Under the pieces are notes generated by a model, which saw only the letters and a program-made list of their open reading frames with translations, ran no database searches and had not been told where the DNA came from. The position numbers were made by a program, and so were the translations under genes. Source: Actinomycetales bacterium (GTDB taxonomy: Bacteria > Actinomycetota > Actinomycetes > Actinomycetales > Dermatophilaceae). From it: DNA of 32,000 nt. The stretch covers positions 85,307 through 117,306 of the forward strand of contig JADKAO010000001.1 in the NCBI GenBank assembly GCA_016715285.1. Direction: 5' to 3'. Below, piece by piece: positions 1-32,000 of this stretch (positions are counted from its first letter, which is position 1; each line of letters starts with the position of its first letter).

Positions 1-144
1 ACCCAGTACCTCGTGGAGATCCCGGGTGTTGGACGCTGGGCGGTCTACGAGCAGAACCTCGACCTCGACCGGATCGACAACAAGCCCGGTGACCAGGTCT
101 GGATCTCGTGGAACCCCGGCCACGCCTTCGGAGTCCGGTCATGA
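1..144 (+). CDS. ABC transporter ATP-binding protein, C-terminal fragment (PotA-like, runs off the 5' edge)
   Basis: Frame 1 is open from the window edge to TGA at 142-144. The tail TQYLVEIPGVGRWAVYEQNLDLDRIDNKPGDQVWISWNPGHAFGVRS resembles the C-terminal regulatory/TOBE-like end of PotA-type ATPases. The stop overlaps the next start (ATGA). Confidence 0.55.
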   Translation, partial: TQYLVEIPGVGRWAVYEQNLDLDRIDNKPGDQVWISWNPGHAFGVRS

Positions 145-1064
145 GTGCACTCGCTCACCTCGGGTCAACGGGGGGAGGTGCACAGGCACCTGGTGGAGCG
201 GCCCCCGAGCCCACCAAGAAGGGTGGGTTCACGGCATACCTGCTGCTCTTGCCGGGCGTGCTCTGGCTACTCGTCTTCTTCGTCGCGCCCATGGTGCAGT
301 TGGCGGCGGTGTCGCTGCAGTCGCAGTTCCCGGGCTACCCGGGTTACTACTACCGCGACGTCAACTTCGGCAGCTACCTCACCGCGATTACGGAGTATCT
401 GCCGCACTTCGGTCGGTCCCTCTTGTTTGCGGGTGCGGCCACGCTGTTCGCGTTCGTGCTCGCCTATCCGCTGGCGTATGCGATGGCCTTCAAAGCCGGC
501 AAGTGGCGGGGCGTCATGATGATTTGCGTCATCGCGCCGTTCTTCACATCGTTCATCCTCCGCACCGTGGCGTGGCGCCAGATCCTGGCCGATGAGGGGC
601 CGATCGCGTCAACGCTGCGGTTCTTGCATCTCCTCCCAGGCGGTCACATCACGGAGACCTGGGTGGCGGTGGTTGCAGGGTTGACCTACAACTTCCTGCC
701 GTTCATGGTCCTGCCGATCTATGCCTCGCTGGAGCGGGCCGATCCGAAGATCATCGAGGCAGGCGGCGACCTTTACGCCAATGGCCTGACGACCTTCCGT
801 CGGGTCACCCTGCCGATGTCAATGCCGGGCGTGCTTGCTGGCACCTTGCTGACCTTCATCCCGGCCGCAGGTGACTACGTCAACGCCGAACTGCTCGGGT
901 CGGACACGTCAACCAAAATGGTCGGCAACGTCATCGAGAGCCAGTTCTTCAAGGTGCTCGGTGGCTTCCCGGTCGCCGCGGCGTTGTCCTTCACCTTGAT
1001 GGCCGTGATCCTCGCGCTCGTATTCCTCTATGTGCGCCGCTACGGGACGGAGGAACTCCTGTGA
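141..1064 (+). CDS. Polyamine-type ABC transporter permease (PotB-like)
   Basis: Listed ORF 108..1064. The internal ATG at 141 overlaps the upstream stop. The protein is multi-TM with an EAA-loop-like motif (EAGGDLYANGLTTFRRVTLP), typical of the binding-protein-dependent transport inner-membrane component. Confidence 0.85.
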   Translation: MSALAHLGSTGGGAQAPGGAAPEPTKKGGFTAYLLLLPGVLWLLVFFVAPMVQLAAVSLQSQFPGYPGYYYRDVNFGSYLTAITEYLPHFGRSLLFAGAATLFAFVLAYPLAYAMAFKAGKWRGVMMICVIAPFFTSFILRTVAWRQILADEGPIASTLRFLHLLPGGHITETWVAVVAGLTYNFLPFMVLPIYASLERADPKIIEAGGDLYANGLTTFRRVTLPMSMPGVLAGTLLTFIPAAGDYVNAELLGSDTSTKMVGNVIESQFFKVLGGFPVAAALSFTLMAVILALVFLYVRRYGTEELL

Positions 1065-1891
1065 CTACTGGACAGCGGATCCGCTTTTGGATCTCGGACC
1101 ACATCGTCATGCTCGTGGCGCTCTTCGTTCTCCTATACCTCTTCTTGCCGGTTGCCTACACGTTCGCCTTCTCGTTCAATAACTACAAGAAGTCGAACAT
1201 CTCGTGGAACCCGGAAGGCTCGCCGACCCTGGATCACTGGCAAAACCCGTGCGGGCCAGCGGGAATCTGCGACGCGCTCACGACGTCCATTACTGTCGGC
1301 GGCATTGCGACCTTGGTGGCGACCTTCCTCGGGACGCTATTGGCATTCGCACTCGTGCGCTATCGCTTCAAGGGCCGCGGGGTCGGCAACATCCTCGTGT
1401 TCATCCCGATGGCAACGCCCGAGATCGTGCTTGGCGCCTCGCTGCTGACCCTCTTCGTCCAGGGTTTCTCACAGTTCGGGCTCAAGCTCGGTTTTTGGAC
1501 GATCGTGCTCGCGCACATCATGTTCTGTTTGAGCTTCGTGGTGGTCACGGTCAAGGCGCGCCTGCAGAGTCTCGATCCACGACTGGAAGAAGCAGCTGCG
1601 GACCTGTATGCCGATTCGTTCAGTTCGTTCTGGAAGGTCACCTTCCCGCTCGTCCTGCCAGGCATTGTGTCAGCTGCCCTGCTGTCGTTCTCGCTGTCGT
1701 TCGACGACTTCATCATCACGAACTTCGTCTCAGGTGACACATCGACCTTCCCGAAGTACGTCTATGTGTCCTACCTCCGTGGCATTCCCGCGCAAGCCAA
1801 CGTCATCGGTTTCTCGATGTTTGTCATTGCGGTTGCGCTCGTCGTGCTGGGCCAAGTCATCGGCTCTCGTCGGCGCTCACCTGTCAAATAA
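1061..1891 (+). CDS. Polyamine-type ABC transporter permease (PotC-like)
   Basis: GTG start overlaps the upstream stop (GTGA). Has an EAA loop (EEAAADLYADSFSSFWKVTFP) and about 6 predicted TM segments. Confidence 0.85.
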   Translation: MTTGQRIRFWISDHIVMLVALFVLLYLFLPVAYTFAFSFNNYKKSNISWNPEGSPTLDHWQNPCGPAGICDALTTSITVGGIATLVATFLGTLLAFALVRYRFKGRGVGNILVFIPMATPEIVLGASLLTLFVQGFSQFGLKLGFWTIVLAHIMFCLSFVVVTVKARLQSLDPRLEEAAADLYADSFSSFWKVTFPLVLPGIVSAALLSFSLSFDDFIITNFVSGDTSTFPKYVYVSYLRGIPAQANVIGFSMFVIAVALVVLGQVIGSRRRSPVK

Positions 1892-1922
1892 CTTCTCACC
1901 CAGGAAAGCGGATTGATAGCTC

Positions 1923-3233
1923 GTGCGGATCCTCATGATCGGATCAGGCGGTGTCGGTGACGCCGCTGCGCGAATCGCCGTGGAACGCGATTTCTTCGAA
2001 GCGCTCGTCGTCGCGGATTACGACCTAGGGCGTGCGGAGGCCACCGTTGCGGCGGCCTCCGCACGCCGGCCCGGCGAAAGCCGACTGGTCGCGGCATACG
2101 TGGACGCCTCAGATCCTGAGTCGGTGGCAGCCCTAGCCCGCGAGCACCGGGCGACTCACGTCTTTAACGCCGTGGACCCGCGGTTCGTCATGCCGATCTT
2201 CACCGGTGCCCGCGCCGCGGGCGCCCACTACCTCGACATGGCGATGTCACTGTCCAAGCGGCACCCCGAGCGGCCCTACGAACTCACCGGAGTCATGCTC
2301 GGCCAGGAGCAGTTCGACCAGGCAGCGCAATGGGAGCAGGATGGTCTCCTCGCTCTCGTCGGCATCGGTGTCGAACCGGGCCTCTCCGACGTTTTTGCCC
2401 GGTATGCCGCCGACCACCTCTTCAGCGAGATCGATGAACTCGGCACGCGAGACGGTGCCAACCTCGTCGTACGCGACGAGGAGGGCAACGAGATCTTTGC
2501 CCCTGGCTTCTCGATCTGGACCGTGATCGAAGAGTGCCTCAATCCGCCGCTCATCTGGGAAGAAGGCGCTGGCTGGCGCACGACCCCGCCGTTCAGCGAG
2601 CCGGAGTTTTTTGACTTCCCCGAGGGCATCGGACCCGTTGAGTGCGTGAACGTCGAGCATGAGGAAGTCGTGCTCATGCCGCGCTGGGTCAAGGCCAAGA
2701 AGGTCACCTTCAAATACGGCCTCGGCGAGCAGATGATTGGCATTTTGCGGACGCTCCACGATCTCGGCCTCGACTCGACCTCGAAGGTCAACGTCAAGGG
2801 CGTGCAGGTCTCGCCGCGTGATGTCGTGGCTGCGTGCCTGCCCGATCCGGCGACCATCGGCCCACGGATGACTGGCAAAACCTGTGCGGGACTGTGGGTG
2901 ACGGGCACGGGCCGCGACGGCGAGCCGCGCGCGACCTACCTCTATCACGTCGTCGACAACGAGTGGACGATGCGTGAATACGGCGCCCAGTGCGTCGTCT
3001 GGCAAACCGCGATCAACCCGATTGTTGCCCTCGAACTCCTCGCCACCGGGGTGTGGTCAGGTGCTGGCGTCCTCGGCCCGGAGGCCTTCGACGCGGTGCC
3101 CTTCCTCGACCTGCTCGCGGCCCCCAAACCGCACGGTTACGCCTCGTCGTGGGGGATGGAAGACCGTGACCCAGCAGCGACATCGGCGACCTCACCGTCG
3201 AGCGACCACCCCACCGACGACGCGGCTGCCTAG
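1923..3233 (+). CDS. Saccharopine dehydrogenase family NAD(P)-binding protein
   Basis: N-terminal Rossmann motif MRILMIGSGGVGD. The length and overall pattern match the Sacchrp_dh family. The C-terminal tail is low complexity and acidic/Ser-rich. Confidence 0.7.
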   Translation: MRILMIGSGGVGDAAARIAVERDFFEALVVADYDLGRAEATVAAASARRPGESRLVAAYVDASDPESVAALAREHRATHVFNAVDPRFVMPIFTGARAAGAHYLDMAMSLSKRHPERPYELTGVMLGQEQFDQAAQWEQDGLLALVGIGVEPGLSDVFARYAADHLFSEIDELGTRDGANLVVRDEEGNEIFAPGFSIWTVIEECLNPPLIWEEGAGWRTTPPFSEPEFFDFPEGIGPVECVNVEHEEVVLMPRWVKAKKVTFKYGLGEQMIGILRTLHDLGLDSTSKVNVKGVQVSPRDVVAACLPDPATIGPRMTGKTCAGLWVTGTGRDGEPRATYLYHVVDNEWTMREYGAQCVVWQTAINPIVALELLATGVWSGAGVLGPEAFDAVPFLDLLAAPKPHGYASSWGMEDRDPAATSATSPSSDHPTDDAAA

Positions 3234-3242
3234 GTCACCTCG

Positions 3243-4292
3243 ATGGCCCGCTACGGCGCTCAGTTCGGTCCCGACGTCACCTTCCTCGGGGTGCCGCGCT
3301 GCGACCTGACCGACCCGAGCTCGTATGCCGGCGCGGACGTCGTGATTCTCGGCGCGCCCTTCGATGGCGGCACGTCGCATCGTGCCGGCACGCGTTTTGG
3401 TCCGCAGGCAATCCGGACCACGGACTATTTGGGTCATGACGGGTCGCGGCCATCGCTCGCCTTGCGGGTCGACGCGCTCCAAGACCTGCGGGTGCTCGAT
3501 GCGGGCGATATCGAAATGCCCCCAGGGCACATCGAACGCTCGCTCGGTGCCCTGGAGACTGCGGTCGAGCAGGTATGCCGTGCCGGCGCCATTCCCGTGG
3601 TCCTCGGCGGCGACCACTCGATTGCGTATGCCGATGCGCGGGGAGCGGCCAATGTCCTTGGCGCGGGCCGGGTTTCGATGCTGCACTTTGACGCTCATGC
3701 CGACACAGGCGACATCGAGTTCGGGTCGCTGTGGGGACACGGGCAACCCATGCGTCGGCTCATCGAGTCCGGGGCCTTGCGCGGGGATCGCTTCCTGCAG
3801 ATTGGGCTGCGGGGCTACTGGCCGGGACCAGAGACTCTGGCATGGATGGCCGATCAGGGCATGCGCTCCTATGAGATGACCGAGATCGGAGTGCGCGGCT
3901 TGCAGCCGTGTCTCACCGAGGCTTTCGGAATCGCGACCGACGACTGCGAGGGCGTCTTCCTCTCGGTTGACATCGACGTCTGCGACCCCGGTCATGCCCC
4001 TGGCACCGGAACGCCCGAGCCGGGCGGTTTATCCTCACGCGAACTCCTCGACTCGGTCCGGCGGATTTGCCTTGAGCTACCCGTCGTGGGCATCGATGTC
4101 GTCGAGGTCAGCCCGCCCTACGATCACGCTGATATCACCGCAGCGCTGGCAAATAGAGTGGTCCTCGAGGCCCTGTCTGCCATTGCGCGGCGGCGACGCG
4201 ACGCGGCATACGGGACCGTTTGGGACCCGAGCACCCCCTTGCTGCACGACCGGACGACGCCACACTCGCACCCACAGGAGCCGACATCATGA
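3243..4292 (+). CDS. Agmatinase / guanidinobutyrase-type ureohydrolase
   Basis: Carries the Mn-binding arginase-family motifs GGDHSIAY, DAHADTGD and SVDIDVCDPGHAPGTGTPEPGG. Confidence 0.85.
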   Translation: MARYGAQFGPDVTFLGVPRCDLTDPSSYAGADVVILGAPFDGGTSHRAGTRFGPQAIRTTDYLGHDGSRPSLALRVDALQDLRVLDAGDIEMPPGHIERSLGALETAVEQVCRAGAIPVVLGGDHSIAYADARGAANVLGAGRVSMLHFDAHADTGDIEFGSLWGHGQPMRRLIESGALRGDRFLQIGLRGYWPGPETLAWMADQGMRSYEMTEIGVRGLQPCLTEAFGIATDDCEGVFLSVDIDVCDPGHAPGTGTPEPGGLSSRELLDSVRRICLELPVVGIDVVEVSPPYDHADITAALANRVVLEALSAIARRRRDAAYGTVWDPSTPLLHDRTTPHSHPQEPTS

Positions 4293-5632
4293 CCGCCCAA
4301 CCCATCGAGCAGCACCGCGTCCTCAAGACCGCGATCCCCGGACCGCGCTCCCAGGCGCTGCAGGCGCGCAAGCTCGCGTCGGTGTCCGCGGGCGTGAGCA
4401 CGGGGCTGCCGATCTATGTCGAGCGGGGGGCGGGCGGCATCCTCGTCGACGCTGACGGCAACCAGCTCATCGACTTCGGTTCGGGCATCGCGGTGACGAG
4501 TGTCGGCAATGGTGCGCCGCGCGTGATCGAGGCGGTGCAGCGGCAGATCGCCGACTTCACCCACACGTGCTTCATGGTCAACCCATATGAGGAATACGTC
4601 GAGGTCTGCGAGAAGCTCAACGAGCTCACGCCCGGTGACCACGACAAGCGGACGGCGCTATTCAACTCCGGCGCTGAAGCAGTCGAAAACGCGGTCAAGG
4701 TCGCGCGGCATTACACCGGCAAGGACGGGATCGTCGCGTTCGACCACGCCTACCACGGGCGCACCAACCTCACCCTCGCGATGACCGCCAAGAACATGCC
4801 CTACAAGCACAAGTTCGGCCCGTTTGCGAGCGAGCTTTACCGGGTGCCGATGGCCTACCCCTACCGCTGGCCGGGCGGTCCGCAGCACTGCGCGGACGAG
4901 GCGTTCAGCTACATCATCGACCAGATCCACGCCCAGATCGGTGAGGAGAACACGGCCGCCGTCATCATCGAGCCGATCCAAGGCGAGGGCGGGTTCATCG
5001 TCCCGCCGGCGGGCTTCCTCAAGCAGCTGAGCGAGTGGTGCACGGCTAACAACATCCTGTTTATCGCTGACGAAGTGCAGTCCGGCTTCTGCCGCAGTGG
5101 TGACTGGTTCGCCAGTGACTTCGAGGGGATCGTGCCGGACCTCATCACGACTGCGAAAGGCATTGCGGGCGGTATGCCGTTGTCTGCCGTCACGGGACGC
5201 GCGGACATCATGGACACGATCCACCCCGGTGGGCTGGGCGGAACATATGGCGGCAACCCGGTCGCGTGCGCCGCGGCGCTGGCGTCGATCGAGACCATGG
5301 AGGAGGAGAACCTCATTCAGCGGGCACGTGACATCGAGGCCATTCTTAAGGGGCGACTTGAGCAGTTGGCCGCGAAATACGACGAAGTGGGTGAGATCCG
5401 AGGCCGCGGCGCGATGATCGCAATGGAACTCGTCACCGACCGCGAGACGAAGGAACCAGCGGCAGCGTTGACTGCCGCGATCAACAAGGCATGCCACGAA
5501 CGTGGCCTCGTGACCTTGACCTGCGGCACGCTGGGCAATGTATTCCGGTTCTTGCCGCCGCTGTCCATGGGTGACGACCTGCTCAATGAGGGCTTGGACA
5601 TCCTCGACGAGGCGTTTGCTGCGTCGGTCTGA
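4289..5632 (+). CDS. gabT: 4-aminobutyrate--2-oxoglutarate transaminase (class III aminotransferase)
   Basis: ATG at 4289 overlaps the upstream stop (ATGA). Motifs ADEVQSGFCRSGDWFA and TTAKGIAGGMPLSAV (PLP lysine region). The listed ORF start at 4220 lies inside the upstream gene. Confidence 0.85.
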   Translation: MTAQPIEQHRVLKTAIPGPRSQALQARKLASVSAGVSTGLPIYVERGAGGILVDADGNQLIDFGSGIAVTSVGNGAPRVIEAVQRQIADFTHTCFMVNPYEEYVEVCEKLNELTPGDHDKRTALFNSGAEAVENAVKVARHYTGKDGIVAFDHAYHGRTNLTLAMTAKNMPYKHKFGPFASELYRVPMAYPYRWPGGPQHCADEAFSYIIDQIHAQIGEENTAAVIIEPIQGEGGFIVPPAGFLKQLSEWCTANNILFIADEVQSGFCRSGDWFASDFEGIVPDLITTAKGIAGGMPLSAVTGRADIMDTIHPGGLGGTYGGNPVACAAALASIETMEEENLIQRARDIEAILKGRLEQLAAKYDEVGEIRGRGAMIAMELVTDRETKEPAAALTAAINKACHERGLVTLTCGTLGNVFRFLPPLSMGDDLLNEGLDILDEAFAASV

Positions 5633-5695
5633 GGCCGCCGCTGCGCTGTGCTGACTGACTCAATCTCTTTGTGCTGTAGCTGTTTTCGATAGGAC

Positions 5696-7162
5696 GTGGA
5701 CTTCATGATTGACCGCCAAGCTCTGCTGGACTCGGTGCCCAAGGGGCTCTATATCGACGGTCAGTGGCGTGACTCGAGTGACGGCACGACGCTCGAGGTT
5801 GACAACCCGGCCACCGGCGAGGTGTTGGCGACGATTGCCAGTGCCACGCCCGCTGATGGGATGGCGGCGCTCGATGCAGCCGTTGCCGCCCAAGCGAGTT
5901 GGGCCAAGGTGCCGCCGCGCGAGCGGGGCGAAATCTTGCGGACGGCATACGAGAAGATCGTCGAGCGCACCGAGGAGTTCGCGCTCCTCATGACCCTTGA
6001 GATGGGCAAACCGCTCGCGGAGGCGCGCGGCGAGGTTGCTTATGGCGCCGAGTTTTTCCGGTGGTTTAGCGAGGAGGCCGTCCGGATCCACGGGCGCTAC
6101 TCGGTCGCCCCCAACGGCGCGAGCCGACTGCTCACGATGAAGCAGCCGGTCGGACCGACGCTCATGATCACGCCGTGGAACTTCCCCCTCGCGATGGGCA
6201 CGCGCAAGATCGGCCCGGCGATTGCCGCTGGCTGCACGATGGTCGTCAAGCCGGCCTCGCAGACGCCGCTCACCATGCTGGCGCTCGTCCAGTTGTTGGA
6301 GGAGTGCGGCGTCCCCGCCGGCGTCCTCAACGTCATCACGACCGCGCACACGGGCGAGGTCATGGAGCCGATCATCCGCGACCCGCGTCTGCGCAAGCTG
6401 ACCTTTACGGGCTCGACGCAGGTGGGGCAGCGGCTGGTCGAGCAGTCCGCTCAGGGCCTGCTGCGGCTGTCGATGGAGTTGGGCGGCAATGCGCCGTTCA
6501 TCGTGTTTGACGACGCCGACATCGATGCTGCGGTCACGGGCGCCATGCTCGCGAAGATGCGCAATATCGGTGAGGCGTGCACGGCGGCCAACCGGTTCCT
6601 TGTGCACGAGTCGGTTGCGGCGGAGTTCTCGGAGAAGTTCGCGGCGCGCATGGCCGCGCTGACCGTCGGCGACGGCACCAAAGACGGGATCGATGTCGGA
6701 CCCCTCGTGGACCAGAAGGCTCGCGACGGTGTCGACGCGCTCGTGCAGGAGGCTGTTGCTGCCGGTGCCAAGGTCGTCGTCGGTGGCGGTCACGCCGAGG
6801 GTCCGGGGTGGTTCTATCAGCCGACGGTGCTCACCGATGTGCCCGCTGACGCCCGGATCGCTGTTGAGGAAATCTTCGGCCCGGTGGCGCCGATCTCGAC
6901 CTTCCAGACCGAGGAGGAGGCGCTGACCCGAGCCAACGACACGGCATACGGGCTCATTGCCTATGCCTTCACCCGCGATCTGGCGCGCGCGCTGCGGGTG
7001 AGCGAGGCGCTGGAGTTTGGGATGGTCGGCATCAACCAGGGCGTCGTGTCCAACCCAGCCGCACCCTTTGGTGGCGTGAAGGCGAGCGGGTTTGGCCGTG
7101 AGGGTGGCTTCGAGGGCATCGACGAGTACCTCGAGGTGAAGTACGTCGGCATCGCTCCGTGA
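5696..7162 (+). CDS. gabD: Succinate-semialdehyde dehydrogenase (aldehyde dehydrogenase family)
   Basis: 488 aa with ALDH motifs FTGSTQVG, ELGGNAPFIV and the ITPWNFP region. An alternative ATG start lies at 5705. Confidence 0.85.
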   Translation: MDFMIDRQALLDSVPKGLYIDGQWRDSSDGTTLEVDNPATGEVLATIASATPADGMAALDAAVAAQASWAKVPPRERGEILRTAYEKIVERTEEFALLMTLEMGKPLAEARGEVAYGAEFFRWFSEEAVRIHGRYSVAPNGASRLLTMKQPVGPTLMITPWNFPLAMGTRKIGPAIAAGCTMVVKPASQTPLTMLALVQLLEECGVPAGVLNVITTAHTGEVMEPIIRDPRLRKLTFTGSTQVGQRLVEQSAQGLLRLSMELGGNAPFIVFDDADIDAAVTGAMLAKMRNIGEACTAANRFLVHESVAAEFSEKFAARMAALTVGDGTKDGIDVGPLVDQKARDGVDALVQEAVAAGAKVVVGGGHAEGPGWFYQPTVLTDVPADARIAVEEIFGPVAPISTFQTEEEALTRANDTAYGLIAYAFTRDLARALRVSEALEFGMVGINQGVVSNPAAPFGGVKASGFGREGGFEGIDEYLEVKYVGIAP

Positions 7163-7692
7163 GCCCGATGACCCGCTCGCAACGGCAGACGATCCAGCTC
7201 ATCGCGGTGGGCCTGCTCGTCATTCTGTTGGTTGGGTGGTTCGTGTCGACCCGAGCGTCTGGCGCCAATGGGGTGACCGCCGGGCCAGGGTCGGCAACTG
7301 CTGTCGCGAAGACGTCCGGGTCCAGCCCCAGCGCCGCGCGCTCGGCGCCCAGCGCTCCTACTGTCGCCGCTAAACCGGCTGTGCCGCAAACAGATCCGGC
7401 TAGTGGTCTGCGCTTTGTCGCCGAGTCGGCTCTGCCCAACGAGGGGCGCGAGACCCTTGCGCTGATCCGTGCTGGCGGGCCCTACCCCTTCCCGCGCAAC
7501 GACGATAGAACTTTTAGCAATGCGGAGCGGCTCTTGCCGCGGCAGGCGTCTGGCTATTACCGCGAGTACACCGTGATCACTCCTGGGTCACCCGACCGGG
7601 GTGCGCGACGGATCGTGGCGGGGCAGGGTGGCGAGTTGTATTACACGTCCGATCACTATGCGTCGTTCCAGCGGATTCGGGAGGGCTCGTGA
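7159..7692 (+). CDS. Membrane-anchored guanyl-specific ribonuclease (RNase Sa / barnase family)
   Basis: The C-terminal domain ALPNEGRETLALIRAGGPYPFPRNDDRTFSNAERLLPRQASGYYREYTVITPGSPDRGARRIVAG..LYYTSDHYASFQRI aligns by eye with RNase Sa, including the catalytic EYTV, RR and DHY positions. The N-terminus has a TM helix (IQLIAVGLLVILLVGWFV) and an Ala/Ser/Pro linker. The GTG start overlaps the gabD stop. Confidence 0.8.
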   Translation: MSPMTRSQRQTIQLIAVGLLVILLVGWFVSTRASGANGVTAGPGSATAVAKTSGSSPSAARSAPSAPTVAAKPAVPQTDPASGLRFVAESALPNEGRETLALIRAGGPYPFPRNDDRTFSNAERLLPRQASGYYREYTVITPGSPDRGARRIVAGQGGELYYTSDHYASFQRIREGS

Positions 7693-8033
7693 GGCGATTG
7701 AGTGGCGCGGTGAGCTTGGCCGCGCTCGCGACCACCGCTCGGTCGATGGGCCGCTCGGTGCGGATCGTTGATGGGGGCGCGGACAAGAAGGCTGCGCTCG
7801 CGGCTTTTGCCGAGGGGCTTGCGCTGCCCGACTGGTTTGGCAAGAACCTCGACGCCCTCACCGACGCGTTGCGCGACCTCGCCGACGAGACCGCACGCGA
7901 GATCGAGCTCGTCTGGGACGGCACCGCGCTGATCGCCCGCAACGACCCCAAGGCGTATGCCGCCTTGCTCACAGTGCTGCGCGATGTCGAGGCCGAGCGC
8001 GACGACCTGCATATCACCGTCATCGAGCGTTGA
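7689..8033 (+). CDS. Barstar-family ribonuclease inhibitor
   Basis: LALPDWFGKNLDALTDALRDL matches the barstar signature (YYGENLDALWDCL). The GTG start overlaps the RNase stop (GTGA). Confidence 0.75.
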   Translation: MRRLSGAVSLAALATTARSMGRSVRIVDGGADKKAALAAFAEGLALPDWFGKNLDALTDALRDLADETAREIELVWDGTALIARNDPKAYAALLTVLRDVEAERDDLHITVIER

Positions 8034-8063
8034 ATCAGCGTCGACGCTTCGTCCACGCGTTCC

Positions 8064-8207
8064 TTAGACCTTGAGGACCTCGACGAGCCCAACAAGCTCC
8101 GCGAGCACGTCGAAGTCGTCGTCCTGAGTGCACACCGGCATACCGTGCACGGCAGCTGTCGCCGCTTCGGCCATAGCCCGTGATCCTGCGCACGGGGATC
8201 CCGCGGT
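8064..8207 (-). pseudogene. Remnant of a PIN-domain (VapC-like) toxin, C-terminal part only
   Basis: The minus-strand reading ..AGSRAMAEAATAAVHGMPVCTQDDDFDVLAELVGLVEVLKV* (stop at 8064-8066) matches the usual PIN C-terminus (IAATA..hG.pv.T.D.DF). No N-terminal half exists, because the neighbouring vapC stop is at 8210. Confidence 0.4.
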
Positions 8208-8209
8208 TC

Positions 8210-8626
8210 TTAGACGGCTACGACGTTGACGAGGCCTTCGAGGCCGGCGAAGTCTTTGGGGTTGCGAGTGTAGAGACGAGCATCGTGAGCGTGGGCCGTG
8301 GCTGCGATGAGCAGATCCATGACCCGCCGGCGCGGTTGGCGCCCCGCCTGCGCGACGGCTGCCGCGAGGCGTCCGTAGCTCGTCGTGACCGACTCGTCGA
8401 CGGGGAGCGCGTCAAAATGGTGCTGGAGCACACTGAGCCGCCGAAGTCGCTCAGCACGCGCTTCGGGCGTGCTGGCAACCAGCACACCGAACTGAAGCTC
8501 TGCCAAGGTGATCGCACTGATTGCGAGGTGCCCAGGAAGCGGGGCAAGTTCGCTCGCGATGACAACGCTGGTGTCAAGGATGGCGCGGTCGGCACGGCCA
8601 CTCGAGGCGCTCACCGCTCTGCCCAC
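8210..8626 (-). CDS. vapC: PIN-domain toxin VapC
   Basis: Motifs ILDTSVVI (first acidic residue), TLAELQFG and DLLIAATAHAHDARLYTRNPKDF. The listed start is GTG at 8626. An alternative GTG at 8614 gives a GTGA overlap with the antitoxin stop. Confidence 0.8.
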   Translation of the reverse strand: MGRAVSASSGRADRAILDTSVVIASELAPLPGHLAISAITLAELQFGVLVASTPEARAERLRRLSVLQHHFDALPVDESVTTSYGRLAAAVAQAGRQPRRRVMDLLIAATAHAHDARLYTRNPKDFAGLEGLVNVVAV

Positions 8627-8859
8627 GGGTCACTGGCTGAGTCGTCCAGGAGATCGCGGTCTCGGGACCACGCCTCGTCCTCCGTGCCTCGGAAGAGGTC
8701 AGAGATCTGGCCCCATGAGCACCATCGAGTTGGTCCGGTTGCGACGAGTCGCGCGCTCGGGCGCCCAGAGACGGTGATGGTGATTTCCTCGCCTGACTGC
8801 GCCCGTCGGACGAGTTCGGACGCATCCTGCCTGAGCTCCCTTAACCCCACGATCGCCAT
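8611..8859 (-). CDS. Phd/YefM-family antitoxin
   Basis: MAIVGLRELRQDASELVRRAQSGEEITITVSGRPSARLV is the typical Phd/YefM N-terminal domain. The ATG at 8859 is internal to listed ORF 8611..8877. Confidence 0.8.
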   Translation of the reverse strand: MAIVGLRELRQDASELVRRAQSGEEITITVSGRPSARLVATGPTRWCSWGQISDLFRGTEDEAWSRDRDLLDDSASDPWAER

Positions 8860-8869
8860 AAACTGGCAA

Positions 8870-8887
8870 GGTAGCACTTGTGCTACC
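8870..8887. promoter_or_regulatory. Perfect palindrome GGTAGCAC-TT-GTGCTACC in the divergent TA promoter region (candidate antitoxin operator)
   Basis: 8-bp arms with a 2-nt spacer, read directly. It lies 10 nt upstream of the phd start and 45 nt upstream of the vapB start. Confidence 0.4.
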
Positions 8888-8907
8888 AGCGCACCACGAG
8901 GTTACAG

Positions 8908-8937
8908 TATGCATGCAAGATATGCTGAATGCATGCC
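8908..8937. promoter_or_regulatory. Direct repeats of ATGCATGC spaced 20 bp apart (8909-8916 and 8929-8936), candidate RHH-antitoxin operator
   Basis: Read directly. The first copy is part of the palindrome TGCATGCA. The second copy contains the vapB ATG (8933). Confidence 0.3.
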
Positions 8938-9157
8938 AACTATTCAGGTGCGCAATGTGCCGGAGGAGACCAGCCGTGCGCTGAAGGCTCGGGCGGCGCT
9001 CGAAGGACGCTCGCTCAGTGACTACCTCCTCGGGGAACTGCAACGGATCGCCGCCAGGCCCACGCGCGTTGAGTTGTTGGAGCGGATCGCTTCCCGTGGG
9101 ATCCGTGACCTCCCACCTGCAGAGGACATGCTCGCGGAGCAACGTCCGGTCCGATGA
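8933..9157 (+). CDS. vapB: Ribbon-helix-helix (FitA/Arc-like) VapB antitoxin
   Basis: Last 74 codons of listed ORF 8180..9157. MPTIQVRNVPEETSRALKARAALEGRSLSDYLLGELQRIA is a typical RHH antitoxin N-terminus. The stop overlaps the vapC start. Confidence 0.75.
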   Translation: MPTIQVRNVPEETSRALKARAALEGRSLSDYLLGELQRIAARPTRVELLERIASRGIRDLPPAEDMLAEQRPVR

Positions 9158-9537
9158 CCCTGGTTGTTGACGCATCGGCCTGCGCCGAAATCCTCCTGAA
9201 CACCCAGCGTGGACTCCGAGCAGCCGCGAAGCTCGGCGACCACCACCTCATCGCTCCGGATCACCTCACGGCCGAGGTTGCCTCGGTCATGCGGGGGTGG
9301 TCCCTTCGTGGACATCTCGCAGACGCCGAGCCGCTTCAGGCATTCAGTGCCTTCCACCAACTGGGGATCGAACAGGTGGCCATGAGCGATTTCCTACCTG
9401 CAGTCTGGGCGCTGAGGCACAACCTCACGGCATACGACGCCTTGTATGTCGTGCTCGCTCGCGCTGCGGGCTGTCCCCTGCTGAGTCTGGATGCCCGGCT
9501 CGCAGCCGCAGCCCCCGACTGCGTTGTCACGCCCTGA
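9154..9537 (+). CDS. vapC: PIN-domain toxin VapC
   Basis: Motifs MTLVVDASACAEILL and TAYDALYVVLARAAGCPLLSLDARL carry the PIN acidic residues. ATGA overlap with vapB. Confidence 0.8.
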   Translation: MTLVVDASACAEILLNTQRGLRAAAKLGDHHLIAPDHLTAEVASVMRGWSLRGHLADAEPLQAFSAFHQLGIEQVAMSDFLPAVWALRHNLTAYDALYVVLARAAGCPLLSLDARLAAAAPDCVVTP

Positions 9538-9574
9538 ACGGACTCGTCGAAAGCCGGCCCCGGGCAATCGGGCG

Positions 9575-10819
9575 ATGGGGGAGAATGCCGGGGTGAGTGA
9601 GCCCCGCAACGTCACCCTGCTGGGGTCGACTGGATCCATCGGCACCCAGGCCATCGAGGTCATTGCCGCCAACCCGGGTCGGTTCCGCGTCGACGGGCTC
9701 ACCGCGGGCGGCGGCAACCTCGCCCTGCTCGCCCAGCAAGCCGTCGCGCTCGACGCCGACGTCATCGGCGTCGCCCACGCCGACCCCGCCGAAGTCCGCG
9801 CAGCGATCGCCGACGCGGCCCGAGAAGCCGGGCGGACGGCATACACGCCCGAGGTTGTGACCGGACCCCACGCCAACGATGAGGTCGCCGCGCGCCCCGT
9901 GGACGTCGTCCTTAACGGCATCACCGGCTCGATCGGGCTCACCCCCACCCTCGCCGCGCTCACCGCAGGCAACACGCTCGCCCTGGCCAACAAGGAATCC
10001 CTCATCGTCGGCGGCCAACTCGTCACCGCCGCAGCGCAGCGACCCGATCAGATCATCCCCGTCGACTCCGAGCACAGCGCGATCGCCCAGTGCCTGCGCG
10101 GCGGTCGCACCGACGAGGTACGTCGCCTCGTCATCACCGCAAGTGGGGGACCGTTCCGCGGGCGCACGCGCGAGCAACTTCACAACGTCACGCCCGCCGA
10201 GGCGCTCGCGCACCCCAACTTCGCGATGGGGCGCGTGGTGACGACCAACAGCGCGACCCTCGTCAACAAGGGGCTTGAGGTCATCGAGGCGCACTTGCTC
10301 TTTGGCATCCCGTTCGAGCGGATCACGACGGTCGTCCACCCGCAGCAGCAAATCCACTCGATGGTCGAGTTCCACGACGGGTCGACCATCGCCCAGGCCG
10401 GACCGCCGCGCATGCTGGTCCCGATCGCCCTCGGTCTCTCCTGGCCGGATCGCCTCGCCGACGTCGACGAACCCTGCGACTGGACCCGCGCGCAGTCATG
10501 GGACTTCTTCCCGCTCGACGGCGACGCCTTCCCCTCCGTGCCCCTCGCGTATGCCGTGGGCGCTGCGGGCGGCACGATGCCCGCGGTCTACAACGCGGCC
10601 AACGAGGTCTGCGTGGACGCCTTCCACGACGGGCGGATCCGCTTCACCGACATTGTGGACACGATCGCGCGCGTGGTCGATCACCACCGCGACGGCAACC
10701 CCGAGCAGGTATGCCGGGCCGGCACCGGAATCGAAACGCCGGCCCTGGACGTTGAGCGGGTGCTGCGCGCAGACTCGTGGGCGCGGCACGAAGCCCGGCG
10801 CGTGCTGGGTCTGGGTTAA
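9575..10819 (+). CDS. dxr: 1-deoxy-D-xylulose 5-phosphate reductoisomerase
   Basis: Motifs LLGSTGSIGTQA, LANKESLI, PVDSEHSAI and NKGLEVIEAH. ATG at 9575 (alternative GTG at 9593). The listed ORF start at 9491 overlaps vapC. Confidence 0.9.
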   Translation: MGENAGVSEPRNVTLLGSTGSIGTQAIEVIAANPGRFRVDGLTAGGGNLALLAQQAVALDADVIGVAHADPAEVRAAIADAAREAGRTAYTPEVVTGPHANDEVAARPVDVVLNGITGSIGLTPTLAALTAGNTLALANKESLIVGGQLVTAAAQRPDQIIPVDSEHSAIAQCLRGGRTDEVRRLVITASGGPFRGRTREQLHNVTPAEALAHPNFAMGRVVTTNSATLVNKGLEVIEAHLLFGIPFERITTVVHPQQQIHSMVEFHDGSTIAQAGPPRMLVPIALGLSWPDRLADVDEPCDWTRAQSWDFFPLDGDAFPSVPLAYAVGAAGGTMPAVYNAANEVCVDAFHDGRIRFTDIVDTIARVVDHHRDGNPEQVCRAGTGIETPALDVERVLRADSWARHEARRVLGLG

Positions 10820-10829
10820 GGAGTTCGGC

Positions 10830-12176
10830 GTGACCTCGCTGGTGTATCTGCTCGGTGTCCTCGCCGTCGTGGCGCTGATCGGGCTCTCGATCGCGCTGCA
10901 CGAGTTGGGGCACCTCGTGCCGGCCAAACGCTTTGGTGTGCGGTGCACGAAGTACATGATCGGGTTTGGTCCGACGGTGTGGTCGCGGGTGCGCGGAGAC
11001 ACGGAGTACGGGATCAAGGCGATCCCGCTCGGCGGCTACGTCAAAATGATCGGCATGATCCCGCCGCGGCCGGGGGATGCGCCAGGGCAATTGCGGTCAA
11101 CCACCACTGGCCGGATGTCGATTGTTGAGCAGGCTCGCGCCGACTCCATGGACGAGATCGAGCCGGGCGACGAGGACCGGGTGTTTTACAAGCTCCCGGT
11201 GCACAAGAAGATCATCGTCATGCTCGGCGGGCCGTTCATGAACCTCGCCCTCGCTGTCGTGCTGTTGACAGTGCTCGTGAGCGGCATCGGGCTGCCGACG
11301 ACGGTGCCCAAGCTCGGCAGTGTCGCTCAGTGCGTGCCATCCGCCGCACCGACTGTTGCCAAGCCGCAGCCGGAGTGCGCCGTCGGTGATGCCGCGCCGC
11401 CGTCGGTTGCTGCTGGTTTGCGGGCGGGGGACCGGATCGTCGAGGTCAACGGCACCCCCGTGACCTTGTGGTCTGAAGTGACGACGAAGATCCGTGCTGC
11501 TGCCGGGCAGACGATGACGTTGACGGTCGAGCGCACCGGCGAGCGGCTCACGGTCTCGGCGCCGATAGTGGGAGTGGAGCGGGCGGCATACACTCCCGAA
11601 GGCAAAGTGCGCCTCAACCCCGACGGGACCGTGCTGACCGAGCGCGTCGGGTTCTTGGGCGCGACCGCGACTGCGGACTATGTTGCGCTGCCGGTGACCG
11701 AGGTGCCAATGGTGTTTGGTCGCCTGGTGTCGACTGTTGCCTCAGCATTGGGGACCTTCCCCGAAAAGCTCGTGGGAGTCGCTAAAACCCTTGCTGGACA
11801 GGCTGATCGGGACCCTGAGGGCCCTGTCTCTGTCGTGGGGATCGGTCGCGTCGGCGGTGAAATTGCGACGGGCGCGGTGGCGTCGGACGGGCCCAAGGGA
11901 ATGATCTACCAGTTCATTTGGCTCGTGCTCGGGCTCAATCTGATGCTCTTCTTCTTCAACCTGCTCCCGGTCCTCCCGCTCGACGGCGGCCAAGTCGTCG
12001 GCGCGGTCTGGGAGGGCATCAAACGCACGTGGGCGCGCGTCACCGGGCGCCCTGACCCGGGTTACGTCGACGTCGCCAAGGGCCTTCCCATCGCGTATGC
12101 CGTGTCGATCCTGCTCATCGGCATGACCCTCATGCTCGCGGTGGCCGACCTGGTCAAACCCATCAGCCTGGGTTAG
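10830..12176 (+). CDS. rseP: Site-2 (M50) zinc metalloprotease RseP/Rip1
   Basis: HELGH zinc motif, a PDZ-like middle region and NLLPVLPLDGG. GTG at 10830 is preceded by AAGGAG. The first 185 codons of listed ORF 10275..12176 are an off-frame shadow of dxr. Confidence 0.85.
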   Translation: MTSLVYLLGVLAVVALIGLSIALHELGHLVPAKRFGVRCTKYMIGFGPTVWSRVRGDTEYGIKAIPLGGYVKMIGMIPPRPGDAPGQLRSTTTGRMSIVEQARADSMDEIEPGDEDRVFYKLPVHKKIIVMLGGPFMNLALAVVLLTVLVSGIGLPTTVPKLGSVAQCVPSAAPTVAKPQPECAVGDAAPPSVAAGLRAGDRIVEVNGTPVTLWSEVTTKIRAAAGQTMTLTVERTGERLTVSAPIVGVERAAYTPEGKVRLNPDGTVLTERVGFLGATATADYVALPVTEVPMVFGRLVSTVASALGTFPEKLVGVAKTLAGQADRDPEGPVSVVGIGRVGGEIATGAVASDGPKGMIYQFIWLVLGLNLMLFFFNLLPVLPLDGGQVVGAVWEGIKRTWARVTGRPDPGYVDVAKGLPIAYAVSILLIGMTLMLAVADLVKPISLG

Positions 12177-12372
12177 CTGCGGCACTTAGTACTGGCCGCG
12201 TCCGTCTCCTGCTGCCGGACGATGTATTACCCGAACGCCAAGAGCACCTCGGCGTTGGGTATTGAATCGCGAAAGGCGACCCGAGGACTAACCTGGCTCG
12301 ATGGGGACTGGTGAGCAGCGCGAGGGCGCGTCGATGGTCGATCGGGAGGCTGGCAAACAGGAGGACTCCGTC

Positions 12373-12531
12373 ATGGGTCTCTCCAGCCTTCCGCTCCGTT
12401 CGGCCGCAGAACGACATGCCTCACTTCAAGCGGCTGCCGGGATTCTCGCCGGGGCACCTCCTCACGAATGGGATGAGGACACCGCGGCTTGGGTTCGAAC
12501 CACTCGGCGAAGCGGCGGACGGGAAGGCTAA
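12373..12531 (+). CDS. Candidate small ORF (52 aa) of unknown function
   Basis: ATG at 12373 lies 7 nt after a strong AGGAGGA (12359-12365). Third-position GC is only about 54%, well below neighbouring genes, and I recognise no family. It may be non-coding. Confidence 0.2.
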   Translation: MGLSSLPLRSAAERHASLQAAAGILAGAPPHEWDEDTAAWVRTTRRSGGREG

Positions 12532-13391
12532 GAGCCGGCGGCGAAGTGGGCGAGGTCGGACTCGGTGCCGAAGAACACGTCGCGGTCAAGATTGGCCTCG
12601 ACGCCACGTTGCCAGATCGTTGGCCGTGACCACCCTGCTGGCCACGGCCCGACTGGACCATCGTGGTCAAAGAGCCAGAGCGGGTTAGTCGCGCCAACCG
12701 AACGATCGTCGGCGAGGCACTGCGCCCACAGGTCAGCTCGGACATAGATCAGTGGGACCCGCGTGGTGAGGCGTCTGTATTCGGCTGAGAAGTCCTTGAC
12801 CCAGGCGACCAACTGCGCAGGCGTCATCCCGTAGCAGGGGTCGCCACTGGTGTTCCGCTCGAGGTCGAGCGCCCCCGGGAGGGTGTGTCCGTCGGTGCTC
12901 CAGCCGCCGCTCACCGTGACGAAGTGTCGGGCCTGCACGGTTCCGGACGACGACGATGGTCGCGCATAGTGATAGGCCCCGACCTTCATGCCGACGGCTC
13001 GCGCTGCGTCGCGCTGGGCGGCATACAGGGGGCTGCGCCAGGTCGCGCCCTCGGTGGCTTTGACAATCGCGAATCGATGGCCGCTGGCCCACAATCCCGC
13101 CCAGTCGACCGTGCGTTGATACGGCGAGACATCAACACCTGCAACGGTCGGGCCGGTCCGCCAGTCAGGTGCCGGATCGGAGGAGGTCGTCGCCGAGGAA
13201 GTCGGCGCAGAGGGAGTCGATGAGGGGGCGTTCGCGGGCAGGGTTGCCGGGACCGTCGAGGGAACGCTTGGCGACTGGGACGCGACAGTAGGTGCGGACG
13301 GCGATCCCACACACCCAGAAAGGGCACTACCCAGGACGAGGACACCGAGCCAGCGGGACGGCATACCTCGCCTTTGTGCAGGCGCCCTCAC
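12528..13391 (-). CDS. GH25 muramidase (lysozyme), lipoprotein
   Basis: Lipobox LSGC after a hydrophobic signal, then a Ser/Pro/Thr linker. The GH25 signature is GVDVSPYQRTVDWAGLWASGHRFAIVKATEG. GTG at 13391 overlaps the upstream stop (GTGA). An alternative ATG lies at 13364. Confidence 0.8.
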   Translation of the reverse strand: MRAPAQRRGMPSRWLGVLVLGSALSGCVGSPSAPTVASQSPSVPSTVPATLPANAPSSTPSAPTSSATTSSDPAPDWRTGPTVAGVDVSPYQRTVDWAGLWASGHRFAIVKATEGATWRSPLYAAQRDAARAVGMKVGAYHYARPSSSSGTVQARHFVTVSGGWSTDGHTLPGALDLERNTSGDPCYGMTPAQLVAWVKDFSAEYRRLTTRVPLIYVRADLWAQCLADDRSVGATNPLWLFDHDGPVGPWPAGWSRPTIWQRGVEANLDRDVFFGTESDLAHFAAGS

Positions 13392-14029
13392 GGCATCGAC
13401 AGGCGGGCCGCCTTGATCGCCGCCACCGCACTACTCGGTCCGTCGAAGCTCACCTGAGCGACGTCCTTGCGGCCGTAGGAGAACAGCGCCAACTCGCTGA
13501 CCGGACCCTTGATGACGACGGTCCCTGCCTGGCCCGGACCATGGGCAGGGTGCTGGATCCGCAGCGGGGTCTCGAGGATGACGCCCACTTCGGCACGCCG
13601 ATAGAGCAACATCGAGGCCTGCACGAGCGCACCCCAGACGGTGACTTCGTGACCCGGAGTCAACACTCGTGGACGCCAATCCGGTTGCGCGCGAAGGACA
13701 TCCTCATGATGGATGAAGAACTCCATGGTGTTGATCGCCTGGTCGATGAGCGACAGTTTGGCGGGCGTCCACTTGGGTGGACCGTTGCGCACATCGGTGA
13801 CGAGTGCCTCGAAGTCACCTTGCGCCATGGACTCGGTGGCGCTGTCGAGGCGCCCTTCGAGCGGCTTGATGAGCATGCCGATGGCGAGGTCTGGGCGAGT
13901 CTCACGGATGCGCAGGTGGGCCGCGAGCTCACGGGTGCGCCAGGGGTGGCACAGCGTCGGTGCGTCGGGGCCGAGCCGCAGCATGAGGTCGCAGAGGGCG
14001 TGGCGCTCGGCCTGGGCGTAGTTGGTCAT
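13388..14029 (-). CDS. DinB/mycothiol-dependent maleylpyruvate-isomerase-like metal-binding protein (TIGR03085-type)
   Basis: The N-terminus AERHALCDLMLRLGPDAPTLCHPWRTRELAAHLRIRE matches my memory of this family. ATG at 14029 is internal to listed ORF 13388..14077. Confidence 0.6.
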   Translation of the reverse strand: MTNYAQAERHALCDLMLRLGPDAPTLCHPWRTRELAAHLRIRETRPDLAIGMLIKPLEGRLDSATESMAQGDFEALVTDVRNGPPKWTPAKLSLIDQAINTMEFFIHHEDVLRAQPDWRPRVLTPGHEVTVWGALVQASMLLYRRAEVGVILETPLRIQHPAHGPGQAGTVVIKGPVSELALFSYGRKDVAQVSFDGPSSAVAAIKAARLSMP

Positions 14030-14135
14030 CGCATCCTCGTGACATCGGGCGCGCGGGCGGCTCTTGGGGTGACGCACGCGGCGGGGCTCGGAAAACCGAT
14101 CGTGTCACACTCCCGCAGCCGTCTATCGTGACGGG

Positions 14136-15182
14136 GTGATTGAGCTCGTCCGCCCTGATGTCGCCCGCCACCGCGAGTGGCTCGACCTCATCGCCGATTA
14201 TGACCGGCCTGGGCTCGACGGGGGCGGCCTCGCCGACGGCGAGATCGCGGCGATGGCCGACCCGCAGACCTTCGCCGACTACGTCCAGGGCATGCTCGAC
14301 CACGAGGTCGGCCGCAATGTGCCCGAAGGGCGGGTCGCGAGCACCAGCCGGTGGGGAGTGCGCGACGGCGAGATTGTGGGCGTTGTCAACCTGCGGCACG
14401 AACTCACCGACTTCCTCCTCCAGCAGGGCGGCCACATTGGGTATGCCGTCCGCGTCAGCGCGCGCCGCCAGGGCATCGCGAGCGAGTTGCTGCGACGGAT
14501 GCTCGCCGAGGCTGCGGCGTTGGGAATCAACCCGGTCCTCGTGACGTGCGACGAAGAGAACGAGGGCTCGCGGCGCACCATCGAGGGGGCTGGTGGGGTG
14601 TATGACGGGTCGTATGAGGGCAAGCGCCGCTATTGGATCACGTTGTCGGACAAGCCCATGGGGTATGCCGTGCGCCCACTATCGACCGCGCCCCTGTTGG
14701 GTCGGTTGGTGGAGTTGCGTCCGGTGACTGAGGCGTTGGCTGCCGCGGTTAAAGCCGGGGAGGCCCAGCCGGATTGGGCTCCGGACTTCCCTCGTGACGA
14801 CGACCTGGTGGCGCTCGCGATGCACGGTGTCGACGGCACGCCCTCGCAGGTGTGGGGGAGTCGACTCGTGGTCCGCCGCGCCGATCATCAAGTCGTCGGT
14901 TCGCTGGGTTTTTACGGCCCGCCGGACGAGCGCGGCGGCGTTGAGATCGGTTACGGCCTCGTGGAGTCAGCTCGAGGACAGGGACTCATCACCGACGCCC
15001 TACGCCTCGCCGTCCCAGCCGCCGAAGCCGCGGGCGCCTGGGTTCAAGCGCACACGGCATACGACAATGTGGCGAGCCGACGCGCCCTGCTGAGCGCGGG
15101 TTTCGTCGAAACCGGTGCAGTCAACGACTCGGGCGAGGCGCGCTTTGCGCGACCAGGTGCCCCACGGGAGGTGAGCTCGTGA
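14136..15182 (+). CDS. Tandem GNAT N-acetyltransferase (two acetyltransferase domains)
   Basis: The N-terminal half has HIGYAVRVSARRQGIASELLRRML, and the C-terminal half has EIGYGLVESARGQGLITDALRL. Both are acetyl-CoA-binding Q/RxxGxG/A-type motifs. Confidence 0.75.
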   Translation: MIELVRPDVARHREWLDLIADYDRPGLDGGGLADGEIAAMADPQTFADYVQGMLDHEVGRNVPEGRVASTSRWGVRDGEIVGVVNLRHELTDFLLQQGGHIGYAVRVSARRQGIASELLRRMLAEAAALGINPVLVTCDEENEGSRRTIEGAGGVYDGSYEGKRRYWITLSDKPMGYAVRPLSTAPLLGRLVELRPVTEALAAAVKAGEAQPDWAPDFPRDDDLVALAMHGVDGTPSQVWGSRLVVRRADHQVVGSLGFYGPPDERGGVEIGYGLVESARGQGLITDALRLAVPAAEAAGAWVQAHTAYDNVASRRALLSAGFVETGAVNDSGEARFARPGAPREVSS

Positions 15183-16144
15183 GCATTCTGGAGGCGCGCG
15201 ACCTGCGCCGTTCCTTCACCTCCACGTCCGGCATGCTCCGACGCCACCGCAAGGAGACCGAGGCCGTCAAAGGCGTGACCTTCGACATCGAGCGCGGTGA
15301 GGTCTTCGGGCTGCTGGGGCCCAACGGTGCCGGCAAGACGACGACGATCAAGATGCTCATCACGCTGCTGCTCCCGACCTCCGGGAGTGCGTCGATCCTG
15401 GGTTATGACGTCGTTGACGACGCTCGCGAGGTGCGGCGGCGGATCGGCTATGTCTTCGGCGGGGATCGTGGTCTCTACGAACGGCTTTCGGCGCTGGACA
15501 ACCTGCGATATTTCGCCGAGTTGTATGCCGTGCCCGCCCGGGAACAGAAGGCCCGGATCGGCGAGCTGCTCGAACTCGTCGGGCTGTCGGGCAGGGAAGG
15601 CGAACGGGTAGAAGGCTTTTCGCGTGGGATGCGCCAACGGCTGCATATCGCGCGCGGACTGCTGCATGATCCGGACCTGCTCTTCCTCGACGAGCCATCG
15701 CTCGGCATCGACCCGGTCGGGGCGCGTGAGTTGCGGCAGACGATCGCGAGCCTGCGCACCCAAGGCAAGACGATCCTGCTCACGACGCACTACATGTTCG
15801 AGGCCGATGAGTTATGCGACCGGATCGCAGTCATCCGCCAGGGTGAGCTCGTTGCAGAAGGCACGCCAGCGCAACTCAAACAGCGGGTCACTGCGGGTTC
15901 GGTGCTGGAGATCGACACCTTCGGCGGGGTGCAGGACCGGCTGGAGCGCGTCCTCGCCGTGCCGCACGTCAGGTCAGCGACGGTTGATGTGCGCGCCCAA
16001 GCCGAGACCCTCGTCGTGGCACTCGACTCGGGGTCGGACGTGACGGCCGCGGTCCTCGCCGCGCTGGACGGCATACCCCTGGGTCGGGTCGTGGCCCGTG
16101 AGCCGACGCTGGAAGACGCCTACGTCGAGTTGGTGTCCTCGTGA
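15179..16144 (+). CDS. ABC transporter ATP-binding protein (DrrA / ABC-2 exporter type)
   Basis: Walker A GPNGAGKTT, signature FSRGMRQRL and Walker B LLFLDEPSLGID. GTGA overlap with the GNAT gene. Confidence 0.9.
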   Translation: MSILEARDLRRSFTSTSGMLRRHRKETEAVKGVTFDIERGEVFGLLGPNGAGKTTTIKMLITLLLPTSGSASILGYDVVDDAREVRRRIGYVFGGDRGLYERLSALDNLRYFAELYAVPAREQKARIGELLELVGLSGREGERVEGFSRGMRQRLHIARGLLHDPDLLFLDEPSLGIDPVGARELRQTIASLRTQGKTILLTTHYMFEADELCDRIAVIRQGELVAEGTPAQLKQRVTAGSVLEIDTFGGVQDRLERVLAVPHVRSATVDVRAQAETLVVALDSGSDVTAAVLAALDGIPLGRVVAREPTLEDAYVELVSS

Positions 16145-16923
16145 CCGGGTTGCGGTCCGCGGTCCGCGTGCTCGTCATGGGCTGGTGGCTGCAGCTGAAG
16201 ATCGTGGCAGTCAACGCCTTTGATGGCGTGCTCAATATCGTCTATCCGCTGTTCTTCGCGACCACCGCGTTGCTGATGTACCGCCAGTCCGGCAGCCCGC
16301 AAGCCCTCGTGTATGCCGCCCTCGGTGCTGCGGTCATGGGCACCTGGTCGGCGATGGCGACCTCGGCCAGCGGCGCGCTGCAGAGCCAACGCTGGCAGGG
16401 GACGTTGGAGTTGCTCGTCTCGTCGCCGACCCGGATGGCGCTCGCAATCCTGCCGATCACTGCCGCACTCGCGACCGTGGCGCTCTATTCGCTTGTCGCG
16501 ACCCTCGTCTGGGGGCGGGTCGTCTTTGGCATCGAGGTGCCGATCGTGAGCCCGCTCGCTTTCGGTGCCGCGCTCCTGGTGACACTGGCCTCGCTCGCGA
16601 CCTTTGGCTTCTTACTCTCGGTGACTGTCGTGCGTTATCGCACGGGCTGGGCGCTCGGGAACCTGCTCGAATACCCAGGCTGGCTGCTGTGCGGCTTCCT
16701 TGTCCCGATGGACCTCTTCCCGACCTGGGTGCAATGGATCGCCCGCGCTCTGCCACCCACCTGGGGCATGGATGCGATCCGCGCCGCGGCCTCTGGGGCG
16801 AGTCCGTGGCGCGACATCGCCGTGTGCGGCGCGCTCGGACTCGGGTATGCCGTCCTCGGCACGTACTTGTCGGAGCGGCTGCTCGACTCGGCTCGCCGGC
16901 ACGGCACCTTGGCGCTGACATGA
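16141..16923 (+). CDS. ABC-2 type transporter permease
   Basis: 260 aa with about 6 TM segments. GTGA overlap with the ATPase gene. Confidence 0.8.
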   Translation: MTGLRSAVRVLVMGWWLQLKIVAVNAFDGVLNIVYPLFFATTALLMYRQSGSPQALVYAALGAAVMGTWSAMATSASGALQSQRWQGTLELLVSSPTRMALAILPITAALATVALYSLVATLVWGRVVFGIEVPIVSPLAFGAALLVTLASLATFGFLLSVTVVRYRTGWALGNLLEYPGWLLCGFLVPMDLFPTWVQWIARALPPTWGMDAIRAAASGASPWRDIAVCGALGLGYAVLGTYLSERLLDSARRHGTLALT

Positions 16924-17720
16924 GCGCTCGCTTCATCGCGGCGATGCGGGTCCTCTTCGTGGGCGGCATCATCTCCTTCCGCGGGCTGTTCAACTGGCTC
17001 AACCCCTACATCTACGTGCCGACCATGCTTGTCGCGCCGATCTTCCAGGTGCTGCTCTTCGCCTACATCGGGCGCTCGGCAGCGGTCGCGAATGACGCCT
17101 TCTACCTTGTCGGCAACGCCGTCCAATACGCCTCGATCCCATGCCTTTTCGCGATGGCCAACACGATCGCGGGGGAGCGGTGGACCCAGACCTTGGGAAT
17201 TGTCTTGGCGACCCCTGCGAATCGGGTCGCGCTCTTTGTGGGGCGGTCTCTGCCGGTCATCGTCAATGGCGGCTTTGTCGCGCTCTTCACGCTCGCCGTG
17301 GGGGCGCGGGTCCTCGGGGTGACCATCCCGGCGGGGGCGTGGCCCGGGGTCTTGTGTGCCATCGCAGTGGCCTCCGCCTCGTGCACGGGGCTGGGGTTGC
17401 TCCAGGCGGCGCTCGCGTTGCGCGTGCGGAGCACCGCCGTCTTGTCGAACATCGTCTTCGGAGTGTTGCTCGTCTTCTGTGGCGCCAATGTCGCGCTCGA
17501 CGCCATGCCCGCGTGGATGGCCTCGGTCGGGCGAGTGCTGCCCCTCACCCATGCGATCCAAGCCTGCCGCGAGATCGTCGCAGGGTCCGCCGTGGGAGAC
17601 GTGCTCGGCCTGCTGGGGCGCGAGGCAGCCGTCGGCGGGGTGTATGCCGTGCTCGGCCTGGTTGCGCTGCGCTTCGTCGAAGACCAGAGCCGCCGTCGCG
17701 CCACCCTCGAACTCCAGTAG
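16920..17720 (+). CDS. ABC-2 type transporter permease (second subunit)
   Basis: ATG at 16920 overlaps the upstream stop (ATGA). The protein MSARFIAAMRVLFVGGIISF... is multi-TM. The upstream part of listed ORF 16689..17720 is an off-frame shadow. Confidence 0.8.
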   Translation: MSARFIAAMRVLFVGGIISFRGLFNWLNPYIYVPTMLVAPIFQVLLFAYIGRSAAVANDAFYLVGNAVQYASIPCLFAMANTIAGERWTQTLGIVLATPANRVALFVGRSLPVIVNGGFVALFTLAVGARVLGVTIPAGAWPGVLCAIAVASASCTGLGLLQAALALRVRSTAVLSNIVFGVLLVFCGANVALDAMPAWMASVGRVLPLTHAIQACREIVAGSAVGDVLGLLGREAAVGGVYAVLGLVALRFVEDQSRRRATLELQ

Positions 17721-17754
17721 CGCACCAGGTCGTGATTCACTGCGGAGTCGCGCT

Positions 17755-18228
17755 TTAGAGCCAGCGGCGGACGCGCGCGGCATACTCCGTGTATGCCGCG
17801 CCGAAGCGGTTGGTGAGGTAGCGCTCTTCCCGCGCGATGACGAAGTGGTTCATGACCCAGATGATTAGCGGCAGGAGCGCGATCGCGAGCCAGGCACCGG
17901 TGACGACCGCAACGCCGAGGTAGATCAGCGCGTCGCCGAGGTAGATCGGGTTGCGGGTGCGCTGATAGATTCCTGCGCTGACGAGAGTGGCGACTTCGTG
18001 CCACGGGATCACCGTCGTCCGGTGGTCGATCAGGGCCTTGCCGCCAGCGACAAATACGCCGACGCCCAGGGCCACGAGCAGAGCCCCCACGACAAGGCGG
18101 ACCGAGCCTCCGCTCGTTGCGAGCGGTCCCGGCCATGACCCCCTCCATTGGGCCAGGATTGCGGCCACGAGGGGTGCGAGGAACACCAGCGGCGGGAGTA
18201 GCCGCACGTTGGCACCTCGGCGCGCCAT
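17755..18228 (-). CDS. Isoprenylcysteine carboxyl methyltransferase (ICMT)/phospholipid methyltransferase family membrane protein
   Basis: Motifs RTRNPIYLGDALIYLG and EERYLTNRFGAAYTEYAARV. ATG at 18228 lies 1 nt after the EamA stop. Confidence 0.75.
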   Translation of the reverse strand: MARRGANVRLLPPLVFLAPLVAAILAQWRGSWPGPLATSGGSVRLVVGALLVALGVGVFVAGGKALIDHRTTVIPWHEVATLVSAGIYQRTRNPIYLGDALIYLGVAVVTGAWLAIALLPLIIWVMNHFVIAREERYLTNRFGAAYTEYAARVRRWL

Positions 18229-18229
18229 G

Positions 18230-19252
18230 TCAGCGCTCCACTGGGGCAGGAGCTTCAGGCGCGATGACACCGTCCGCGCGACGAGCCTCAGTGCGATCCG
18301 GGAGGCCAATGACCAAGGCGGCGCCCATGACGATTGCTGCGCCGAGGAGTTCGGCCCACGTGAGCCGCTCATGCAGGAGCACAACACCGAGCAGGACGGC
18401 GACGATCGGGATGAAGTAGGTCACCGTCGAGGACACCTGCTGACCGACCGCCCGGAAGACATCGAACTGCAGCGCGTAGGCGAGGCCAGTGCCGAGGACC
18501 CCCAGTGCGAGCAGTCCGAGCAACGCAGCCGCGAGCCCGCTGCCTCCCGGCCGCATCGACCATGGTGCCGCGAGTTCGCCGCGCTGCAGGGCCCACCAGA
18601 CGACCAAGACCGTTGTGATTTGCCCTGCGGCAGAAAGCAATTGGGCCGTCGGCAGCGCTAATCCGCCGAGGTCGGCATCGGCCAAGAACCGCTTGATATA
18701 GGTCCACCCGATGCCGTAACACGACCCAGCCACCAGGGTCATCCCGAAACCCACGAGATCGGGTCGACCCACCGCCTCCCACGGCGACATGATGACCACC
18801 ACGCCCACAAATCCCACGACCACGGCGAGCAGCTTGCGCGCGGGGAGCCGCTCGTGAGGCAAGAGCAAAGCGGTCATGACGACGGTCGCCAGGGGAGTGG
18901 CAGCGTTGCCGATGCCAGCGAGCGCCGAACTCACCCGCTCCTCGCCAAGGGGGAAGAGCAGGAACGGCAGCGTGCACAGGAAGAGCGACGTCACTTGCAG
19001 GTGGGCCCAGATCCGCCACGACCGCGGCAGCCGGACCTTCGCGAATGATGCGAGGACGCCAGTGGTCAGTGCGCCCAGCGCGATCCGTCCGGCACCGACC
19101 TGCAGCGGCTGGAATGCCACGAGGGCGTACTTCATGAGCAGGAAACTCGACCCCCAGATCAGGGCGAGGGCAGCAAACTTGAGTTGCCAGGGCACCGCCC
19201 CTCGTCGGGTGCGACCGCGGCTTCCCGCTACGGCGGGGGTACTCACGCGCAC
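18230..19252 (-). CDS. EamA/DMT-family transporter
   Basis: About 10 TM helices and two EamA-like halves (LIWGSSFLLMKYAL...). Candidate GTG starts at 19252 and 19246 lie just after the upstream stop (19254-19256). The N-terminal 70 aa of the listed ORF overlap the upstream gene. Confidence 0.8.
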   Translation of the reverse strand: MRVSTPAVAGSRGRTRRGAVPWQLKFAALALIWGSSFLLMKYALVAFQPLQVGAGRIALGALTTGVLASFAKVRLPRSWRIWAHLQVTSLFLCTLPFLLFPLGEERVSSALAGIGNAATPLATVVMTALLLPHERLPARKLLAVVVGFVGVVVIMSPWEAVGRPDLVGFGMTLVAGSCYGIGWTYIKRFLADADLGGLALPTAQLLSAAGQITTVLVVWWALQRGELAAPWSMRPGGSGLAAALLGLLALGVLGTGLAYALQFDVFRAVGQQVSSTVTYFIPIVAVLLGVVLLHERLTWAELLGAAIVMGAALVIGLPDRTEARRADGVIAPEAPAPVER

Positions 19253-19253
19253 C

Positions 19254-19930
19254 TCACCGGCCGCTCTCCAAACGCTGCACAATCGACCCAGGCAGCGGTA
19301 TGCCGTGTTGCTCCGGTGCCGCCTCTGGCTCACCAAAGACGGTGCGCACGGGCAGGACGCCGCGCCAGATCGATGGGTCTTCGTCAGGCTCTGGGCCGGG
19401 GCCGCCGGTGCGGGCCTTGACCGTCCACTCGGCGGTCGCGATGGGCATCCGTAGGACGGTCGTGGCGGCATACTCCTTGCGGGTGGAGTGGCGCACTTCG
19501 GCTGGCCGACCGGGCATGACGCGCTCGGAGAGGGTGACCACGGCCTGTTCGGCGGCGGAGCCGGTGAGCACCTCGACCGGACCGCTCAAGACCGCTGAGC
19601 GATAGTTGGCGCTGGACTCGAAAAGCGATGCAGCGTAGACGAATCCGTCAAGAATGCTGACGCAGAAGGTCGCCAGAGCGCCATCGGCGAGTGCGCGCAA
19701 CGTGCCTGCACCCGTCGAGCCGTGGAAGAGGATGGAGTCGCCGTCCCGGCCGTAAAGGATGGGGATGCTCTGGACCCTCGAGCGGTCGAGGTGTGACTCC
19801 CAGAACGTCCGGGATCGTCGACTGAGCCGGGCAGGACAATCGACAACGTCCCCACCCAGGTGGCATCGAGCACGGCATACAGCTGATCGAGTTCGTGCTG
19901 AGCACGTTCGGCGAGGCGGCGGATGGGCAT
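19254..19930 (-). pseudogene. Pyridoxamine 5'-phosphate oxidase-like FMN-binding protein (Pyridox_ox_2 / NimA-like), apparent frameshift
   Basis: The N-terminus MPIRRLAERAQHELDQLYAVLDATWVGTLSIV is in one frame (ATG 19930). The conserved body IPILYGRDGDSILFHGSTGAGTLRALADGAL...SSANYRSAVL...PGRPAEVR...TVLRMPI is in another frame, ending at 19254. The frame switch falls between about 19768 and 19835. Confidence 0.6.
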
Positions 19931-20003
19931 AGGCCCGATCCTGCCGTGCCGACGACTCGCGTGCATCCGTGTTTCACGCCGCTCGGTGCAAGCCCCTCGG
20001 ACA

Positions 20004-20944
20004 TCACGCGTCGGGTGCCGCCCGGAGCCGTTCCAGGGTGACGCGGGCTGCGGCGAGCGCGGCGTCGGCTTCCTCGCGAGCGACCTCGGCAGCAGCGAGC
20101 GCATCATCTGTCGCGTCGCGGTGCGCGCGCGCACGGACCAATTCCTTTTGCAGGCTCGCGACACGGGTGTGGGCAAGCTCGGCTTCGGCCGCGAGGACAC
20201 CGCAGCGAGCCGTGGCAGCCGTCGCGGCCGACATGGCGGTGTGGAGGGCAGCTTCGGCGTCAGCAAGCTCGGGGGAGCGCGTGGGAGCGGTCGTATCCGG
20301 GGGTGTTGCCGTGCCAGAGCGAGCGGCGGTGCCCGAGGCGGCGCTCCCGGTCGGGCCAGCCGAGCGCACCGACGGGCCGGACATGGGGCCCGTGGGAACG
20401 AGGCGCAGGGGACGGGCGGTGGCATCTCGGATATCGACATCGCCGAATCCGGCATACCCAACGCCCTCGTGAGGCGTCCAGAGACCACGGCCTCGGTGGC
20501 AGAGGGGCTGGCGAGCGCCGCGACGAAGGTGGCCCCCGCGTCGCGCGCCGCCGCGGCAGTGAGGCGGCCACCAGCCTCGGCGACGACCGTGGCGAGGGTT
20601 GCGACGAGCTCGTCGACAAGTGCGGTGCGTGAGCGCGCCAAAGCCGTCATCCGGGCGCCGTCTAGCCGCTCCTGCGCGTCGCGCAACTCCGCCGCCAGAT
20701 CGGCGAGTCGATCGAGGTCGTCGGGGCGCTTGCGGGCCATGAGGTTGACCGCCCAGGCGGCAGCTGTCGGTTTGCGCAGCGTCTTGATGGCCGCGGCGGC
20801 GTCAGTGTCTCCGTCTGCTTTGGCCGCTGCGACCAGGCGTGCGCGGCTGGGCAAGAACTCTTCCAGCGGGGTCCCGTAGAGCTCGTCGACGGCCTCATCG
20901 AGCCGTCCATCTGCTCCTGGGGAGACGGAATCCATGCCGGTCAT
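20004..20944 (-). pseudogene. Conserved actinobacterial hypothetical protein (Ala-rich, coiled-coil C-terminus), apparent frameshift
   Basis: Codon-biased reading MTGMDSV...EAVVSGRLTRALG from ATG 20944 switches near 20457-20460 to the frame reading YAGFGDVDIRDATARPL...ERLRAAPDA*, with its stop at 20004. Both halves have high GC3. Listed ORF 19586..21331 is the read-through shadow. Confidence 0.5.
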
Positions 20945-20969
20945 GGTGCCACGGCTAGGCTGACGCGCT

Positions 20970-21737
20970 ATGGATGGACGCCCGCTCGCAGTGGCAGTTA
21001 TCGGCGCCAACGGCAGGATGGGATCGACCGTATGCCGGGCGGTCGAGGCCGCGCCCGACCTGCGGCTGGTCGGCCGGTACGACCAAGGCGACGACCTCGG
21101 TGACCTTGGCGGCGCTGACGTGGTCGTCGAGTTCTCGGTGCCGGATGCGTCGCTGGGCAACGTGCTGGCCTGCGTCGAACGCGGCGTCCACGTGGTCGTC
21201 GGCACGACGGGCTGGGGTGACGTCAAGCTGGCGCGCCTCGCTGCGGCTGTCACGGCTGCACCGCCATCACGGGGTGGGACGGGGGTGGGCGTTCTCATCG
21301 CCCCGAACTTCGCCCTCGGTGCCATCCTCATGATGAACTTCGCGGCCCAGGCGGCTCGGTTCTTCGAGTCGGTCGAGGTCGTCGAGTTACATCACCCCGC
21401 CAAGGTCGATGCCCCATCGGGCACGGCAGCGCGGACTGCGGACCTCATCGGCGCCGCGCGCGACGCAGCTGGGCTTGGTCCTGTCCCAGACGCGACCACG
21501 CAGGATCCGGACGGCGCGCGCGGTGCGCGGGTGCACGGCATACCCGTCCATGCCTTGCGGGTGCGGGGGCTGGTTGCGCACCAAGAAGTGATCTTTGGCA
21601 ACGTGGGGGAGACGCTCACGATCCGGCACGACTCGCTGGATCGCGAGTCCTTTATGGCCGGAGTGTTGACCGGCGTGCGGCGCGTGGCCGACCACCCGGG
21701 CGTGACCGTGGGCCTCGAACACTACTTGGGCCTCTAA
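20970..21737 (+). CDS. dapB: 4-hydroxy-tetrahydrodipicolinate reductase
   Basis: Motifs VAVIGANGRMG, VVGTTGW and ELHHPAKVDAPSGTA. Confidence 0.9.
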   Translation: MDGRPLAVAVIGANGRMGSTVCRAVEAAPDLRLVGRYDQGDDLGDLGGADVVVEFSVPDASLGNVLACVERGVHVVVGTTGWGDVKLARLAAAVTAAPPSRGGTGVGVLIAPNFALGAILMMNFAAQAARFFESVEVVELHHPAKVDAPSGTAARTADLIGAARDAAGLGPVPDATTQDPDGARGARVHGIPVHALRVRGLVAHQEVIFGNVGETLTIRHDSLDRESFMAGVLTGVRRVADHPGVTVGLEHYLGL

Positions 21738-21746
21738 CGCCCGACC

Positions 21747-22061
21747 TCACGACCAGCCGAGGGCGCGCAGGACAGCGGCGGTGATCGCACCGAGCGCCAC
21801 CACCGCGATGAAGGGCGCGCGCAGGACCAGAGCGATCGCCGCGACGACAACCGCGACGGCGCGCGCATCCACGACGATCGACCCGCCTGGCCCCCCGAGG
21901 GTCTGCACGACGACAAGGGATGCCAGCAAGGCGACCGGCAGCATTGCAGTGATCCGACGGGTCCGGCGACCGCTCAGCCACGCCTCGGGGACGACATGGC
22001 CCGCGAGTTTGGTCAAGAAGGCGACCGCGCACGCGATCAGGACCGCGACCCACAACGTCAT
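21747..22061 (-). CDS. azlD: AzlD-family branched-chain amino acid transport protein
   Basis: 104-aa hydrophobic protein. 4-nt overlap with azlC. Confidence 0.7.
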   Translation of the reverse strand: MTLWVAVLIACAVAFLTKLAGHVVPEAWLSGRRTRRITAMLPVALLASLVVVQTLGGPGGSIVVDARAVAVVVAAIALVLRAPFIAVVALGAITAAVLRALGWS

Positions 22062-22741
22062 GGGGTCGCCCCCTCATGCGCAGCCCGGCGGGGCCACAGC
22101 CCAACCCCAACAGCGGCAAGCACCGCAACCAGCACGGGTATGCCGGGTGGCGCGTGCGGCACGGTGAGCAGCGTGAGTGCCACGGCCGCAGTCGCCGTGG
22201 CTGCGGCATCCCGGGAGCGCAGCCGCGGCCACAGGAGGGCGATGAAAGCTGCCGCAGCCGCCCCGTCCAGACCCCATCGACGTGGGTCGCCCATCGCGTT
22301 GCCGAGGATCGCGCCGAGCAGCGTGAACGCATTCCAGAAGATGTAGACGGCGATCCCCGTCGTCCAAAACCCTTGTCTGCGAAGCTCATCGGTCGGTTGC
22401 ACAATGCCGACGACGGTCGACTCATCGATCGTCAACTGTGCTGCGGCCAGGCGACGCGGCCCGCGCACATCGAGGAACCGCGCCACTTGCAGCCCATAGA
22501 GCCCATTGCGGATGCCGAGCAAGCTCGCCGCTGCGATCGCCGCGAGCCCGGCCCCGCCCGACCCAATGACCCCGACGAAAGCGAACTGCGATCCTCCGGT
22601 GAACATGAGGGTGGACAGAGCCACCGTCTGCCATACGTCCAGCCCCGAGGCGACGCTCAGCGCTCCAAACGAAATGCCATAGGCACCTGTCGCGATCCCC
22701 ACTGACCAGGATTGGCGCGACACCTGGCGAGCTGTCGTCAT
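22058..22741 (-). CDS. azlC: AzlC-family branched-chain amino acid exporter subunit
   Basis: The reading MTTARQVSRQSWSVGIATGAYGISFGALSVASGL..MFTGGSQFAFVG fits AzlC. ATG at 22741 is internal to listed ORF 22058..22948. Confidence 0.8.
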   Translation of the reverse strand: MTTARQVSRQSWSVGIATGAYGISFGALSVASGLDVWQTVALSTLMFTGGSQFAFVGVIGSGGAGLAAIAAASLLGIRNGLYGLQVARFLDVRGPRRLAAAQLTIDESTVVGIVQPTDELRRQGFWTTGIAVYIFWNAFTLLGAILGNAMGDPRRWGLDGAAAAAFIALLWPRLRSRDAAATATAAVALTLLTVPHAPPGIPVLVAVLAAVGVGLWPRRAAHEGATP

Positions 22742-22821
22742 GCTTGTCGCGCCTTTCTCGGTGTCCTTGGGTGGGAGCGGTCCTCGACGCCACCCATGCG
22801 GCGGGCTGGTTTGATTGCCGG

Positions 22822-23253
22822 ATGACTCCATCACATGTGGCTGTGCGCCGAGGTCGACGCGCGCTGGGGTGGTGGCTCGCGGGGACTCTGATCGTAGGGC
22901 TCGCCGGCTGCTCTGCGTCCGCCGGTTCATCCCCCGAGGAAGCGGCACAGACCTTCTTCCGCTCGCTCGGCGCCAAAGACACCAAAGCCGCCTGCGGGGT
23001 CGTCGCGTATGCCGGCAAGCCCCTTGCCGGGGATGACCTCACCTTGTGTGCCTCCGGGTTTGACTCGGTTGTTGCAGTGGCGGGTGCCGACGATCTCACC
23101 GCGTTGCGTGGCTCTGCGGTGTCAGGGGCACAGGTTTACGGGGACAAGGCGACAGTTCGCGCCGACCAGCTCACTGGCGTGCCCACGGCATACCGGCAGG
23201 ATCTCGGGCTGGTGCGGGTCGACGGCCGCTGGTACCTCGACATCCCGCAGTAG
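22822..23253 (+). CDS. Putative lipoprotein of unknown function
   Basis: Signal peptide with lipobox LAGC (RRGRRALGWWLAGTLIVGLAGCSAS), followed by a small mature domain. ATG at 22822 is internal to listed ORF 22744..23253. Confidence 0.55.
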   Translation: MTPSHVAVRRGRRALGWWLAGTLIVGLAGCSASAGSSPEEAAQTFFRSLGAKDTKAACGVVAYAGKPLAGDDLTLCASGFDSVVAVAGADDLTALRGSAVSGAQVYGDKATVRADQLTGVPTAYRQDLGLVRVDGRWYLDIPQ

Positions 23254-23365
23254 TCCGCTGCCAGGTCGAGGAGCCGGACGCGGGCCGCGCATCCCGTGCC
23301 CGCGAGTGAGACCGGTCACGTCCTAGGACCCTTCTGACCCTACTGAGCGGTTCGGGCGCACAGAT

Positions 23366-24505
23366 TTGCCAGAAACTCAACCGTCCCAAGACATGGAGGT
23401 TGTCGGCGGTCGAGACCATACTGACCGTATGTACGGAAATGACTTCGGTGACTTCGATGACCCGGGCGCTGGCCCCCTCAATGCGGCAGACACCGGCGAG
23501 GTGGAGGCCGCTGCGGCCCACGCCGACCGTCGGGCCGAACTCGATCTGAGCGACTTCGACGCGATCATCGCGGCCGACCAGCGCATCGAGCCGCGTGACG
23601 CGATGCCGGAGGAATACCGGCAGACGCTGATCCGACAGATCGCCCAACACGCGCACTCCGAGATCATCGGGATGCAGCCTGAGGGCAACTGGCTGACGCG
23701 CGCTCCGTCGTTGCGGCGCAAGGCGATCCTCATCGCCAAGGTCCAGGATGAGGCGGGCCACGGGCTCTACCTCTACTCGGCCGCCGAGACCCTCGGCATC
23801 ACCCGTGAAGAGCTGCTCGACCGGCTCCACAACGGCAAGCAGAAGTACTCCTCGATCTTCAACTACCCGACGCTCACGTGGGCCGACATTGGCGCGATCG
23901 GCTGGCTGGTCGACGGCGCGGCGATCATGAACCAAGTGCCGCTCTGCCGCTGCTCCTACGGCCCCTACGCCCGCGCGATGATCCGCACCTGCAAGGAGGA
24001 GTCCTTCCACCAGCGGCAGGGCTTCGAAGCGCTGTGGGACCTCATGCGCGGCACCGAGGCCCAGCAGGCCATGGCCCAGGATGCGATCAACCGGTGGTGG
24101 TGGCCCGCCCTGGCGATGTTCGGCCCGCGCGACACTGGCGAACACGCCGTCAAGGGTGGACACACCGCGCAGTCCATGGCGTGGGGCATCAAGCGGTTCT
24201 CCAACGACGAGCTGCGTCAGCGCTTTGTCGACATGACCGTGCCGCAGGCCGAGCGCCTCGGGCTCAAACTCCCAGACCCCGAGCTCAAGTGGAACGAGGA
24301 GCGCGGTCACTACGACTTTGGCGAGATCGACTGGGACGAGTTCTGGCGCGTCCTCAAGGGCGACGGCGCCTGCAACGCCCAGCGCATGGAGCGCAGGGTC
24401 ACCTCACACAAGCAAGGCGCCTGGGTGCGCGACGCCGCGGCAGCGTATGCCGCAAAGTCGGAAGGCCGCAAGGCCGCCGCGAGCAATGAAGGAAGCGCAG
24501 CATGA
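23366..24505 (+). CDS. paaA: 1,2-phenylacetyl-CoA epoxidase subunit A
   Basis: Motifs [44 protein letters not shown] and [11 protein letters not shown] are di-iron ligand motifs. The start is uncertain (TTG 23366, ATG 23393, ATG 23429). Confidence 0.9.
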
Positions 24506-24789
24506 CCGAGCCAACCCAGCCGCTCTTTGAGGTCTTCGTTCGGGCCAAGCGAGGTCTGTCGCACGTGCACGTCGGGTCAGTCCACGCCCCCGACGCGACC
24601 ATGGCTGTCCGCAACGCTCGTGACCTCTACACCCGCCGCCAAGAGGGTGTCTCGATCTGGGTCGTCGAGGCCAGCGACATCACCGCGAGCAGCCCCGACG
24701 AGAAGGACTCCTTCTTTGACCCGGCTGGCGACAAGGTCTACCGCCACCCGACCTTCTACACGGTGCCTGAGGACGTCGAATACCTATGA
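24502..24789 (+). CDS. paaB: 1,2-phenylacetyl-CoA epoxidase subunit B
   Basis: 95 aa reading [29 protein letters not shown] overlap with paaA. Confidence 0.9.
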
Positions 24790-25595
24790 GCAGCGACACC
24801 GAGACAACTGCGGCAACCGCGACCGGAGGCCCGGCAACAGCGGGAGCAGCGCACACGGCATACCTGCTTGGTCTTGCCGATGACGCACTCATCTACTCTC
24901 ATCGGCTCTCCGAATGGCTGACCTGGGCGCCCATGCTCGAAGAAGACATGGCGATGGCCAATATCTCGCTCGACCTCATCGGTCAGGCGCGGTCCATCTA
25001 CACCTACGTCGGCTCGATCGATGGCACCAACCGCACCGAGGATGACCTCGCGTACTGGCGCGATGAGCGCGAGTTCCGCAATGTCCACCTCGTCGAGCAG
25101 CGCCGCGGCGACTTCGCGCAAGAGATGGCGAGGATGCTGTGGTTCGCGGCATACCAGAAGGGCCTGTATGCCGCGCTGTCGGGTTCGGCAGACGCGCAAC
25201 TGCGGGCGATCGCGGTCAAGGCGCTCAAAGAAGTTCGTTACCACTACGACCACGCCGCTCAATGGGCGGTCCGGCTGGGTGACGGCACCGGCGAGTCGCA
25301 CGACAAGATGCAAGCAGCGTTGACCTGGGTTGCGCCCTACGTTGCGGAGCTCTTCAGCGATGACGCCAATTCGGTTGCGGCAGCTGACGCGGGAGTCGGC
25401 GTGCTGCCGTCAACGCTTCAGGCTGCGGCGGCGAGCGCCGTTGCGGACGTGCTGCGCGAGGCGACGCTCGAGGCTCCCGCGGATTCACGTTGGCACGCCC
25501 GGGGAGGACGCGAGGGGGTGCACTCGGAGCCGATGGGTTACCTCCTGGCCGAGATGCAGCACCTGCCGCGGTCCCACCCGGGTGCGGCATGGTGA
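24786..25595 (+). CDS. paaC: 1,2-phenylacetyl-CoA epoxidase subunit C
   Basis: Position in the cluster, and LGLADDALIYSHRLSEWLTWAPMLEEDMAMANISLDLIGQAR is typical PaaC. Confidence 0.85.
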   Translation: MSSDTETTAATATGGPATAGAAHTAYLLGLADDALIYSHRLSEWLTWAPMLEEDMAMANISLDLIGQARSIYTYVGSIDGTNRTEDDLAYWRDEREFRNVHLVEQRRGDFAQEMARMLWFAAYQKGLYAALSGSADAQLRAIAVKALKEVRYHYDHAAQWAVRLGDGTGESHDKMQAALTWVAPYVAELFSDDANSVAAADAGVGVLPSTLQAAAASAVADVLREATLEAPADSRWHARGGREGVHSEPMGYLLAEMQHLPRSHPGAAW

Positions 25596-26161
25596 TGGTA
25601 CTCGCTGACGTGACTGCAGAGGTGGCGGTTGACGTGCCTGTTGCGCCTGATGCGCACGAGGTGCTCGCAGCGGTTCGGGCGATCCCGGACCCGGAGATCC
25701 CGGTTGTCACAATCGAGAGCCTCGGCATCCTGCGCGACCTGCGCCTTGATGAAGCGGCGGGTGAGCTCCACGCGGTCATCACCCCGACCTATTCCGGGTG
25801 CCCCGCCATGCAGGCGATCGAGGATGCCATCGCGCGCGTATGCCGTGCGCACGGCCTGCGCGGTGTCGTTACGACCCAGCTGTCTCCGGCTTGGACGACT
25901 GACTGGATTGGGGAGGAAGCACGAGAAGCGTTGCGGCGCTTTGGGATTGCTCCCCCCAGCCCGTCGGCGGCCGGTCGTCCCGTGTCGGTGTCGATCATGG
26001 CCCGACCTGGAGGCGACGATGCGGATCAGGCCGTGGCCTGCCCCCGCTGCGGTAGCCACCGCACCACTGTGCTGTCCAACTTCGGTTCGACGGCGTGCAA
26101 AGCCCTTCGCCGCTGCGATGCGTGCGGCGACCCCTTCGACGAGTTCAAGGCGCTCTCATGA
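25589..26161 (+). CDS. paaD: Phenylacetate-CoA oxygenase subunit PaaD/PaaJ
   Basis: IPDPEIPVVTIESLGILRDL is the MIP18-like domain, followed by a C-terminal CPRCGS...CKALRRCDACGDPFDEFK Cys cluster. Candidate starts at 25589, 25592 and 25595 overlap the paaC stop. Confidence 0.8.
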   Translation: MVMVLADVTAEVAVDVPVAPDAHEVLAAVRAIPDPEIPVVTIESLGILRDLRLDEAAGELHAVITPTYSGCPAMQAIEDAIARVCRAHGLRGVVTTQLSPAWTTDWIGEEAREALRRFGIAPPSPSAAGRPVSVSIMARPGGDDADQAVACPRCGSHRTTVLSNFGSTACKALRRCDACGDPFDEFKALS

Positions 26162-27273
26162 CCGGTTTGCTCACAGCCCCCGCCACCCGGAGGGCCACCT
26201 TCCACCCGTTGACGGTCGTCGATGTCGAACGCCTGACGGAGGAGTCGGTTGCGATCACCTTTGCGGTGCCCGCAGACCTCGCCGAGGCGTACGAGTTCGC
26301 CCCCGGGCAGCACCTGACCCTCAAGGCCACGATTGACGGCGCCGAGGTCCGCAACTCGTATTCGATTTGCCAGTCGCGGCGCAGCGGGCGGCCAGGGACC
26401 TTACGTGTGGCCGTGGCGAAGGTGCCCGGCGGTCGGATGTCACCCTGGCTGACCAGCGACGTCAAGGCCGGCGATGTCATCGAGGTGATGACGCCCATGG
26501 GCACCTTCACTTGCCCGGTCAAACCAGACGAGGCACGCCACCACCTTGCCATTGCCGCTGGCTCAGGAATCACCCCGATCCTGTCGCTGGTGACAACGGC
26601 ACTCGAAGAAGAGCCCAACTCGCGCGTCACGCTGATGTTCGGCAACCGCCGGACGGCCACGGTGATGTTCCTCGAGGAACTGGCCAACCTCAAGGACCGT
26701 TACGGTGCCCGCCTGCACCTGATGCACGTCCTGTCTCGTGAGGCTCCCGACGTCGAGCTCTTCGCGGGACGCATGGACCGCGATCGACTCACCCGCATCT
26801 TCGATGCGCTGGTGCCGATCGACGGCGTGGACGAGGTCTATCTCTGTGGGCCGTTTGGCATGGTCCAAGACGCGCAGGCCGTCTTGGCCGAGCGCGGCAT
26901 GGACTCCGCCCACGTCCACCACGAGATCTTCCACGTTGACGACGATGGTGCGCCCAAACACACTCCGGTCCTCGTCGACGAATCCGCGCCGCCGGCTGCC
27001 GTCGTCACGGTCAACCTTGACGGTCGCACGACCGTGATCAACATGCCGTCGCTTGAGGAGACCATCCTCAACGCGACGCTCCGGGCTCGGCCGGACGCGC
27101 CCTACTCATGTACGGGTGGCGTGTGCGGCACGTGCCGAGCACGCGTCGTCAGCGGCGAAGTGAAGATGATCCGCAACTACGCCCTCGAACCCGAAGAAGT
27201 CGCCAACGGCATCGTGTTGGCTTGCCAAGCTCTGCCGGTCACGACGACGGTCGAGTTGGACTACGACGCCTGA
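26158..27273 (+). CDS. paaE: Phenylacetate-CoA oxygenase/reductase subunit PaaE
   Basis: FNR-like FAD/NAD domains (RNSYSICQ, GSGITPILSL) and a C-terminal plant-type 2Fe-2S motif CTGGVCGTC...C. ATG at 26158 overlaps the paaD stop. Confidence 0.85.
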   Translation: MTGLLTAPATRRATFHPLTVVDVERLTEESVAITFAVPADLAEAYEFAPGQHLTLKATIDGAEVRNSYSICQSRRSGRPGTLRVAVAKVPGGRMSPWLTSDVKAGDVIEVMTPMGTFTCPVKPDEARHHLAIAAGSGITPILSLVTTALEEEPNSRVTLMFGNRRTATVMFLEELANLKDRYGARLHLMHVLSREAPDVELFAGRMDRDRLTRIFDALVPIDGVDEVYLCGPFGMVQDAQAVLAERGMDSAHVHHEIFHVDDDGAPKHTPVLVDESAPPAAVVTVNLDGRTTVINMPSLEETILNATLRARPDAPYSCTGGVCGTCRARVVSGEVKMIRNYALEPEEVANGIVLACQALPVTTTVELDYDA

Positions 27274-27800
27274 CCCGATGCCTGGCCGCCCGACTGATGT
27301 GCACGAGCAGGGAGGCGGCGACGGTAGGTCACCCAGGCGCAGCTGTCGCCCGCCATCCGATCGACCTCGACCCATTGGTCGGGGTCGATCGGCGGGAAGG
27401 TCACTGAGCCGGCGGCGTCTTGGTCGACCTCGGTGATCACCAGGTGCGTTGCCTGCGGCATCGCGAGGCGATAGATCTGGCCGCCACCGGCGATCCAGAT
27501 CGGCGCACCGAACTCCTCGGCTGCGTGGAGCGCGGCGTCGAGCGACGGGGCGGTGGTCACTCCAGGCGCGTGCCATTCCGGGTCACGGGTCAACACGATC
27601 GTGTGCCGCCCTGGCAACGCCCGGCCGATGGAGTCGAACGTGCCCCGTCCCATGATGAGAGTCCCACCGAGGGTGGTGCGCTTGAAGAAGGCGAGGTCCT
27701 CGGGCAGGTGCCACGGCATACCGCTGCCGTCTCCGATGACCCCGTTGCGCGCCACCGCCGCGATCATGCCCACAGCGGGTGCGGGGTCAGTCGCGCTCAT
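27261..27800 (-). CDS. folA: Dihydrofolate reductase
   Basis: Motifs [32 protein letters not shown] and [12 protein letters not shown] at 27800 overlaps the thyA stop (ATGA). The 3' end overlaps the convergent paaE by 13 nt. Confidence 0.85.
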
Positions 27801-28633
27801 ACGGCGATCGGAGCGGGGATGCCGGGGTGCGGGTCGTAGCCGTCTAGGGCGATGTCGGCCAGGTCGAACTCGTCGATGTCCAGCCCCGGGGTGAGCCGCA
27901 GCGTGGGCAGCGGGCGGCAATCTCGGCTGAGCTGAAGCCGCGCCTGGTCGAGGTGGTTGACGTAGAGGTGGGCATCGCCGAGCGTGTGCACGAAATGCCC
28001 CGGCCGCAGCCCCACGACTTGAGCGACCATATGCGTCAGCAGCGCGTAGGACGCGATATTGAAGGGGACTCCCAAGAAGACGTCCGCCGAGCGCTGATAG
28101 AGCTGACAGTCGAGGTATGCCGTCTCGTCACCGCCGCCGCTCGCCTCGCCGGCGTGGGTGGCCGGGCGCACGTAGAACTGGAAAAGGGCGTGGCAGGGGG
28201 GTAGGGCCATGGCGTCCACGTCGGCGACATTCCACGCAGAGACGATGTGCCGGCGGGAGTCGGGGTTGGCGCGGAGGCCGTTGATCACTGTGGCGATCTG
28301 GTCGATCTGGCGCCCATCCGAGGCCGGCCACGACCGCCATTGGTGACCGTAAACAGGGCCGAGGTCGCCGTTCTCATCAGCCCACTCGTCCCAAATGGAG
28401 ATCTTGCGCTCGTGCAACCACGCGATGTTGGTGTCGCCGCGGAGGAACCACAGCAACTCGCCAAAGATCGAGCGCAAGTGCAGGCGCTTGGTGGTCATCG
28501 CCGGGAAACCCTCAGCGAGATCGAATCTCATCTGATGCCCGAACACACTGAGCGTCCCCGTGCCGGTGCGGTCGTCCTTGCGTACGCCATCGGTGAGGAT
28601 GCGATCAAGCAGGTTGTGGTACTGATGCACCAT
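27797..28633 (-). CDS. thyA: Thymidylate synthase (ThyA)
   Basis: Motifs [44 protein letters not shown] and DAHLYVNH. Confidence 0.95.
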
Positions 28634-28653
28634 CGCACGCTAGCAGGCGACAG

Positions 28654-28673
28654 AATGTGACCCAGATCACATT
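28654..28673. promoter_or_regulatory. Perfect CRP/GlxR-type site AATGTGA-CCCAGA-TCACATT (core TGTGA-N6-TCACA at 28656-28671)
   Basis: Read directly. The site is centred about 30 bp upstream of the thyA start codon and about 216 bp upstream of the dapA start. Confidence 0.45.
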
Positions 28674-28726
28674 GAGTAGGACCACGCGGGTGTAACGAAA
28701 GATGAGCGCGCAACGATCTTTCCCAT

Positions 28727-28768
28727 GTCGAGGCGCTACCCGGACCCCCGAGCGGGTAGCGCCTCGAC
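28727..28768. other. Perfect 16-bp-stem hairpin (GTCGAGGCGCTACCCG / 10-nt loop / CGGGTAGCGCCTCGAC) in the thyA-dapA divergent spacer
   Basis: Read directly. On the + strand it is followed by TTAT. It lies 112 bp upstream of the dapA start. Its function is unknown (I-shaped terminator, attenuator or protein site). Confidence 0.5.
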
Positions 28769-28879
28769 TTATGCCCTGGCGCGCTTCCGCCCCAGTTAGG
28801 GCCCCGAGGTTGCGCCCGCAGAGCCTTCTCCATGTATGAGCAACAGGGCACCGCCTCTGTGAGCGATAACCTTGCCCTT

Positions 28880-29767
28880 ATGACGATGCCCATTTTCGGC
28901 CGGGTTCTAACAGCCATGGTGACCCCGATGACCCCCACCGGCGAGGTGGATGAGGACGGTGTGGTCGCTGTTGCCGAGCATCTGTTGGCCCACGGCCATG
29001 ATGGGTTGGTCGTCAACGGCACGACTGGCGAGTCGGCCACGCTGACCAGCGATGAGAGCATTCGGGTCATCGAGCTTGTTGCTCAGACGGTGGGCGATCG
29101 CGCGGTCGTCCTGGCTGGCGTGGGCTCCAATGACACGGCGCACAGCATCGCTATGTCACGCCGGGCAGCAGCCGTCGGTGCGACCGGTCTCCTCGTGGTG
29201 ACCCCGTACTACAACAAGCCCACGCAGCCAGGGTTGGTCGCTCACTTCTCTGCCGTCGCGGACGCCACCGACCTGCCCGTGCTGCTCTATGACATCCCGG
29301 GGCGCGCCGGCATCCCCATCCAGACCGAGACCCTCATCCGCCTGGCCGAGCACCCGAGGATCGTGGCCGTCAAAGACGCTAAATGCGACCTCTGGGCCGC
29401 GAGCAAGGTCATGGCCGCAACCGAGCTGCAGTACTACTGCGGCGCCGACGAAACCAACCTCGCGCTGCTCGCCCAGGGCGCAGTTGGCATCGTCTCCGTG
29501 GTCGGTCACGTCGCCGGACGCGAGTATGCCGCGATGATCCGCGCCGTAGAGGCGGGGGACCTCGCGACCGCCCGCACGATCCACACTCGCCTCATCCCCG
29601 TGGTGGACGCGATCATGTCAACCAGCCAGGGCGCCATCATGGCCAAGGCCGCGCTCGTCGAACTCGGCGTCATCACCAGCGCCGCCGTCCGGCTCCCGCT
29701 CGTGGAGTCGCCCATCGACCACCTCGAGATCCTGCGGGCTGGTCTGTCGAAATCAGGAATCCGTTGA
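28880..29767 (+). CDS. dapA: 4-hydroxy-tetrahydrodipicolinate synthase
   Basis: MTMPIFGRVLTAMVTPMTPTGEVD...GLVVNGTTGES...YNKP. ATG at 28880 is internal to listed ORF 28832..29767. Confidence 0.9.
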   Translation: MTMPIFGRVLTAMVTPMTPTGEVDEDGVVAVAEHLLAHGHDGLVVNGTTGESATLTSDESIRVIELVAQTVGDRAVVLAGVGSNDTAHSIAMSRRAAAVGATGLLVVTPYYNKPTQPGLVAHFSAVADATDLPVLLYDIPGRAGIPIQTETLIRLAEHPRIVAVKDAKCDLWAASKVMAATELQYYCGADETNLALLAQGAVGIVSVVGHVAGREYAAMIRAVEAGDLATARTIHTRLIPVVDAIMSTSQGAIMAKAALVELGVITSAAVRLPLVESPIDHLEILRAGLSKSGIR

Positions 29768-31449
29768 GTCACCCTCACCCCGAGCTCACCCTTCCACCTG
29801 CTCTGCCCGCCAACGGGTTGCGCTTTGTCGCGCTAGGGGGACTGGGCGAGATCGGCCGCAATATGGCCGTGCTCGAGACCCGCGGCCGGCTGCTCATCAT
29901 CGACTGCGGGGTGCTCTTCCCTGAGGACCACCACCCTGGCGTCGACTTGATCCTGCCGGACTTCAGTTATCTCGACGGTCGCCTCGATGACGTGGAAGCC
30001 ATCGTGCTCACCCACGGCCATGAAGACCACATTGGCGCGGTGCCCTTCCTCCTTGCCCGCAAGCCCGACATCCCGCTCATTGGCTCGCGGTTGACCCTCG
30101 CCTTGGTGGAAGCCAAGCTCAAGGAACACCGCATTCGGCCGTACACGCTGGAGGTCAAAGAGGGCCAACGCGAGCAACTCGGCGCCTTTGAGGTCGAGTT
30201 CGTCGCGGTCAACCACTCCATCCCCGATGCGCTCGCCGTGATGGTGCGCACCGACGCCGGCACCCTCCTGCACACCGGTGACTTCAAGATGGACCAGTTG
30301 CCGCTCGACGGCCGGATCACCGATCTGCGTGCCTTCGCGCGCCTCGGCGAAGAAGGCGTCGACCTTTTCCTCACTGACTCCACCAATGCGGACATCCCCG
30401 GCTTCACCGCACCTGAGCGGGACATCTCCTCGGCGATCGACAAGGTATTCCGCCACGCCGAGCGCCGCATTGTCGTGGCCTGTTTCTCCTCGCACGTGCA
30501 CCGAGTGCAACAGGTCCTCGACGCCGCAGAGAAGGCCGGTCGTAAGGTGGCGATGGTCGGTCGGTCGATGGTCCGCAACATGGGCATCGCCGCAGAGTTG
30601 GGCTATCTGCATGTGCCCGACGGCGTGCTCGTCGACATCAAGCGACTAGGGGACTATCCCGACAGCAAGATCGTGCTCGTGTGCACCGGCAGTCAGGGCG
30701 AGCCGATGGCCGCGCTCTCGCGCATGGCCAACCGAGATCACCGCATCGATGTTGGCCCAGGCGACACCATCCTGCTCGCGAGTTCGCTCATCCCCGGCAA
30801 CGAGAACGCGGTCTATCGCGTCATCAACGGGCTCATGCGCCTCGGGGCCAATGTCGTGCACAAGGGCAACGCCAAAGTCCACGTCTCGGGGCATGCCGCA
30901 GCGGGTGAGCTGACCTACTGCTACAACATCGTCAAGCCCCGCAATGTCCTTCCCGTGCATGGCGAATGGCGCCACATGTTCGCCAACGCTGAACTCGCGG
31001 TCGCCACGGGTGTGCCGCGTGAGCAGGTGCTCCTCGCCGAAGACGGCGTGGTCGTCGACCTCGTCGATGGCGTCGCGCGGATCGTCGGTGCGATTCCAGC
31101 GGGCTATATCTATGTCGACGGGTCCTCCGTGGGTGGCACGGACGAAGCGATGCTCAAAGATCGCCGGATCCTCCGCGACGAAGGCTTTATCACGTGCATC
31201 GTCGTCATTGACGCCGCCACCGGCAAGATCGCCGCCGGCCCCGAGATCACCGCGCGCGGCTTCGCCGAGGACCAAGAGGTGTTTGACCAGGTCATCCCAC
31301 GGGTGGAGGCAGCGATCATCTCCGCCACCGAGGGCGGCATCACCGATGAGCATCAACTCCAGCAGGTCATCCGCCGCACGGTCGGGAGCTGGGTCGGCGG
31401 CAAGATCCGCCGCCGCCCCATGATCATCCCGATCGTTATCGAGGCCTGA
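29764..31449 (+). CDS. rnj: Ribonuclease J
   Basis: TTG at 29764 overlaps the dapA stop (TTGA) and gives the typical actinobacterial N-terminus MSHPHPEL..LRFVALGGLGEIGRNM. Has the beta-lactamase motif THGHEDHIGA. The upstream part of listed ORF 29383..31449 is a shadow of dapA. Confidence 0.9.
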   Translation: MSHPHPELTLPPALPANGLRFVALGGLGEIGRNMAVLETRGRLLIIDCGVLFPEDHHPGVDLILPDFSYLDGRLDDVEAIVLTHGHEDHIGAVPFLLARKPDIPLIGSRLTLALVEAKLKEHRIRPYTLEVKEGQREQLGAFEVEFVAVNHSIPDALAVMVRTDAGTLLHTGDFKMDQLPLDGRITDLRAFARLGEEGVDLFLTDSTNADIPGFTAPERDISSAIDKVFRHAERRIVVACFSSHVHRVQQVLDAAEKAGRKVAMVGRSMVRNMGIAAELGYLHVPDGVLVDIKRLGDYPDSKIVLVCTGSQGEPMAALSRMANRDHRIDVGPGDTILLASSLIPGNENAVYRVINGLMRLGANVVHKGNAKVHVSGHAAAGELTYCYNIVKPRNVLPVHGEWRHMFANAELAVATGVPREQVLLAEDGVVVDLVDGVARIVGAIPAGYIYVDGSSVGGTDEAMLKDRRILRDEGFITCIVVIDAATGKIAAGPEITARGFAEDQEVFDQVIPRVEAAIISATEGGITDEHQLQQVIRRTVGSWVGGKIRRRPMIIPIVIEA

Positions 31450-31529
31450 CCCTTCACAAACCCGACTCCAGCCCGACGCGCCTCGACCCCCGCCCCGCGG
31501 ACCCGGCCTGCGACGAGCCTCGCGAGCGC

Positions 31530-32000
31530 CTACCAGGGGCGCTGCGGTGCGGTCTCCTCGATGCCCTCGAGGTCTCGGGTTACCCAGCCGTCGGCGGACG
31601 CGGCATACCGGAGGGCGGGTCCGTGGGCAGCGAATCGCCGCACCGCGGCGACCAGGCGCTCGACATGCTCAAGTCGCGTTGCCAGCCCCAGGCTCGCGCG
31701 CACAGCAGTGACGGGTATGCCGGGTGCATCGCACCCGCTTGTCGCGCTGGAATTGCCCGGCACGGCATACCCCTCGCGGTTGCCTACTGGTGAGCTGGCG
31801 CCGCCAGCGGGGTGGTCCGCCAGGAGCGCGTCCACCAGCTGGTGCGCGCAGAACTTGCCGTCCCGGACCCCGATCCCATATTCGACCGAGAGCGCTGTCG
31901 CCACCAAGGCGGAGTCCAGGCCATCGATCGTGAAGGCGACCACGGCCACCCGGTCGGATCCCTCTCCGAACATGGAGTGCAGGCGTACCCCCGGAATCGC
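31530..32000 (-). CDS. Aminotransferase class V-fold PLP enzyme (cysteine desulfurase-like), C-terminal part, runs off the 3' edge
   Basis: The frame is open to the window end (..AIPGVRLHSMFGEGSDRVAVVAFTIDGLDSALVATALSVEYGIGVRDGKFCAHQL...RASLGLATRLEHVERLV). Confidence 0.7.
   Translation of the reverse strand, partial: AIPGVRLHSMFGEGSDRVAVVAFTIDGLDSALVATALSVEYGIGVRDGKFCAHQLVDALLADHPAGGASSPVGNREGYAVPGNSSATSGCDAPGIPVTAVRASLGLATRLEHVERLVAAVRRFAAHGPALRYAASADGWVTRDLEGIEETAPQRPW

Follow-up and report, generated by a model that had tools for sequence, protein, structure and literature searches.

A hyper-abundant, strand-symmetric octamer in an uncultured Dermatophilaceae bacterium and its relatives, and its likeness to DNA uptake sequences

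The window, i.e. the whole 32,000-nt stretch of DNA analyzed, comes from the MAG of an uncultured member of the Dermatophilaceae, a relative of Ca. Phosphoribacter. On its + strand, the octamer GTATGCCG and its complement CGGCATAC occur 27 and 24 times, respectively, amounting to 51 copies or 1.6 copies per kb, of which 50 are intragenic. They are listed with coordinates, strand, gene, orientation relative to the gene, and codons or residues.

232..239, -, ABC permease 1 (+ gene), antisense, ACG-GCA-TAC (T-A-Y)
1606..1613, +, ABC permease 2, sense, CTG-TAT-GCC-GAT (L-Y-A-D)
2092..2099, -, saccharopine dehydrogenase, antisense, GCG-GCA-TAC (A-A-Y)
2402..2409, +, saccharopine dehydrogenase, sense, CGG-TAT-GCC-GCC (R-Y-A-A)
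3323..3330, +, arginase-family gene, sense, TCG-TAT-GCC-GGC (S-Y-A-G)
3573..3580, +, arginase-family gene, sense, GTA-TGC-CGT (V-C-R)
3626..3633, +, arginase-family gene, sense, GCG-TAT-GCC-GAT (A-Y-A-D)
4204..4211, -, arginase-family gene, antisense, GCG-GCA-TAC (A-A-Y)
5172..5179, +, class-III aminotransferase, sense, GGT-ATG-CCG (G-M-P)
5943..5950, -, aldehyde dehydrogenase, antisense, ACG-GCA-TAC (T-A-Y)
6942..6949, -, aldehyde dehydrogenase, antisense, ACG-GCA-TAC (T-A-Y)
7955..7962, +, barstar gene, sense, GCG-TAT-GCC-GCC (A-Y-A-A)
8136..8143, -, sole extragenic copy, between barstar and RHH antitoxin genes
9428..9435, -, PIN/VapC gene, antisense, ACG-GCA-TAC (T-A-Y)
9837..9844, -, dxr, antisense, ACG-GCA-TAC (T-A-Y)
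10549..10556, +, dxr, sense, GCG-TAT-GCC-GTG (A-Y-A-V)
10709..10716, +, dxr, sense, GTA-TGC-CGG (V-C-R)
11584..11591, -, M50 (RseP-like) protease gene, antisense, GCG-GCA-TAC (A-A-Y)
12095..12102, +, M50 (RseP-like) protease gene, sense, GCG-TAT-GCC-GTG (A-Y-A-V)
13019..13026, -, GH25 muramidase (- gene), sense, CTG-TAT-GCC-GCC (L-Y-A-A)
13359..13366, -, GH25 muramidase (- gene), sense, GGT-ATG-CCG (G-M-P)
14441..14448, +, GNAT gene, sense, GGG-TAT-GCC-GTC (G-Y-A-V)
14663..14670, +, GNAT gene, sense, GGG-TAT-GCC-GTG (G-Y-A-V)
15055..15062, -, GNAT gene, antisense, ACG-GCA-TAC (T-A-Y)
15523..15530, +, ABC ATPase gene, sense, TTG-TAT-GCC-GTG (L-Y-A-V)
16069..16076, -, ABC ATPase gene, antisense, GAC-GGC-ATA-CCC (D-G-I-P), rare ATA codon
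16311..16318, +, ABC-2 permease a, sense, GTG-TAT-GCC-GCC (V-Y-A-A)
16845..16852, +, ABC-2 permease a, sense, GGG-TAT-GCC-GTC (G-Y-A-V)
17642..17649, +, ABC-2 permease b, sense, GTG-TAT-GCC-GTG (V-Y-A-V)
17778..17785, -, PEMT-like gene (- gene), 3' end, sense, inverted pair (left arm)
17791..17798, +, PEMT-like gene (- gene), antisense (A-A-Y), right arm of inverted pair
19298..19305, +, Pyridox_ox_2 gene (- gene), antisense, CAC-GGC-ATA-CCG (H-G-I-P), ATA codon
19466..19473, -, Pyridox_ox_2 gene (- gene), sense, GAG-TAT-GCC-GCC (E-Y-A-A)
19873..19880, -, Pyridox_ox_2 gene (- gene), sense, GTA-TGC-CGT (V-C-R)
20450..20457, -, 313-aa hypothetical gene (- gene), sense, GGT-ATG-CCG (G-M-P)
21030..21037, +, dapB, sense, GTA-TGC-CGG (V-C-R), common to 96% and 92% relatives
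21536..21543, -, dapB, antisense, CAC-GGC-ATA-CCC, ATA codon, common to 96% and 92% relatives
22138..22145, +, azlC (- gene), antisense, CCC-GGC-ATA-CCC, common to 92% and 85% (ENA) relatives and Terrabacter
23007..23014, +, 143-aa hypothetical gene, sense, GCG-TAT-GCC-GGC (A-Y-A-G)
23186..23193, -, 143-aa hypothetical gene, antisense, ACG-GCA-TAC (T-A-Y)
24445..24452, +, paaA, sense, GCG-TAT-GCC-GCA, common to four relatives
24856..24863, -, paaC, antisense (T-A-Y), common to 96, 92 and 85% relatives and Intrasporangium calvum
25147..25154, -, paaC, antisense (A-A-Y), inverted pair (left arm; right arm at 25166)
25166..25173, +, paaC, sense (L-Y-A-A), common to 92 and 85% relatives and Intrasporangium calvum
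25838..25845, +, paaD, sense, GTA-TGC-CGT (V-C-R), common to 5/5 MAG relatives
27714..27721, -, folA (- gene), sense, GGT-ATG-CCG (G-M-P), common to three relatives
28115..28122, +, thyA (- gene), antisense (T-A-Y), common to four relatives
29524..29531, +, dapA, sense, GAG-TAT-GCC-GCG, common to 5/5 MAG relatives
31601..31608, -, class-V aminotransferase (- gene), sense (R-Y-A-A)
31715..31722, +, class-V aminotransferase (- gene), antisense, CCC-GGC-ATA-CCC, ATA codon
31763..31770, -, class-V aminotransferase (- gene), sense (G-Y-A-V)

A sequence-only reading of this DNA had tallied the octamer by eye, and an exhaustive recount found all 51 of its coordinates correct and none missed. Its expectation of about 1 copy also holds (0.66-2.0 depending on the null), although the 70% GC content that it assumed does not, the true value being 66.5%. 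Independent bases at that GC content predict 1.2 copies of GTATGCCG, 100 dinucleotide-preserving shuffles of the window 0.66 ± 0.76 (maximum 3), and a third-order Markov model fitted to the window's own sequence 2.0. The maximal-order Markov null suggested in the sequence-only reading is degenerate here and would predict the octamer from itself, since the inner 6- and 7-mers exist almost solely as its parts. The octamer is the top-ranked 8-mer of the window; the runners-up, with 26, 23, and 19 copies, are one-base shifts of it, unrelated words reach at most about 19, and no comparably enriched unrelated AT-containing octamer was found among the 8-mer counts of the window.

The word is also sharply delimited. 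The TATGCC hexamer occurs 55 times, 51 of them inside the octamer, and the four other cores, at 720, 6962, 19926, and 28770, are those already noticed by eye, as was the prevalence of T (26 copies) and C (15) over G (8) and A (2) at the following base. No halo of one-mismatch variants was seen, and GTACGCCG, the preferred-codon spelling of the word, is depleted. The copies are spaced slightly more regularly than chance would give (CV 0.75, P about 0.02). Adapter contamination was rejected as their source.

As claimed earlier, there is no strand bias: the 27:24 ratio of the window becomes 102:101 when nine genomes are pooled (95% CI 0.43-0.57), a symmetry that rejects Chi- or KOPS-type elements. 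REP- or MITE-type elements, also discounted by the sequence-only reading, are rejected by the intragenic location of the copies and by their length of exactly 8 bp, with unique flanks and without a longer element around them. Seven of nine close pairs are inverted, some of them between convergent genes, which is not significant; such pairs, including 17778/17791 (CGGCATAC-N5-GTATGCCG, near convergent gene ends), resemble the terminators formed by DUS or USS, a weak hint.

Codon bias was rejected as an explanation, as the excess survives codon-aware nulls. Against the 44 intragenic copies considered, shuffling synonymous codons without altering the proteins gives 3.3 ± 1.7 (maximum 9 in 1000 shuffles), and shuffling the order of codons gives 1.0 ± 1.0. 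The octamer is spelled with the rare codons TAT, GCA, GTA, and ATA, and 44 of the 59 positions where it is synonymously reachable are filled; in three of the frames occupancy is 20/20, 13/14, and 4/4, and it is 4/14 where an ATA codon is needed. Peptide selection was similarly rejected. Tyr-Ala and Ala-Tyr dipeptides are roughly as frequent as expected (32 and 31, respectively, vs. 27), yet 20/32 and 13/31 of them are encoded by the exact octamer form; since, in addition, the copies populate five of the six frame/orientation classes and one lies outside predicted genes, the signal acts at the level of DNA rather than of the peptide. The proteins nevertheless bear its imprint: the V-C-R tripeptide is found 4 times vs. 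0.56 expected, and amino-acid replacements have created octamer sites, as judged by outgroup states. The paaD site encodes V-C-R here vs. E-A-Q/H in Humibacillus/Intrasporangium, and the dapA site Y-A vs. Y-R in outgroups. The filling of reachable positions, the ATA codons (4/5 inside the octamer in the gene set analyzed), the V-C-R excess, and the replacement-made sites reveal a strong directional force, and in this wastewater actinobacterium, as in its relatives, nearly all genes carry the octamer wherever the protein allows.

The enrichment is clade-wide, clade-specific, and graded, which is reminiscent of DUS dialects. Most related MAGs have 1.0-1.6 copies per kb (0.8 in one), and the cultured Humibacillus, Intrasporangium calvum, and Terrabacter 0.37-0.60, while there is no enrichment in Oryzobacter (0.05) or about 78 other actinobacterial loci (0-0.09). 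At orthologous positions with matching amino acids, 27 of 30 sites are kept vs. approximately 28% for control 8-mers, in a comparison in which synonymous sites are saturated (four-fold third-position identity of only 0.46-0.50). Site sharing among relatives tracks phylogeny; at the paaC site 25147..25154, relatives carry CGGCCTAC, with preferred codons, instead. Selection on a protein-binding site, as argued for HIP1, could also yield such retention, and a HIP1-like binding site is a rival explanation.

The best, though tentative, reading, which we consider somewhat more likely to be wrong than right, is that the octamer is a self-DNA tag for DNA import akin to DUS and USS, spread by molecular drive as has been proposed for those of Neisseria and Pasteurellaceae. 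This lineage-specific tag would be read in either orientation by the import machinery, most likely a natural-transformation DNA receptor, otherwise another sequence-reading DNA-transfer apparatus. Because tagged fragments would be preferentially imported and recombined, mutations creating the octamer would be over-transmitted in the population and those destroying it under-transmitted. Drive, rather than selection at each site, might then make the octamer occupy all synonymously writable positions against codon preference, next start altering amino acids, and persist at orthologous positions while nearby silent sites saturate.

As far as is known, DUS and USS are the two hyper-abundant short words of proven function, and that both are uptake signals favors the self-tag reading. 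On the other hand, sequence-specific uptake is to our knowledge restricted to two Gram-negative families, and we know of no report of it in any Gram-positive or actinobacterial species, which weakens that reading. The near-saturation of sites and the missing one-mismatch halo, more extreme than is known for USS, also count against it, as does the finding of no gene for uptake, methylation, or defence functions within the window. Repair- or methylation-linked drive is a further rival. The self-tag reading is also weakened by accessory-looking DNA at full octamer density (the window's toxin-antitoxin modules and, in L087, a non-syntenic island) and by a few moderately enriched viral contigs, a pattern that a cell-intrinsic process would explain at least as well.

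No prior description of the octamer or of an actinobacterial equivalent was found in open-access papers and bioRxiv, in agreement with the sequence-only reading, and nothing comparable appears there for this bacterial group. That reading had likened the octamer to DUS/USS or HIP1. Membership of HIP1 is rejected outright, as the word is non-palindromic and its host is not a cyanobacterium. The descriptive likeness is real and stronger than could be seen from the letters alone: density and strand symmetry are typical of DUS and USS, and the octamer resembles these and HIP1 in density, occurrence in both orientations, intragenic location, and sharpness, as well as in clade specificity, site conservation, and codon and peptide imprint. 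What defines an uptake sequence is that DNA bearing it is taken up preferentially, and the octamer might work as DUS do; if it is a self-DNA tag, it would parallel the uptake sequences that allow a few other bacteria to recognize their own DNA.

By exact search, GTATGCCG occurs 51 times in the window (+ strand 27, - strand 24), at precisely the coordinates listed in the sequence-only reading, which had neither missed a copy nor included a spurious one. The expected number is 0.66 ± 0.76 (maximum 3) in dinucleotide-preserving shuffles of the window, 1.2 for independent bases at the true G+C content of 66.5%, and 2.0 under a 3rd-order Markov model whose training sequence was the window, octamer copies included. 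Over-representation is therefore 25- to 77-fold, depending on the choice of null. A Markov null of maximal order, which had been proposed as a check, is degenerate and uninformative for this word, because the internal 6- and 7-mers occur almost solely inside the octamer. Among the 8-mers of the window the octamer ranks first, ranks 2-4 are one-base shifts of it, and GC-rich 8-mers unrelated to it reach at most about 19 copies each. Its sharpness is as first described: the hexamer core has only four occurrences beyond the octamer (at 720, 6962, 19926 and 28770), and the next base is T after 26 copies and C after 15. When the 51 sites are aligned, they have only the eight bases in common, the weak preferences at +8/+9 being attributable to the following codon. 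The flanks are unique, which excludes a longer repeat or mobile element as the carrier. Along the window, the copies are spaced somewhat more evenly than random placement would give (CV 0.75, P about 0.02).

The gene set of the window, anchored by Pfam matches, is a normal one for an actinobacterial core chromosome, and no uptake, methylation or defence genes are found in it.

Genes of the window (Pfam)
Part 1: ABC permeases, saccharopine dehydrogenase, arginase-family enzyme, aminotransferase, aldehyde dehydrogenase, barnase/barstar, RHH/PIN pair
Part 2: dxr, M50 protease, GH25, GNAT, ABC exporter, dapB, azlCD
Part 3: paaABCDE, folA, thyA, dapA, RNase J

Predicted genes (the Pfam-anchored set plus gene calls from the identical MAG contig) hold 50 of the 51 copies, and this placement, with the unique flanks beyond 8 bp, upholds the initial exclusion of REP/MITE elements. 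A synonymous-codon shuffle per gene, which keeps every protein and each gene's codon usage, yields 3.3 ± 1.7 copies (maximum 9 in 1000), and a codon-order shuffle yields 1.0 ± 1.0, against 44 observed. The sequence-only reading had staked its claim on the observed/expected ratio under a codon-aware null; in the window genes this ratio lies far above 1, so that the value near 1 at which the claim was to be given up is missed by a wide margin. A codon or composition artefact is thus excluded, as the dinucleotide, 3rd-order Markov, synonymous-codon and codon-order nulls all fall short of the count.

Reading frames of the 51 copies
xxG-TAT-GCC-Gxx (Tyr-Ala): 22 copies
xCG-GCA-TAC (Ala-Tyr, antisense): 14 copies
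GTA-TGC-CGx (Val-Cys-Arg): 5 copies
xxC-GGC-ATA-Cxx (Gly-Ile-Pro): 5 copies
xGT-ATG-CCG (Gly-Met-Pro): 4 copies
Intergenic: 1 copy

The dipeptides themselves are not enriched in the window (Tyr-Ala 32 and Ala-Tyr 31, about 27 expected), and the exact spelling G-TAT-GCC-G is found in 20 of the 32 Tyr-Ala pairs. In the window proteins, 59 positions are open to the octamer by synonymous change alone, and it is present at 44 of them.

Occupancy of permitted positions
Tyr-Ala frame: 20/20
Ala-Tyr frame: 13/14
Val-Cys-Arg: 4/4
Gly-Met-Pro: 3/6
Frame needing the very rare ATA codon: 4/14

Selection at the peptide level for Tyr-Ala is excluded, since the dipeptide frequency is as expected, five frame and orientation classes are used, and the strands are equal. 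Expected dipeptide counts, skewed spelling and nearly full permitted sites indicate that the force acts on DNA. In the gene set analysed, four of the five ATA codons lie inside octamers, compared with 417 ATC/ATT codons outside; ATA-bearing octamer sites of the window include those at 16069, 19298, 21536, 22138 and 31715. Because ATA is nearly confined to the octamer, codon-usage statistics of these genomes are distorted. Peptides that the octamer spells are enriched as well (V-C-R, 4 against 0.56 expected; T-A-Y, 8 against 1.6). Nearly everywhere, the force on the octamer prevails over codon preference, and protein sequences have started to change under it.

In the window and five related genomes pooled (140 kb), there are 172 perfect octamers, and the 24 one-mismatch variants occur at roughly the outgroup background level. 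Only GTACGCCG, which spells Tyr-Ala in preferred codons, departs from this level; it is depleted (2.1 per 100 kb, versus 9.8 in outgroups, and 0 in Humibacillus and Intrasporangium). A single deamination hotspot converting GTACGCCG into GTATGCCG is insufficient as an origin, the precursor being depleted and far too rare to supply 51 copies. More generally, one mutational hotspot is unable to create the octamer, because the alternative states at orthologous positions differ at many places.

The octamer might instead be a functionless by-product of cell-intrinsic, sequence-specific repair or modification, for example by a methyltransferase acting with mismatch- or nick-directed correction of near-cognates. 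The near saturation of every synonymously permitted site, the missing halo of one-mismatch variants with depletion of the nearest spelling, and the overlap of HIP1 with methyltransferase sites are all compatible with such a process. So are the undiminished density in toxin-antitoxin modules and a lineage-specific island, and a possible moderate enrichment in phage DNA (locus L220, below). We nevertheless consider it unlikely. The best-supported change, C to T (TAC to TAT), and the change toward GCA both run toward AT, the opposite of very-short-patch repair (Vsr/Dcm), which restores C. Biases of the very-short-patch type amount to less than 2-fold enrichment, to be set against 25- to 77-fold here, and we know of no such activity for a non-palindromic 8-mer. 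That orthologous alternatives vary at so many positions also tells against it.

The distribution of the octamer among relatives was compared at the orthologous dapB-RNase J-ftsK locus (21.7 kb per genome). Dermatophilaceae MAGs encode a protein 100% identical to the RNase J of the window; the DNA of GCA_018063285.1 is about 99.4% identical to the window, and the MAG at 88% RNase J identity carries the label Ca. Phosphoribacter.

Octamer density in the window and at the orthologous locus of relatives (copies per kb; MAGs named by RNase J identity to the window)
Window: 1.59
MAG, 100%: 1.48
MAG, 96%: 1.15
MAG, 92%: 1.34
MAG, 88%: 0.97
MAG, 85%: 1.34
MAG, 85% (ENA): 0.78
Humibacillus xanthopallidus: 0.60
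Terrabacter sp. Root181: 0.46
Intrasporangium calvum (type strain): 0.37
Oryzobacter telluris, 81%: 0.05

Abundance of the word is restricted to the MAG clade, Humibacillus, Intrasporangium and Terrabacter; it is absent from Oryzobacter and from 78 other actinobacterial loci, which have 0-0.09 copies per kb. Under 3rd-order Markov models fitted locus by locus, no 8-mer of any positive genome deviates more than the octamer, whose observed/expected ratio is 17-25; the top outliers of about 75 negative loci reach 4-8, which speaks for the specificity of the method. The three cultured genera fill a fraction of 0.32-0.43 of their permitted sites and the MAGs 0.48-0.74, and the frames that spell unusual peptides are filled in the MAGs only. 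Density drops with rising G+C (66.5% to 74%), presumably because a stronger GC3 codon bias would oppose the octamer more effectively. Across about 80 actinobacterial loci, the sole other comparable outlier is the word GTGCGCAT/ATGCGCAC at L003:2146-14551 (MAG Actinomycetes bacterium OH_SBlB_43, JAEWOA010000162.1), with eight copies in 16 kb on both strands, unique flanks and 0.42 expected (3rd-order Markov). This may be a second case of an abundant word confined to one lineage, or an effect of chance or of a peptide (GTG-CGC-ATG).

Comparison of orthologues had been proposed as a check, and the octamer proves to be kept where synonymous sites are saturated. Identity at four-fold-degenerate third positions is no higher than 46-50% in each comparison of the window with a relative (orthologous dapB-RNase J genes, loci L084-L090), so that even the relatives with 92-96% RNase J identity must be deeply diverged species or genera. 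For arbitrary 8-mers, 11-20% of aligned positions are identical, and 27-29% where the amino acids match. Octamer sites of the window are retained in five relatives at 9/14, 9/13, 5/12, 7/11 and 4/11 positions, and the relatives' own sites are common to the window at 9/11, 9/14, 5/8, 7/11 and 4/5. Where the amino acids match, retention rises to 27/30, against about 28% for control 8-mers. When 28 sites from 13 genes are tabulated by genome, sharing is clade-coherent, some sites being common to the MAG clade and others to Humibacillus, Intrasporangium and Terrabacter; three span both groups. Outgroups that lack a site often carry different amino acids there, as in PaaD (V-C-R in the window, E-A-Q/H in outgroups) and DapA (Y-A in the window, Y-R in outgroups), and sites lost in relatives have usually gone back to preferred codons such as GCC-TAC. 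Within a species, the strains represented by loci L082, L083 and L001 differ by about 0.6%; none of 77 single-nucleotide differences in 12 kb falls in an octamer, where only about one is expected.

This pattern reflects either purifying selection on the sites or a persistent drive that re-creates them at the few permitted positions. Under the first of these, the octamer would be the putative binding site of an abundant chromosomal protein, nucleoid-associated or chromosome-organizing, with each site under purifying selection. Clade-coherent conservation at 27/30 sites is an argument of the same kind as that made for HIP1, and strand symmetry suits a double-strand site; the more even spacing and the uniform density in core and accessory-looking genes are likewise in keeping with it. 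There would, however, be thousands of sites of minute individual benefit, and occupancies of 20/20 and 13/14 would be hard to hold against codon preference in this way; selection site by site would also be hard put to drive amino-acid replacements. No candidate protein is known, and to our knowledge nucleoid proteins rarely have a sharp, non-palindromic specificity of 8 bp. On balance, a binding site seems a minority prospect, somewhat less unlikely than a by-product of repair. It is the reading that Xu, Lawrence and Durand proposed for HIP1, which they regard as a selected site with a role in chromosome structure; their point that conserved sites speak against continual neutral replenishment also weighs against a repair by-product.

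For thousands of sites of negligible individual value that approach saturation against codon preference, a transmission bias would be easier to envisage than selection on each site. Our preferred reading, held tentatively, is accordingly phrased in such terms: the octamer may be a DUS-like tag of self-DNA that is read by DNA-import machinery and spread by molecular drive. Against this reading stand the full octamer density in accessory-looking DNA and a hint of octamers in some phage DNA, and we know of no precedent for sequence-specific uptake in Gram-positive bacteria. No uptake genes occur within the about 22-32 kb covered per genome.

The strand symmetry seen from the outset (27:24 in the window) extends to a ratio of 102:101 over nine genomes (about 230 kb; 95% CI 0.43-0.57), counted at a locus with mostly co-oriented genes. 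This lack of replication-linked skew excludes Chi, KOPS and SRS as identities of the octamer, in agreement with what had been concluded for Chi and KOPS from the window. A relative of these words remains to be weighed, namely a candidate recognition word of an FtsK/SpoIIIE/TraB-type double-stranded DNA translocase in the conjugative transfer of chromosomal DNA; being used in transfer from cell to cell, such a word would again spread by transfer bias. KOPS, SRS and the TRS of Streptomyces TraB are non-palindromic 8-mers, as is the octamer. The drive logic and all population-level signatures of the DUS-like reading would fit a translocase word equally, and conjugation of the TraB type is plausible in that several genera of the clade are filamentous actinomycetes; I. 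calvum grows as a branching mycelium. Yet KOPS and SRS are strongly strand-skewed, and since the octamer is unskewed it is not a chromosomal FtsK guide. Neither traB nor a conjugative element is found in the loci covered, and no TRS is known to us at the density of the octamer. We regard a translocase word as improbable.

Less probable still, and very doubtful, is a Chi-like regulator of a RecBCD/AddAB/AdnAB-type nuclease, through which the octamer would mark self-DNA during the processing of double-strand breaks. The word is a non-palindromic, over-represented and clade-specific 8-mer, as such a regulator should be, and a self-marker would fit if its presence in phages of these hosts is genuine. 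Known Chi sequences, however, are skewed toward the leading strand, and none of that skew appears in about 230 kb of nine genomes at a mostly co-oriented locus; the octamer is also about 7 times as dense as Chi in E. coli, with far greater enrichment.

Close pairs of octamers are as numerous as chance predicts, and seven of nine are inverted, some of them between convergent genes. At three places, an inverted pair makes a short hairpin at a gene end or close to one:

window:17778-17798, inverted pair
L090:11783-11814 (comparison locus), inverted pair between convergent genes, directly after RNase J
L086:3237-3278 (comparison locus), inverted pair

They recall the terminator pairs of DUS/USS, in numbers too small for statistics.

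Just upstream of dxr, the window has two adjacent pairs of toxin/antidote type:

window:7159-8033, barnase-like ribonuclease (secreted-type) and barstar
window:8930-9537, FitA-like RHH antitoxin and PIN (VapC) toxin

No family is matched by 8180-8930, the stretch that lies upstream of the RHH domain. Both pairs have normal octamer density, and full density is found both in toxin-antitoxin modules and in a non-syntenic island of the comparison locus L087. A 2-kb insertion in L085 has 0 octamers (P about 0.07). In two scans of viral contigs, the matches listed are mostly chance pairs; among them, at least about ten GC-rich viral loci have extra dispersed octamers. Viral contigs L220, L254, L163, L160, L303 and L321 have 4-6 copies each, on both strands, at 0.4-1.2 per kb. 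L220 (IMGVR_UViG_3300036945_001045), with five octamers in 11.3 kb and genes for terminase, portal and head morphogenesis, is a genuine phage fragment. Its host is not inferable, because the portal matches only at under 30%, to phages of unrelated hosts. The density of the octamer might help to connect phages with hosts among the Dermatophilaceae.

The octamer is also a substring of the Illumina small-RNA/TruSeq adapter TCGTATGCCGTCTTCTGCTTG. Adapter contamination is excluded, the best site matching the adapter at 15 of 21 bases, no more than chance, and identical octamer sites are found in independent assemblies, including finished isolate genomes. The overlap confounds text searches and might occasionally cause genuine reads of these genomes to be over-trimmed. 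The AT-DUS of Neisseria has ATGCCGT in common with about half of the octamer copies and differs in that the octamer lacks the CTG core important for DUS, a similarity at chance level. Both overlaps look coincidental.

Whole-word searches of open-access papers and bioRxiv with either strand of the octamer returned nothing relevant, and nothing came up there when these genera were paired with uptake sequences, octamers, competence, methylomes or REBASE; the genome paper on Ca. Phosphoribacter makes no mention of competence or pili. Within that literature, the original remark that no actinobacterial equivalent has been described still stands. Hyper-abundant short words are rare, function is proven for DUS and USS only, and HIP1 has been unexplained for 30 years. 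The octamer is a further case of such words, and a tractable fourth one, being independent, non-palindromic and from a different phylum. With Terrabacter, I. calvum and Humibacillus in culture, and Oryzobacter as a negative close by, it is open to experiment and comparison, and the graded natural series, from about 0.05 per kb in Oryzobacter through about 0.4-0.6 in the cultured genera to mostly 1.0-1.6 in the uncultured MAGs, makes what writes and reads such words directly testable.

If the octamer is an uptake or transfer signal, sequence-specific DNA import would extend to Gram-positive bacteria, with a possible route to genetic manipulation of Dermatophilaceae, including relatives of Ca. 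Phosphoribacter; bacteria of that type, in the octamer-bearing Dermatophilaceae clade, are dominant phosphate accumulators in wastewater (biological phosphorus removal). A stronger version of the DUS-like reading, which we put forward with still more reserve, is that GTATGCCG would be the first sequence-specific DNA-import signal outside Neisseriaceae and Pasteurellaceae, as well as the first of a Gram-positive, actinobacterial lineage, with a candidate receptor reading an asymmetric 8-mer and a drive that saturates silent sites and rewrites peptides. Regardless of what it does, the octamer is a strong signature of its taxon, usable for contig binning and for assigning plasmids and phages to hosts. 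As it measurably distorts codon usage and proteins, it is to be accounted for in analyses of codon usage and selection.

The octamer behaves like DUS/USS and HIP1 in its density and sharpness, its symmetry between strands, its placement inside genes, its specificity for a clade, its conservation and its imprint on the proteome. It resembles REP, BIME and MITE elements in its many dispersed copies; these, unlike the octamer, are longer, structured and intergenic, with flanking sequence in common. With Chi, KOPS/SRS and the TRS of TraB it shares 8-bp length, asymmetry and chromosomal over-representation. All of these have much lower densities and enrichments, Chi and KOPS/SRS are strand-skewed with replication, and TRS cluster in plasmid clt loci.

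The closest known systems are the DUS of Neisseriaceae (GCCGTCTGAA / ATGCCGTCTGAA and dialects) and the USS of Pasteurellaceae. Like the octamer, they are short non-palindromic words, present at about 1 per kb, equally on both strands and mostly within genes, where they are placed in the cheapest reading frames and leave an imprint on codons and peptides. They are also clade-specific and graded between genera, conserved at orthologous positions, spaced somewhat more evenly than random, and occasionally found as inverted pairs near gene ends, an arrangement of which the octamer gives a weak hint. The octamer differs from them in its host, a Gram-positive actinobacterium without known uptake specificity, in its length of 8 bp with no extended flank consensus, and in having almost no one-mismatch variants and permitted sites near saturation.

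The likeness to DUS/USS and HIP1 drawn in the sequence-only reading thus stands for density, use of both strands, intragenic location and sharpness, and falls short of HIP1 in one respect. The octamer is not a highly iterated palindrome, because the reverse complement of GTATGCCG is CGGCATAC, whereas HIP1 (GCGATCGC, in cyanobacteria, a different phylum) is a palindrome that overlaps known methyltransferase sites. The octamer is moreover AT-richer than its genome and so, unlike HIP1, runs against compositional bias. Its excess falls within the 15- to 300-fold range of HIP1-type words, and its sites are conserved as theirs are. Both are octamers, tens of times over-represented and reaching up to about one per gene, with sites conserved between genomes, within and between ORFs; for HIP1, a periodicity of 10-90 kb has been reported. 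The candidate roles are the same for the two words, namely chromosome structure, methylation or repair, and DNA uptake, the last having been proposed for HIP1 in a 2026 preprint.

Follow-up and report, generated by a model that had tools for sequence, protein, structure and literature searches.

An exact asymmetric octamer maintained across genes of Dermatophilaceae, a possible counterpart of uptake sequences in Actinomycetota

Introduction

Hyper-abundant, non-polar genomic words are well known from only three bacterial groups, Pasteurellaceae, Neisseriaceae and cyanobacteria, where their study brought DNA uptake and self-recognition to light. The Neisseriaceae DUS spans 10-12 bp around an invariant CTG core; its reader is the minor pilin ComP, and DUS copies frequently form inverted pairs at terminators. 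The cyanobacterial word HIP1 was recently tied to transformation efficiency (10.1101/2024.09.10.611283, 10.64898/2026.06.24.733823). Here we analyzed a window of 32,000 bp from the chromosome of a member of the Dermatophilaceae (Actinomycetota). The original prediction was that one octamer is under a constraint at the DNA level, attributed to selection or biased repair and to no more specific mechanism, with the proteins accommodating it, as for USS. To our knowledge, uptake specificity has no case in Actinomycetota or in any Gram-positive bacterium. We found no earlier description of the octamer in the Dermatophilaceae group, in a word search that was swamped by Illumina adapter matches.

Results

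The octamer GTATGCCG, which is non-palindromic (reverse complement CGGCATAC), occurs in 51 exact copies in the window (Table 1), whereas dinucleotide shuffles gave 0.66 ± 0.76 copies and never more than 3. This corresponds to about one octamer per 630 bp and an enrichment of about 75-fold. The copies, 28 on the plus strand and 23 on the minus strand, span positions 232-31770; the range of 3573-31722 given originally was too narrow. Relatives were compared using loci of about 21 kb around dxr. Seventeen octamer-rich loci (320 kb pooled) contained 380 octamers where a third-order Markov model predicts 19, and none of the 17 exhibited strand polarity (binomial p of at least 0.17 each; pooled, 210 plus and 170 minus). 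Spacing was near-random but slightly even (CV 0.86 vs. a simulated 0.97 ± 0.05). The window has two close inverted pairs, 17778/17791 and 25147/25166, both coding, and no inverted pair in it serves as an intergenic terminator.

The enrichment was confined to the exact word, as all 24 one-mismatch variants were near background in the octamer-rich loci. The synonymous precursor GTACGCCG was 5-fold depleted relative to octamer-poor relatives, and near-matches containing A/T were commoner, not rarer, than in octamer-poor clades. After GTATGCCG there was a weak preference for a pyrimidine and then G, and the flanks held no information content beyond positions 1-10, unlike those of dispersed repeats (REP/MITE). 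Such a repeat element was rejected on this lack of conserved sequence beyond the core and because 50 of the 51 copies are coding, not intergenic.

Table 1. Octamer copies in the window, with host gene, position, strand and encoded residues
Gene or location	Position	Strand	Codons, peptide, remarks
ABC permease 1 (+ gene)	232..239	-	ACG-GCA-TAC, Thr-Ala-Tyr
ABC permease 2	1606..1613	+	CTG-TAT-GCC-GAT, LYAD
Saccharopine dehydrogenase	2092..2099	-	GCG-GCA-TAC, AAY
Saccharopine dehydrogenase	2402..2409	+	CGG-TAT-GCC-GCC, RYAA; peptide in all relatives, TAC in octamer-free
Arginase-family gene	3323..3330	+	TCG-TAT-GCC-GGC, SYAG
Arginase-family gene	3573..3580	+	GTA-TGC-CGT, VCR
Arginase-family gene	3626..3633	+	GCG-TAT-GCC-GAT, AYAD
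Arginase-family gene	4204..4211	-	GCG-GCA-TAC, AAY
Class-III aminotransferase	5172..5179	+	GGT-ATG-CCG, GMP
Aldehyde dehydrogenase	5943..5950	-	ACG-GCA-TAC, TAY; RAF/SAF in octamer-free relatives
Aldehyde dehydrogenase	6942..6949	-	TAY; TEY in 19/20 octamer-free relatives
Barstar	7955..7962	+	GCG-TAT-GCC-GCC, AYAA
Only non-genic copy	8136..8143	-	between barstar stop 8033 and VapC stop 8210
PIN-domain toxin	9428..9435	-	TAY
Dxr	9837..9844	-	TAY; same position in 16/16 octamer-rich loci
Dxr	10549..10556	+	AYAV; ARQV in most relatives
Dxr	10709..10716	+	GTA-TGC-CGG, VCR
RseP	11584..11591	-	AAY
RseP	12095..12102	+	AYAV; octamer in 13/14 rich loci, AYTV/AYSV in poor loci
GH25 muramidase (- gene)	13019..13026	-	LYAA
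GH25 muramidase	13359..13366	-	GMP
GNAT acetyltransferase	14441..14448	+	GYAV
GNAT acetyltransferase	14663..14670	+	GYAV
GNAT acetyltransferase	15055..15062	-	TAY
ABC ATPase	15523..15530	+	LYAV
ABC ATPase	16069..16076	-	GAC-GGC-ATA-CCC, DGIP
ABC-2 permease a	16311..16318	+	VYAA
ABC-2 permease a	16845..16852	+	GYAV
ABC-2 permease b	17642..17649	+	VYAV
PEMT-family methyltransferase (- gene)	17778..17785	-	EYAA; inverted pair with 17791
PEMT-family gene	17791..17798	+	AAY; inverted pair with 17778
PNPOx-like gene (-)	19298..19305	+	HGIP
PNPOx-like gene	19466..19473	-	EYAA
PNPOx-like gene, N-terminal frame-shifted segment	19873..19880	-	LYAV
Coiled-coil protein segment (-)	20450..20457	-	GGT-ATG-CCG, GMP
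DapB	21030..21037	+	VCR
DapB	21536..21543	-	HGIP
AzlC (- gene)	22138..22145	+	PGIP
Putative lipoprotein (22822-23253 +)	23007..23014	+	AYAG
Putative lipoprotein (22822-23253 +)	23186..23193	-	TAY
PaaA	24445..24452	+	AYAA
PaaC	24856..24863	-	TAY
PaaC	25147..25154	-	AAY; inverted pair with 25166
PaaC	25166..25173	+	LYAA; inverted pair with 25147
PaaD	25838..25845	+	VCR
DHFR (- gene)	27714..27721	-	GMP
ThyA (- gene)	28115..28122	+	TAY
DapA	29524..29531	+	EYAA
ORF 31530-31973 (-)	31601..31608	-	RYAA
ORF 31530-31973 (-)	31715..31722	+	PGIP
ORF 31530-31973 (-)	31763..31770	-	GYAV

Genes were called using a codon model, Pfam and ORF reading, and coding sequence made up 94% of the window; the 1.8 kb of intergenic DNA held one octamer. 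The coding copies use five of the six reading frames: xxG-TAT-GCC-Gxx (23 copies), xCG-GCA-TAC (14, namely 9 Thr-Ala-Tyr and 5 Ala-Ala-Tyr), xxC-GGC-ATA-Cxx (5, all Gly-Ile-Pro), GTA-TGC-CGx (4, all Val-Cys-Arg-Ala) and GGT-ATG-CCG (4), with no copy in CGG-CAT-ACx. The tally originally given, 24, 14, 5, 4, 4 and 0, was right about the five frames but not in every count, as TAT-GCC has 23 copies, the copy at 8136 is intergenic and the one at 20450 encodes Gly-Met-Pro.

Codon choice depended on whether the whole word could form. The original prediction described the codons involved as rare, A/T-ending ones in a background where third positions are overwhelmingly G/C. This holds for ATA and GTA but not for TAT, GCA or GGT; in the window TAT accounts for 38% of Tyr codons and GCA for 11% of Ala codons, and GC3 is only 0.82. 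Five of the 6 ATA codons and 4 of the 18 GTA codons in the window lie inside the octamer, and usage inside and outside the octamer context differed sharply. Tyr-Ala followed by a G-starting codon used TAT in 21 of 22 cases, compared with 5 of 14 otherwise (Fisher p = 2e-4), and GCA-TAC encoded 13 of the 14 Ala-Tyr pairs after xCG but 0 of 18 elsewhere (p = 4e-8). Likewise, ATA was used in 5/15 cases in the octamer context vs. 1/431 elsewhere, and GTA in 4/4 vs. 14/867. The TAC-GCC pairs at 774, 3138 and 23966, which had been offered as the synonymous alternative, are real, but the octamer could not form at any of them because a non-G base comes next.

Permissive peptide contexts were realised in 50 of 66 cases, whereas codon usage predicts 2.4 and synonymous recoding within genes gave 4.2 ± 1.9 (1000 shuffles, maximum 11 octamers). 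By frame, the octamer was realised in 4/4 VCR, 23/24 xYA+G and 14/15 [STPA]AY contexts, and in only 5/15 of the ATA frame. Taken together, these data reveal a persistent force on the exact 8 bp, irrespective of frame, transcription direction and strand, that overrides synonymous codon preference almost completely.

The predicted drift of proteins toward the octamer was checked at the 15 sites of the window for which octamer-free genera have an orthologue. Only 1 of the 15, the RYAA of SacDH, is a universally conserved peptide, with a purely synonymous TAC to TAT change. Most of the others differ from the majority residue of the octamer-free relatives, as in ALDH (TAY vs. TEY, 19/20) and Dxr (AYAV vs. 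ARQV). In the same orthologous genes, permissive peptide contexts were 2-5 times denser per kb in octamer-rich clades. The force also drives amino-acid changes to fixation where the protein tolerates them. The octamers align to ungapped orthologous codons, which shows propagation by nucleotide substitution. The copies outlast the saturation of neighbouring synonymous sites: 20 of 26 window octamers were at the same place in one compared locus (L001), where a random 8-mer would give 5.8, and third-codon identity between the two was only 0.59.

The octamer is a word of duplex DNA, apparently genome-wide, that belongs to only some of the Dermatophilaceae. Its density was 0.9-1.6 per kb in the Phosphoribacter-like, Nostocoides/Tetrasphaera and Knoellia clades, and realised contexts in the octamer-rich clades numbered 106/169, 58/88 and 25/51. 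The word was absent from Phycicoccus, Janibacter and Promicromonospora, and no octamer was realised in the permissive contexts of Phycicoccus (0/38), Promicromonospora (0/6) or Janibacter/Dermacoccus (0/8). The lytic phage TJE1, whose host Tetrasphaera jenkinsii is octamer-rich, had 2 octamers in 49 kb (0.74 expected) and realised 2 of 44 permissive contexts.

For a related word, (C)GGATGCCG, the sequence GGATGCCG was realised in 32 of 100 contexts in Ornithinibacter/Fodinibacter vs. 5-10% elsewhere. There (C)GGATGCCG was 3-6 fold enriched in several frames, a modest signal from a small sample, and CGGATGCCG had 68 copies in 147 kb vs. 11 in 169 kb of the Phycicoccus clade. From these sequence counts (C)GGATGCCG is a possible one-base dialect of the octamer, with a signal much weaker than that of the main word and a basis of about 150 kb and a single-gene NJ tree.

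Discussion

The constraint on the octamer almost certainly acts at the DNA level, and codon context, shuffles and orthologues support the view that proteins accommodate it as they do USS. Our best guess, by analogy, is that the octamer may be a mark of self DNA like USS, DUS and HIP1, with a sequence-specific protein as its reader. This protein would read the octamer as duplex DNA with all-or-none, 8/8 specificity. Chromosomal fragments bearing the octamer would be favoured in uptake, recombination or retention, and octamer-completing alleles would be over-transmitted within the lineage. The word would then spread by molecular drive, as USS does in Pasteurellaceae, DUS in Neisseriaceae and probably also HIP1 in cyanobacteria, and would thereby become a self-DNA mark. 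Reader specificity may shift between clades, which would account for the possible (C)GGATGCCG variant in Ornithinibacter/Fodinibacter. We favour enrichment by such an uptake or recombination drive, with a confidence that falls somewhat short of even. Natural transformation exists in Micrococcus luteus, of the same order (PMC12849477, PMC6370729).

All of the sequence-level evidence fits direct selection for a chromosomal function equally well. Here the octamer would be bound by an abundant protein that acts in nucleoid structure, condensation, segregation or repair loading and needs a site every 0.5-1 kb, whichever the strand, in agreement with the slightly even spacing, the strongly conserved positions, the lack of polarity and the unenriched lytic phage. 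We regard this as rather improbable, since near relatives whose chromosome biology is the same lack the octamer and the word may differ by one base between clades; moreover, we know of no bacterial nucleoid protein with a fully specified 8-bp site and about 5000 copies per genome. A word tied to DNA modification, like HIP1, is unlikely but deserves more weight. The octamer would be the target of an orphan methyltransferase, perhaps paired with a repair nuclease of the very-short-patch type, and would become enriched through biased correction or because methylated copies are selected; gene transfer would be affected only secondarily, if at all. Substitution-based spread in alignments without indels and the unenriched phage agree with this, and the depletion of GTACGCCG would fit 5mC deamination feeding the octamer. 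However, the octamer is not palindromic, and asymmetric methylation sites with 8 bp fully specified are unusual. At many sites the octamer took two or three changes at separate positions, as from TEY to TAY, so that no single mismatch-specific repair suffices. Near-matches containing A/T were enriched rather than depleted relative to octamer-poor clades. The window encodes no DNA methyltransferase. In favour, the HIP1 octamer itself has a similar density, propagates through substitution and is a target of methylases (10.64898/2026.06.24.733823).

The other explanations fare worse. A Chi-like signal limiting degradation of own DNA by a helicase-nuclease (RecBCD/AdnAB) at double-strand breaks, in both orientations, would explain an 8-nt word of sharp specificity that is abundant in the host and unenriched in the phage. 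Yet known Chi sites share the direction of replication, whereas polarity was absent in 17/17 loci, and the density, the enrichment and the rewriting of proteins are far above those of any known Chi (about 1 per 4.6 kb in E. coli), making this very unlikely. There is hardly any chance that a protein-level or codon-pair preference, or generic context-dependent mutation bias, acts without a whole-word constraint. Two frames do hold 37 of the 50 coding copies, but five are used, codon choice flips only where the full 8-mer is possible (TAT-GCC and GCA-TAC with flanking G/CG), synonymous shuffles give 4.2 copies against the 50 observed, one-mismatch words stay at background, and relatives of similar GC content and codon usage lack the octamer. 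Equally negligible is an artefact of Illumina P7 adapter remnants or assembly error. The adapter CAAGCAGAAGACGGCATACGAGAT contains the octamer, but the flanks carry no adapter sequence, and the copies are in frame within conserved genes at orthologous positions in independent genomes, including the isolates N. jenkinsii Ben 74, Knoellia flava TL1, K. locipacati and Pedococcus cremeus.

The octamer would add a fourth case to the three groups with such words, one that is high-GC Gram-positive, asymmetric and denser than the classical examples, and it would imply a new sequence-specific DNA reader in Actinomycetota. Tentatively, it may be the first uptake-sequence-like watermark of self DNA in this phylum, with about 5000 asymmetric 8-bp copies in each genome, provided that the local density extends to the whole of it, a putative reader in an uptake, recombination or exchange pathway, dialects GTATGCCG, (C)GGATGCCG and possibly GTACGCCG, and proteome-wide rewriting of codons and amino acids. 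Among the octamer-rich hosts are the main phosphorus removers of wastewater (Tetrasphaera, Nostocoides and Ca. Phosphoribacter), and the word could reveal natural transformation or another exchange route in uncultured phosphorus-accumulating organisms. In practice, octamers placed in constructs may improve genetic tractability, and octamer density could flag foreign DNA and bin Dermatophilaceae contigs. The word also measures DNA-level drive on proteins, with about 3 in 4 permissive sites filled and contexts 2-5 fold commoner.

Comparison with known systems

Like the USS of Pasteurellaceae (core AAGTGCGGT in Haemophilus influenzae), the octamer is exact, present about once per kb on both strands and mostly genic, with several reading frames, preferred tripeptides, altered tolerant protein positions, fairly even spacing and mismatched copies far rarer than perfect ones. 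Its host, a high-GC Gram-positive actinobacterium, belongs to another phylum. The octamer also lacks the flanking AT-rich, helical-phase motif of USS, having only Y and G after the word, and the terminator-forming inverted pairs; its density of 1.2-1.6 per kb is above that of USS, and its uptake role is predicted from sequence. With DUS (PMC3630211) it shares clade-structured presence, a possible one-base counterpart in a sister clade where some copies of the other word persist, as in DUS dialects, and reduction or absence in foreign DNA, here a phage. In the window it showed neither the CTG core of DUS nor its pairing at terminators. The ATGCCG common to the octamer and AT-DUS (ATGCCGTCTGAA) is probably a coincidence. 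HIP1 (GCGATCGC) resembles the octamer in its 8 bases, hyper-abundance, mostly coding location, spread by substitution, patchiness across the lineage, slightly regular spacing and unsettled mechanism, but is a palindrome containing known methylase sites, whereas the octamer is asymmetric and is not known to be a methylase target. Chi, KOPS and the Streptomyces TRS (FtsK/TraB-type translocases) likewise have eight specified bases and a single protein machine; Chi and KOPS show strong strand polarity at a much lower density, and TRS repeats cluster in plasmid clt loci, whereas the octamer is non-polar and dispersed.

Octamer abundance and codon choice in the window

The octamer GTATGCCG (reverse complement CGGCATAC) was found 51 times in the 32 kb of the window, 28 times on the plus and 23 times on the minus strand, against 0.66 +/- 0.76 copies (maximum 3) in dinucleotide-preserving shuffles. 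With this word masked, a search of the window for a further enriched octamer gave none of note. Alignment of the copies showed sharp edges, without information upstream; downstream it is confined to position 9, a pyrimidine in 79% of 380 pooled copies, and position 10, a G in 57%.

A self-trained codon model supplied the gene calls, which were checked by Pfam and by reading of ORFs. Coding sequence takes up 94% of the window, a compact piece of bacterial chromosome with genes for polyamine-type ABC permeases, saccharopine dehydrogenase (SacDH), an arginase-family enzyme, an aminotransferase, aldehyde dehydrogenase (ALDH), barnase/barstar, two VapC-type toxin-antitoxin pairs, Dxr, RseP, a GH25 muramidase, a GNAT acetyltransferase, an ABC-2 exporter, DapB, AzlCD, PaaABCDE, DHFR, ThyA, DapA and RNase J. 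Fifty of the 51 octamers are coding: 23 as xxG-TAT-GCC-Gxx, 14 as xCG-GCA-TAC (TAY 9, AAY 5), 5 as xxC-GGC-ATA-Cxx (Gly-Ile-Pro every time), 4 as GTA-TGC-CGx (Val-Cys-Arg-Ala every time) and 4 as GGT-ATG-CCG. CGG-CAT-ACx has 0 copies because Arg-His-Thr is rare, with one context in the window. The frame tally made from the sequence alone (24/14/5/4/4/0) stands for all but two copies: that at 8136 is intergenic, and that at 20450, which sits in an apparently frame-shifted gene, encodes Gly-Met-Pro. Two genes of the window appear frame-shifted, through either assembly indels or pseudogene formation, and three adjoining toxin/inhibitor pairs occupy 7159-9537 (Table).

The GC3 of the window is 0.82. 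The original prediction had called the A/T-ending codons of the octamer rare; this is true of ATA and GTA, of which 5/6 and 4/18 in the window lie inside the octamer, and untrue of TAT, GCA and GGT, which are ordinary minority codons. Use of TAT and GCA in the window differed sharply between octamer-completing and other contexts, which is decisive for a constraint at the DNA level. Tyr-Ala followed by a G-starting codon was written TAT-GCC in 21/22 cases, and followed by any other base it used TAT in 5/14, the background rate (p = 2e-4). Likewise, Ala-Tyr after xCG was GCA-TAC in 13/14 cases, and GCA occurred in 0/18 of the remaining Ala-Tyr pairs (p = 4e-8). The TAC-GCC spellings at 774, 3138 and 23966, cited earlier as the synonymous alternative in use, all lie at sites unable to complete the octamer.

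Overall, 50 of the 66 permissive contexts in the window, that is, peptide contexts able to encode the octamer synonymously, were realised, whereas codon usage predicts 2.4 and 1000 within-gene synonymous codon shuffles gave 4.2 +/- 1.9 copies (maximum 11). Where a mildly disfavoured codon is all that has to be paid, almost every context was filled (23/24, 14/15 and 4/4); filling was partial in the frame that calls for the very rare ATA (5/15) and where AGT or CGT is required. The window goes longest without an octamer at the RNase J gene, which has zero permissive contexts, showing that strongly constrained proteins escape the octamer. Taken together, these data bear out the overall inference of the original prediction, which was, if anything, understated.

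Distribution among relatives

Relatives were found by a Dxr protein scan of representative genomes, which put the window within Dermatophilaceae/Intrasporangiaceae (Actinomycetota), and 80 loci of ~21 kb each were retrieved. A look-up of the exact ALDH protein of the window gave no record. The closest Dxr match to the window came from an activated-sludge MAG (92% identity); that of Ca. Phosphoribacter hodrii was 73% identical. Across the 80 loci octamer density was structured by clade: 0.8-1.6 per kb in the window clade, Nostocoides (Tetrasphaera) and Knoellia, 0.3-0.7 per kb in Ornithinimicrobium and Pedococcus, and essentially zero in the retrieved loci of Phycicoccus, Oryzobacter, Janibacter, Dermacoccus, Promicromonospora and Kribbella. 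In orthologous coding sequence, realised over permissive contexts were 106/169 in the window clade, 58/88 in Nostocoides/Pedococcus, 25/51 in Knoellia, 6/14 in Ornithinimicrobium, 5/29 in Ornithinibacter, and 0/38, 0/6 and 0/8 in Phycicoccus-like, Promicromonospora-like and Janibacter-like loci. A search of the octamer-rich loci for octamer-free islands or foreign genes yielded just two genes with at least three permissive contexts and none realised, neither an obvious mobile element. Homologues of the window's PIN toxin gene are missing from all 80 loci; the octamer is nevertheless present in this gene.

Several loci showed features of their own. The locus titled Rothia sp. ARF10 (L027) groups with Knoellia in the Dxr tree and carries 0.94 octamers per kb; its genus label looks wrong. 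Six loci of octamer-free Phycicoccus/Janibacter-like genomes (L028, L036, L043, L062, L069 and L071) each hold 6-8 copies of the palindrome ATCCGGAT in 12-21 kb, where ~0.2 would be expected. Twenty C8/G8 runs in the 21 kb of L003, a long-read MAG, are probably homopolymer-related assembly noise. The second enriched octamer of locus L079, TCCCAGAC, results from a tandem repeat that probably encodes a repeat-domain protein. L026, L027 and L079 have a conserved pair of inverted octamers in common, among the few placements seen outside coding sequence; the pair encloses a putative promoter or 5' region together with the following gene's start codon (ATGACTGTTGGTCTCGGTATGCCG, MTVGLGMP).

Table. 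Coordinates of features in the window and in related loci around dxr
Sequence	Feature	Position	Strand	Observation
Window	Barnase-barstar pair	7159-8033	+	
Window	VapC and Phd/YefM-type antitoxin	8210-8877	-	
Window	RHH antitoxin and PIN toxin	8933-9537	+	
Window	PNPOx-like gene	19254-19930	-	Apparent frame-shift; N-terminus (19808-19930) in other frame than Pfam-matching body (19254-19700)
Window	Coiled-coil protein gene	20004-20944	-	Apparent frame-shift; pieces 20426-20944 and 20004-20384
Window	RNase J	29818-31449		Longest octamer-free stretch, 2.07 kb
L026	Inverted octamer pair	12774-12820		
L027	Inverted octamer pair	12662-12708		
L079	Inverted octamer pair	17641-17687		
L079	Tandem repeat	13555-15139		132-bp unit, 13 repeats

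Properties of the force

The specificity of the octamer is all-or-none. The 320 kb of rich loci hold 380 perfect copies, and each of the 24 one-mismatch variants occurs 0-64 times, close to its background level; the synonymous precursor GTACGCCG is five times scarcer there than in octamer-poor relatives. Zero loci departed from 50:50 strand polarity (pooled, 210:170), and the modest coding-strand excess of the GTATGCCG orientation arises because ATA is costly in the main reverse-orientation frame. Spacing was near random and slightly even (CV 0.86 vs 0.97 +/- 0.05 simulated).

Positions persist. Between the window and the related locus L001, 20/26 octamers lie at identical positions, against 5.8 expected for a random 8-mer, with third-codon identity of just 0.59; L003, L006 and L007 behaved likewise. 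Proteins were predicted to accommodate the word, and the orthologue alignments agree: among 15 window sites with orthologues in octamer-free genera, a single one, SacDH RYAA, has a universally conserved peptide, written GTACGCCG or CTACGCCG in octamer-free genomes and GTATGCCG in octamer-rich ones. At most of the other sites the window and its rich relatives carry replacements, such as ALDH TAY vs TEY in 19/20, ALDH TAY/AAY vs RAF/SAF, Dxr AYAV vs ARQV, RseP AYAV vs AYTV/AYSV and ABC permease TAY vs VPY. Permissive contexts in the same genes number 1.6-2.1 per kb in rich clades vs 0.4-0.8 per kb in poor ones.

Tetrasphaera phage TJE1, a lytic phage whose host is octamer-rich, escapes the force: its 49 kb contain 2 octamers, where 0.74 are expected, and 2/44 permissive contexts are realised. 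A scan of viral contigs for CGGCATAC-N(1-30)-GTATGCCG returned at least 120 loci, with no octamer-rich virus among the matches listed; almost all of these carried the seeded pair alone, and extra copies had a density of ~0.06 per kb, near chance.

Possible dialect words

In the Ornithinibacter/Fodinibacter clade, which retains residual GTATGCCG (5/29), the most enriched octamer is GGATGCCG and the best word overall is a 9-mer, CGGATGCCG, found 68 times in 147 kb; the Phycicoccus clade has 11 copies in 169 kb. These words were the top enriched ones, with a density of 0.5-1.2 per kb spread over several frames, in L008, L016, L017, L020, L021, L023, L024, L030 and L051. The frames of CGGATGCCG likewise use A/T-ending codons (GAT and GCA), and 32/100 permissive contexts were realised, vs 5-10% elsewhere. 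It is possible that CGGATGCCG/GGATGCCG is a one-base dialect of the window octamer. In Allobranchiibius sp. CTAmp26 (L058), the 21 kb contain 20 copies of GTACGCCG (0.95 per kb; 4 expected), with 5/9 permissive contexts realised, which may represent a third variant or just reflect Tyr-Ala codon usage. Because they fall short of the main signal in strength and come from small samples and a single-gene tree, we treat these dialect signals as a lead. By analogy with the DUS dialects of Neisseriaceae (PMC3630211), a one-base shift between sister clades would be the expected product of a co-evolving protein reader.

Mechanism and comparison with known systems

The data show that a force independent of frame, strand and transcription favours, and over the long term retains, an exact 8-bp duplex word in chromosomal DNA. 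A bias for dipeptides or codon pairs is contradicted by the dependence of codon choice on octamer-completing flanks, and we rejected it as having next to no chance. No more credible is an Illumina adapter artefact: the octamer is a substring of the P7 adapter, but its flanks are non-adapter, its positions are conserved among orthologues and several carriers are isolate genomes, so that this source is in effect excluded. A Chi/KOPS role was rejected for lack of strand polarity, and a Chi-like signal of a non-polar kind seems improbable.

Direct selection for a dense chromosomal binding site is rather unlikely, and a HIP1-like drive linked to modification or repair, though deserving more weight, is still doubtful. 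Since the known systems sharing its signature point that way, our tentative first choice is that the octamer may be a mark of self-DNA, read by a sequence-specific protein and spread via biased uptake or recombination. To our knowledge, no Gram-positive bacterium has a known uptake specificity. Within the same order, natural transformation is reported for Micrococcus luteus (PMC12849477, PMC6370729), and HIP1, the hyper-abundant octamer of cyanobacteria, was recently tied to transformation efficiency and methylation (10.1101/2024.09.10.611283; 10.64898/2026.06.24.733823).

Full-text literature searches found no description of the octamer or of any uptake-like sequence in Actinomycetota, the bare-word search being swamped by Illumina adapters, and competence, pili and repeats go unmentioned in the genome paper on Ca. 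Phosphoribacter. The octamer belongs among the hyper-abundant genomic words; it is new in its phylum, in being asymmetric, in nearly saturating the permissive sites and in its possible dialects. Three known systems, the uptake sequences of Pasteurellaceae, those of Neisseriaceae and cyanobacterial HIP1, share with the octamer a density of about one copy per kb, the lack of polarity, mostly coding copies in several frames, accommodation by the proteome and clade specificity.
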